A stretch of 64,000 bases of DNA, from NCBI GenBank assembly GCA_035221665.1, contig CM069132.1, positions 7,998,001 through 8,062,000 of the forward strand, read 5' to 3'. Origin of the DNA: Okamejei kenojei. Lineage: Eukaryota. Of the stretch, positions 1 through 64,000 are shown piece by piece (the first letter of the stretch is position 1; every line of letters begins with the position of its first letter). The position numbers and the translations under genes were made by a program. The notes below the pieces were generated by a model. That model made no database searches, was not told the DNA's origin, and saw only the letters and a program-made list of their open reading frames with translations.

Positions 1-293
1 GATCAATTTTGCTGGTTATTCGCATTTGCGGTCGGAATAGGGTTTCCCCACAGTCCATAACCGGCACACTCGTCGGGCTGCGAGACTGGCAGGAATGCCT
101 CTGTGAAAAAAGACTCCTGCCTGAAAAACCCTGGTAAGTAAAAAACCAAACTTACCTTTTAGGTTTAATTTACCGCTGGCAGGAGCTCTGCTCTGCCAGT
201 CTGGTGCCTGTGCTAGAGCGGCTGACGTACTGGTGCGCATGCGGCCTGGCGGGTCTTCTTCACGGAAACACTCACGTGACTCCGAAGTAAAAT
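1..293 (-). mobile_element. Terminus of a DIRS-like (tyrosine recombinase) retroelement, continuing off the left edge
   Basis: Ends in cactcacgtgactccgaagtaaaat, the same terminus as the 57746-58004 element; both have gcgcatgcg just inside the end. DIRS class inferred from the architecture of the 57746 copy. Confidence 0.5.
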
Positions 294-639
294 TATAGAT
301 AACTACAAGAGTAGATTATATTTTTACGTATATCACTAAAGACAATAATAAAAACAGACAGAAAACACGGCTTGTCGCAATGAATATTAAATTTGCCAGA
401 TATTAATATTATTTTGAATCACTGTATAGTAAGTGTTAGATTTTAAAATGTACCAATGGTGTTTGGGTTTCATGGGGAAGACTAAACAAATAGAGAAAAT
501 CCAATCCGACAAGATCCACAGAAGAGTTCTCCGATAAAGGTGAAGGGAAGTAAAATACTGAGAGATGCTGACGAACACAAAGCATAGTCCGAGGGAAACG
601 GAAGAAAACGCACAAGAAAAGACCCTCTGTAGTGCACCA

Positions 640-713
640 TCATGATGCGACAACCTATTTTTAGGTTGTCGCGTAAATGACGCACAAATGTCGCCCAAGT
701 GGGACAGGCCCTT
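640..713. mobile_element. Right end of a Harbinger-like MITE (fragment)
   Basis: Ends in gtgggacaggccct, the TIR of the MITE family at 1817-2124; internal hairpin gcgacaaccta/taggttgtcgc. Confidence 0.5.
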
Positions 714-1457
714 GACCCTGCAACCGCAGGAGATGCAACACCTGTCACTATATCTCCTCCCTCGACACTGTTCAAGGTCCCCGACAGTCCTTTCATGTTA
801 GGCAGAGGTTCATTTGCACCTCCTCCAACCTCATCTACGGTATCCATTGTTCAAGGTGTGAACTCTTAAACATCGGCGAGACCAAACGCAGACTGGGTGA
901 TTGTTTTGCTGAACACCTTCGCTCAGTCCGCCTGGACCTACCTGATCTCCCTGTTGCCAAACACTTTAATTCCCCTTCTCATTCCCACACAGACTTTTCT
1001 GTCTTAGGCCTCCTTCATTGTCACAGTGAGGCTAAATGCAAATTAGAGGAACTGTATCTCATATGTTGCTTGGGCAGCTTACAGCCCAGTGGTATGAATA
1101 TTGATTTCTCTAACTTCAATTAACCCTTGCATCCCCCCCACTCTCTCTCTCCATCCCTCCCCCACCAAGTCATATCAGCTTAAAAGTCGTCTTGTTGAGT
1201 CTCATTGTGTGTAACTTGTTCTCAACAAACCTAACAAACAGCTATGGCCTGTTTCCTTTATCATTTTTACCTTTTTGCACATCTTTCATTTATTTTCTTC
1301 TATATCTCTCTACATCACTGTCTATATCTTGTTTCCCTTTCTCGACTCTCAGTCGGAAGAATGGTCTCCACCCGAAACATTCCTTCTCTCCAGAGATGCT
1401 GTCTGACCCGCTGAGTTACTCCAGCTTTCTGCAGTATCTGCAGTTCCTTCCTACACC
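714..1457 (+). mobile_element. Penelope-like element 3' fragment (decayed GIY-YIG region plus pLTR tail)
   Basis: Plus frame near 809-920 reads CTSSNLIYGIHCSRCELLNIGETKRRLGDCFAEHL (GIY-YIG-like), followed by the ccagagatgctg...ctgagttactccagc tail and a degenerate hammerhead core near 1351-1380. Confidence 0.75.
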
Positions 1458-1816
1458 CTACAATAAGGCATCTGGCTGCTTGTCTTTATTTGCATTATGG
1501 AAGTCAACATGCCTGATGTGTTTAGATTTGCAAGCAATTAGTTAATCTGGAAAGGATTTACATCGAACAGTCTCAATCATTTTGCCACTTGGCTTTTTCC
1601 ATGCAATACTGGAAGCAATTTTGACCAGAGCAGTAGGATAACATGGTTGAGTCTATCATTTAAATTTTGATTTGACATATTCAATACAGTTTTAGATCAA
1701 TTCTTACAAACGTGTACACTTTAGGATTCGGGTCAATAACATTAACAATGGCTAATTGTAAGCACCACCGCCCACAGATGGACAGATGTGAATGTGATGC
1801 ACTGCTAAATGCATTA

Positions 1817-2124
1817 AAGGTCTGTCCCACTATACGAGTTTACCCACGAGCTCTCCCGAGTTTCAAAAAAAAATCAAACTCGTGGTGAGTATGTTGAATG
1901 TACGTAGCGGGTACGTCGGAGCTCGGGACGTCTCTTAGCGGCTCATAACGCTAACGGCAGGTACTCAGGAAACGCGGTAAGCTCGTGAAGTTTTTGCAAC
2001 ATGTTGAAAAATGTCCACGAGAGCCCCGAGTACCTACGAGCGGCTATTACCGTAATTCTCCGAGTTCAAATCAGGGGAAACTCGGGAGAACTCTTGAATT
2101 ACCTCGTACAGTGGGACAGGCCCT
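1817..2124. mobile_element. PIF/Harbinger-like MITE
   Basis: Long imperfect TIRs (ctgtcccactatacgag / ctcgtacagtgggacag), TTA on both flanks (1814-1816, 2125-2127); same family at 30782, 47754 and 55739. Confidence 0.75.
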
Positions 2125-2471
2125 TTAGCATTGAACAAAAAGGCAACATTGTGTGCAATCTCCAAAGGAATTCTATAATTTGATTGCTTCTCAATACTTA
2201 TCATGACGTTCTCCTTTATAACTTTATGCTAGTTCTTGCAGCTATTGTGCAAGCAAAAAACTGGCAAGCTTTTCCAAAGCTTCTGATCACTCTGGCAGTG
2301 CCAACAGATAAACGTAATCATCATTGGCGAGATAATACTGTTTCAACGACCAAAGTTCAAAAGAATCATCAGGTGATTAAACTTGAATAATTTTGAAAAG
2401 AAGAAATACATAATAGATTGGAATTTTTTGTTTTTAGCTAATTAGCCCATTACTGGGAAATAATACTTTAC

Positions 2472-2557
2472 CAGAGAACATTGACGAGTCGTGAGTGAAA
2501 TCCTGCATCTCCCCAAAGGCTCGTTTTTTACTGTTGTCTACATTGCCTTCTTCGATC
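2472..2557 (-). CDS. Candidate internal coding exon of an unidentified host gene (86 nt): (R)IEEGNVDNSKKRAFGEMQDFTHDSSMFS(G)
   Basis: Minus strand: pyrimidine tract ttattttttttgttcaag acceptor, CTG|gtaaag donor, only one open frame, non-repetitive sequence; phase 2 start, phase 1 end. Confidence 0.55.
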
Positions 2558-2829
2558 CTTGAACAAAAAAATAAGATTGAAAGATACTGTAAGTGACCAA
2601 TGGACTTACGGGGAGAACAAAAAAAAAATCCATTCAGCAACATTTTGTGCCACCTCCTTTCAGTCAAGCAATTTTTTTTAATGGATCTTAGATCTAAGGC
2701 AAGATGGTGCCATGCCCATGGCAGAACATTATTTTCTCATCTTGATCACAAAAGATCGAAGCTCCAAAATAAGAAATGAGGTTTACAAAATGAAGGTATA
2801 AAATATGTTAGTTGTATAAGAGAAGCGAG

Positions 2830-3220
2830 AATGAATATGAAAAGGGTGCAACAAAAAAAGATTCACCAGGATGTTACTGGGTCTGGAGGGTTTGAGTTAG
2901 AGGAGGGCTGAATCTTTTTCCACTGGAGTGCAGGAGGCTGCGCAGTGAGCTGATAGAGGTTTGTAATATCACAAGGAGCATAGAAATGGTTAATAGACAC
3001 AATATTTTCTCCCCGGATAAAGATGTCTATAGGTTGGGCACAGGTTTTATAGTGTTGGGGGGGGGATAATTAACAAAGGACAAAAGAGACAATTAGATGA
3101 GATATGGAACAGGATGCCAGTGGATGTAGTTGAGGCAGGCACAATAACAACATTTAAAAGACAACCTGGACAGCTGCATGGATCGGAAAGGTTTGGTTAG
3201 GCAATTTGTTTGCATGGATG
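2830..3220 (+). mobile_element. Old CR1-clade LINE 3' fragment
   Basis: Degenerate gattcaccaggatgtt...aggaggctg...catttaaaagaca motifs shared with other CR1 3' ends in the window. Confidence 0.55.
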
Positions 3221-3479
3221 AGTTACGCTCATCATTGTAGTTGTAGGTTCAATAAAATGACGCCTATATAACTGGTCAAGTTATTCAAAAGTCTGGTCCA
3301 GTAATCCAAGAGAACGCAAATAGGAATTTTTTGGGGTGAATACAATTTGAGATAAAATTGATCACAAATCTGTTAGATGAAAATCCAATTTATTCACCAT
3401 TTGAAAGGAAAAATAATTCCATTTTGCTTCCCATTTTCATACCAGGCAAACAGGTTATTCCCCTCTTTTCAAGCTTCTG

Positions 3480-3709
3480 AACGGTCCTTCCATGAGCTAG
3501 GGTACTGTCCGATTCACCCCTATCCCATTGCGGACTTTGGACTTCGTCTATGGAACTGATGCGCTACAATCATGAGAACAACTGCGCATCTTGCACTCTG
3601 TATCTTCCCCATTGCTCGACCTATTGTACTCGAGTTCAACTTGGTTGGTTTTATGTATGGTATTATCTGATCTAATAGGATAGCATGCAAAACAAAGCTT
3701 TTCGCTGTA
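3480..3709 (+). mobile_element. Rex1/Babar-type LINE 3' UTR, split by the CR1 at 3710-6603
   Basis: Ends in caaagcttttcgctgta; the continuation gtacacgtgacaataa resumes near 6617-6680. Confidence 0.55.
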
Positions 3710-6603
3710 TAGAAACATAGAAACATAGAAATTAGGTGCAGGAGGAGGCCATTCGGCCCTTCGAGCCTGCACCGCCATTCAATATGATCATGGCTGATCA
3801 TCCAACTCAGTATCCTGTACCTGCCTTCTCTCCATACCCCCTGATCCCTTCAGCCACAAGGGCCACATCCAACTCCCTCTTAAATATGGCCAACAAACTG
3901 GCCTCAACTACCTTCTGTGGCAGAGAATGCCACAGATTCACCACTCTCTGTGTGAAAAACGATTTTCTCATCTCTCGGTCCTAAAAGACTTTTTTTCCCC
4001 CTTATCCTTAAACTGTGACCCCTTGTCCTGGACTTCCCCAACATCGGGAAACAATCTTCCTGCATCTAGCCTGTCAACCCCTTAAGAATTTGTAAGTCTC
4101 TATGAGATCACCCCTCAATCTTTCTAAATTCCAGCGAGTACAAGCCAAAGTCTATCCAGTGTTTCTTCATATGAAGTCGTGCCATCCCAGGAATCAGTCT
4201 GGTGAACCTTCTCTGTACTCCCTCTATGGCAAGAATGGTCTTTCCTCAGATTAGGAGACCAAAACTGTACGCAATACTTCAGGTGTGGCCTCACCAAGAC
4301 CCCTGTACAACAGCAGTAGAACCTCCTGCTCTTGTACTCAAATCCTTTTGCTATGAATGCCAACATACCATTCGCTTTCTTCACAGCCTGCTGCACCTGC
4401 ATGCCTACTTTCAATGACTGGTGTACCATGACACCCAGGCCTCGCAGCAATCTCCCCTTTTCCTAATCGGTCACCATTCAAATAATAGTTTACCTTCCTG
4501 TTTTTGCCACCAAAGTGATAATCTCACATTTATCCACATTATATACTGCATCTGTCATGCATTTGCCCCACTCACAAAACAGTCTATCCACGTCATCCTG
4601 CAGCCTCCTAGCATCCTCCTCACAGCTAACACTGCCCCACAGCTAACACTGCCCCCCAGCTTCGTGTCATCCGCAAACTTCGAGATGTTGCATTTAATTC
4701 CCTCGTCCAAATCATTAATGTATATTGTAAATAGCTGGGTCCCAGCACTGGAGCCTTGTGGCACCCCACTAGTCACTGTCTGCCATCCTGAAAAGGACCC
4801 GTTCACTCCTACTCTTTGCTTCCTGTCTGCCAGCCAGTTCTCTATCCACATCAATACTGAACCACCAATACCGTGTGCTTTAAGTTTGTATACCAATCTC
4901 TTGTGTGGGACCCTTGTCGAAAGCCTTCATGAAAAGTCCAGATACAACACATCCACTGCTTTCTCCTTATCCACTCTACTAGTTACATCCTCAAAAAATT
5001 CAATTTAAGATTCTTTTTTTTTATTGTCAGACATGATTTACCCTTCGTAAATCCATGCTGACTTTGTCCAATGATTTCACCACTTTCCAAATGCGCTGCT
5101 ATCCCATCTTTAATAATTGACTCTTAGCAGTTTCCCCCACTACCGATGTTAGACTAACTGGTCTGTAATTCCCGTTTTCTCTCTCCCTCCCTTTTTAAAA
5201 AGTGGGGTTACATTAGCTACCCCTCCAATCCTCAGGAACTACTCCAGAATTTAAAGAATTTTGAAAAATTATCACTAAGGCATTGCTATTTCTGGGGCTA
5301 CTTCCTTTAAGTACCCTCGGATGCAGCCTATCTGGCCCTGGGGATTTATCGGCTTTAATCCATTCAATTTACCCAACACCACTTTCCGGCTAACCTGGAT
5401 TTCATCATTTCCTCCATCTCATTTGACCCGCAATCCCCTGCTATTTCGGCAAATTATTTATGTCTTCCTTAGTAAAGACAGAACCAAAGTAGTTATTCAA
5501 TTGGTCTGCCATGTCCTTGTTCCCATGATCAATTCACCCGTTCTGACTGCAAGGGACCTACATTTGTTTAAACTATCTTTTGCGCTTCACATATCGATAA
5601 AAACTTTTGCAGTCAGTTTTTATGTTTCCTGCCAGTTTTCTTTCATACTCCATTTTCCCTTTCCTAATTAAGCCCTTTGTCCTCCTCTGTTGGTCTCTGA
5701 ATTTCTCCCAGTCCTCTGGTAGGCTTCTTTTTCTGGCTAATTTGTACGCTTCATCTTTTTCTTTGATACTTTCCCTGATTTCTCTACGTTATCCACGGAT
5801 GCGCCACCTTCCCTGATTTATTCTTTTGCCATACTGGGATGAACAATTGTTGTAGTTCATCCATGCATCTTTAAATGCCTTCCATTGCATATCCACCGTC
5901 AACCCTTCAAGAATCTATTGCCAGTCCATCTTGGGCAATTCACGTCTCTTACCTTCAAAGTTACCTTTCTTTAAGTTCAGAACCCGTGTTTCTGAATTAA
6001 CAATGGTCACTCTCCATCCTAATGAAGAACTCAACCATATTATGGTCACTCTTGCCCAAGGGGCCACGTACAACAAGGCTGCTAACTAACCCTTCCTAAT
6101 TACTTAATATCCAGTCTAGAATAGCCTGCTCTCTCGTTGGTTCCTCCACATGTTGGTTTAGAAAAACTATCCCGCGTACATTCCAAGAAATTCTCTTCCT
6201 CAGCACCCCTCCAATTTGATTCCCCAATCTATATGTAGATTGAAGTCACCCATTATAATTGGTTTTACCTTCGTTGCACGCATTTCTAATTTTCCTGTTT
6301 GATGCCATCCCCAACTCCACTACTACTGTTAGGTGGCCTGTACACAACACCCACTAGCGTTTTCTGCCCCTTAGCGTTTCGCAGCTCCACATAATATCGA
6401 TTCCACAATCCTCCAAGCTAATGTCATTCCTTTCTATTGCGTTAATATCTCCTCTCTAACCAGCAACGCCACCCCACCTCCTTTTCCTCTCTGTCTATCC
6501 TTCCTGAATATTGAATATCCCTGGATGTTCAGCTCCCAGCCTTGGTCACCCTGGAGCCATGTCTCCGTGATCCCAACTATATCATAATTATTAATAGCTA
6601 TCT
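3710..6603 (-). mobile_element. CR1 LINE, 5'-truncated (~2.9 kb), frameshifted ORF2 (RT and part of endonuclease)
   Basis: Minus-strand frames with [53 protein letters not shown]; (tttctatg)n 3' tail at 3710-3730. Confidence 0.92.
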
Positions 6604-7504
6604 ATTATATATCATAGTACACGTGACAATAATATCAATAGTACACTATGACAATATCATAGTACACGTGACAATAATAAACACAAACCTTCAACTGCCA
6701 TATTCTTGTCTGTTCACTCATCTATATGCCTCTGAGGCCTACCTACATCCATTATACAGATTGCACTGCCCCTGCACCAAGTGAACCTTGATCCAAATCA
6801 AGGTGCAATTAATTATCCATTATGTACAGCAGGGTGAGTTTATTTTGTTTATTACATGCTAGCTATAAAACTAATAAAATAGCTAACTAAAAACAGAATA
6901 GTCATAAACTCAATAGTATAACGGCAAAACAATTTTCCCTTTGTTTGACCGTCAGAATTATTCATCATGCTGTTGAGATAATAGGAAAAGAATGTCAGTG
7001 ATAATATTTAACCAAGGGAACAGACTGGATCTATTTTAAGTTTTTTAGCAGTGATAACAAATACATTGCCACTCACTGGTTACTGTAGAGGATCAATTCA
7101 CTTTTCATGATTGTGTGGAGGATAAGAGGAGGAACTCCCCCGTGCATATTTTTAAAACTACTTAGCTGCATGTAATGAAACTTTTTAGGGCCTTATTCTA
7201 CTAAATAGAGTAGTAACTAAATAGAGTAGTAACTAAATTTTTTAAGATATTTCCATGTTGCTGCCAGAGCCAAAAAAGTGAAAGCAATTCTTCAACAGGT
7301 TTCTGTACCGGGCATCCTGCCACAGGAAGACAGGTGCAACAACAATTTTTGTATCGAGCTGCAAAATGGGGCTCATTGTGCAGACAAACCCAAGGCGTAA
7401 AACTGATTCAAGTAAATGGGTGGGTCAACATTTCCAAAGAAAATCAGCAGAATAGGGAATAGAATTAAATGAAGGATCTTAGACATGAACCATTCACATG
7501 AAAC

Positions 7505-7712
7505 GTTCGGCGGCGCATTGTAAGGAGTTGCTGCCTTACAACGCCAGAGTTCGATCCTGACTACGGGTGCTTGTCTGTACGGAATTTGTATGTACTTCCC
7601 GTGCCCACGTGGGTTTTCTCCGGCTGCTCCGGTTTCCTCCCACACTCCAAAGACGTGCAGGTTTGTAGGTTAATTGGCTTGGTATAATTGTAAATTGTCC
7701 TTAGTGTGTGTA
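7505..7712 (+). mobile_element. HE1/V-type tRNA-derived SINE (3'-truncated)
   Basis: B-box gttcgatcc and V-domain-like core gggttttctccggctgctccggtttcctcccac. Confidence 0.75.
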
Positions 7713-7713
7713 G

Positions 7714-8480
7714 ACTAGCTGTGACTAATGGTGTTCTGCGGGGGTCGGTGTTGGGTCCGCTACTTTTCACATTATAGGTTAATGATCTGGATGACGGAAT
7801 TGAAGGCATCACAGTCAGGTTAGTGGATAATATGAAGAATGGTGGAGGGGCAGGTAGTCTAGAGGAAGCAGGGATTCTGCAGAAGAACTTGGACAGGTTG
7901 AGAGAGTGGGCCAAGAAGTGGCAAATAGAATACAGAGTATATGGTCATGCTCATTGGTAGACGGAATAAAGGCTTAGACTACTTTCTAAATGGAGAGGGG
8001 TTTCAGAAATCGGAGGTGCAAGGGGACTTGGGAGTGTTGGTGCAGGATTCTCAAAAGGTTCATTTTTTGTTTGTGTATGAGGAGCGTTTGAAGGCTCTGG
8101 GCCTGTACTCGCTGGAGGTTGGGAATATGGGGGGGGGGGGGGGGTTGAAACCTACCGTACAGGAAGAGTGGACATGGAAAGGATGTTTCTAGTAATGGGA
8201 TTGTCTAATACCAGAGGGCACATCATCAGAATGGAGGTATTTCTTTAGTCAGAGGCTGGTGAACCTGTGGAATTCATTGTCCATGGATGTGGATGTGGAG
8301 GCTAAGACATTGGTTATTTTGAAAGCAGGGATTGATAGGTTCTTGATTAGGAAGGGCATCGAAGGCTACGGGGAGAAGGCAAGAGAATGGGGTTTAGAGG
8401 GAAAAATAGGTCAGCCATGGTTGAATGGTGGCATAGACTTGATGGGCTGAATGGCCTAATTCTACTCTATGTCTTATGGT
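7714..8480 (+). mobile_element. CR1 LINE 3' fragment with internal deletions
   Basis: Degenerate VTNGVLRGSVLGPLLF RT motif; 3' UTR gatgggctgaatggcctaattct. Confidence 0.75.
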
Positions 8481-9828
8481 ATCAAGTTGCTAGTTTAAAA
8501 AAACTGCAGTTTATAAACTGGCTGATGTATGTTCTATATTATAACATTAATTAATTATGCCTTTGAAACTACTCCAGTGAAGCACTTTGGGAGGATCTGA
8601 AGCTGTGAAATTTTTAAAATTTCATTTACATTTCTCTGTCCAAGTTATTATCGTTGCTAGAACTTCTAACTAAGCTTTGTTAAAGATACAAAAAAGCTGC
8701 TGTTAATATTGTGTCAAAACTAAACCACAGTTCCAACCGATGATCCACCTCCTCAGGTATCACTCATGTTACTTTTCAGAGTATAAAACAACTTTACACC
8801 AACACGTATTTGATTACACTATTTTCAAAACCAATGAAAACCTTAACTTTAACTGAATGTGTTTATTGATAATCTGAGAGCAGCAGTCTGATTTTTGAGG
8901 CAACAGCACTCTCGTTCAACCTCGTTCAACCTCTCGTTATACCTCGTTCAAATAATAATGCAATGTCTAAAACTCATTTCCAATTATGTCCTTGTTGACT
9001 CATTCATTCTTTGGAGTCATAAAACAAGTGAACCTAGTATCTCACAATGAAGCAATATTCCAAAATATTATCCTGTCTGCAACCAAGATACAGGAAATAA
9101 AATGATGTGATATCCTTGAACTTGCAGACTGAAAATGAAACAACACTCTGAACCAGAATGTGAAATATGACTTGGTTTTGCTCTCTTTTAAGGACTAAAT
9201 GTAAATAAAAACGTATGCAAAAATAACCCATTTTACTGTGATTTTATCACCTTCATCGAGGATATTTTTGGCAGTCTATTAGCAAAATGAAATAGATTTA
9301 GAACATGTCGCCACTGATCACAATCAGGATCCAGTCAAGGTTAGCCCGTAATCCTCAGGGCATTGTTCACCATTTCTGGTCTATGGGTGGAAACTTCCCA
9401 CTGCAGCAGCTGTAACCTTGTCATCAAAACACAAATGTTCACAAAAACATCTGGTGTTTAATTCATGTTCGGGATAATGATACTAATATTAGCTTAACGC
9501 ACAAAAAAATGACAACAATATACTTTCTATAGCGAGAGTTCACTTGATTTAATTACTGCTGATTTGCATGCAATCAGTGCACCTGTTTGCGAGCCTGCAA
9601 ACACTGCAGGCTCACTGGGAACAGTTTTACACCCACCGTTCAATTTGCATTCTGATGTTTCCATACAGTTATCTTCTGATCATTTAGTACCTCTACCTTT
9701 TTGTCTTAGACTTGTTGAACAAAGTGATGCTCCTTCCAGCGCTTTCTTTTTATTGAACAACCTGAAAGGTTGAGATTCCAGCCTCCTCTTCTTTTTTTTT
9801 TGCTTAGGCAGACAGCGGAAATTCCAAA

Positions 9829-10106
9829 GGGCTGCACGGTGGCGCAGCGTTAGGGCTACTGCCTTATAGCGCCAGAGACCCGGGTTCGATCCTGACCACG
9901 GGTGCTGTCTGCACATTCTCCCAATGACCCGCGTGGGTTTTCTCCGAGATCTTCGGTTTCCTCCCACGCTACAAAGGTACAGGTTTGTAGGTTAATCGGC
10001 TTGGTTATGAGTAAAATCGTCCCTAGTGTGTGTAGGGCACTGGCTGATGCGGACACGGTGAGTCGAAGGGCCTGTTTCCGCGCTGTCTCTCTAAACTAAA
10101 CTAAAC
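9829..10106 (+). mobile_element. HE1/V-type SINE
   Basis: A-box ggtggcgcagcg, B-box gggttcgatcc, V core, CR1-like tail gaagggcctgtttcc and (aaact)n. Confidence 0.85.
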
Positions 10107-10284
10107 TTCCATTCCAGTTTTCAGAGCTTTGAGTTAATAAATGAGGCCGATATGGGGACAGAGAGTATCTAAAAGAATGGCCAGGTGGTTAGTTTGTAAG
10201 ATGATACGCCCCTTCTGCCACTTATAAAGAATTCTCTGTGTTCTCAATGGACATGAAGGTCTCAATACTGCACTCAATCCTCCA

Positions 10285-10690
10285 TTTATACCTCACGCTG
10301 CCTCAGCAAGGCCAGCAGCACAATCAAGGACAAGTCACGCCCTGGCCACTCCCTCTTCTCCCCTCTCCCATCGGGCAAAAGGCATAGAAGTGTGAAAACG
10401 CACACCTCCAAATTCAGGGACAGTTTCTTCCCAGCTGTTATCAGGCAACGGAACCATCTTACCACAACCAGAGAGCAGTCCTGAAATACTATCTACCTCA
10501 TTGGAGACCCTTGGACTGTCTTTGATCAGACTTCATTGGCTTTATCTTGCACTAAACGTGACTGACTCCCTTATTATGTATCTGTGCACGGTGTATGGCT
10601 CGATTGTAATCATGTATTGTCTTTCAGCTGTCTGGTTGGTCAAAAGTTTTTCACTGTACCTCGATAGACATGACAAGAAACTAAACTAAT
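10285..10690 (+). mobile_element. Rex1/Babar-type LINE 3' end
   Basis: cgctgcctcagcaaggccagcagc...ttcttcccagctgttatcagg...ttttcactgtacctc...tgacaa; homologous to 22959-23430, 35630-36180 and 62255-62562. Confidence 0.7.
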
Positions 10691-10890
10691 TACTCCTCCA
10701 TTTTTGAGTGGTCATGTTCTACAGATTCTTAAGACTCAGTGGGGATGTCACATTTGTTCAAAAAAGCTGTTGAGTACATTCTTGAATATTTCACTGTTTT
10801 AACCAAATAGCCCCTTCCTACTCAGAACTCATCTTCCTCAAGAGGTGATTCAGAAGATGCAAAGTAGTCAATGTTTTCCAGGGAAACTTC

Positions 10891-11480
10891 TAATCAATCG
10901 CAATCGCAATAATACTTTATTAGCCAAGTATATTTTGCAACATACGAGGAATTTCATTTGCCAAGTCAGTCATACAATAAAAAGCAACAGAACACACAAA
11001 ATACAATTTAACATGAACATCCACCATAGTGACCCCTCCACATTCCTCACTGTGATGGAAGATGGAAAAAAAGTTCAAATCTCTTCCCTTCTTTGTTCTC
11101 CCGCGGTCGGGGACCTCGAACCCTCCGTTGACGGGATGATCTTGACTCCCGTAGCCGGTGGCGAGCCATCCGCATCTGGGGGGATGTCAGCTCCTGCATC
11201 GGGCGGATGCCAGCTCCCCCGCGCCAGGCAATCGAACCCCGCGTCGGGGCTGGTCGAGCCTCTGCGTTCGTTAGAGCTCCCGACTAGCCTCTCCCAAGAC
11301 TGCGAGCTCTCGGTGCAAAGTCCGCAGGCCGCGGTTGGAGTGATCTCAGGCAAGGGATCGGCCCCGATGTAAGTCCATCGGGGCCGATCCCTCGCGATCC
11401 ATCGATGTTAGGCCGCAGAGCGACCAGAGAATGTGATCCGAAAAATAATCGCATCGCAGGCAAGGTAAGAAACTGAAAAA
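10891..11480 (-). mobile_element. GC-rich non-autonomous retroelement with (gattgc)n-type tail
   Basis: Reverse-complement homolog of 50665-51140; shared gaaattcctcgtatgttgcaaaa...cttgg..aataaa terminus with short tandem tail. Confidence 0.6.
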
Positions 11481-12856
11481 AAAAGTGCAGCGGGGGCAAT
11501 GTGGTGGAGGACTTTGGTTTTGCTATTCTGTATCGAAATTTGGGAGACTGGTGGTCAGTCAGGCAAAGTCCTGACGCAGGGACTCGAGCCAAATACTGAT
11601 AGTTTCTTCCCCACAGATGCTGTTTGACCTGCTGAGTTTCTCCAGCCATTTGATTTTTGCTATTACTGGCTCTGTTGGCCTGGAAGAAGACAGACATTGG
11701 TTCCCTTATCCATCCAGCTAATTGAGGGTTTTATGGAGGCAGTGTTGGTAGTGTTTTCCCAATGCCTTGAGGAACTTGCTGCGGATAATCCAGCTTTCAG
11801 CAACAAATGGATTACCGTTCCCCATGAGCAGGTTGGGAGTTTTGTACTAGGCCCAATAACTTGATCTTCCAGACCCGAAACGTCACTCATTCCTTCTCTC
11901 CAGAGATGCTGCCTGTCCTGCTGAGTTACTCCAGCATGTTGTGTCTATCTTCGGTGTAAACCAGCATCTGCAGTTCTTTCCTGCGCATCTGGATCTTCTA
12001 AGATCCTTTTCCAAAAGGATGTGTTGTTGCATTGAAGGTGGTGGCCAGTTTCATCATCAACAAAGCCAAGAGGTGGTATCCAAGGTACGGGAAGTGTCAC
12101 ATTCTCCAATGTCTCACCATGATGTTTTCTGCTGAAGGCCGATCTGTTGCCGTGGGGTCAGATCAATTGTGTGCTTCCTCTTGCAGGTAGCGTCGTGCAG
12201 CACGGAAACATGCCTTTTAGCCCAACTCATCCATGCTGACCAAGATGCTGCTTCTTAGCTAGTTCCAGATACCCACGTTACCCCAGATCTTGATTTACAA
12301 CCCTAGTCTTGTATCCTTCAGCCGGTCCAAACATTTTGAACCTTTCTTTAACTCTCCCTCAATAAATCATTCCCTCTTATTTTTTTTCCCCATGTCGGAA
12401 TTAATTCTCACTCTAATTTATACTTTCTCTTGCATGCTTACACTGTTAATTTCATAATTCTTTAACTCGATTCGTTGGTGAAATGCAGTTGCTTTCCCGG
12501 CTCACCCGGAGAGGGTGTTTCTCCACTGATTTCAGTCCGGATTTTCTGAACTTGGTTTGTAAAATAGCAAGTCTCGCACTAGACCCAGTTTGATATCTTG
12601 GGAAAGCATAACATTTCTAAAATTACATTATGTAGTGTTGAAAAACATTTACAGCTCTAAATACTTCACATTTTTGCACCTCCTGCAGTACATATCAACT
12701 TTTTTTGAAAAACAAATTCTAAAATTGTAGTACTTTTTTGCTTTTATTCTTGTGATTATAATAATCAAAATTATGTACAATACGGTCTATTTTCTAGTTG
12801 GCATATTCACAAACATGCTGGGAGCACAGCAAGCTGAGAACAACTGTGGGTCATAC

Positions 12857-12967
12857 CTGGCAGACAGAGTGCTTATGAAACTATTGGCATTTGCCTCTAT
12901 TCTGAGGTAAGTAACTAGAGTCAGCAATAATTCATGGGTTGCTATTTTACCTTCTCCTGAGGTTATA
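12857..12967 (-). CDS. Candidate exon: 111 nt ITSGEGKIATHELLLTLVTYLRIEANANSFISTLSA(R), or a 45-nt version 12857-12901
   Basis: CAG|gtatga donor; acceptors gttgttgcag or ttacctcag; phase-2 end is compatible with the 2557 exon. A plus-strand alternative overlaps (see findings). Confidence 0.35.
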
Positions 12968-13423
12968 CTGCAACAACATCTCAAACAACTGCCTCTGTAT
13001 TAAATCCATTAAAAGGCATGAAGGTCATTATCCCTTGTGAACCAATCAACTCAGAATCGCAAGTTAGAGAAAATGTCTCCTTTCTTCTCTAGCGGGAGGG
13101 TGAACCCTCAGACAGCATCTTAACCGGATGGTGCACCTGGTCACGTTCTTAAAACCTGTGCTGACCACCGGGCTAGTGTCTGCGCGGATATCTTCAACAT
13201 CCCGTAACTGTGGTCTTCCCACCTGCTTTCAAAGGGCATCGATAATGCCCAAGAAGAGCAAGGTAGAAACATAGAAACGTAGAAAATAGGTGCAGGAGGA
13301 GGCCATTCCACCCTTCGAGCCAGCACCGCCATTCATTGCGATCATGGCTGATCATCCCCAATCAATAGCCCGTACCTGCCTTCTCCCCATATCCCTTGAT
13401 TCCACTAACCCCTAGAGCTCTAT

Positions 13424-14267
13424 CAGGCACGTGCCGTGAGTAATCAGCCAGGGTAGGCAGTGGCTTTTAAAAATCTTGAAAACCGCGCATGCGCAGATTA
13501 TTCTCTCCCCGGTGAGCTGTCAGTCGGCTTTTTTAAAATCTTGAAACTGCGCATGCGCACATTGTTCCCTCCCCGGTAAACTGCCGGTCGGCATTTTTTT
13601 AATCTTGAAAACCGCGCATGCGCACACTGTTCCCTCACCGGGGAACTGTCATTCGGCTATTTTTAAATCGTGGAAACCGCGCATGCGCAGATTGTTCTCT
13701 CGACTTTTATCATGTAATTTGTTTTCAATAGGTCCTATCACTTAATAAAGTATTTAAAAACATATAGCTCAAAAAAAAATGTACGTACTATATTATTTGT
13801 GCACAAAATCCATTCTGCAGCAAAAATATCCATAAGGTTGCTTCGTGAAACGCTTCAGGTAATCACTATCCACCCTTGAAAATCCCGCTAAGAAACTTGC
13901 GCATGCGCAGTAGGCTGGTGCGCAACGCAGCACATGCACACAGTCCGCGGTGTAAAGGCAGAGTTTCAGCTGCCTTTACGGACCGTTCCCACTGATGGCT
14001 TGAAGCAGCGTCGACGGCACATGAGTACCTCATACTTCCGCGTTTAAAACGTACTGCTGATGAAAGGCACGGGAGAATTATGCCTCCCTAAGAGATTGAT
14101 CTCTTAGGGAGGCATAATTCTCCCGAGCCTTTACTATTTATGACCATTTTATATATGTTTTATATATATTTTTTATATATTATATTTATATATAAAATAA
14201 TTACTATTTTATAATTTTAGTCAGGGTAGGCACTGCCTACCTTGCCTACCCTGTTGGCACGTGCCTG
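13424..14267. mobile_element. Non-autonomous hAT transposon (844 bp)
   Basis: Perfect 12-bp TIR caggcacgtgcc/ggcacgtgcctg; perfect 8-bp TSD agctctat (13416-13423, 14268-14275). Confidence 0.9.
13465..13700. repeat. About 4 tandem ~61-bp units inside the hAT element, each with gcgcatgcgca
   Basis: Repeats of aaatcttgaaaaccgcgcatgcgcaSattgttc.ctc.ccgg...ctgtc.gtcggc.tttt. Confidence 0.85.
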
Positions 14268-15360
14268 AGCTCTATCTCTCTCTTAAATCCGTCCAGTGAT
14301 TTGGCCTCCACTGACCTCTGTGGCAGGGAATTCCACAAACTCACTGGGTGAAAACATTTTTTCTCACCTCAGTCTTAAATGGCCTCCCCTTTATTCTAAG
14401 AAGGTGACATGCCTCAATGACTAACATGGTGGCACTAACGTTCAAGGTGATGAAATACTTTGAGAGGTTGGATATCTACGGCACATATCACCTCCTAGCT
14501 CAACAGGAGGTGATATGTTACAGTTTGCCTACCACCACAACAGGTCAACGGAGGATGGCATCTCACTGCCTCTCCACTCTGCACAGGTCAACTAGGCCAA
14601 TAAAAGCACATACATCAAGCTATTGTTTATAGATTACAACTTGGCATTTCAACACCATCATCCCCTCCAAACTGGATACCAAGCTCACGGAACTCGGTCT
14701 CTTCTCTGCAAATCTCTCTGCATCTAGATCCTCCACTTCCTCATCAACAGAATACAATACGTACGAATTGGCAACAACACCCTCCTCGATAACCATCAGC
14801 ACAGGAGCACCTCAAGGCTGTGTGCTCAGCCCACTGCTCTATACTCATGATGGTGTAGCAAAAACAGTTCCAACTGCATGTTTAAATTCACCACTGGACA
14901 TTGTTACAGATGGAAACGAGTCAGAATACAGGAGGGAGATCAATCGACTGACTAAACGGTGCCAGAACAACAACCTTGCTCTCAACGTCAAGAGAGCCAA
15001 GGAACTGAATTGTTGACTTTGAAAGAGGAAAGCTGAGGATCTACAAACCCGTCTTTATTGACGGGACGATGGCGGAGGGAGTCAAAAACGTAATTCTCGG
15101 TTGGGTGCATATCTTTGAACGGAGACGTTGAAAGCCCATCATTTGGTGAGAAGTGTGAGGAGATTTAGTATGTCGACGAATACTCCCTTGAACTTCTACA
15201 GATACACAGTCGAGAGCAAATTGGCTGGTTACATCAGGGCCTGGTTCAGCATTTAAATGCCGAGGAACAAAGAAGATTGCAAAGAGTGATGTACGCCGCG
15301 CAGTCCATCATGGGAACTGACTTCCCCACCATCGAAGGGATCTACAGGAGTCGCTGCCTC

Positions 15361-16208
15361 TAAACCTGGACAAGTTTGGTTCTGGTGGTGCTACGAGTCA
15401 GCTGCCTCGCCTGCAGCGGATTCGTTGTTTCGACGTTTTTTATTTTTTTAGTATGTCTAAAAGTATGTTTTAGTGTTTCTCTGTATGTCTTGTGAGGGGG
15501 ATGGTGGGGGGGGGGGGGGGAATAGGGGGAAACCGTTTCCAGGCACCTACCTCGACGGAGAGGCAATTTTCTTCCTTGTCGTTTCTTCGCCCCCCTCCTC
15601 GCGGCCTTGCAGCTGGTTTAGTGCGGCCTTTCCCGGAGTCAGGCCCAGAGCTTCAGCGGCGGCGCAGCAGTGGCTTTAGCATCGCGGGCTCCCTTGCCGG
15701 GGATCGCCGGAGAAGCACTCCGACCGCTGGCCTGCGGCCTACAACATCCTGGAGCCTCGGTCTGTGGAACTTCTGGCGGCAGGCGTGGAGCGGACCTTCC
15801 ATCGTGGAGCGGGCGATCCCTCACCAGGGGTCGCTGGAGAAGAGCTCCTACCGCCGGCCTGCGACCTACAACATCTGAAAGCCGCGGTCTCCGATAAGGA
15901 GGTGGCCGATTTGGAGTTCCGGGCCATGGGGTGTGCTCGACCTGTCCTGACGTCGGCGTTCCGACCATCCCGACCAGAGGGCTTGAACATCAGGCCGTCC
16001 ATAGCGGCGACTACGGAGGGTCAGTGCCCCGACCATGGGTGAACAAGGGAGGAGGAGGAGGAGGAGGAGGAGGAGGAGGAGGAGGAGGAGGAGGAGGAGG
16101 AGGAGGAGGAGGAGGAGGAGGAGGAGGACTGTCTGAACTGTATGGTAAATTCATTTCACTGCACCTCATGGTGCATGTGACAAATACATTTGAACTTGAC
16201 TTGAACTT
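15361..16208 (+). mobile_element. GC-rich non-autonomous retroelement with (gaactt)n tail inserted in Rex1
   Basis: Interrupts Rex1 gtcgctgcctc|aaaagacagccagcatcatc; 3' end tttcactgcacc..ggtgcatgtgacaaata matches 61525-61572. Confidence 0.55.
16048..16127. repeat. (GGA)n microsatellite, about 27 units
   Basis: Pure gga run. Confidence 0.95.
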
Positions 16209-16562
16209 AAAAGACAGCCAGCATCATCAGAGACAATAAAACACTCTTGACTCCACCAACCAAACCCCTCGCCTATATCCACCTATCTCTTGCCAAGCTT
16301 TGTCCTGACCCCATCTCTTTTTCTCAGTTTCTTTCCCCTATTACAATCAGTCCGAAGGAGAGTTCCAAATAAACATCGCCTGCCCATTCCCTCCAAGGAT
16401 GGTGCCTGACCCGCTGAGTTACTCAAGTACTTTATGTTAGGACAAATGTATTCCCACATAAGTACTGCTTTTATAGGATGATCTTATATAGTACCAACAT
16501 TTTTGGCAATGAATATATAACCTAAACTGAATGGATCGATATTTCTTCAAAGTGTTTTAATT

Positions 16563-16855
16563 TTGTTTAGAGATACAGCGCGGAAACAGGTCCTTCGGCC
16601 AAACGGGTCCGTGCAGACCAGCGATCCCCGCACACTAACACTATCCTACACACACTAAGGACAATATACAATTATACTGAGCCAATTAGCCTACAAACCT
16701 GTACGTCTTTGGAATGTGGGTGGAAACTGGAGCTCCCGGAGAAAACCCACGCAGGTCATGAAGAGAATGTACAAACTCCGTACAGACAGCACCCATAGCA
16801 GGATCGAAGCCTGTCCCTGATGCTGTGAGGCAGCAACTATACCGCTGTGCCATCG
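16563..16855 (-). mobile_element. HE1/V-type SINE
   Basis: Reverse complement of the SINE consensus, tail to tRNA head. Confidence 0.8.
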
Positions 16856-17357
16856 GTTGAATTTAAAAAAAAATTCAATGCTTCTTTATTTCCCTCTTAA
16901 TTCAATCTTTCTTTCCCAATATTTTGACTATTACACACAATTACACAATGTATTTAGATCCAATTAATTTTGACCATCTCAGAGAGGATTTTGGATCCTG
17001 TCTGCTTTATGAGCCATGAAGTTCCTTCTCTCTTCACAAAGACCACAGATTCCCCACAGAGGGCACTGCACTGAATCTCATGCCCATCGACAGTTAGCAA
17101 GTCTATTAAAAAAAAAATCTCCAGACAACTGTCAGCATAATCGATGTTAAACACTATTCCTGCACTACTGAAATGTATGCTTATTTTAAATCTTTTATCC
17201 CCCTCAGCCATTCCCCCACCTATCACCCAGGTTCCTTCCCATACATTAAATAAACCCCCTTGAAGCATCATCACTAACTGTGAGGAAACTTGAAAACTTG
17301 GAAAGATTTAATTTCAGTCCCATCCCCCTCCACAACCAATGATCTTCCACCCTCTCT

Positions 17358-17655
17358 GATTTAGTATAGAGATACAGAGCAGAAACAGGCCCTTCAGCCC
17401 ATTGAATCCGTGCTGACCAGCAATCCCCATACACTTGTACAATCCTTCACACTTGGGGCAATTTATAATTTTAACGAAGCCAATTAACCTACAAACCTGT
17501 ACGTCTTTGGAGCACGGGAGGAAACCGGAGCACCTGGAGAAAACCCACGTGGTCACAGGGAGAACGTACAAACTCCGTACAGACCGCACCCATCATCCGG
17601 ATCGAACCAGGGGCTCTGGCGCTGTAAGGTAACAACTCTACCGCTGCTCCATCCT
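17358..17655 (-). mobile_element. HE1/V-type SINE
   Basis: Reverse complement of the SINE consensus. Confidence 0.8.
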
Positions 17656-18059
17656 GGCTTGATGCTTTCTGCTGGAGAGAACTGTTGGAATCCATCAAGC
17701 CCACTGGGCTGCAGCAAGTTGAAATCTCCTGCATTCAAGAGGAACAACCTAAGTGCCAAGGTGGGGAGAAATACTTACAAAGTGTCATTGCCATTCCCAT
17801 AGTTAAATATAAGATAAATATTATCAACACAGACTTTGTCATTTTGTTATCACTCCACTACAGGAAAGGGAAAGAAAGATTGAATTAAGAGGGAAATAAA
17901 GAAGCATTGAATTTTTTTTTAATTCAACCGATGGCACTTCAAACATGGCTGGGTACAGGACAGTAATTATTTTGGCATTCAGCCCATCTATATGTCTCTT
18001 TCCCAGAGTAGAAAGGTCGCAAATTGGACAGCACAGATTTAAGATGAGAGGTGATAAAT

Positions 18060-18205
18060 CAAAAGAAAGTTTGTGAAGCAGAGATAGATAGATTCTTGAT
18101 TAGTACAGGTGTCAGGGGTTATGGAGAGAAGGCAGGAAAGACTTGAATGGCGGAGAAGACTTGATGGGCCGAATGGCCTAATTCTGCTCCTATCACTTAT
18201 GAACT
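18060..18205 (+). mobile_element. CR1 3' end fragment
   Basis: ggggttatggagagaaggcagg...gatgggccgaatggcctaattctgctccta. Confidence 0.65.
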
Positions 18206-18794
18206 TGTTTTCAAACACAGAAGGTGGTACCTGTCAGTAAAGATGCTGCCAGTAAGAGCAAATGTGATAGCGATGTTCATGAGGCATTTAGACAGACTAT
18301 GTGAACAGGTAGGAAGTAGAAGGATACGGATCATGTGCAGGCAGAGGGTGAGATTGCCATTAGGTGCAGACAAGGTGGGCCAAAGGGTCAGTTCCTGTGC
18401 TGTGCTGTAGAGAGGCCAATTCCCTGTTAAGGTCTAGATCATTCAAGAAGGATTCTACACTGTGCAAGGTGGCCAGGTATGATCTCCACAAAGCTATCTG
18501 GGATGCCACAAAATACTCCGTTCATCAGCTGGAGGGTCAATTCATCAATGGTATAAACCGCCATCAGTGAGGATAGGTGGCTAAACATCCTCCACGATAA
18601 TTCACAACACCAGTGCCCTTCCAGGATGCGTTCTCAGACCCTTATTTTATACTCCCTGTACACACTCAATTATGAGGCCAAATTCTGCTATAACTCCACT
18701 TACAAGTTTGTAGATGACATCTCTGTAGTGGGCTTGATCTAAAAAATTTACCAAATGGAGCAGAGAGTTTAGAAGCTTTGAGTCAAGACATCAC

Positions 18795-19016
18795 AAGTTG
18801 CTGCCTTACAATGCCAGAGATCCGGGTTCGATCCCAACTACGGGTGCTTGTCTGCATGGAGTTTGTACATTCTCCCCGTGACCTGCGTGGGTTTTCTCAG
18901 AGATCTTCGGTTTCCTCCCACACTCCAAATACGTACAGGTTTGTACGCTAATTGTCTTGGTACACGTGTAAAATTGTTCCTCGTGCGTGTAGGGTAGTGT
19001 TAATGTGCGGGGATCG
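18795..19016 (+). mobile_element. HE1/V-type SINE (partial)
   Basis: B-box and V core present. Confidence 0.75.
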
Positions 19017-19067
19017 GGCTAAGAAAGTTCCAATGGCTACTCTATCCAATGTACAGAAGATGCATGA

Positions 19068-19273
19068 AAATAGACACAAAAAGCTGGAGTAACTCAGCGA
19101 GTCACATAGCATCTCTGGGGAAAAGGAACAGGTGATGTTTCAGGTCGAGACCCTTCTTCTCAAGAAAGATCCTTCTTCTTTTCAAGAAGGGTCTCGACCC
19201 AAAATGTCACCTATTTCTTTTCTCCAGAGATGCCATCTGACTCGCTTAGTTAGTTCAGCTTTTTGTGTCTATT
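19068..19273. mobile_element. Head-to-head inverted pair of Penelope pLTR tails
   Basis: aaaatagacacaaaaagctg... / ...cagctttttgtgtctatttt arms of about 90 bp with degenerate hammerhead cores at the centre. Confidence 0.7.
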
Positions 19274-19324
19274 TTCGTGCATCTGTACAAGTTAGAACTT
19301 ATTTAACCGGATCCCCGCTTATTT

Positions 19325-20880
19325 ATTTATTTATTTATATATTTTTTTGATTAATATTTTTTATTATAGAAACATATGTATGAAAATTGCAATATTTTAC
19401 ATAAACGAAAATACATCATTAAATACTTTCATAATATTAATATTATTACTAATATTGAGATTTAGGACTATATGCTTCTATACGCTTTTTTAATTATTTT
19501 TTATAAAGTAAGAAAAGATAGAGATAAATAATGAAAAAAATATGAAAACGAATGGAGTATTAATCGTTATTCCGTCATTGGAGATATAGGCATGATTTAT
19601 TATATTTCTTTCTTCATCCATTCTAATATTCAGGCCTCAGTCAAGCCCTCGTACCGATCCATTATGACTCTGTAAATATTCAATATATGGAGACCATATC
19701 CCTCTGAAGAGATCTAACCTGTCCATTAAGACAAGCCTCAATCTCTCCAGATGAAGAGTCTCCGACATTTCTGTATTCCACATTTTGATTGTAGGGGATG
19801 TAGGGCCTTTCCAAAATTTTAATATTAATTTTTTCCCAATTATTAACCCATAATCAATAAAAATTCTCTGGTTTGTTGTTACCATTTGTTCTGTTTCCAA
19901 TATTCCTAGTATTATTAGCTTTGAATCGGGTGTCAAAGATATATTAACAACATTCGAAATTATCCTAAATATTTCAATCCAGAATTTTGTAATTTTTATA
20001 CAATTTGTAAATGAGTGTGCCAGATTGGCTTCTAAATGTTGACATTTATCACATATAGGAGATACTTTTGGGAACATATTATGCAATTTGGTTTTTGAAT
20101 AATATAATCTATGTAATATTTTAAACTGTATAAGAGAGTGTTTAGCATTTAGCGAACAATGATGTATATGTTGTAAACTATCATCCCATATTTCTGGTCT
20201 AATAGTTTGACATAATTCATTTTCCCACGATTGTCTATGTATTTCTGTTGATGGAACATCACCTTCCAATAAGATGTTATATATATATGAAATCATTTTT
20301 TCTGTATTCGGATGTTTATTCAAACATTCATCTAATATTTCTATCTTTCTATTTCTGAGTTCTTGCGTATTTGCTTTAACATAATCTCTAATTTGTAAGT
20401 ATCTAAAGTACTCTTTAGATTGTAGTCCATAAATTTGTTGTATGTCTTGAAATGAAAGGAAGGAGTTTTCCCTATAGAGATCCCCAATCTTAATAATTCC
20501 ATTATTTTTCCATTGTGAAAAAGCTTTATCCATCATTGAAGGTTTAAACGTAACATTATTTACAATGCTAAGAGATAGTGGTATAGATTTTAATTTTAAT
20601 ATTTTCTTTATTTGTTTCCAAATACGTATTCCACTTCCTATTATTGGGTTATCACTATATGTTTTCTTAGCTAAATTAGTATTAGCGAATATTATAGAAC
20701 TAATTTCAAAAGGAGAACAATCTTCTTTTTCCATATTTAACCAAGTTGGTTGATTATCTATTTCTTCTAACCAAAAATTCATATTTTTAATGTTAACTGC
20801 CCAGTAATAAAACATAAAATTTGGTAGAGCTAGACCTCCATTTATTTTTGGTTTACATAAATGTTTTTTATTTATTCTAT
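19325..20880 (-). mobile_element. L1-clade LINE, 5'-truncated, 15-bp TSD
   Basis: TSD gatccccgcttattt (19310-19324, 20881-20895); A-rich tail; AT-rich body; ORF2 C-terminus. Confidence 0.88.
19637..20879 (-). CDS. L1 ORF2p C-terminal fragment (>400 open codons, no native start)
   Basis: GGLALPNFMFYYW motif, QFKILHRLY and the cysteine-rich CDKC..ANLAHSFTNC zinc-binding motif typical of fish L1 ORF2. Confidence 0.85.
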
Positions 20881-21193
20881 GATCCCCGCTTATTTAACCG
20901 GATCCCCGCACACTACCCTACACACGCTAGGAACTACTTTATATGTCTGACCTGGAGTTGCCCCAGCTTTTTGTGTTTATCGGTTTAAACCAGCATCTGC
21001 AGTTCCTTCCTACACTTTATACAGATGCACTGTAGAAAGCATCCTATTAGGCTGCATCACAGCTTGCTATGGCAAAGGCTCTGCCAAGACCGCAAGAAGC
21101 TCCAGAGCGTTGTGAATGTAGCCCAGTTCATCAGCCAAACCAGCCTCTTTTTCCCTTCTTGTTGGGAAAGCAGCCAAGACCAATTTACACCCC

Positions 21194-21383
21194 TGTAGCG
21201 GACGCGGAGTTCTCCGTTAAAGAACGAGGCAGACACGAAGTGTGTCCGAAATTCTCGTTCTTTATTACTACACTAATTGTCCTCACTCACCAACACCACG
21301 CGCGCGCGATTAACCCGTAAATACTCCCCCCCAAGAGCTGAAGGTTATGTACAGTGCGTGGCCCACCATCCAGTGCTGCCACT
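21194..21383 (-). mobile_element. Possible solo LTR (Gypsy-like) inserted in a Rex1 3' fragment
   Basis: Starts tgtagcgg, ends gctgccact (imperfect short IR), aataaa on the minus strand; Rex1 sequence acacccc|cgtcattcc is continuous across it. Confidence 0.4.
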
Positions 21384-22134
21384 CCCGTCATTCCCCACTC
21401 TCACCTCCCCAGTTGTACCTGAAGGTACAAAAGCTTGAATGCACATACTACCAAATTCAGAAACAGCTTCTTCCATATTGTTATCATATTAATGAACAGC
21501 TCTCTCAGTCTCCCAACCTACCGCATTGCTACCAACTGCATGTTTTTATCTGTCATTTCTCTGTAACTATAATTCTGCAACATTACACTCTGCAGTCTGG
21601 CATTCTACTCTATGTACCATCTGGTGTATTTGTGTTTAGCTCGATGATATAAGTGTGATATGACTGGATAACATACAAACAAATTTTGTCACCGTATCTC
21701 CGTATAGGTGACAAATATTAAACCAAACCAAGGCCAATGCCAGGCAACCATGGCAGTGCCCGAATACCATCAAGGACTACAAACCACAGAGCAATCTCTG
21801 GCGACAATGCATCTCTATCACACCAGCATCTCTACTTCCCTAGAAGGCTTAGAAAGTTCGACTTGTCCCCAATAACTCTCAGCAGCTTCTGCAGCAGAGA
21901 TGCCAACCCTAAATTTAGTTCACAGTAACATTCAACCCATTTGTCAGTAACAAATGGGGGTAAATGCATTTCTCTCAGTAACATGTTGCGGCACCAGAAA
22001 TATGTATGGCAACGACCCAAAATCTGCAACGCGCGTTGAATCCAACCTTCCTTTTTTCAACTAGTACTATATACAAACTCATTAAACACACATAAACATC
22101 CTTTAGTATACACATAAACTCAATTGTCTAAATG

Positions 22135-22457
22135 ACAATGCCGATGTTGGGGGAGTTCAGAACCAGGGGCCACAGTCTTAGAATAAGGAGTAAGCCATTT
22201 AGAACGGAGACGAGGAAACACTTTTTCTCACAGAGAGTGGCGAGTCTGTGGAATTCTCTGCTCATAGGGCGGTGGAGGCCGGTTCTCTGGGTGCTTTCAA
22301 CAGAGAACTAGATAGGGCTCTTAAAGATAGCGGAGTCAGGGGATATGGGGAGAAGGCAGGAACGGGGTACTGATTGGGGATGATCAGCCGTGATCACAGT
22401 GAATGGTGGTGCTGGCTCAAAGGGCCGAATGGCCTCCTCCTGCACCTATTGTCTATT
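22135..22457 (+). mobile_element. CR1 3' end (ctattgt-tail subfamily)
   Basis: Homologous to 41257-41650 on the opposite strand. Confidence 0.8.
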
Positions 22458-22583
22458 GAAACATACAACACAGGCAATGGGCCCTTAGCCCCACAATGCT
22501 AATGTTACCTCTGTTCCTTGCACATGAATGTCTTAACAGCCTTTTGACCATCTCTGTCTGTAGCATCATCCTGTACCCACCAT

Positions 22584-22832
22584 CGCTCGTTCCCGTTCCC
22601 GCCCTTCCCGCTGCACGTGTCCAACCGCCGCTCGTTCCCGCTCCCGCTCTTCCCGCTGCACGTGTCCAACCGCCGCTCGTTCCCGCTCCCGCTGCTGCAC
22701 GTGTCCAACCGCCGCTCGTTCCCGCTCCCGCTCTTCCCGCTGCACGTGTCCAACCGCCGCTCGTTCCCGCTCCCGCCTTCCCGCTGCACGTGTCCAACCG
22801 CCGCTCATTCCGCTCCCGCCCCCGCCCTTCCC
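22584..22832. repeat. GC-rich minisatellite, 45-bp unit (one shortened unit), about 5.5 copies
   Basis: Unit cgctcgttcccgctcccgctcttcccgctgcacgtgtccaaccgc; explains the repetitive ORFs at 22453-22899. Confidence 0.9.
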
Positions 22833-22958
22833 GTTTATTGTTTTGATTATTTTTCGTTCCCGCCCTTCTCCGTAACGACATGTTTGCCTGCCGGAACACC
22901 GTATTTAGTTGTTTCGCCGGGACGAAATACGGCGAATCCGGGACAGTTGGTAACCCTG

Positions 22959-23812
22959 CTGCAGATGCGCCGCAGAAAGCATTTTATCGAGACGCATCAC
23001 AGCATGGTTTGGGAACAGCTCCATCCAAGTCCGCAAGAAATTGCAGAATATTGTGGACGCAGCCCAGACCATTACACAAACCAACCTCCCTTCCATGGTG
23101 AAGGACAAGTCGCACCCTGGCCACTCCCTCTTCTCCCCTCTCCCATCGGGCAAAAGATACATCTCCAGTACATCTCCAGGATTAGGGACAGTGTCTTCCC
23201 AGCTGTTATCGGGCAACTGAACCATCCTACCACAATCAGAGAGATGCCCTGAACTATTATCTACCTCATTGGAGACCTTCAGAGTATGTTTGATTGCATA
23301 TTACTGGCTTAATCTTGCACTGAGCATTATTCCCGTTATCATGTATTCGCACACTGTGAATGGCTCGATTTTAATCGTGTATTGTCTTTCCGTTGGCTGG
23401 TTAGCACGCAACAAAGCTGTCAACTGCACCTTAGAAACATAGAAACATAGAAATTAGGTGCAGGAGTAGGCCATTCAGCCCTTCGAGCCTGCACCGCCAT
23501 TCAATATGATCATGGCTGATCATCCAACTCAGTATCCCGTACCTGCCTTCTCTCCATACCCTCTGATCCCCCTTAGCCACAAGGGCCACATCCAACTCAC
23601 TCTTAAATATAGCCAATGAACTGGCCTCAACTACCTCTGTGGCAGAGAGTTCCAGAGACTCACCACTCTCTGTGTGAAGAAAGTCTTTCTCATCTCGGTC
23701 TTAAAGGATTTCCCCTTATCCTTAAGCTGTGACCCCTTGTCCTGGACTTCCCCAACATCGGGAACAATCTTCCTGCATCTACCTTGGTACACGTAACAAT
23801 AAAGTAAACAAA
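22959..23812 (+). mobile_element. Rex1/Babar-type LINE 3' end, split by CR1 at 23432-23781
   Basis: Family consensus continues actgcacct|...|ccttggtacacgtaacaataaa. Confidence 0.7.
23432..23781 (-). mobile_element. CR1 3' end (same subfamily as 3710-6603)
   Basis: agaaacatagaaacatagaaattaggtgcagg tail; short cctt/acctt duplication. Confidence 0.85.
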
Positions 23813-23839
23813 ATTAGATGATCTCGGTACCTTAAACTG

Positions 23840-25265
23840 CCCCCGAAGTGGTCTCCTTTGCGTTGGTGAGACCAAGCGAAGACTAGGAGACCATTTCGCC
23901 CAACGCTTGTGCTCAGTCTGGCTCGGCCTGCTAGATCTCCCAGTTGTTAACTCCCTTTCTCATTCCCCACTGATCTATCTGTCCTGGACCTCCTCCATTG
24001 TCAAAATGAGGAGACATGCAAACTAGAGGAACAGCATCTCGTATTTTCCTTGGGTAGCTTACAATCCAATGGTTCAATGATCTGAATGGTGTCAAATTAG
24101 GACAAGGAGAGGTGCAACGAGACCTCGGTGTCCTTGTACATCAGTCACTGAAAGTAAGCATGCAGATACAGCAGGCAGTGAAGAAAGCAAATTGCATGTT
24201 GGGCTTCATAGTGAGAGGATTTGAGTATAGGAGCTAGGAGGTCCTACTGAATTTGTACAGGGCCCTGGTGACACCACACCTGGTGTATTGTGTGCAGTTT
24301 CGGTTTCTTAATTTGAGGAAGGACATTTTTGCTAATGAGGGAATGAGTAGGTTAATTCCCGGGATGGCGGGACTGACATATGATGAAAGAATGGATCGAC
24401 TGGGCTTATATTCACTCGAATTTAGAAGGATGAGAGGGTATCTTATAGAAACATAAAATTCTTGAGGGATTGGACAAGCTAGATGCAGTAAAAATGTTCC
24501 CGATGTTGGGGGTCCAGAACCAGGGGTCACAGTTTAGGAATGTGGTAGGGGTAGGCCATTTAGGACTGAGATGAGGAAAAACCTTTTCACCCAGAAAGTT
24601 GCGAGTCTGTGGAATTCTCTGCCACAGAGGCCAGTGGAGGCCAATTCACGGGATGTTTTCAAGAGACAGTTGGATATAGCTCTTAGGGCTAACGGAATCA
24701 AGGGATATGGGGAGAAAGCAGGAACGGGGTACTGATTTTCGATGATCAGCCATGATTGTATTGAATGGTGGTGCTGGATCGAGGGGCCAAATGGCCCACT
24801 CCTGCACCTATTTTCTATAGCCCAAAGGTATGAACATTGAATTATCCAATATTAGCAAACCTGCCACTCCTTTGCCGCCCCCACATCCGTCTCTGCCCTA
24901 CATAAAACCTACATGTGCACCATTTCTCTCACGATCCCACTCCCATTTGTCCTTCCCCCTGTCCCCTTCCACCTATAACCCTTCCTCTGATTTCACATTT
25001 CTCAACATCCTCCCTGATCTTGCATCCTGTGGTCTCTTTCTCATCTCTGGCTTTTGCCCACCCATCGGATAATCAAAACCCCCCTCCCACCTGTATCCAC
25101 CTATCACTTGCTAGGCTTGGTTCCCCCCCCCCCCACCCGCCCTCACCACAATCAGTCTTAGGAAGGGTACACCTATCCATGTACTCCAGAGATGCTCTCT
25201 AACCCGCTGAATTACTCCAGCTCTGGGGTTTTTTTTGTAATCCAGCATCTGCAGTTCCTTGCTTC
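23840..25265 (+). mobile_element. Penelope-like fragment split by a CR1 insertion
   Basis: VGETKRRLGDHF GIY-YIG-region motif near 23862-23900; resumes with ggtatgaacattga at 24827 and ends in the pLTR tail. Confidence 0.65.
24075..24818 (+). mobile_element. CR1 LINE 3' fragment
   Basis: LYRALVTPHLVYCVQF...GLTYDERMDRLGLYSLEFRRMRG; CR1 3' UTR. Confidence 0.85.
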
Positions 25266-25649
25266 TAAATTAATTTCCTTTCTGTACTAAATAAATAACT
25301 GTGGTCCCCACAATTTCTCAAAGGGAGAACAATTCTTCATCTCCTTCCCTGTTTTCCCTTTATTTTCTCGCTGTTTTTCAACTCCGCTCTGCACTGACTG
25401 CTTGGTCCACGTGGTGAAATCCTCAACACTAGTCCATTACATGCTGTCTGGGAGGCAGAGTAGGATAGGTTATAAAGCTGCTCCCTCACAGTGCCAGGGT
25501 TCAATCTTGATCTTTGCACAGTGAACTTTGCACATTTTCCCCATAACTGCATGGGATTTAGTCATAGATTCATACAGCACGGAAACTGATGCTTTGGTCC
25601 AACTTGCCCATGCCGACGAAGGCAACTTGAAGATGCCGACCAAGAAGGA

Positions 25650-25857
25650 CGGCACGGTGGCACAGCGAAGGAGCTACTGCCTTACAAAGTCAGAGACACC
25701 GGTGTGATCCTGACTACGGGTGCTTGTCTGGCTTGGTATAAATATAAATTGTCCCGAGCGTGTGTAGGATAGTGTTAGTGTGCGAGGATCGCTGGTCGGT
25801 GCGGACACGTGGGCCAAAGGGCCTGTTCCCACGCTGCATCTCTAAACTAAACTAAAT
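25650..25857 (+). mobile_element. HE1/V-type SINE, internally deleted
   Basis: tRNA head joined directly to the 3' half and ctaaactaaac tail. Confidence 0.65.
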
Positions 25858-26283
25858 TTGGCTCTGCGGGGATGAAAATATCACAATGGATCATTGCTTG
25901 GCTATTCTGGCTGTAGATATTTGCTAACTAATTACATGTTGGGTCCTGCCATCAAGAGAATGGGGATATTGTCAATGCCACCTCCTCCCTTTAACTGGTG
26001 GCTTGTCTGATGTCATTATCAAAGTTTACCAAATTACATAGGTTTATTACTATGTACATATCCCTTCCACCAATTGACATTATGGGTTATTTTTCTAAAT
26101 GTGAGTGATTGCTTTCCATTTCCCACCTCAATTTGTATAATTCAATCCATCGTTATTGAAACGATGATCAGATCCTTGGCTGTAAATGGCATTAGAGTCA
26201 GCCATGCAAAAGAAAACCCAATTAAAAATTCAAACCTCTCTATTCCATTGCCAAGCCTTGCATGGCGACCACAACGCACCCAA

Positions 26284-26596
26284 ACACGGTGGCGCAGCGG
26301 TAGAGCTGCTGCCTTACAGCTTGCAGTGCCGGAGATCCGGGTTCGTTCCTGACTACGGGTGCCGTCTCTACGGAGTTTGTACGTTCTCCCCGCGATCGCG
26401 TGGTTTTTCTCCGAGATCTTCGGTTTCCTCCCACACTCCAAAGACGTACAGGTATGTAGCTTAATTGGCTTGGTATAAGTGCAAATTGTCCCCAGTATGT
26501 GTTGGATAGTGTTAGTGTGCGGGGATCGCTGGTTGGTGCGGACTCGGTGGGCCGAAGGGCCTGTTTCCGCTCAGTTTCTCTAAACTAAACTAAACT
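26284..26596 (+). mobile_element. HE1/V-type SINE, full length
   Basis: A/B boxes, V core, tail (aaact)n. Confidence 0.85.
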
Positions 26597-29189
26597 ATAA
26601 TCTTTTTAAGCCTTATTGGCCATAAATGAGTAAATTATCAATCATTCTGACTTGCAAGGAAAAGAAAAGTGAAAATACACAACTACTAAATAAATAACTA
26701 ACAACAATTGTTGCCTTCGGGAGGTGTGTTTGATGGTATACATGGTAGAGGTCGGTCCATTCTAACGAAAATCTGCTTTCTAGGAGGTCCATCACTGCGA
26801 GGGTTCATTGTGTAAAAATATTCTGAAATAATCTTAAATGTTCATTTTTCAGCGCTTCATTGCAAAATACAAACCATTTATATTTTTGGCCCCAACTGTA
26901 TAGAGAGAATGATCTTCTCAGATTAATCTGACCCAAGTAATTGAAAACTGCTCACAAATCTCGCAACTATTTACATGGCCACTTAAAAAGGCAAATGTTT
27001 ACATGGGAAGTGAACAGAATTCAAATTAATCACTTGCAGCTTGCATTAATCACAGCATGCAAGGCAATCCAGACAGTTATGCCAAAAAGCAGGCATATGT
27101 CAGAAGTTTTTGCAACAGTTGTTACTAAGCACCCATTCGCCAGTTTCTGATGCTCCACAATTGGTTTGGCAGCACCAAAAACTGTTCAGACACATGCACA
27201 ATACAACTGTCACAAAAATACATCCTGTGCAAACGAGCAGCACGTACAGGAGAAAAGATTAGCTACTTTGAGTTCTCAGTTTACTCAGTAGCATTCTGAA
27301 TCACACAAGGAGAAATGTAAACAGAATTGAAAAAAGCAACTGCTATGCCAAGTTAACAGTTTTCAGAGTGTGAATGAACTGATTTAATTAGCACCTTTTA
27401 CAAAAGGATCAGATATGCAAGTCTCCTCAAATGAATTGAATTTAAACTGCGAAGCTTAGTGAATGGCGCATTGCACAGTGAATGGGGAATTGAAGGCTAA
27501 AGTTCTTGCCATATCAACTGCTTGGGATACTCATGTAATTAACATTCAAACTGCACGCAGCAACCTACAAGGGATTTATTTCCTTCACCTTTTTCTTGCT
27601 GTTTCAGCTATTTCTACAGGAAATGAGTGCAGTAACCCAACCAATGTCCGTGCATACTTCCAGGGAATGGAGACTCCACCAGACAAAAGAAGGAATAAAC
27701 AAAAAAAACAAGGTTATCAATGCAGAAAACCAGCCATGGATTACAACCCAGCTAGACACAAAATGCTGAAGTAACTCAACAGGACAGGCAGGAATGGTTG
27801 ACATTTCAGGTCGAGACCCTTTTTCAGTTTGTCTCCTATTATTGGATAGGAAGGAACTGCAGATGCTGGTTTAAACAGTAGACACAAAAAACTGGAGTAC
27901 CTCAGCGGGTCAGACAGCACCTCTGGGGAAAGGGAATAGGTGACTTTTCAGGTCAAGACACTTCTTCAGACCCTTCATGTCTCCTATTAACTTCAAACAC
28001 CTTTATTAACTTGTTGCAAATGTTATCATATTCCAGATATCAGATAGCACAAGCAGCACCAGAATCTGTTACAACCTACACATTTGTATTGAATTTACTG
28101 CGGGGGGGGGGGGGGGGGGGGGGAGCAAGACATGCGGCCATGCTACCTGCAAAACAGATTACACAGATACAACGTTACAGTACCATATTCAACTCATTTG
28201 TCAAAGAACACCACGTTCTTCAAAGTAAACATTGCCTATTTCCTTCACTCCATAGATGCTGCCACACCCGCTGAGTTTCTCCAGCACTTTAGTCCACCTC
28301 CAAGTTCTTCAATACGATTTTCATGTAATAAATTTGCGATGACTTCCATTTACTAGCAATTTATTTTCCAAATGTCAGAGTCTCCTGACCCCAATAAAGT
28401 CTTAAAGAGCATCAGAATCGCCTGTTCTCTAAGAGGATCGGGAACCCTCCTCTTGATTACCACCTACTGTCCTGACTCAAATAGTTAATCAATGCTTTCT
28501 TACGACTGAACAGTACTTGGAAGAAGTATTGAATGTAGCAACGTCACAGAATGTATTCTGTATGATCAACTTCAATGTCTCAACCATCTTCTCATCTGCT
28601 TAATCAAAGACCCTTCACTTGGCTGAATGAGTGTAGCTCAACATTTTGAACATTGACTTCTCTAACCTCTAGCCCTTGCTTTCCCTCTATCCTACACACA
28701 GGAGGGACAATTTTTACATTTACCAAACCATTTAACCTACAAACCTGTACGTCTTTGGAGTATGCGAGGAAACCGAAGATCTCGGAGAAAACCCACGCAG
28801 GTCACGGGCAGAACGTACAAACTCCGTACAGACAGCACCCGCTTCTCAGTTCTCCTACCTGTCTTACTGTCTCTGACTACATTTTATCTTTGTACCGTCC
28901 ACTCCCCTGACATCAGTCTGAAGAAGGGTTTCAACCAGAAACATCGCCAGTTCCTTCTCTCCAGAGATGCTGCCTGTCCCGCTGAGTTACTCCAGCATTT
29001 TGTGTCTATCTTCAATTTAAACCAGCATCTGCAGTTCCTTCCTACACATCTTTCCGGACAAAGCAGCCCACTTTATTGAAACCCCATCCATTGCCTTCAA
29101 CATTCTTTCCCCTCTACTATCAGTGTACGGAGACTGTATATGTAACTATCTACAAAACATGCTTTGGATGTTCAGTTGGGCAACTCAGT

Positions 29190-29501
29190 GGGCTACACAG
29201 TGGCGCAGCAGTAGAGTTAGTGCCTTACAGCGCCGGAGACCCAGGTTAGATCCCGACCACGGGTGCTGTCTGTACGCAGTTTGTACGTTCTGCCCGTGAC
29301 CTGCGTGGGTTTTCTCCGAGATCTTCGGTTTCCTCGCATACTCCAAAGACGTACAGGTTTGTAGGTTAAATGGCTTGGTAAATGTAAAAATTGTCCCTCC
29401 CGTGTGTAGGATAGTATTAATACGCGGGGATCGCTGATCGGCGCGGACCCGATGGGCCGAAGGGCCTGTTTCCACACTGTATCTCCAAACTAAACTAAAC
29501 T
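29190..29501 (+). mobile_element. HE1/V-type SINE, full length
   Basis: A/B boxes, V core, tail; partial inverted twin at 28687-28841. Confidence 0.85.
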
Positions 29502-30514
29502 CCAATCTCCAAAATCCGTGGCATCATGCACCATGAAGGGAAAGGGCAACAAAGGCATGGGAACATTATTACCCCTGTTGGAAATGGCCATGAAAAATGA
29601 ATACACTTTTACAGAATTGAGCAAATTACAAATCTGGATTGTCAACCGATTTGATCAAGGAAACGAGGAAAATTATGTGAGGGGTTAGTTAATATTATAT
29701 TTGTTGAAGTAATCTGATTTTCTTTGCAGCTTTTAGAACGGACTGTCGTCTGGTAATGAATTGCAGGAAATGTAATCCAAAGCGATTCACAGTTTAACAA
29801 AAGGTCAAGAATTGCAAAAGACGAACACTCAACTAAACCTACTTTTTTTTTTGCATCACCAGAATGGATGGTCCCAGAGGACTATATATATTAATCTGCA
29901 TTTATAGAAAAGGAGAAGGAGAAACCCAGCAACTTTGGTTAAACGATTTGGATGACAATGCAATTAGAATGGTTAGCAAATTTGCAGATGGCACCAAACT
30001 TGGCAGCACAGTGCACAGTGAGGAAGGCGACTTAAGTTTACAAAAGGACCTGGTTCAATAAGGATGTGGGCAAGGAACAGCAGATGGAATACAACTGGAA
30101 GAAATGTGAGGTGATGCATTTGGACAGGGCTGGGCTTTCACTGTAAATAATAGGAGAATGTTGTAGGGCAGAGAGGCCAAGGGATAAAGATACACAGTTC
30201 CCTGAAAACAGCAACACATGTAAACAAGAGCGGCAAAGAAAATTTGGGGGTATGCTTGCCTTTATCAATAAGGGTATTAAGTACAGGTGTGTAGGAAAGA
30301 ACTGCAGATGCTGGTTTAAATCGAAGGTAGACACAAAATGCTGGAGACAGGCAGTCATCGTCAGACTGAAGAAGGGTCTTGACCCGAAACGTCGGCCATT
30401 CCTTCTCTCCAGAAATGCTGCCTCACCCGCTGAGTTACTCCAACATTTCGTGTCTACCTTGAATAATGCAACACCAGTACATTTAGACAGGTACATGGAC
30501 AGAAAGGTTTAGAG

Positions 30515-31270
30515 CAGGGGTGGGGAACCTGCGGCCTTAAGATGGCCTTCTAGGCCATTAAGTGCGGCCTTTGAATGAATCCAAATTTTGTAGAACAAAT
30601 CCTTTTATTTTTATTAATATGTTTTTGTTCATCTTTTATTATTTTTATTTTAATGTTAAAATTAACGTATTTAAAATACCAAAGAGTAAAAGAAGATTCA
30701 ACGAAATAATCCTCCCTGACTGACGGTCACAATTAAAACATTAGTAAGTCATGAGGGCTATTTTATTGCCACGAAGAGTTAAAGCCCTGTCCCACTGTAC
30801 GAGTTCATTCAAAGAGTTCTCCCGAGTTTGCCTTTATTCGGACTCGGAGATTTACGGTAATGGCCACTCGTAGGTACTCGGGACTCTCGTGGATATTTTT
30901 CAACACGTTGAAAAATCTTCATGAGTCTTCCCAAGTTTACCGCGTTTCCCGAGTACCTGCCGTTAGCGTTACGAGCCGCTAAGAGATGTCCCCGAGCTCC
31001 GACGTACCCGCTATGTTCATTCTACATGCTTACCATGAGTTTGATTTTTTTTTTTAACTCGGGAGAGCTCTTGAATTAGCTTGTACAGTGGGACAGGGCT
31101 TTTACTCGCTTTGGGCACTCTTACGGGTAGAACACGAGGAATAGATTTCTTCAACAACTTTCAAGATAAATGTCGTGAAGTATATCTAATTAAAGTTTCT
31201 TGGATGTGGCCTTATTAGATTACAGCTAACTTAATGCAGCATTCCAACATGAAAAGGTTCCCCACCCCTG
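30515..31270. mobile_element. Non-autonomous hAT (Charlie-like) element with nested MITE
   Basis: 16-bp TIR caggggtggggaacct/aggttccccacccctg; 8-bp TSD gtttagag (30507-30514, 31271-31278). Confidence 0.9.
30782..31101. mobile_element. PIF/Harbinger-like MITE nested in hAT
   Basis: TIR aagccctgtcccactgtac / gtacagtgggacagggctt; TTA on both flanks. Confidence 0.8.
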
Positions 31271-32049
31271 GTTTAGAGGTATAAGAGCCAAACCAGTAAT
31301 TAGTTATAAAACCAGATGACCTGACTCTCAGACTCAATAATCCAAGAGAGAATAGAATGGTTTTGGAAATGTATGCAGTAACAAATAGTCATTAAGGGTT
31401 TGTAATGGCTAAATTATGTTTCACGAACTTCATCAAGTTGTGAATTATGAAGCATTGTACAAGCTCAGCAGATCAAGTCAGGGAAATTTCACCTCCACAA
31501 ATGCTGCCTGATCCGCTAAGTTGCTCCAGCACTTGTTTTTTCGCTTCGTATTCCAGTATCTGCAGCCTCTTTTGCCTTCATCAATTTATGTGATGAAGAG
31601 GATTGATGAAGAATGTGTCCGTTTCAAATGTACACTTTAAAAAATAATTTGACAAACATCTCTTTATAGATGTTACAACAAAATCAAGGCCAGTAGGATT
31701 ACGGGAACAGAGAACACGGGATTACGGGAACATGACAACAAGGATACAAAATGGGGAAGAGGATCTTTCATGTCAAAAGTCATTTTTTGAGGCATGTCCT
31801 TGTGTCCAGATAAATACTTTAAAAATGCTGTTATTATGGAAACGTACAAAATGCAGCAGCTAATTTGTGGAATGAAAACTTCCACAAACAATAATACAGT
31901 AATGATCATAATTGGGGTTTTTTTGTGATATTTTGAGGGGAATAAATTTGACCTGAACACAAAATTGAGAACAATGGTCAATGGCTGTTTATGTGTAATG
32001 GAGGAGCTGTATGGTGATCTTCTCCATATTTATTATTAAGCCCAGTTTA

Positions 32050-32313
32050 CACCTCAACGGTATGAACATTGACTTCTCCAATTTCAGGTAGTCCTTGCTT
32101 TCTCCCTCCTTCCCCTCCCCTTCCCAGCTCTCCCTCAGGCTACTGTATCCGCCTCTTCCTTTCTTCTTCCCGCCCCCATCAGTCTGAAGATGGGTCTCGA
32201 CCCGAAACGTCATCTATTCCTTCACTCCATAGATGCTGCCTCACCCGCTGAGTTTCTCCAGCATTTCTGTCTACCTTCGATTTTTCCAGCATCGGCAGTT
32301 TCTTTCTTAAACA
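32050..32313 (+). mobile_element. Penelope-derived pLTR insertion with 20-bp TSD
   Basis: ttattattaagcccagttta at 32030-32049 and 32314-32333. Confidence 0.8.
32180..32215 (+). ncRNA. Minimal hammerhead ribozyme core (Penelope-associated)
   Basis: CTGAAGA-T-GGGTCtcGACCC-GAAAC-GTC. Confidence 0.55.
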
Positions 32314-32446
32314 TTATTATTAAGCCCAGTTTATTTGGTTCTAGGTTAATCGTCTAGATTTGAGTATTAAATACAAGTTTGCTACTGGCCTTTAGAATAC
32401 AATTCTTCTGCAACACGCTAACAAAATTAAATGACAATAAGACATA

Positions 32447-32747
32447 GGGCGGCCCGGTGGTGCAGCGGTAGAGCTACTGATTTACAGCGCCAGAGACCCG
32501 TGTTCAATCCTGACTACGGGCACTGTCTGTACGGAGTTTGTACGCTCTCCCCGTGACCTGCGTGGGTTTTCTCCAAGACCTTCGGTTTCCTCCCACTCTC
32601 CAAAGAAATGCAGGTTTGTAGGTTAATTGGCTTGGTGCAAATGTAAATTGTCCCTAGTGTGTAGGATAGTGTTAGTGTGCGGGGATCACTGGTCGGTGTG
32701 GACTCGGTAGGCCGAAGGGCCTGTTTCCGCGCTGTATCTCTAAACTG
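32447..32747 (+). mobile_element. HE1/V-type SINE, full length
   Basis: A/B boxes, V core, tail. Confidence 0.85.
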
Positions 32748-33618
32748 ACCAGAACATGAGAGTTTTAGGTGGGCAATAAAATAAAGATCTAAAAAGGATG
32801 TTTATTGATTTAACTATTCTTTTATTTGTTCAAAGAAAAGGAGGAAATTTGACAATGAATCACCGTGATAACTGTGATCTGTGCAAGACTGTTTCTATTT
32901 ATGTACAACCTGCATCAGTATTGTCAGTGAACCTGAAATGATGTCAGATTACAGGAAATCACAATCTCCTGCAGGGAAATTTAACGATAACAATCCAAAT
33001 ACATCAGCATCCAACTGACCCATAGCTGGTTTACAATTACAAACACATATTCCCTTATGAACATGGATTACATTACTCATTACATGTCTCGGACAGGTTT
33101 GGAGGGATATGGACCAAGCGCAGGCAGATGGGAATAGTGTATCTGGGACATGTTGGCCGGTGTGGGCAGGTTGGGCCGAGGGGCCTGTTTCCACACTGTA
33201 TCACTCTATGACTCTGTCTGTAGCAATTATATTGAAATGAAGAGAATACATTTTAAAAACAGGTAAAGACCAATTTTAACAACAGATAAAGACCAATCAG
33301 ATGAGTAATCGGTATCACGTTAATTAAATCAGACAAACTGCTACTGAATAGTCTGTAATAAACTCATTTAAAATTGATGGAGAGAAGGAATTGGCGACGT
33401 TTCGGGTTGAGACCCTCCCTCAGACCGTGTCTCAACTCGAAACGTCGCCGTGTTTTTAATCATCATTATTACGGCCATTACCTCTATCAGAAACATGGAT
33501 GTCAAAAATATACACAAAGATAGACACATAAAGCTGGAGTAACTTAGTAGGTCAGGCAGCATCTCTGGAGAAAAGGAATAGGTGACTTTTCGGGTCGAGA
33601 CCCTTTTTCAGAGCACTA

Positions 33619-35469
33619 CAGTGCCCTCCATAATGTTTGGGACAAAGACCCCTCATTTATTTATTTGCTTCTGTATTCCACAATTTGAGATCTGTAATAG
33701 AAAAAAATCATGTGGTTAAAGTGCACATTGTCAGATTTTAATAAAGGCCATTTTTATACATTTTGGTTTCACCATGTGGAAATTACAACAGTGTTTATAC
33801 ATAGTCTCCCCATTTCAGGGCACCATAATGTTTGGGACACAGCAATGTCATGTAAATGAAAGTAGTCATGTTTAGTATTTTGTTGCATATCCTTTGCATG
33901 CAATGACTGCTTGAAGTCTGCGATTCATGGACATCACCAGTTGCTGGGTGTCTTCTCTGGTGATGCTCTGTCAGGCCTGCATTGCAGCCATCTTTAGCTT
34001 ATGCATGTTTTGGGGGCTAGTCCCCTTCAGTTTTCTCTTCAGCATATAAAAGGCATGCTCAGTTGGGTTTAGATCAGGTGATTGACTTGGCCACTCAAAA
34101 ATTGGCCATTTGTTAGCTTTGAAAAACTCCTTTGTTGCTTTAGCAGTATGTTTGGGATCATTGTCTTGCTGAACTGCCGGCCAATTGGTTTTAGAAACAT
34201 AGAAATTAGGTGCAGGAGTAGGCCATTCAGCCCTTCGAGCCTGCACCGCCATTCAATATGATCATGGCTGATCATCCAACTCAGTATCCCATACCTGCCT
34301 TCTCTCCATACCCTCTGATCCCTTAGCCACAAGGGCCACATCCAACTCACTCTTAAATATAGCCAATGAACTGGCCTCAACTACCCTCTGTGGCAATGAG
34401 TTTTGAGGCATTTGTTTGAACTTGAGCAGATAGGATGTGTCCATATGCTTCAGAATTCATTATGCTACTACCATCAGCAGTTGTATCATCAATGAAGATA
34501 AGTGAGCCAGTACCTTCAGCAGCCATACATGCCCAGGCCATAACATCCCACCACCATGTTTCACAGATGAGGTGGTATGCTTTGGATCTTGGGCAGTTCC
34601 TTCTCTCCTCCATACTTTGATCTTGCCATCACTCTGATATAAGTTAATCTTCATCTCATCTGTTCACAAGACCTTTTTCCAGAACTGTAGCTGCTCTTTT
34701 AAGTACTTCTTGGCAAACTGTAACCTGGCCATCCTATTTTTGTGGCTAACCAGTGGTTTGCATCTTGCAGTGTAGCCTCTGCATTTCTGTTCATGAAGTC
34801 TTCTGCGGACAGTGGTCATTGACAAATCCACACATGACTTTTGAAGAGTGTTTCTGATCTGTCGGACAGGTGTTTGGGGATTTTACTTTATTATAGAAAG
34901 AATTATTCTATCATCAGCTGTGGAGGTGTTCCTTGGCCTGCCAGTCCCTTTGCGATTAGTAAGCTCACTAGTGCTCTCTTTCTTCTTAATGATGTTCCAA
35001 ACAGTTGATTTTGGTAAGCCTGTTTGGCTGATGTCTCTAACTGTTTTATTCTTGTTTCTCAGTTTCATAATGGCTTATTTGACTTTCATTGGCACAACCT
35101 TGGTCCTCATGTTGATAAACAGCAATAAAAGTTTCCGAAGGTGATGGAAAGACTGGAGGAAAGACTAGGTGCTGAGAGCTCTCTTATACCTGCATTAAGG
35201 GGGCATTTAAACACAGCTGAACAATTACAAACGCCTGTGAAGCCATATGTCCCAAACATTATGGCGCCCTGAACTGGGGGGGACTATTTATAAACACAGC
35301 TGTAATTTCTACATGGTGAAACCAAAATGTATAAAAATACCCTTTAATAAAATCTGACAATGTGCACTTTAACCACATGTGATGTTTTATATTACAAATC
35401 TCAAATTGTGTAGTACGGAGGCAATTAAATAAATGGTGGGTCTTTGTTCCAAACATTATGGAAGCACTG
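33619..35469 (-). mobile_element. Tc1 (DD34E) DNA transposon, full length but decayed, IR/DR-type ends
   Basis: TA flanks (33617-33618, 35470-35471); about 220-bp TIRs starting cagtgccctccataatgtttgggaca; transposase pieces GTGRPR, VKHGGG, QQDNDPKHT...WPSQSPDLNPTE with 34 residues between D and E. Confidence 0.93.
34192..34393 (-). mobile_element. CR1 3' end inserted in the Tc1 transposase gene
   Basis: CR1 tail agaaacatagaaattagg; imperfect duplication caat..gtttt on both sides. Confidence 0.85.
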
Positions 35470-35629
35470 TATGTCCTGCGACTTAGAAATATCTGTTTCT
35501 ATTTTTTCCATTTGCCAACTATCGTCTATGACTCCAAAGATACAGCCAGCAGTTTACTCTGGATTAACAGCACACCAACACGTTCACTTCCTTGGAAGGC
35601 TTGGGATGTTTGGCATGTTCCCCACCTCA

Positions 35630-36180
35630 CCATCATCTGCAGATGTGCCGTAGAAAGCATTTATCTGGATGCATCACATGCTTTTGAGTACAGCCCCATC
35701 CAAGAACGCATGAAATTGCAGAGAATTGTGGACGCAGCCCAGACCATCACACAAACTAAGCTCCCTTCCATTGACTCCATTTACACTTCACGCTGCCTCG
35801 GCAAGGCCAGAAGCATAATCTAGGATGAGTCGCACCCCGGCCACCCCCCACTTCTCCCCTCGCCCATCGGGCAAGAGGTATGAAAACGCACACCTCCAGA
35901 TACAGCAACCGTTTCTACCCAGCTGTTACAACGCAAATGCACCATAACTAGAGAGCAATCCTGAGCTACTATCTACCTCATTGGAGACCCTTGGACTATC
36001 TTTGATCAGACTTTACTGGACTTTATCTTACACTAAACGTCATTCCCTTTAGCATGAATCTGTACACCCTGGATGGCTTAAATGGATGGCATGTATTGTC
36101 TTTCCGCTGACTGGTTAGCACGCAACATAAGCTTTTCACTGTACCTCGGTATGTGTGACAATAAACTAAACTCAAACTCA
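35630..36180 (+). mobile_element. Rex1/Babar-type LINE 3' end
   Basis: LQRIVDAAQTITQTKLPSIDSIYTSRCLGKA; terminal cactgtacctcggtatgtgtgacaataaactaaac. Confidence 0.75.
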
Positions 36181-36742
36181 TATACAAGCAGGCGCAACAT
36201 TATACCTGGTTGGAAAATTCCGTTTGCTTGCTGCTAAGTGCTATCAAACAACAACTGAAACTGCATTTGGTAAAAACAAGATCAAGTTCAGCTACTAGTT
36301 TCGCTTCGCAAATTATCACCACACACAATTAAGGTTGCTGGAGGTAATATACGCTATATGAATCACTGACTTCTGGAAAGAAGAAAGAGAGACAAGATGA
36401 GCATTAAAAGAATGACGCAAATCTAAATTAAATTTATTTTTAGATTGTCTTGCTCTTAAGGTTTACACGTGTGAATATTTTGTGATACTAACTTGATTTC
36501 ATTTTGAAGAATTCCTCTTTCATCAGATTCCCTTGTACCATCTCCATGGATCGCTAACTTTACATCCTGCACCAGGAAGATAAACACAGTTATAATTCAA
36601 TTATTTTTTGCTTAATTCCCAGGAAGGAGAAACAATACTAACAGAATGGAGCATGAATAGGGCGTGATTATGAATGCATTCTTATGTCTATTATTGTTTT
36701 TTAATCACCTCAAGAAGGAAAAGGAATAAAGAAAATGGGACA

Positions 36743-36985
36743 TGTAGGAAGGAACTGCAGATTCTGGTTGAAACCGAAGATAGACAATAAAGCTGGAGTA
36801 ACCCAGCGGGTCAGACAGCATCTCTGGAGAAAAGGAATCGGTGACATTTTGTGTCGTGTCGAGACCTTTCTTCAGACATATGACCAGTCTGAAGAAGGGT
36901 CTTGACCCAAAACATCACCTATTCCTTCTCTCCAGAGATGCTGTCTGACCCACTGAGTTACTCCAGCTTTTTGTCTGTCTTCAAA
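36743..36985. mobile_element. Head-to-head palindromic Penelope pLTR dimer
   Basis: About 100-bp inverted arms centred near 36880; flanked by aaatgggaca repeats. Confidence 0.75.
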
Positions 36986-37001
36986 CTAAATGGGACAATC
37001 G

Positions 37002-37179
37002 ATACTTTTTTGCATATCTTTCATTCATTGTTCTTTATCTCTCCACATCACCGTCTATATCTCTCGTTTCCCTGATCCCTGACCAGTCTGAAGAAGGGTC
37101 TCGACCCGAAACGTCGCCTATCTCCTTCGCTCCTTAGATGCTGCTGCACCCGCTGAGTTTCTCCAGCCTTTTGTGTACC
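37002..37179 (+). mobile_element. Penelope pLTR insertion with 16-bp TSD
   Basis: ctaaatgggacaatcg at 36986-37001 and 37180-37195. Confidence 0.8.
37084..37119 (+). ncRNA. Minimal hammerhead ribozyme core (Penelope-associated)
   Basis: CTGAAGA(37088-37094)-A-GGGTCtcGACCC-GAAAC-GTC(37113-37115). Confidence 0.6.
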
Positions 37180-37922
37180 CTAAATGGGACAATCGGTTGG
37201 CAAAGCACAAGAGAGGGGCGGTGTGAGAAGGATATAAATAATGACATTTTGGAAAGCAATGATTACTGCTATGGTAAAATAATGTGGCAAAATTGACAGA
37301 GAGCAGGTCCCATAACAGTAGCAACCGATCACTCTGATTTTGGTCCTGATGGTTACAGTCCTAGCTTGTCTCCGATGCCAACACTGCGTACTCCTCCTGG
37401 AACTCTGTCATGCTACGTTAAACCACTATGTGAATCTCCCGTATAGAGAACAGATTCCCAATTAAAGTATCACCTAAAGAAGAGTGCCTCAAGAAATGCA
37501 ACATTTCCACAGTATTGCAATCAGCAGTTTAAATTGTATGCTCATGCTCTACAAGCGTATTTGGTTCCATAATCTTGTGAATCAAATGGGGTTGCTCCAT
37601 CAACTGCCCAGCTGAGGCAAAGAACGCAGGAGGTGGATAATTATAGTTCCTTGAAACCTGCTCAGCAAAAATGTATTGAAATAGGCTGTGCAAATGTTGC
37701 TGCAATTTTCGTACAATTAAATGTAATTGTATCTTATATTTCTCCTGGTTTACGTTTTTTTTTTAAACTATGCGTCCTGCAGCCACACAGAGGATAGAAG
37801 ATGAATCCCTACTTAATTAGTCCAATTTACTGTTGTGTGGATAGCATCTGCCGGGTCTGCTGAGTTGCTCCAGGACATTGTTCATTTGCTCAATATCCCA
37901 GCATCTTGCATCTGCGGTTTAC

Positions 37923-38011
37923 CTGAAACAATGGTTCTTTCTTTGACGACTCTTCGCTAATTTCTTTCAAACAGCCATTGGGATCTTCGTTCATTAATAT
38001 TTGATCCTTGG
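37923..38011 (-). CDS. Candidate internal coding exon of an unidentified host gene (89 nt): KDQILMNEDPNGCLKEISEESSKKEPLFQ
   Basis: Strong acceptor gttttttttttgtag, donor CAG|gtaaac, open frame, unique sequence; phase 1 start, phase 0 end. Confidence 0.6.
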
Positions 38012-39559
38012 CTACAAAAAAAAAACATATATTCAAGAGATTAGATACCATTAGAAAACAGCGATAAGTAATTGCTACAATCTTTGCCAAATCTGAGCAT
38101 CCGATGCAAGCTCTTGAACAGTAAGACTATTTGTGGTCCAACTTAAGTACATCTGGCAGTGGTAGAATAGCTGTTTGAGTATTCTTATATTCCAGGAATG
38201 CTGGGTTAACAAAAAGGGTGCAACAATTACTGATCAGCTTAAACCAGCACCTGCAGTTCCTCCCTGTACAAGGTATGTGCCGTTTAAAAATAAAATTTAA
38301 AAAAACATTTAAAAACACACAAACCGTTCCCCGCAAACGCTCATTGCACTGCGAGACTGAAGTTGGGTCGGGTTTACTGAAATGGCGGAAGTTACGCTCT
38401 GGTGCGTACTACACGTCAGTCCATTGCATTTCGCAGGAGTGGACCATCTTGCTCTGCTCTAAGATCTTTGCTCAAAAGTGCCCAGAACTGCGATGACAAA
38501 TCTAAGCAGTAATCTGGACCACCTATGGCAGAAACAGCTAACTCCTTCAACAGTGGAAAATCCAATTAGTTTTCATGTACAATGCTATTCCTGAGGACCA
38601 GGCAACAGATTCCATTGGAAAGCCACTGGCCCGAGACTGAATTTTGTCTGCGGTATCTTAAACATCCATCGAGCAGCATCAAAAACCACGTCCTAAATGT
38701 TATTCCCTTATCATGTATCTAGACACTGTAAATGGCTCGACTATGAGCATGTATTGTCTTTCCGCTGACTGGATCGCACGCAACAAAAGCTTTTCACCGT
38801 ACCTTGGCGCACATGACAATAAACTGAACTGAACTGACTGGACTTCAAATCCTGTTTGTAACTTTTTAATATTTGAGATCTAATCACCGTATTATCTAAT
38901 TAAATACAAGCTGAAAAATTTATAGTCAATGCCTTGCTGGGTTAGGACAATGTTCGACCAGTTGTACAATCTCGTTCTGTTAAGATTAGATCAAAACACA
39001 ACAGTGCAACATAACTTGATTTACAGAAATGAAAGCCCTCACGTGCAATGTTTTCACTCACGTTCTAATCTAGATTTACAAGAACTGCAGCGGCTGTGGC
39101 TTCAGTAATCCATACTCAGCAGCCTATACATTTTACCAAGCACTCTACACGAACGGAGTCGAATAGCAAATCAAACCAATTTTGCACATTAAATTTGGCA
39201 CATCACCCCTTTTCTGCACAACTTTTAATTGATAACTGACAATCATGTTGCAAAACTTTGATTATTATTTGAAGTATTTTAAAATTGCAAAGGTGCCACT
39301 TAATTTTAATGGGACCAAAATGAACAACTGCTGCCTTGAAACACATTTCTCATAACTACTGCTGGTGAGCGTCTGATCAACAGGGGTCCTTGATCACATG
39401 TGCCGTTTTATTATAAGTATCGTCCGCTCCATCTTGCAGGTTATATTGTTGTTCCAAATAAGTTTTTTTTCTTGTCCATTTGGTATCCTCAATCAAGACA
39501 ATCACTGATTAATATTTGGGTCCATAAATTAACTCCATAAATATGTACAAAATGTTGAT

Positions 39560-40740
39560 AATTGTCACCCGCCCCGACGGCCCAGATGTCAGATCGGCCA
39601 TCTTGAGAGTGAACCTAAAGGAAGCGAATAACCTGGATGAGATCCAGTCAGGTCCTCAGATGCATTCGCAGACATCTTTAGCCTCTCCCTCCTCTTATCT
39701 CGAGGTTCTCACCTGCTCTCAGAAGACCACCATCATCCCAGTGCCGCCGCCATAACAGAAGCATCCACGTCGCGCGGCTGGAAACTGGAAGTATCCTGAG
39801 CTAATTCTGCTACCACCATCATCCATTGCAACAGGTGATGGCTCCCACTGATTGTCGCTGGAAGCTTGCATCCTTTTCAGGACGGACGATGACTGCGAGA
39901 CCAATATTTGTAACAAGATGGACACGAAAAGAAGATGTTCCCAGTGCTAAAGAGAATTAAGGTAGTGTGCCTTAGTGACTAACGTCTGGTGGCTCTGACA
40001 TCCACCATCCTAAAAAGTGCTTTGAGGGACTGGTCATGGCACATATTTTCAGCCTCCCAGACAGCCTTGCCAAATACAAGTGGCCTATCACTTACAGGTC
40101 GACGGGAGACACCATCCTCCTGGAACATCCGCCAGAAATTGCAGAGGGATGTGCATGCAGCCCAGCCTATCACACAATCTAACCTTCCCCAACCCATCGA
40201 CTCCATATGTACTTCAAGCCGCCAGCAACCTCAACAATCGTTCACAACCCTGCCGTTCTATGTTCTCCCCTCTCCAGTTGGGCATAAGATACAAAGGTTT
40301 GGAGGCACGTTCCACCATTCCACCAACATTTAAAAGGCGTTTGGACCGGTTCGTGGATTGGAACGGTTTGGAGGGATCTGGGCCATATGCGGTCAGAGAC
40401 TATTGTAATATGGGGCATCTTGGACGGCACGGGCCAGTGGGACAAAAACGCCTGTTTCCGTGCTGTGTGACTCTATGACCAGATTCAAGAACAGTTAGCC
40501 CCCTCTTATATGCCAAGGATGAGCATCCAACTTTCCAATCTACCTCGATGCAGACCTTGCACATTTTTTGATCTGCACTTTCTCACCAGCTGTAACATTA
40601 TATACTGCACTCAGCTATTCCTTCCACCACTTGATATACTCACATATGGTATGTTTTGCCCGGATGGATAGCACACTAAACAAAGTGTTTCACTGTATCT
40701 CACTACACGTGACAATAATAAACCGAACTAAACCAAATAT
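39560..40740 (+). mobile_element. Old Rex1/Babar LINE fragments
   Basis: Degenerate VALTSTILK and LQR.VHAAQ.IT.SNLP motifs; terminal cactgtatctcactacacgtgacaataataa. Confidence 0.55.
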
Positions 40741-41256
40741 TCTTCCAAACGAAGTCCTTTCAGTTGACCTTTCTGCAGTTCCGCCCTGCACATGGAATAT
40801 TTTCAACAGCCCTCCTACAACTCTCATTTTGTTGTTTTCAACCACATCATCGTACACCCACTCTCGTAATTAAAGGAAATAGACATTAAACATTGGTGAG
40901 GTATTCAGCCGAGGTTAGGGATTCAGTTACCTGCTTGGATTCACAGTAGGATGAAGGCAATGCCCATGGGACTCCCACAATCTATCCTTTTCTACCTTAC
41001 ATTAGTTAATTACGTAAATTAACTTTAAGAAACAGCTTGTGTTTAATGAAGCAAATATTCCTCTGTGGTTTGGCTTCCAGTGCACCTGTTAAAGTGGGTG
41101 TGTGACATAAATTAATATAATTCTGGGTTTACAAATGTGTTGCTAAAGAGTATGTTCAAAACAAGACTTTTGAGGAAACATGAACACACAAGTGAACTAC
41201 AAGTGCCCAGCTTCTATCATGTTCACTCTCTTCAATCTCCATGATTTTGGTAACTA

Positions 41257-41650
41257 TAGACAATAGACAATAGGTGCAGGAGTAGGCCATTCGGCCCTTC
41301 GAGCCAGCACGCCATTCAATGTGATCATGGCTGATCATCCCCAATCAGTACCCCGTTCCTGCCTTCCCCCCATATCCCCTGACTCCACTATTTTTAAGAG
41401 CCCTATCTAGCTCTCTCTTGAAAGCATCCAGGGAACCTGCCTCCACCGTCCTCTGAGGCAGAGAATTCCACAGACTCACTACTCTCGGTGAGAAAAAGTG
41501 TTTCCTCGTCTCCGTTCTAAATGGCTTACTCCTTATTCTTAAACTGTGGCCCCTGGTTCTGGACTCCCCCAACATAGGGAACATGTTTCCTGCCTCTAGC
41601 GTGTCCAAACCCTTAACATGTTTCAATGAGATACCCTCTCATCCTTCTAC
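41257..41650 (-). mobile_element. CR1 3' end
   Basis: TRGHSLRI...FFSPRVVSLWNSLPQ..FKRELD C-terminus; (ctattgt)n tail. Confidence 0.85.
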
Positions 41651-42301
41651 TCTCATATCCTCTCATCCTTTTACGGTCCTGAAGACTCAAGCTGACAAAC
41701 TTGAGAATGCCAATCTTTCTGGTGCTCTTATTTCTTTCCCTCACTATTGCTCATTCCTAAACTTACTGAAAACAATAATTTACACAAAATTATACAATTT
41801 ACTTTAAAGCCTACAAGTTGTTACCAACGCTGGCGTAGTTGCAAGACACTATAAACAGAGGGGGAGATAAGAAACCAAAGATCTTGGTTAGTCACAATTT
41901 GGAATAAATTCTAGCTTGAGCTTAAACTGAAAAAAAAAACCCATTTCATTCAGTTAAATAACCAAATAAAGCTTCATTCCACAAGAAGGGGAATTTACCT
42001 TTGGAGGAAATCCCATTTTCTGTTACCAGTATTATCCAGAAGAAACACTCCATGCATCCTCAAAGACCAGGATATTGCTGAACTGGGGGACTATAGTTAT
42101 GATGAGAGATGGGATGTTCAGTTTATCTCTCTGGAAGATAGGAGGCTGAGAGGTGACCTTATAGATGATTATAAAATCATGAGGTGGAGTGGATAACGTG
42201 AATGATCACAGACTTTTTCCTAGGATGGGAGATTATTCAATAAAATGTTTACGGTCAGAAGGGAGAATGCAAAGCAAATTGAAGGGGCAGATTTTTCCAG
42301 A

Positions 42302-42612
42302 GGGCGGCACGGTGGCATAGTGGTAGAGCTACCACCTCACAGCGCCTGAGCCCCGTGTTCATTCCCGACTACGGGGGCTTGTCTTTACGGCGTTAGTACG
42401 TTCTCCCTGTGACCTACGTGGGTTTTCCCCGAGATCTTCGGTTTCCTCCCACACTCCAAAGACGTACAAGTTTGTAGGTTAATTGGCTTGGTGTAAATGT
42501 AAAATTGTTTTATAGTGTGTGTAGGGTAGCGTTAATGTGCGGGGATCGCTGGTCGGTGCGGACTTGATGGGCCGAAGGGCCTGTTTCCGTGCTGTATCTC
42601 TAAACTAAACTA
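42302..42612 (+). mobile_element. HE1/V-type SINE, full length, inserted in an old CR1
   Basis: A/B boxes, V core, tail. Confidence 0.85.
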
Positions 42613-42899
42613 AGTTGGTTATGGTAATATAAATTGAACTGTCACAGTATTAAGTGGTACCAAGTACAATTAAAACTGTTAAAAGGAATTTGGCAGGTAC
42701 TTGGATAGGAAAGAAGTATAGGCCCTGGGCCGAGCATCGAAAAAGCACCTAGAAATTAACTTTTCTGACCCATGTCTGGTATCTACCTAAAATCTGGCAC
42801 AGATTTAGATAAAATATCATTAAGAAGGAATTCATAACTCGTCAGTGCCAAAAGTTGCACACAAATTAATTAAGATAATTAGAAAATGTATTAGAATAA

Positions 42900-43700
42900 G
42901 TAATAGCGCCCTCTTGTGCTCAATAATAGATAGCTTAATATTACTCGATGGGGAGCTGGATTCCGTACTGCGGGCTATTTACTTCCTGGCTCAGGGAGAT
43001 CACATAACGGGGGTGGGGGGGGAGAGAGAGAGGAGAGGAGGGGGAGAGGAGAGAAGAGGGGGAGAGGAGAGAAGGGGGCGAGGAGAGAGAAGGGGAGAGG
43101 GAGAGGGGAAATGGAGGGGGAGGGGGGGAGAGGGAGAGGGAGAAAGAGGGCGCTAAGGTGGTGGCCGGTTCCGCTGTCGCTCGCAGGCACCAGAGCTTCT
43201 TCCCTCCCCGGCCACAATGCGGTGGCTCCGCGCCCGGAGCGCCGTGGCAACAGTGAGTGAGTGAGTTGCTGGCATGATCCCCGACCCCCTCCTTCTCAAC
43301 GCTCCTGCCCTCCCCGCACCATTACCCCTGGCGGCCCAGCCAATTTGTGCAGCCCAGGCCGTGCTGACCCAGGCCAGACTATCCACACGCTGTGAAAGGA
43401 ACCCTCCCACCCCCGTCCCCTCCCCCTCCCCTCTCCTCCCCCTCCCCTCCCTCTCCCAGCGGCACATTCCTTTTACGGCCACTTCCCACTTTGCAGCTGC
43501 TTCCCATCAGCTGCCAGCAATGAGGGGTAGACTTGGCCATCCCTCAGTACAGCAAAATCGTTCTTGATATTGCTGCGCTGAGAGACAGCCACGTCTATCT
43601 TTCTTGGCTAACAACCTAACCTTCGGCCTCCAAGACGCAGGTAAATCTTCATGCCTTATTTTTGGGTAAAAAATAGCGTCTTCATTGCCGGGAAATATGG
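42900..43700. mobile_element. Probable Tc2/pogo-like non-autonomous DNA element (only the right end is clear)
   Basis: Ends gcgtcttcattgccgggaaatatgg|ta, resembling ccgtattt-type TcMar TIRs; GC-rich interior; left boundary uncertain. Confidence 0.35.
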
Positions 43701-44124
43701 TAATCATTTATTTTTCCCACTATTTTAGTTTAGATTTCATAGGTGGGTATGTCATGAATGGCTAGTTTACAAACAGAAACATTGCGTTTTTATTTGTTTA
43801 TATCAGTACACACGATGTACGAAAGAAAACACTACAATCTCACAATAATAATCATGTCTTGGACCGGTCTCCTTTTTGGAGAACATTGTTACTTCAGTAC
43901 AGTTGGGTATTACTCAAAGTTGAACTCTTTCAAACGTAGGCATGCACAGTAATCTGCAGTTCACTCTCTCGCAAGAACTAGATGACAACTTGCTGAAAGT
44001 TCACAGTAATCATCAATCATACTGTCATGGTTTATTATGGTGTACGATAATCATGTGAGGTTATTTGTACTATTGTTTTGACATTTAAAATCTCTTGCAC
44101 TAACCTTCCTCGGAATCTCCCGTC

Positions 44125-44397
44125 ACCATGATCCCAATGTGCTCCCTGCCTAGCTAGCCTGAAACAAAGCGCGTGATCGGTCAGTAGGCATCCGACTCCA
44201 TGTCAAACGTGCTTTGGTTGGACAATTACTACTCGGAAAATTCGAGGTTTTTCCCATATTTTTATATGGTTTTTTTCTTGACGAGTTTCAGATATGATTT
44301 CTATAATATTTTTACACAATACGTTATAAATATATATAGATATGGGATGCAGGTCACGAAATTAAACAAAAAAGCACCTCGGCTCACGGTCTAGTAG
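44125..44397. repeat. Unclassified interspersed repeat, inverted homolog of 63586-63865
   Basis: Shared blocks tgtcaaacgtgcttt, ttggacaattactactcggaa, tcttgacgagtttcag. Confidence 0.65.
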
Positions 44398-44632
44398 AGG
44401 AATATGTGTTTTAGGCAGGGAAATGGGATGAATGTAGATTGACATCATGCTCAACATGGATGGGTTGGGCCACAAGGGTCCACTATTGGGCTGTACAACT
44501 CGATGACATGCCATTTCAGGATTCTGGTGCAAAAGGCCAGCCCATCTGATGGTGTCTCATCAACTGCTTCTCAACAATGTGGTCTTGAACCATAACGATT
44601 CAATTTAAAATATCCAAAGACTCCTCAGTGGA

Positions 44633-44955
44633 GTCATAGAGTCATACATAGTGGAAACTGGCCCCTCAGCCCAACTTGCCCACACTTGCCAACATGTCCC
44701 AGCTACACCAGTCCCACCTGCCCGCGTTTGGCCCATATCCCTCCAAACCCGTCCTATCTATTTACCTGTCTAACTGTTTCTTAAACGTTGGGATAGTCCC
44801 AGCCTCAACTACCTCCTCAGGCAGCTCGTTCCATACACCCACCACCCTTTACATGAAAAAGTTTCCCCTCAGATCCCTATTAAATCTATTCCCCTTCACC
44901 TTTGTCCTCTGGTCCTCGATTTACCCACTCCGGGCAAGAGACTCTGTGCATCTAA
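44633..44955 (-). mobile_element. CR1-clade (HER1-like) LINE 3' end
   Basis: Tail gagtcatagagtcatac and gggccagtttccac terminus resembling the SINE tail. Confidence 0.65.
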
Positions 44956-46149
44956 TTCCGATCTATGGCGATACAATTACTGGAAAGATTTTAATTTGGA
45001 CTGTTTAATAAAAGGTTTGTGAGAAACGAGTTGTGAGGTGCCTATGTTGAGTCATTGGGAAATACCAAAATACTCGACGCAGACAGTTATCACAGGAAGT
45101 TTACTCATTGACATTTCAGCTTGATTATTCATCGCTCTTTTAATAGCAGAAGATACGAGAGGTGCAGAAAGTTTTTTCTTGAGCTTTACCTCAGGGTCTC
45201 AAAATATGACGTTGAACATAGGTTACCGACAAGCAATCCCTAGGAAGTATTTTGAGTAAATGTAATAAAGCAATTGGAACACTTTAGATATAACTCCCAT
45301 CTCTTTGCAGGCATCTTCATTACACAGCATAAGTGCACACCCTCACGTAATCAGCACTCTACCTCATTCAGTAAATTGTCAGCCATTTGATTTAATAGCA
45401 AGACAGACCTGCCCCTGGCCAATGTCACACTGACCCATATGATTCAGGAAGATCCATGGATGGATTAATTCAGCTCGTCTCAAGCAAGGTATTAGAACTT
45501 CTATCTGAACAATCAGGGCGGAGGTGCATGTCAAATTGTCTTCCATTAAAATAAGCTGACAACTCTGTTTGCTTAGCTGCACACAGAGACATGATGGCTT
45601 AGATGAGACATCACAGTGCTCCAGCAAGAATTACTGCGAATGGGAAAGAAAATAAGTTCTAAGTGAGAATTTTTAAGGGCTAAATTAATTCACTGATTTG
45701 GAGATATTGATATCACACAAATTTTTAATGTACTGAAAAAATACAATGTGCAATCTATACCTTAGTATCAAGGGGAGGAGACTTTCCTGTGGAGCAAAGA
45801 CTGATGAGAGAGCTGAATGAGATGTGCAAAATTACTATGATCCATTAGATTAAAAAAAAATCACAATTCCGTTTTTTCAAGAGATACAGGATTTTGAATC
45901 AGCAATGACACAATGATAGTCAAAGAGGACTTTTGGCCCACTGTCTCTCCGTGTTGACCATCAAGTTTTAAGCAGGGAAATGGGATGAATGTAGATTGAG
46001 ATCTCTTCTGGGGCAATGGTGACCGGTACAAGAGAGTTTGGATTGCATCTGAACTGGAGAGAGACCAATATATTGACAGGGAGATTTGCTAGATCTACCC
46101 CAGGAGGGTCTAAATTACTATGTTGAATTAATCTGGTGAGTCCATGTCC

Positions 46150-48670
46150 TGGTGACCTCAGGACATGGACAGGCATGTAGTGGTTCCAGACGATAGGAAA
46201 ATCACAAATATTACTCTGCTGTTCAAGAAGGGAGCGAACCAGAAGGATGGAAACTATAGGCCAGTTAACCTAACTTCAGTGGTTGGCTTATATAATGAGC
46301 TCATTATTAGGGATGCAGTTTCTGAGTACTTAGAAGTACAATATAAAATAAGCCGATGTCGGGATGGTTTTGTGAAAAGGGAGATCTTGCCTGACGAACC
46401 TGTTGGAACTCTTTGAGGAAGTAAATAGCAGGATAGACAATGGAGAGTCAGTGGATGTGGTTCACCTGAACTTTCAGAAGGCCTTTGATAAGGTGCCGCA
46501 CTGCTAAAAGAGATGAGAGGCCATAGTATCCGAGGGAAGATACGAGCATGAATAGCAGTTTGGCAGAAGGCAAAGAGTGGCAATAAAGAGTGGATGAGGG
46601 GAGACTTCATTGAAATTTACCTAACAGTGAAAGACCTGGATAGAGTGGATGCGGGGAGGATGTTTCCACTAGTGGGAGGGTCTAGGACCCGAGGCCATAA
46701 CTTCAGAATAAAAGGACCTATTTTAGAAGGGAGATGAGAAGAAATGTCTTGAGTCAGAGGGTGGTGCAGCTGTGGAATTCATTGCCACAGAAAGCTGTGG
46801 AGGAGAAGTCAATGGATATTTTTAAGGTGGAGATTGACAGATTCTTCATTAGTACGGATGTTATGGGTTACGGGGGAGAAGGCAGTAGAATGTGGTTGAG
46901 AGGGAATGATAGATCAGCCATGATTGACATGAGTAGACATGATGGTCCAAATGGCCTAATTCTGCTCCTAGAACTTATGAACATAACTGGAGGATGGCTA
47001 ATGTTGTGCTTTTGGTGAAGAAGGGCTGCAAGGAGAAATCAGGGAACTACAGGGAGCCTTATATCAGTGGTGGGTAAATTACTAATGAAACAGAATCTGT
47101 CTGCATTTGGAAAGCCAAGGATTGATGGGGGATAGTAGACATTGCTTGTGATCATTGAATACAAAATTGTGGAAATACAAACTTAGTGGAAGGAGTCAAG
47201 AGTTAGTGGTAAAGGTCAGTTATTCAGAGTGGAGGTCAGTGAGCAGTGGTGTGCCGCTGGGATCTGTGCTGGCACCCCTGCCATTTGCCATATATGGTAA
47301 TGGTTTGGCTAGGAATGCACAGAGCATGATAAATACGTTTGCAGATGACACCAAAACCGGTGGTGTGGTAGACCACGCAGGAGGCCTAGGGTTACAAAGG
47401 CTCTACATCAATTGGGGAAAGTGGACAAAGGAATGTAGATTGAATTTAACTCGATCAAGTGCAAAATTATTCATTTTAGGATGTTAAATCAGGGGATGGC
47501 ATACACAGAGAGCGGCAGGGGCATGACAACTGTTGTAGAGTACCTGGGGTACATGTACATAGCTCCCCGAAAGTGGCAACTCAGGTAGGCTCAGTTGGTG
47601 ATGCTGGTGTATGGCATACTTGCCTATCCAGGTCACAGAGTGCAAGATTTGGAACACCATGTTGCAGCTACATAGGACGCTGGTGAGAACACACCTGGGA
47701 TAATGTGCACAGTTCTGGTTTGCCACTCTAAAGGAAGGATCTGACTATGCTAAAAGCCCTGTCCCACTGTAAGAGTTCATTCAAGAGTTCTCCCGAGTTT
47801 GCCCTGTTTCGAACACGGAGATTTACGGTAATGGCCGCTCATAGGTACTCGGGGCTCTCGTGGACATTTTTCAACATGTTGAAAAATCTTCATGAGTCAT
47901 CCCGAGCTTACTGCGTTTCCTGAGTACCTGCCGTTAACGTTATGAGCCGTTAAGAGACGTCCTCGAGCTCCAGGACTAGAGGTCATAGACTCAGAATTAA
48001 AGGACGTTCTTTTTGGAAAGAGATGAGGAGAAATGTATTTAGTCAGAGGGTGGTGAATCTGTGGAATTATTTTCCCACAGAAGGCTGTGAAGGCCAAGTC
48101 AGTGGATATATTTAAGGCAGAGATAGACAAATTCTTGATTAGTACGGGTGTCAGGGGTTATGGGGAGAAGGCAGGAGAATGGGTTTAGGAGAGATAGATC
48201 AGCCACGATTGAATGGCGGAGTAGACTTGATGGAATGAATGGCCTATTTCTACTCCTATTCCTTATGACCTTATGACTGAGTTATCAGGAGAGACTGGAA
48301 AGGCTGTGTCTTTTTCCCCTGGAGCAAGGAAGCTGTAGGTAACCTTACAGAGTTATATAAAAATTTTGGGAGGCATAATGAAATGAATGGTCACAGATTT
48401 TTCCACAGGTTAGCAGAGTCCAAAACTAGTGGACAGAGATTTAAGGCAAGAGGGGAAACAATTTAAAGCAGACACAAGTGACAGCCTTTTCACACATACT
48501 TTGGTGGGTGTAGGGATCAAGGGGAAGTGGTAGAGGCTGGTACAATTACAAACATTTGTTCTGGAGGATATGGGTCAACACAGGCTACAGGATTAGTTGA
48601 GGAAGGCACTTTTGTCAGCATGTACAAATTGGGCTGAAGGGCCTGGTTCCGTGTTATATAATTCTAGGAT
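46150..48670 (+). mobile_element. Cluster of decayed CR1 LINE fragments (at least three pieces)
   Basis: GNYRPVNLTSVVG, SGVPLGSVL, FADDTKTGG, SQRVVQLWNSLPQ motifs; CR1 tails near 46980, 48270 and 48660. Confidence 0.75.
47754..47972. mobile_element. Truncated Harbinger-like MITE
   Basis: taa|aagccctgtcccactgta left TIR; right end missing. Confidence 0.7.
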
Positions 48671-50014
48671 TCGCTTCATGTGTAAAATTCACCCAAGTTT
48701 TTTTACTGTGTGCTATGAACTGAACATTAGGCAAAGAAATGCCCTGGTATGTGCTATAAAAATATGTAAAATGCATTTAAAACATTTTTAAACAACAAAT
48801 TATCATGTGCCATGTTCAATGTTATTTCCTCACATCATAAATTGCTGTATGGAATGTATTTTGCTTTATTACTTTTTTGATATTTTTCTTTTGATATATG
48901 ATCCCAATTTACCAACTCTCATTTACAACTGCTTTCTCAATCTTTTAATCTTGTAGCATAGGGCTATAGTATAAGTCCTGCTGCATATAAATTACTGCAG
49001 GCCTAATTCAGGAGATGAATTAACTTATTAGATAGATAGATGGACACTGAAAGCTGGAGTAACTCAGCAGATCAGATTAAAGTAGGGTCATGACCCGAAA
49101 CGTCAACTCCAGAGATGCTGTCTGACCCGCTGAGTTACTCCAGCTTTTTGTGCCTATCTTCGGTTTGAACCGGCATCTGCGGTTCCTTCCTACTGGATTA
49201 ATTTCTTAGCACAGATTACACAGAAGAGTGTTTACAGGATTATGAATTGCAGTTAAAGGCTGTGTGTGCAAATGTGTGTTGACTTGACAGTGAAAGTAGG
49301 GAAGACATTTAGAGACTAGTTGTGTGGTTCTTCTGACTTGAACACAGGAAGTTAATTGTGTTATCTAAAATACAGAGTTATATAAAGGGGGAGGACATTA
49401 TTTTTTAAGGATCCAACCTACTCAATCGAAACTGTGAAAAAAGAGGCAATACAAACCACACGAGAACATATGACAGCACCCGTAGTCGGGATCGAACCCG
49501 GGTCTCCGGCGCTGCAAACACTGTAAGACAGAAACTCTACCGCTGCGCCACTGTGCCCCCCTCCCCGTCACCCTGTGACCTGCGTGGTTTTCTCCAAGAT
49601 CTTAGGTGTCCTCCCACACTCCAAAGGCGCACAGATTCGTAGGTTTGTAGGTTACTTGGCTTGGTACAGTTTGAAGTGCCTGATTCCGTGCTGTATCTCT
49701 AAACTAACATAAACGCATTCTAAAATTTGTCAGGGACTGAAATGAGAAATGTCTTCATACAGAAGGTAGTGAACCTCTGTAATTCTCTACTCCAGGGGGC
49801 TATAAAGGCTCAGTCATCGAGCTCATCCAAAGATTCAATAACATCCAGAAATCCTGGGAATTCTTTATGCAGGAAAAATATATTAAGGTAGAAGATTAGC
49901 CATGATCTTGATCTTTAGCAGCCTCAAAGGACCTAAAACTACTTCTGCTCCCATTTCCTATACCCTTATTTACAGTTCAAGTTTTTTTTTGTCAAACCTA
50001 TTATGGTATACTGG

Positions 50015-50640
50015 ATGTTTAAGAAAGAACTGCAGATGCTGGAAAAATTGAAGGTAGACAGAAAATGCTGGAGAAACCCTGCGGGTGAGGCAGCATCTAT
50101 GGAGAGAAGGGATAAGCGACATTTCAGGTCGAGACCCTTCTTCAGGCTGAGGTCGGGGGAGGGGGGCGGATGGTAAAAGAAAGGAAGAGGTGGAGACAGT
50201 AGGCTTGTGGGAGAGCTGGGAAGGGGAGGGGAAGGAGGGAGAAAGCAAGGGCTATCTAAAATTAGAGGTCAATGTTCATACTGCTGGGGTGTAAACCACC
50301 TAAGCGAAATATGAGGTGCTGTTCCTTCAATTTGCGCTGGGCCTCATTGGCAATGGAGGAGGCCCAGGGCAGAAAGGTCAGTGTGGAAATGGGAGGTGTT
50401 GGACGAAACGATCACCGAGCCTGCGCTTGGTCTCGCCGACGTAGAGTAGTTGGCACCTAGAACAGCGGATGCAGTAGATGAGGTTGGAGGAGGTGCAGGT
50501 GAACCTCTGCCGCACCTGGAAAGACTGATTGGGTCCTTGGATGGAGTCGAGGGGGGAGGTAAAGCAACAAGTGTAGCATTTCCTGCGGTTGCGGGGGAAA
50601 GTATCCAGGGAGGAATTGTTTGGGAAGGGACGAATTGTCC
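50015..50640 (-). mobile_element. Penelope-like element fragment (GIY-YIG region plus pLTR)
   Basis: RRKCYTC...QRFTCTSSNLIYCIRCSRCQLLYVGETKRRLGDRF in ORF 50378-50899. Confidence 0.8.
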
Positions 50641-50664
50641 AGGGATGGTCTTTTACTTTGACAT

Positions 50665-51140
50665 ATGATATGGCCACCAGGGGCCCTTGCCTGGGATCGC
50701 TCCCACCGCGGCCTGCGGACTTACCATCCAGGGCTCGCAGTCTCGGGAGAGGCCGAGTCGGGAGCTCCGATGCCGCAGAAGGTTCGACCAGCCCGGACGC
50801 GAGGTTCGATCGCCCAGCGCAGGGAGCTGACATCCCCCCGGTGCGGGAGCCGAACGCCTCAACACGGAGGGCCCGAACGCCGCCGGCTATGGGAGTCAAG
50901 ATCGTCCCGTCAACGGAGGGCTCGAGGCCCCCGACCGAGGAAGAACAAAAGGAAGGACTTGAACTTTATTTCGCCTTCCATCACAGTGAGCAATGTGTAG
51001 GTGTCACTGTGGTGGATGTTCATGTTAAAATGTGTTTATGAGTTTAATTTGCTTTTAATTGTATGACTGACCTGGCCAGTGAAATTCCTCGTATGTTGCA
51101 AAACATACTTGGCAAATAAAATCTGATTCTGATTCTGATT
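50665..51140 (+). mobile_element. GC-rich non-autonomous retroelement with (gattct)n tail
   Basis: Homolog of 10891-11480. Confidence 0.6.
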
Positions 51141-51676
51141 AATTAAACATTTGTGTTTGGGAAGAAGGAACAGCGTGGATTCCAGGTAGGGAATCCCCTG
51201 CTGCTTTCACGTAAATACAACACACTCATAACGCTCTTGAAATCCCCAGATTGTTATCATTGCATCAGATTCAAGTAAAAGTAAAAGCATAATAAGGTCA
51301 GTTATGGGTTTCAACATGACTTGAGTTATGGCACTGAGCATGTGGGTGGCGGATGAGAAACCGTGCTCTGGAAAATGCCCCCTGCTTCTGTGGTGAACAC
51401 TCAATACATAATATACAACAGTACAGCACTTCAGCCCACAATGTGGGCGCAGAACAAGATACCAAGTTTATTATCCCATCCCCCCCCCCCCCAGCACAAT
51501 CAGTCTGAATGAGGATCGCCAGCCAAAACTACGCCTATCTACTTCCACCACAGATGCTGCCCGTCCCACAGAGTAACTCCAGCATTTTGTGATTTACTCA
51601 AGATTCCAGCATCTGAAACTCATTGTATCCCCATGACGATGTTAATATCTGTTTGCATGTTAACCAAATCCCAACA

Positions 51677-52110
51677 TCAAGTCAAGTCAAGAGAGTTTAT
51701 TGTCATGTGTCCCAGATAGGACAATTAAATTCTTGCTTGCTGCAGCACAACATAGTATTGTGAGCATAAATACAGAATAGTTCAGTGTGTCTATATAGCA
51801 TGGACCATATATATACACATAAATAAATAGATAAAGTGCAATAGGCTGTTATAGTTCAGAGTCTGTTTGATGGCGAGTTTAATAACCTGATGGCTGTGGG
51901 GAAGAAACTGTTCATGAACCTGATGTACCAGATTTCAGGCTCCTGTGCCTTCTACCTGATGGCAGCAGATAGATGAGTGTGTGGCCAGGATGGTGTGGGT
52001 CCTTGATGATGCTGGCCGCCTTTTTAAGGCAGCGACTGCGATAGAGTCCTTCGATGGTGGGGAGGTCAGAGCCGATGATGGACTGGGCAGTGGTCACAAC
52101 TTTCTCCATT
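51677..52110 (-). mobile_element. Rex1/Babar-type LINE 3' end
   Basis: AQSIIGSDLPTIEGLYRSRCLKKAASIIKDPHHPGH; (gactt)n tail. Confidence 0.75.
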
Positions 52111-52239
52111 CTTTATTAAAATCTGATAATGTGCACTTTAACCACATGTGATTTTATCTATTACAAATCTCAAATTGTGGATTACAGAGGCAAATAAATA
52201 AATGATGGGTCTTTGTCCCAAACATTATGGAGGGCACTG
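52111..52239. mobile_element. Isolated Tc1 right TIR fragment (family of 33619-35469)
   Basis: gggtctttgtcccaaacattatggagggcactg|ta. Confidence 0.85.
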
Positions 52240-54744
52240 TACGTGCGATATTATTTATGCCCTCCTGTGTGAAGACAGAATTGTTTTGATTTATGATTTC
52301 CATTGTCCCTGGCTGTAGGGGGCTGATATTAGTCCTTATTCCCCACCTTCACAACTCTTACTGTTTGAAATAGTTCATCTGTCTTCTGGCAAACTGATAG
52401 TCGAGATCCACGAACTGATCCTGAAACTGCAAACCACTCAAATTACCTCAAGTATCTCTCAGACTCCTAACCACCTCCAATGCACCAATATGTCCTTTAT
52501 TTGACCAGGACCTCAAGCTCATGTTCAGCCAAGGGCCAGTAGTCCCACTCCTGTGTGTGCTTCCAATTCATTGATGACCCATCGGAGGCTCCTCAGAGCA
52601 CTTATGAAAAACCACCAAAGTCACCTCCAAACTCACTTACAGTATTATCCTAACAAAGTTGTAGAACACAGAATGTTTAATGCCTGTTAACATAGTGTTT
52701 CAATGCCTGTGTATGACATTTGATTACTCTGGCCCTTTATTAAAAATCTAGCTTACAGCTCAATGTTTGGAGGGAAATGAACAGACAATATTTTGAGTTG
52801 ACACAAAAAGCTGGAGTAACTCAACGGGACTGGCAGCATCTCTGGAGAGAAGGAATGGGTGACGTTTCTGGTCAAGACCCATTCCTTCCCTCCAGAGATG
52901 CTGCCTGTCCCGCTGAGTTACTCCAGCTTTTTGTGTCTATCTTTGGTTTAAACCACATCTGCAGTTCCTTCCTAGACAATATTCTGGACCGGGTGGGACC
53001 CTTCTTCAGGGTGCTGATCATAAGTTACGCCTGTCCATTTACCTCCACAGAAGATGCCTGACCCATTTTTTTTTTAATTTGGAAACCACCATTGATTAGC
53101 GCAGTATCCAAATGACAAAAGATAATTCAAAACATAGTATAAACATAAAATTAGGAAAAAAATTACAAGTAATCAGACTGTTAGTTTTGATCTCTGGTTC
53201 CATGATGAAATGCAGTGCAGAGAGCATTGTCTACATTTCACCTGGCCATCAAACCACTCTGTAACTTTCATTGACATGGACCATGACAACTGATTAGCAA
53301 GTGCTCCATTATTTACAAATGTCATTGAGAACATTTGATGCAATCTGAACAAACATGATTGCAACACTGCCCTGTCATTTGCCCCAGAAAGTAATCACGA
53401 TGTTTTGTCATGAAAACTTAAAAAGGTTGGGACGGTACATGTGTTCTTTTCTCCTCCTGTTCACGCTATCTGCTTTATTCCTGTGAGAAAATGACTCAAA
53501 ATTAAAATTACAAATTAATGGAAGAAAAAAACTAATGCTTAGAACAAATTTCAACTATGAATTCTGATACGGATTCTATTAGGGTCTCAGAGTATGTCTA
53601 TGGTTGCACTGTGTCAGTAAAAGCAATTCTTTTTAAAAAAAAGAAGAAATTGGCAGGTCAACAAGAAAATACATATGTTGGTTCAATGATTATTCTTCTC
53701 AGGGTAAAAATATTTTGACAGGAGAAAACTTCTATTTGCCAACACATTTTACTTTATTGCTTTAATTGCTTTCAATATTTCTTCTCCAGTTTTATGCACT
53801 TGTCACAAATAATTTCTGGGAAAATGTAAGAAATATTTCCAAAAATAAGAAACTTTGTACCAGGCATCACACTGGAAGGAAGCAAAGCATGTCTATATAC
53901 CATGCCATTAAAAATGTATGTCTACACACATTTCCTGTCATGTGGCTATCATACTGATGATTGCTGCTGTTTTATTTGATGCCAACAAGAACCAAGAGGT
54001 GCAGAGAGTACAAAAGAAATCAGGCAAAGTGCCAATAAAATTAACAGAGAGACAACTAATTAATTATAGAAGCAGCAAATTGGAGAGATGGAAAATAGGC
54101 AACGTTTCGGGCCGAAACTCCTCTTCAGACTATTTCCTTTGCTCCATAGATGCTGCTGCACCCGCTGAGTTTCTCCAGCATTTTTGTCTACTATAGAAAC
54201 AGCAATCCTGATTAACTAGCTGACGAAAGACAAAGCACGCTAGATTGTTGAAAACATTGTTTGAAGAAAAATATTTTAAATGCCTCTGGATTCTCTCAGC
54301 GAATGGAATAGTTTCAATGAGATCTCTAACACAAAGACAACAGAAATAAAAATACTATTTCACTTCGACAATTGAGTGTGCAATGTGGCACTTTATAAGT
54401 TTGAGTGCAAAAATGTTTGTCTTCAGCCTTCATCGGTATCTGCATTTGCGATACAAAAAAGCCAAGGGATGAATTCCAAAAGCTACAGTAAAGTAAAACA
54501 AATTATGGATAAAACAAAAGTATGTGTGGGAACGTGCAAGAAATTGAAAGAAAAACAGCCCTTGCTTTTATTTTTGAATTCCAAAACAATCCCACCCCTC
54601 TCAGTATCAAAGTCAAAGTCTGTAATATTGTTTAATTCAATACTTTGATATGGAATCGATTACAAAGACATTGTTAGTTATTTAAGCCCGAACACAAAAT
54701 CAAAACTTTCTTTAAACTCAGACAAAATGTTAACCATGTAGAGT

Positions 54745-55430
54745 TTCATTTGTTTAAATGTGAGGTGTTACATTTTGGGCAAGTCAAACCAGGCAAGTAC
54801 TTTCACAATGAACATTAGGAGCCTGGGGAGTGTGGTAGACCAAAGCGATCGAAGAGCATAAGTATATAGTTCCCTGAAAGTGGCATCGCAGGTAGATAGG
54901 GGGTGAAGGCAGCTTTGGGGTACGTTGGCCTTCATCAGTCAGGGGACTGAATATATAAGTTTGAACATTATATTACAATTGTATAAGGTGATAGTGAGGC
55001 CAACTTGTAGTTTTGTGGGTACACAAAAGGCTGGAGAAACTCAGCGGGTGCAGCAGCATCTAAGGAGCGAAGGAGATAGGCGACGTTTCGGTTTGTGCTC
55101 AGTTTTGGCCACTCAGCTACAGGAAAGATGCCTTTAAGCTGGAAAGAGTGCAGAGAAGAATTGCGGGAATGTTGCCACCCCAAGCTATATGGAGAGGATG
55201 GACAGACTAGGATTTTATTCCTCGGAGCACAGGAGGCTGAGGTGTGCTCGTATAGAGGTGTATAAAATCATGAGGGGAATAGATATGGTGAATGCAGTGC
55301 AGGGGAATCAAGAACAAGAGGGTGTAGGTTTAAGCTGAGAGGGGAAAGATGGAGTGGCAACATTTTTACGCAGGGTGGCGAGTATAATTGTAAAAGCTGC
55401 GTGATGAAGTAGCTGAGGCGGGTAAATTAG
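54745..55430 (+). mobile_element. Decayed CR1 fragment with a Penelope pLTR insert near 55018-55091
   Basis: LAFISQGTEY, gctggaaagagtgcagagaag, aggaggctgaggtgtg motifs. Confidence 0.65.
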
Positions 55431-55738
55431 TAACTCTGGTTTGACGGGCCAAACTACAGCAACTCGCATTTATCCTAAATAAATCCCATTAACCATTCCT
55501 CAGTCCACTTATCTGCCAGATCAAGATCACACTGTAATTCTCGAGAACCTTTTTCACCATCGACTGTACCACCTATTCTGGGTGTCGTCTGCAAACCTAT
55601 TAACTTTGCCTTGTACATTCCCATACAAATTATTGAAATAAATAACAAACAACAACTGCCCCAGCACTGATCCCCGAGGCACACGCTAGCCATGGGTGAG
55701 GTACTGGTGTGCCTCAGTCTGAAAAATAAACAGCCTAA

Positions 55739-56068
55739 AAACCCTGTCCCACTGTACGAGTTCATTCAAGAGTGCTCCCCGAGTTTGCCCCGATTCGAAT
55801 ACGGAGAATTACGGTAATGGCCACTCGTCGGTACTCGGGGCTCTCGTGGACATTTTTCAACATGTTGAAAAATCATCACGAGTCTTCCCGAGCTTACCTG
55901 CCGTTAGCGAGTCTTCCCGAGTACCTGCCGTTAGCGTTACGAGCCGCTAAGAGACATCCCCGAGCTCCAACGTACCCGCTACGTTCATTCTATGTGCTTA
56001 CCACGAGTTTGATTTTTTGTTAAACTCGGGAGAGCACTTGAATGAACTCGTACCGTGGGACAGGGCCA
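55739..56068. mobile_element. PIF/Harbinger-like MITE
   Basis: TIR ccctgtcccactgtacgagttcattcaag / cttgaatgaactcgtaccgtgggacaggg; taa and tta flanks. Confidence 0.78.
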
Positions 56069-56489
56069 TTACACCATTATCCTCTGTTTCCCATCACCAT
56101 ACCATTTATGTATTCAATTTCAGGTAGACAAAAAGGTTGGAGAAACTCAGCAGGTGCAGCAGCATCTATGGAGCGAAGGAAATAGGCAACGTTTTGGGCC
56201 AAAACCCTTCTTCAGACTGATGGAGGGTGGGGGGGGATGGTGGGGGCGGGGAGAAGAAAGGAAAAAGGAGGAATCTCCCCTTAGATCCAATTTCCTAACC
56301 ATCCAAACCTCAACTTGCTATGAATCACTACCCCTATTCTTTGCAAGGTCAGAAGATATCATCCAAACCTGGTTGAAATAGTTAATATATTGATTATATG
56401 TCAAATATTCAAGCACTTCCATTTAAAAGCAGTTGTCCAGCCAAGGACAAGGATGGTTGGAACACATCCCTGGGTTCAGCCCTCACCTG

Positions 56490-56622
56490 TGGTGGAAGAT
56501 TGCAACCTTCACGTGGTCCGCCCTGTTTCGACTAATGCAATGAACTCGACGTGCACAAATGGAAGATCAAATAGAACAAGTTGTCCAACAACTTTAGGCT
56601 GTGCACGCCACACAAAAGAAGA
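56490..56622 (+). mobile_element. Short retroposed 3' fragment with (aag)n tail and 12-bp TSD (Vingi/RTE-like, clade uncertain)
   Basis: agccctcacctg at 56478-56489 and 56623-56634. Confidence 0.6.
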
Positions 56623-57745
56623 AGCCCTCACCTGCAACAATCCCAAATTACAAGTTTTCTCCGAAATTCCCCGCTTCTCCCTCAATGCTGAATAATTTAT
56701 TCTTTGGTCAATAACGTGTGTACTCCTTCCCATCTCACAAACACCTTTGGATTTTTTTCCTCCCCTATGCTCCCAGATGCAAGGGTCACAAAAGAACAAT
56801 CTTAAAGTGATGGAGTAATTCAGCGGGACTGGCAGCATCTCTGGTTGAGACCCTAGTTCAGTCCCACTTTCAGACTCTTCAGACTTGAGTCTGATCCACC
56901 GTTTTTTCGCAACTTGTCGCTCCACTGCTTTTTCCGCAACTTACAGCATCTGCAGTTCCTTCCTACACAACCTTAAAGTGATCACAGTCTATATTTCTGT
57001 TTATTTCCCATGGATAGAAGTAAGTGGGCTGTGGAAGCACACCATCTCTCCACAGACGCAGACTATCAAGCAACACCTCTGCCTACCAATGAAGCCAGAG
57101 CACGCCCATTTTTGCTCAGTTCAGCCTTATCCCAAGTACGTCTTTTCACAGAGATGAAATAAAATCTGTCCGGCCCCGAGACATGATTTGGCGGTGCTGC
57201 AGTACCCAATGAATCGTGCCAAATTTCACTTCAAATACAAGATAGACACAAAAAGCTGGAATAACTCAGCGGGTCGGACAGCATCTCTGGAGAAAAGGAT
57301 TAGGCGGCGTTTCGGGGTCCGAAGAAGGATGTCGACCCAAAAGGTCACCTATTCCTTCCCTCCAGAGATGCTGCCTGTACCGCCGAGTTACTCCAGCTTT
57401 TTGTGCCTATCTTCTGTGTAAACCAGTTCCGCAATTTCTTCCTTCACTTCAAATACAGTTGTTTCTCTGGAGCATTGTTACATCTCAAAATTATGCTATA
57501 GTGCTCCTTAATCTCATAGTTATTCACAAATGGAACAAAACCTCCCATCTCAACCCCCGCATGAAGTGCTCACAGACACAAAATGTTTTAGTGTTTATTA
57601 CCTCCTCGTAGGCCCGGTAGGCTCCTCGTAGGCATGAACAACAACAGATCTCACATTGAAAGACAAAACCCTAGTACAATATGCTAACTTTCTAGAGTAA
57701 TCCTTGGTTAAAACTTGTATCTCACACTTGGCTGAAGTGGATAAT

Positions 57746-58004
57746 AGTAAGATTAAATGAGAACTTACCAGTTCGAAGTTTGATCTGTATTTTATGAGGA
57801 GTTACGATGAGGGATTACGTGCCCTCCGCTCCCACCCTCTATTATACAGATCAACTGGTAATTAAGTTCTTATTTTTTCTTTACTATATTTATTTCAATT
57901 GTTGTGTTTTTTCTGTGAATCCACACCGCTGCTTTGAAGAAATGTCGCGCATGCGTGCTGGACGGGGTCTTCACGTAGTCACTCACGTGACTCCGAAGTA
58001 AAAT
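57746..58004 (-). mobile_element. Miniature DIRS-like element (259 bp)
   Basis: Boundaries defined by the empty paralogous site at 59095-59115; offset inverted repeats; AAT at both junctions; terminus shared with 1-293. Confidence 0.6.
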
Positions 58005-58739
58005 TTAGCATCGTGGCATTGGCAATAAGTCTATCCTCACTGCATATTACCTCCATTAACATTATAAATCCTATATTTGTATATGGTTTCTGTCAACATT
58101 TGTTTTTAAACATTGGAAAATATTTAATTTTGTTTTAATTGGCTGAGGGTTTTGTACTTCCCACAGGAGATTATGCATGAAACACTGAGGCACCTTCAAC
58201 ATTATTGTAGGATGACTGAGACAGACAGTCTTTTTCTGCAGATAGACACAAAATGCTGGAGTTACTCAGGGACAGGCAGCATCTCTGGAGAGGAATGGGT
58301 GGCGTTTCGGGTCACAACCCTTCTTCAGGCTGATCTTTTTTTTTTTGCACGTCTTCTTGCATATTAGTAACTTAAATGATTATGTGCAGATTAATACCAG
58401 AAACTGCTGGTGTCACCTTGCCATCCAAGTGGAAATACTGAAGGTCCATTATTAGCGCAATGATGGAATGATATTGGTAGTTCCATTCGGCACATGGGCA
58501 AATTAATAATGGAATTAGAGTGTGGGATTTCAAGCCAAGTACTGAAATACATCTGCACATTGTGGTCCAAACTAACCACAGGCCACTACGCTTATTAGCT
58601 ATACTTCATATTGCCCCAATATTTAACACTGTGGGGAAAATCACCTTGTAGATAAATAGTGAATCTTACTCACATCCTGCACAACTATACAATATTCCTA
58701 ACTGCACATTGTTAATAACAATTCCATCATGAAATTACC

Positions 58740-58978
58740 TAGATACATAGACAAAAGGTGCAGGAGTAGGCCATTCGGCCCTTCGAGCCAGCACGCCATT
58801 CAATATGATCATGGCTGATCATCCACAATCAGTACCCCGTTCCTGCCTCCCATATCCCTTGATTCTGCTAGCCCTAAGAGCTCTATCTAACTCTCTCTTG
58901 AATGCATCCAGTGGGTCGGCCTCCACTGCCTTCTGAGGGAGAGAATTCCACAAATTCACAACTCTCTGGGTGAACACA
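58740..58978 (-). mobile_element. CR1 3' end
   Basis: FTQRVVNLWNSLPQKAVEA..LDAFKRELD. Confidence 0.8.
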
Positions 58979-59706
58979 TTGTTCAATTTAGCATGAACAA
59001 CAACAGATCTCACATTGAAAGATAAAACCCCAGTACAATATGCTAACCTTCTGGAGTAATCGCTTGGTTAAAACTTGTATCTCACACTTGCCTGAAGTGG
59101 ATAATTTTGCATCGTGGCGTTGGCAATAAGTCTATCCTCACTGCATAAATCTTCTGCAGGCTTTCCACACAGTGGCATTGTTCCAGTCTCCTTACAATGA
59201 TGCCGTGCAATGCTTAATTCATTCAAAATATTGCAATCCAATTCCTTATTTAGTTTAATTTAGTTTAGTTTAGAGACACAGAGCGGAACCAGGCCCTTTG
59301 ACCCACCGAGTCCGCACCGACCAGCGATTAACACTATCCTACACACACTGGGGACAATTTACAATTATACCAAGCCAATTAACCTACAAACCTGTACGTC
59401 TTTGGAGTGGCGTTTAACCCAAGGCTGAGAGGGGGGGGTTAGAGGAGTGGGAATTCACAGGTCGGGGAGCCTTGGTCTGTAATAACCAAAATCCACTACA
59501 TAGAGGTCCGTTGTTGCGAAGCTTTACTGTAGTGCAAATAGGGAGAAACTTTTTCCCCAAAGAATGTGTCTATAACCAGGACAAGGTTTAAAGTAAGAAT
59601 AGAGATTAAGAACAGATTCGAGGAAGAAGCTTCTACCCAGAGGGTGGAAAGCTGAAACCTGGAATCTGTCGGAGATGGTGAAGGAAACAGGTACTCTCAA
59701 CACTCA

Positions 59707-59990
59707 GGACGGCACGGTGGCGCAGCGGTAGAGTTGCTGTCTTACAGCGCCAGAGAACCGGATTCGATCCCGACTACGGGTGCTGTCTGCACGGAGTTTG
59801 TACGTTCTCCCCGTGACCGCGTGGGTCTTCTCCGAGATCTTCGGTTTCCACCCACACTCCAAAGAACTCCAGGTTTGTAGGTTAATTGGCTTGGTATAAA
59901 TGTAAATCATCCCTAGTGTGTGTAGAATAGTGTTAATGTGCGGGGATCACTGGTCGGCGCGGACTCGGACCTGCATCTCTAAACTAAAAA
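59707..59990 (+). mobile_element. HE1/V-type SINE
   Basis: A/B boxes and V core; a partial minus-strand copy lies at 59250-59410. Confidence 0.85.
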
Positions 59991-60349
59991 CAAATCTCTA
60001 ACATTCCACTACCAAATATTTTTCCACTACTTTGAAAGTGCACAGTACTTAGCAAGAAGTCAGCACAGCAGCTGTGCTGAAAGCTACAAGATGCTCCTTT
60101 TGATCCTTTGCCAGGTGAGTGCATCCACATTTATTCTCTGCTGTCAATAACGGTTGTACTACCTCAATGGATAACCATGTCCCCCAAAAGAACGTTTGCA
60201 ATTCCTTGTACCTTCTATCTATCTAAATCAATAATGCAGTGACAGAGAAAACTACTGTGAGCATTAAATGTGTGCTGGATGTTCTGCATTAAATGGGTAC
60301 TGTTAGCCACTGTTGAGAATTAATAAAAAAATATATATAATTTCCTCTT

Positions 60350-62250
60350 GAGAAAGGAAGCATATACCAGATAAAGGCAGTTGGGATCAAGAGAGTCCCT
60401 TGAAGAGTTTGAGGAATGCAGGAGTACACGCAAGGAGGAAATTAGGGACCTATGAGATATCCCTGGAAGATAAGATTAAAGGAGAATTCAAAACGATTAC
60501 ATGAATATATTAAGAGTAAAATAGTAGCAAGGGAAAGAGGAAGTCTATGTGGTAACGTGGTAATCTATGCGCCAAGTCACAGGAAATGGGCAAGGTTTTC
60601 AATGAATACTTCATATCTCTCTATTTACTGTGGAGAAGGACATGGAAGCTAGTGATATCAGGAGAGGAAACAGAGATATCCTGCAGCACATTAACAATAT
60701 GCAGGTGGTAGTGTTGGAGGTCCATTAACAGAAAGGTGGATAAATGACCAGATGCATCCCAAGACGTTTTGAAAAGCAAGGGAGGGGATTACTGGGGCCC
60801 TAGAAGATATTTTTGTACCTTTGTTACACACATATGAGGTACCGAATGAGGATAGCTAATGTTGTGCTTTTATACCAGGGCAAGACAACCCAGGGAACTG
60901 CAGGCTGGTGAAGTTTACTGGAGGGGAGGTTAATGGAAGGGATGGATTTATTTGCCTTTGGAAAGGCAAGTGCTTATGAGGTGGCTTTGTGTATTGGATA
61001 TTATGTTTCACAAATGTAACATTTTTGAAGGAATGATCAAGGGGATTGACGAGGGCAAAGCTGTAGACATTGTCTACACATGGACTTTAGCAAGGCCTTT
61101 GACAAGGTCCCACATAATATGCTAGTCCAGAATGTTTGAACACACGAGATCCAGTGTGAGCTGGCCGAATGATACAAAATCAGCTTGGTAGTCACTTGGT
61201 CTACACTGGGAGCAGCAGTGTAGCTGTGGAGGACTGTTTTGCAGATTGGCGGCCAGTGACCGATGGTGTGTTTTAGAAATCAGTGCTGGTCTTCTGCTTT
61301 TGTCATATTCTTCCGTTCCAACGTCGAGTTTCCATCTTCCCGGCGAGAGGGCCTGAACATCAGCGGCGAATGCGGTGGCCCCGACCAAGAGGAAGGAAGA
61401 TGACTGAACTTTATTGCCTTCCCTCATAGTAGGGAAACGTTGATTCCGCTGTGTGGGGATGTTTATGTTAAATTCTATTGTGTGTTGTGCTCTTTTTATT
61501 CGTATGTCTGTATGGCAACCCAAATTTCACTGTACCGATTGGTGCAGTGACAATAAATGCAAACTTGAACTTGATATATGAACAATTTTGTTGAGAATAT
61601 ATGGTAGGTGGCAATGAAAAGTCAGTTTTCTGGTGACAGTGGAAGTGATGGTACAGTGGACAGTGAGGAAGGTTGGCTAAAGTTACAACAGGATCTCGAT
61701 CTAATGGGAAACGGACAAATGGAATTCAACTTTGACAAGTGTGCAGTGTGGCATTTGGAGAAGTTAAACCAAACATACACAGGGAATGACGGGGCCCAGG
61801 AGAGTGTTGTCGGACAGATTGGTATTGTTGAACAATGGGTATAAGTACAGAGTTCCCAAAAGCAACAACACTGATAGACAGGGTCATGAGGACAGCATAT
61901 GGTGTGATTACCTTCATCAGCTGAGACATTTAATACTAGATTAGCATGTCATGTTACAGTTGCACAAAATACTTATTTGACCACCTTTTGAGTGTTGTGT
62001 GCAGATCCAGTGGCCACACTATAGGTCTGATGTGATTAAGTTGGAGAGGGTGCAAAGAAGATTCACAAGGATGTTGCCTGGAGGGCTGGAGTTATAAGGA
62101 GAGGAGAGATTGGATAGGTTGAGTTCATTTTCCCTGGAGCAAAAGATGCTGAAAGGTGACATGCTAGAGGTATATAACATTATGACATTTACATAAGTTG
62201 GACAGCCAGAGTCTTGCCCATGATAGGAATGTCTAAAACTAGAGGTGGCA
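60350..62250 (+). mobile_element. Old, heavily decayed CR1 ORF2 with a GC-rich retroelement insert at 61310-61572
   Basis: IKENSKR..YIKSK, atggactttagcaaggcctttgacaaggtccc (DFSKAFDKV), LERVQRRFTRMLPG. Confidence 0.75.
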
Positions 62251-62254
62251 TAGG

Positions 62255-62562
62255 TTCCATTGCCCGATAACAGCTGGGAATAAACTGTCCCTGAATCTGG
62301 AGGTGTGCGTTTTCACACTTCTATACCTTTTGCCCAATGGGAGAGGGGAGAAGAGGGAATGGCCAGGGTGCGACTCGTCCTTGATTATGCTGCTGGCTTT
62401 GCCGAGGCAGCGTGAGGTATAAATTGAGTCAATGGAAGGGAGGTTAGTTTGTGCAATGGTCTGGGCTGCGTCCACAATTTACTGCAATTTCTTGCGTTCT
62501 CAGTTGGAGCTGTTCCCAAACCATGCCGCGATGCATCCCGATAAAATGCTTTCTACGGCGCT
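62255..62562 (-). mobile_element. Rex1/Babar-type LINE 3' fragment
   Basis: DAAQTIAQTNLPSIDSIYTSRCLGKASSIIKDESHPGHSLF. Confidence 0.75.
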
Positions 62563-62795
62563 TCTGAGTTCCTCCGGCATTTTTGTCGACCTTCGATTTT
62601 TCCAGCATCTGCAGTTCTTTCTTAAGCCTGTAGACCAGAGTGTGGTCCACGTGTTGGAAGTACTGGAGCACCCATGATCCAGGTAAGCCCCAGGCTATGT
62701 TTAAGAAGGAACTGCAGATACTGGAAAATCGAAGGTACACAAAAATGCTGGAGAAATTCAGCGGGTGCAGCAGCATTTATGGAGCGAAGGAAATA

Positions 62796-62830
62796 GGCAA
62801 CGTTTCGGGCCAAAACCCTTCTTCAGACTG
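62796..62830 (-). ncRNA. Minimal hammerhead ribozyme core (second pLTR subfamily)
   Basis: Minus strand CTGAAGA-A-GGGTTttGGCCC-GAAAC-GTT. Confidence 0.5.
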
Positions 62831-63585
62831 ATCCGACCAGGCTGTGGCAGGCCACTGACTCGATAGATCCATGAAAAGGGTAAAATAGTAGATTCAAAGT
62901 CAGTAATGTGATGACCTCCCTCTATGTTGCAAACCTCTGTGATAAACTTCCAAGATAAAATAAGCCTCAATAAAAGCAGAAAATACTGAAACTGATAACA
63001 GGGAACATCTACTGGATAAAGGAACTGCTAAAGTTTCAAGCCTTGCCTCAGCTAATAAGAGTGCCCGAGACATACAAGTAGGTAATATCACCTTCCGGCC
63101 CCGGTCTCACCCTTACCTCTCACTTCTATATGTGTGGGGAGGAACTGCAGATGCTGGTTTACAACGAAGATAGACAAAAACTGCCGGAGTATCTCAGCGG
63201 GACAGGCAGCATCTCCTGTGAGAAGGAATGGGTGGCGTCAGTCTGGAGAAGGGTCGAAGAAACATCACCCATTCCTTCTCTCCAGAGATGTTGCCTGTGC
63301 CAATGAGTTACTCCAGCATTTTGTGTCTATCTTATCACTTCTATATACTGGTGGTGTTCTCTTCTCTCTGCACCCTGAGTGCACACTCTCAGACCTGGTG
63401 CAGGGTCTCAACTGTCCCATTGCCTTATAAATGCTGCTTGACACTGGGGTCTTCTAGCTGTCTCTCATTTGCTACAGATTCCACTATTTTTGTCTCCGAC
63501 TAATGCTGTTTCATATCACTGTACTGTAGGTTATCAAAGCAGACATGTTGGTGAGGGAACTGAAAAAAATGTAGTCAGCTGCAAA

Positions 63586-64000
63586 CTACTACACCATGGG
63601 CAGAGGTGCTTTTCCGTTTTATTTCATGACCCAAGTCACGTATCTACCTGTATTTATAACATATAGTGTAAAAATATTATCGAAATCATACCTGAAACTC
63701 GTCAAGACCAAAACCTGCACATATTTTTAAAATATGAGAAAAACCTCCAATCTTCCGAGTAGTAATTGTCCAATCAAAGCACGTTTGACATTGAGTCGGA
63801 CGCCAATTGACCAATCACGCGCTTGGTTTTAATTTTCTAGGCAGCGAGCACGCTGGGATCATGGCTGCCTCCTAATTACATCACAAAAATAGCAAGGTTT
63901 CGAAGGGATAAAGGTAATGCTCACCTTGCTGATAATTTTGTTTTACAACTGATTTATCTTTGTAAAGTTATGAAGTTGTGAACTGTGAAATTAAAATGAT
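63586..64000. repeat. Unclassified interspersed repeat, inverted homolog of 44125-44397, probably running off the window
   Basis: Shared blocks and a similar terminus (ctactacaccatgggc vs ctactagaccgtgagc). Confidence 0.6.

Follow-up and report, generated by a model that had tools for sequence, protein, structure and literature searches.

The window analyzed here, 64,000 nucleotides of the Okamejei kenojei genome (GenBank assembly GCA_035221665.1, contig CM069132.1, positions 7,998,001 to 8,062,000), is scattered with short repeats carrying minimal hammerhead ribozyme cores, and it raises the question of whether these form an independent ribozyme-bearing family, able to cut host transcripts, or belong to a larger element. 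Terminal hammerheads of Penelope-like elements (PLEs) have already been described; the ribozyme finding is ordinary, and most copies are dead. Here, we report that the repeats are very probably the terminal module of a Neptune-type PLE, with the short copies likely to be stunted insertions made by the element's own RT-endonuclease.

Repeat content of the window and genome

All 22 sites listed in the original prediction are present in the window (Table 1); the four cores called intact lie at 30366-30393 (+), 32184-32211 (+), 37088-37115 (+), and 62799-62826 (−), and all 18 positions called degenerate fall inside module matches. There are 42 such matches, 16 of them arms of head-to-head pairs and 3 reaching GIY-YIG coding sequence. 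The hammerhead descriptor search that had been proposed (core plus at least 4 of 5 stem-II pairs) returned 8 window sites versus 0 in 200 shuffles, and 5 of the 8 also keep helices III and I. The division into intact and degenerate needed revision: the core at 30366 has its catalytic bases but lacks even a 2-bp helix I, and all hammerhead elements are kept at 50118-50145 (−) and 54101-54128 (−), both listed as degenerate.

Genome-wide, the exact 28-mer occurs 48,215 times (reversed control, 0), the module number is estimated from sampling at ~1.0 million, and the module alone makes up ~3.6% of sampled sequence. An Rfam search did not detect the hammerhead motif, and a PDB search gave no match; miRNA-like Rfam matches, all below threshold, were fold-back pairs. 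No published description of the repeat family or of its start peak (see below) was found in the literature, Repbase and Dfam lying outside that search.

Table 1. Module copies and associated PLE remnants in the window (TSD, target site duplication)
Positions	Strand	Feature
716..1123	+	PLE ORF 3' end: cysteine linker (C-x4-C-x2-C) and GIY-YIG endonuclease remnant; this copy alone has no Pfam match
1124..1456	+	3' UTR and decayed terminal module with tail, of the ORF remnant at 716
11871..11986	+	Short copy starting within stem II, with tail
19055..19285	.	Head-to-head module pair with cut cores
27737..27974	-	Two short copies; core 27942-27969, broken helix III; 12-nt TSD around 27845-27974
28834..29047	+	UTR-truncated copy with tail; core 28918-28945, broken helix III
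30289..30466	.	Head-to-head insertion; core 30366-30393 (+) with catalytic bases, stem II, and helix III, without helix I
32030..32333	+	5'-truncated PLE: last GIY-YIG codons, UTR, intact core 32184-32211, tail; 20-nt TSD (32030-32049 and 32314-32333)
33373..33613	-	Two short copies, decayed
36733..36997	.	Head-to-head insertion 36744-36987; only the minus arm with tail; 10-nt TSD
36986..37195	+	Young-subfamily copy starting 86 nt 5' of core, without tail; intact core 37088-37115, predicted cut after 37115; 16-nt TSD
49038..49193	.	Head-to-head pair with decayed core
50017..50601	-	5'-truncated PLE: GIY-YIG remnant (E=0.002, short of Pfam's cut-off), UTR, core 50118-50145 (all elements pairable, including two G-U), tail
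52783..52983	.	Head-to-head insertion; 10-nt TSD
54065..54205	.	Head-to-head insertion; core 54101-54128 (−) intact, UUCG-loop subfamily; 14-nt TSD
56116..56280	-	UTR-truncated copy; mutated G12
57225..57457	.	Head-to-head insertion; 15-nt TSD
58237..58334	-	Short copy starting just 5' of core; mutated U16.1
62698..62832	-	Short copy with tail, starting ~6 nt 5' of core; intact core 62799-62826
63120..63346	.	Head-to-head insertion; 12-nt TSD

Coding source of the module

The suggested Penelope origin was borne out: the module is the terminal repeat (pLTR) of a PLE with RT and GIY-YIG. The core lies about 100-250 nt 3' of the GIY-YIG stop codon, the distances forming three groups near 110, 190, and 240 nt (58 GIY-linked references). 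This order was found at 21 of 30 endonuclease-selected loci by substitution-only matching, and at more by eye, while 20 of 20 long-ORF loci have a same-strand module ~1.3 kb past the RT match (partial in 1 of the 20). RT and GIY-YIG endonuclease (E=0.0017, short of the cut-off) stand in a single ORF joined to the repeat; relatives of the 778-aa frame are annotated RVT_1 (PF00078) and GIY-YIG (PF01541), the closest named ones being from sharks and rays (55-63% identity). First-look candidates for the ORF 3' end (linker plus GIY-YIG) number 138,482 genome-wide. One locus (L167) is a partial tandem reading UTR, core, tail, ATG, RT-EN, UTR, core, with a unit of 3.96 kb, and contig C5 has a tandem spacing of 3,962 nt.

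A CX2-5CxxC linker, also found in Nematis, precedes the C-terminal endonuclease, and the hallmarks of EN+ PLEs are present (optional 30-40-nt tail, inverted 5' arm, and TSD). Judged by its sequence, the element is a Neptune-type PLE, the clade being assigned by the cysteine linker that Nematis shares, not by a tree. The available part of the account by Craig et al. (2021, PMC8557442) gives Neptune-clade EN+ PLEs the same RT, linker, and C-terminal GIY-YIG, pLTRs arising from partial tandems, an inverted 5'-truncated arm, a 30-40-nt tail on one end, and a pLTR hammerhead. Unlike that description, ~93% of copies here are without coding sequence and 38% start at most 15 nt before the core, a start peak that the same part of the account does not mention.

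Copy boundaries and concatemers

Positions were counted from the first base of the hammerhead core. The 3' ends form two clusters (+90 to +104 and +125 to +131), and the tail is on exactly one arm in 86 of 108 head-to-head pairs; as far as the available text of PMC8557442 and PMC11167929 goes, one-arm tails and two 3'-end classes are known PLE traits. The terminal module comprises the hammerhead core, a downstream stem-loop, and the optional tail; the RT-endonuclease would start copying at two internal sites, near +95 and +130, and would often halt close to the 5' edge of the ribozyme. Such internal initiation would take place on uncleaved RNA, by analogy with an in vitro result for the anole Poseidon element. 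For that Anolis element, PAc, the accessible part of Frangieh et al. (2024, PMC11167929) likewise reports a tail defined by two RT start sites, a need for RNA downstream of these sites, an uncleaved RNA template, and no read ending at the cleavage site; the PAc ORF starts inside the hammerhead, whereas the first ATG of the long frame here is ~35 nt past the tail.

Copy starts are concentrated: 237 of 623 modules begin at −15..−1, and 45 reach coding sequence. The peak is broad (−8 to +3), with 21, 25, and 20 exact starts at −4, −3, and −2 versus 1 at +29. The cleavage site does not delimit the copies, with 16 of 623 starts at +27..+31 and no excess over neighboring positions. A fixed cDNA length was also rejected as the cause, since copies with and without tail show the same peak (52/159 and 75/185), which therefore follows position instead of length. 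A splice joining a donor-like site 5' of the ATG to an acceptor-like CAG 5' of the core matched the genome 3 times, from 2 events, and is not the main source. A resemblance to promoter elements around +25, set against the available part of PMC2377424, was noted and not used as evidence.

The original prediction gave most copies their own TSDs. In the window, duplications of at least 10 nt flank 9 of 22 insertion units; 6 of 22 have 7-nt matches at chance level, and 7 of 22 have none. The median TSD is 14 nt, and the range of 9-21 nt is common to short, inverted, and ORF-linked copies. TSDs were found in 30 of 103 start-peak copies versus 0 of 103 controls; UTR-truncated copies gave just 3 of 52, probably an effect of less precise start calls. 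The chaining step may overcall copy length (the 37088 copy was called at −218, and its TSD gives −86).

There is about an even chance that the start peak marks the 5' end of short RNAs whose synthesis begins at an initiator-like site 3 nt upstream of the core. Their 3' ends would lie no more than a few hundred bases into the ORF region: full-length RNAs from −3 would halt copies entering from the ORF, and only 1 of 14 such copies passing −1 stops at the peak (bulk, 149 of 270; p=4e-4), so a start-site reading requires short RNAs. Among 40 copies with the ORF start, 22 end at +185..+339, joined to another module or UTR piece, which indicates templates extending 3' of the RT start. A cap-derived G before the start was not established. 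The G excess there (710:624 genome-wide, background 0.63) is equaled at control positions (266:209 and 7:6), both controls being confounded by slippage; locally it is 12/21, in 7 of 8 simple cases (from 30 loci chosen for that G) the G is not part of the TSD, and an all-position test gave 10/25 versus 8.8 expected (inverted and plain rows pooled). A G:A comparison (1,884 versus 2,626), likewise slippage-confounded, was dropped.

Somewhat less probable, and still a serious competitor, is that the peak reflects RT arrest, premature second-strand priming, or fold-back at the near-palindrome before the core, with the protein perhaps still bound to the initiation region when RT stops. The lack of a cap signature and the missing peak in ORF-entering copies suit this reading, as do the 87 of 108 head-to-head pairs with an arm start at −15..+5 and, in the part of PMC3846280 available, rotifer PLEs for which inverted-junction palindromes and self-priming were proposed. 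Against it, in 6 of the 22 concatemers the sequence switches from −4..+3 to a point 185-225 nt further downstream, which would resemble a jump at a template end, and a YCAGT motif before the core is kept across subfamilies whose UTRs otherwise differ.

A wider form of the short-RNA reading is offered tentatively, as possible and rather doubtful: the roughly one million stubs may be a genomic fossil record of PLE internal initiation, "strong-stop" cDNAs of short promoter-proximal transcripts whose 5' end lies three bases upstream of the hammerhead and whose 3' end falls within the start of the ORF. A jump of RT from the RNA 5' end onto the same RNA could then yield 190-470-nt hammerhead concatemers with their own junctions, and such jumps could give birth to non-LTR retrozymes without ribozyme cleavage.

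Origin of the short copies

The proposal that the short copies are an independent, nonautonomous retrozyme- or SINE-like family, replicating by hammerhead cleavage and circular RNA, appears improbable and was not upheld. It draws on the few modules that reach coding sequence, on the concentrated starts, and on five concatemers (5 of 40 ORF-start copies) in which one junction is repeated twice, in a rolling-circle-like manner; two loci, L305 and L308, have one junction in common. The available part of Li et al. (2026, 10.64898/2026.07.22.740005) also describes pLTR-related tandem retrozymes in one chondrichthyan. Against this, the ends do not fit the cleavage site, the PLE tail and inversion signature are present, cores decay at CpG rates, and the concatemer junctions lie at microhomologies, differ at each locus, and come only from the set chosen for the ORF start. 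A separate SINE-like lineage was not found, 5 of the 6 largest subfamilies mixing short and ORF-linked copies. Window copies are single or head-to-head, with no tandem units each bearing a hammerhead, tandems being limited to rare concatemers elsewhere; of 365 cores, 31 same-strand pairs lie no more than 500 nt apart, most of them separate insertions.

The shared subfamilies, 9-21-nt TSDs, and 30-40-nt tail instead make the short copies likely to be stunted PLE insertions. Some nonautonomous masters may exist, as suggested by the L305/L308 junction and by one site at which short and long copies of the youngest subfamily differ (18/20 versus 2/10; under a stricter definition, 17/24 versus 2/9), one of 3 such distinguishing sites in the subfamily comparison. 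Metazoan non-LTR retrozymes, in the parts of Cervera (2020, PMC7229834) and Li et al. (2026) available, are likewise noncoding, hammerhead-bearing, and PLE-related, and the few 190-470-nt concatemers here fit the latter's working definition as given there (tandem units each with a hammerhead). Cervera's retrozymes are described as tandem arrays of canonical type I hammerheads with abundant circular RNA; by contrast, copies in the window are single or head-to-head with minimal cores and are known from genomic sequence.

Ribozyme structure and host RNA

The anatomy proposed for the repeats, that of a minimal type I hammerhead, was supported: catalytic core, palindromic ACGT helix III, and extra base after A9, together with a G10.1-C11.1 pair and the weak helix I, of 2 bp only. 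A 5-bp stem II would need a 2-nt loop, so 4 bp closed by a CUCG or UUCG tetraloop is preferred. The reported subfamily difference in this stem keeps pairing, but it is a one-sided U-A to U-G change with no double compensatory change; helix changes among subfamilies are all one-sided and pairing compatible (U-A to U-G in helix II, U-A to U-G in helix I, and C17 to U). Published minimal PLE hammerheads share the core, the extra base between 9 and 10.1, G10.1-C11.1, and a palindromic 15.2-16.2 without loop within the pLTR, and they are mostly single and dispersed, are ascribed to truncated PLEs, and include opposite-strand pairs. They differ in helix II, which here has 4 bp and a tetraloop; the 2-bp helix I matches a published D. 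virilis variant, whereas Schistosoma has 4-5 bp. Published descriptor matches number ~4,000 (coelacanth) and 9,000 (Xenopus) against the ~1.0 million modules here, the counting methods being different. No shark or skate term occurs in two supplementary files of the published survey.

As predicted, the core is more conserved than its flanks: across 7 subfamily majorities, 0 of 11 core sites vary versus 26 of 81 others (p=0.03), and looser clustering leaves the core with a single change, which affects the CpG site G12 in a group of 6 copies. Among 105 long copies, core mismatch is 4.3% versus 5.9% in conserved flanks, and G12 is mutated in 31%. Every catalytic base and pairable helices are retained in 48 of 230 core-covering copies from random sequence, which extrapolates to roughly 100,000 genome-wide. 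The hammerhead would be selected in active masters, with dispersed copies decaying without selection; most copies are likely decayed, and RNA cutting by them is unlikely. The predicted hammerhead-like monomer fold (−4.2 kcal/mol, minimum −5.3) is not one the monomer is expected to adopt, the ACGU-paired dimer is predicted at −12.7, well short of the −19.7 minimum for the dimer, and fold z-scores of the module run from −1.04 to +0.66. Cutting would need a dimer or the element's own protein; PLE hammerhead cleavage as a dimer was reported by Lunse et al. (RNA Biol), according to the available part of a review (PMC6765202).

That sense-oriented copies act as intronic ribozymes cutting host pre-mRNA is very unlikely: retained hammerheads are numerous and poly(A) reads from a related species contain the module in abundance, but helix I has 2 bp, helix III has no loop, the hammerhead folds lie above their minima with z-scores as given, single minimal hammerheads were uncleaved in vitro (PMC4209133), the anole hammerhead required protein (PMC11167929, available part), core strands are balanced (49+/57− in 264 kb), and the 47 of 150 unique frames that were scanned yielded no host gene (0 Pfam matches). 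Read-end pile-ups at the module were absent from one raw poly(A) run of another species, which is weak evidence on cleavage, and module reads in that run came about equally from both strands.

Significance

The 3.6% coverage is relevant to repeat annotation and to false hairpin or miRNA calls from fold-back pairs. The value of the repeats is as a natural data set of great size for studying a transposition cycle that is poorly understood; the genomic copies point to an uncleaved template, two internal starts, and a frequent end at the ribozyme 5' edge. The shared start point and occasional rolling repeats record the element's likely copying mode, and the rolling concatemers suggest a specific path by which PLE ends could become tandem retrozymes.

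Modules (a hammerhead core, a downstream stem-loop and an optional tail, the 30- to 40-nt 3′ extension of a Penelope-like element [PLE]) were numbered with +1 at C3 of the CUGA core and no position 0, the predicted cut falling between +28 and +29. A profile search found 42 matches in the window, and all 18 positions originally listed as degenerate lie inside them. The four cores predicted to be intact were correctly placed, one of them (30366) lacking helix I. Eight window sites passed a core-plus-stem-II descriptor (0 in 200 shuffles), and five kept the catalytic bases, stem II, helix III and a 2-bp helix I together. In 120 evenly placed 10-kb stretches, 455 matches covered 3.6% of bases, which extrapolates to about 1.0 million modules genome-wide; the window spans G000:C2:7998001-8062000, and the 2.76-Gb genome as a whole has 48,215 occurrences of the exact 28-mer. 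The small stem-loop at +64..+79 is the same in all subfamily majorities except for its loop; longer pairing with the tail is possible, and it is a candidate protein-binding or reverse transcriptase (RT)-initiation element.

The modules belong to a PLE. Within the window, 716-1123 encodes a cysteine linker and a GIY-YIG end, and position 1351, the site of the decayed core, comes 234 nt further on. Elsewhere, a core lay downstream of GIY-YIG at 21 of 30 endonuclease-selected loci by substitution-only matching (several more by eye), and the 58 GIY-YIG-linked references form three untranslated region (UTR) length groups. Locus L009 runs on into an RT. At each of the 20 long-ORF loci retrieved, a module on the same strand (partial at one locus) lies ~1.3 kb past the RT match. 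Locus L167 is a partial tandem with 3.96 kb per unit (UTR, core, tail, ATG, RT-EN region, UTR, core), its ATG ~35 nt past the tail. Pfam matched GIY-YIG in the element protein below threshold only; RVT_1 and GIY-YIG are present in its relatives, the closest named ones being from sharks and rays (55-63% identity), which makes a cartilaginous-fish host likely. Linker and domain order fit the pattern described for Neptune (or Nematis) elements in the available text of PMC8557442. In every feature tested the element matches, and it works like, an EN+ PLE whose terminal repeat (pLTR) carries a minimal hammerhead. Literature searches, which did not take in Repbase or Dfam, turned up no published account of the family or the start peak (below).

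Copy anatomy was taken from 623 matches, 45 of which reach coding sequence; the 1.46 Mb surveyed comprised 120 random stretches and a 264-kb region that contains the window. Arms of 108 head-to-head pairs account for 216 matches, with a tail on exactly one arm in 86 pairs. The 3′ ends form two clusters, one at +90 to +104 and the other at +125 to +131. In the first 864 kb, target site duplications (TSDs; median, 14 nt; range, 9-21) flanked 30/103 start-peak copies versus 0/103 controls, 3/52 UTR-truncated copies and 3/40 internally starting copies. Tail, inversion and TSDs are marks of PLE insertion. TSDs of at least 10 nt were present in 9 of 22 window units, fewer than the majority originally claimed. 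Because ORF-linked, UTR-truncated and short copies coexist in five of the six largest subfamilies, with three sites in all separating short from long (one strong, in the youngest subfamily), the short copies are mainly products of each autonomous lineage.

Starts peak just before the core: 237/623 fall at −15..−1 (21, 25 and 20 at exactly −4, −3 and −2) versus 16/623 at +27..+31 (1 at +29), identically with and without the tail. Bases −5..−1 are kept across UTR types and presumably resemble an initiator. We examined 40 of 103 exact ORF-start copies, taken from the first 52 listed; two loci already known were passed over, as were one triple, one pair and the second copy in close pairs. Seventeen run on to the limit of the retrieved sequence (at least +365), and their 5′ ends are scattered between +128 and positions beyond −420; among those passing −1, 1/14 stops in the peak versus 149/270 in bulk (p=4e-4). 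The other 23 stop at +185..+339, and in 22 of them the sequence continues into another module or piece of UTR, 6 of which start at −4..+3. These copies suggest that templates extend well 3′ of RT start sites, as they do in the anole element, and that it is newly initiated cDNA that stops near −3. Short RNAs beginning near −3 would give the peak, a reading that we prefer at about an even chance; RT arrest or fold-back near −3 would also give it and is somewhat less likely. Cleaved RNA is not the template, because starts cluster before the core, are few at the cut site and peak equally with and without the tail. Splicing to the start-peak site was tested and discarded as the main origin of the peak, and a cap-derived G, promising at first, found no support, control positions giving an equal G:A ratio. 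A G excess directly 5′ of truncation junctions is genome-wide (G:A ~1.1-1.3 versus 0.63 expected) and not start-peak specific, possibly through untemplated addition by the RT of this PLE.

In five ORF-start copies, the same microhomology junction is repeated twice, differing at each locus. These concatemers, of 190- to 470-nt units (UTR part, core, tail and ORF start), are rolling-circle-like products whose junction is not at the ribozyme site; two have a visible TSD around the entire array. The distant loci L305 and L308 have one junction in common (+230 to −67), the mark either of a non-autonomous unit that propagates or of a jump made more than once; six loci have junctions at +229..+233. 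Three ORF-start copies elsewhere follow a 485-nt period in the coordinate listing. The retrozyme reading of the original prediction failed for the window copies in a tandem-unit test; the working definition in the available text of Li et al. 2026 (10.64898/2026.07.22.740005) fits only rare concatemers outside the window.

Other repeats in the window include seven copies of a tRNA-like-headed SINE ending in (AAACT)n, which we take to resemble the elasmobranch HE1 SINE, two LINE remnants and a tandem repeat.

Coordinates of features in the window and elsewhere in the same genome (G000)
Feature	Location	Strand	Remark
Core keeping all elements	window 32184	+	
Core keeping all elements	window 37088	+	
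Core keeping all elements	window 50145	-	
Core keeping all elements	window 54128	-	
Core keeping all elements	window 62826	-	
Stem-loop, +64..+79	window 37151-37166		and equivalents
tRNA-like-headed SINE	window 9828-10107		
tRNA-like-headed SINE	window 18772-18987		
tRNA-like-headed SINE	window 26320-26596		
tRNA-like-headed SINE	window 29189-29501		
tRNA-like-headed SINE	window 32446-32756		
tRNA-like-headed SINE	window 42301-42616		
tRNA-like-headed SINE	window 59706-59968		
LINE remnant	window 4124-5008		CR1/L2-like RT piece (RVT_1, E=3e-10)
LINE remnant	window 19637-20893	-	418-aa open frame, L1/Tx1-like ORF2 end (zf-RVT below cut-off)
Tandem repeat	window 22549-22806		39-45-nt unit
Concatemer L276	G000:C1:112452810		TSD around array
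Concatemer L281	G000:C2:42734627		TSD around array
Concatemer L282	G000:C2:108367326		
Concatemer L295	G000:C5:42634204		
Concatemer L300	G000:C6:67047870		
Common-junction locus L305	G000:C7:8777404		
Common-junction locus L308	G000:C7:49398341		
Periodic ORF-start copies	G000:C7:91770616-91771628		
Repeated cores, L008 / L241	G000:C1:466921	same strand	
Repeated cores	G000:C1:2018411-2018521	same strand	

Cleavage of host intronic pre-mRNA by sense copies, as originally proposed, found no backing: no host exon was found in the 47 of 150 window frames scanned, and module strands are balanced. Folding prediction did not favor the active form as a monomer or simple dimer. The available text of PMC4209133 describes no cleavage for single minimal hammerheads and weak cleavage for dimers; that of PMC11167929 describes an anole element whose ribozyme depended on the element's protein and was not needed for in vitro insertion. 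Same-strand cores ~40 nt apart are natural candidates for dimer cleavage. In one poly(A) run from a related species, reads from both strands covered the module and their ends did not pile up on it, which is weak evidence.

The core proved more conserved than its flanks, as predicted: across seven subfamily majorities, 0/11 catalytic positions vary versus 26/81 others (p=0.03). All changes inside the hammerhead keep pairing or the NUH rule, but every one is one-sided. In single long copies, mismatches are only slightly fewer in the core than in conserved flanks (4.3% versus 5.9%), G12, inside a CpG, is mutated in 31%, and 48/230 core-covering random copies retain every element. A core invariant across majorities yet decaying in single copies suggests that selection on the hammerhead would have acted in master elements, not in the short copies.
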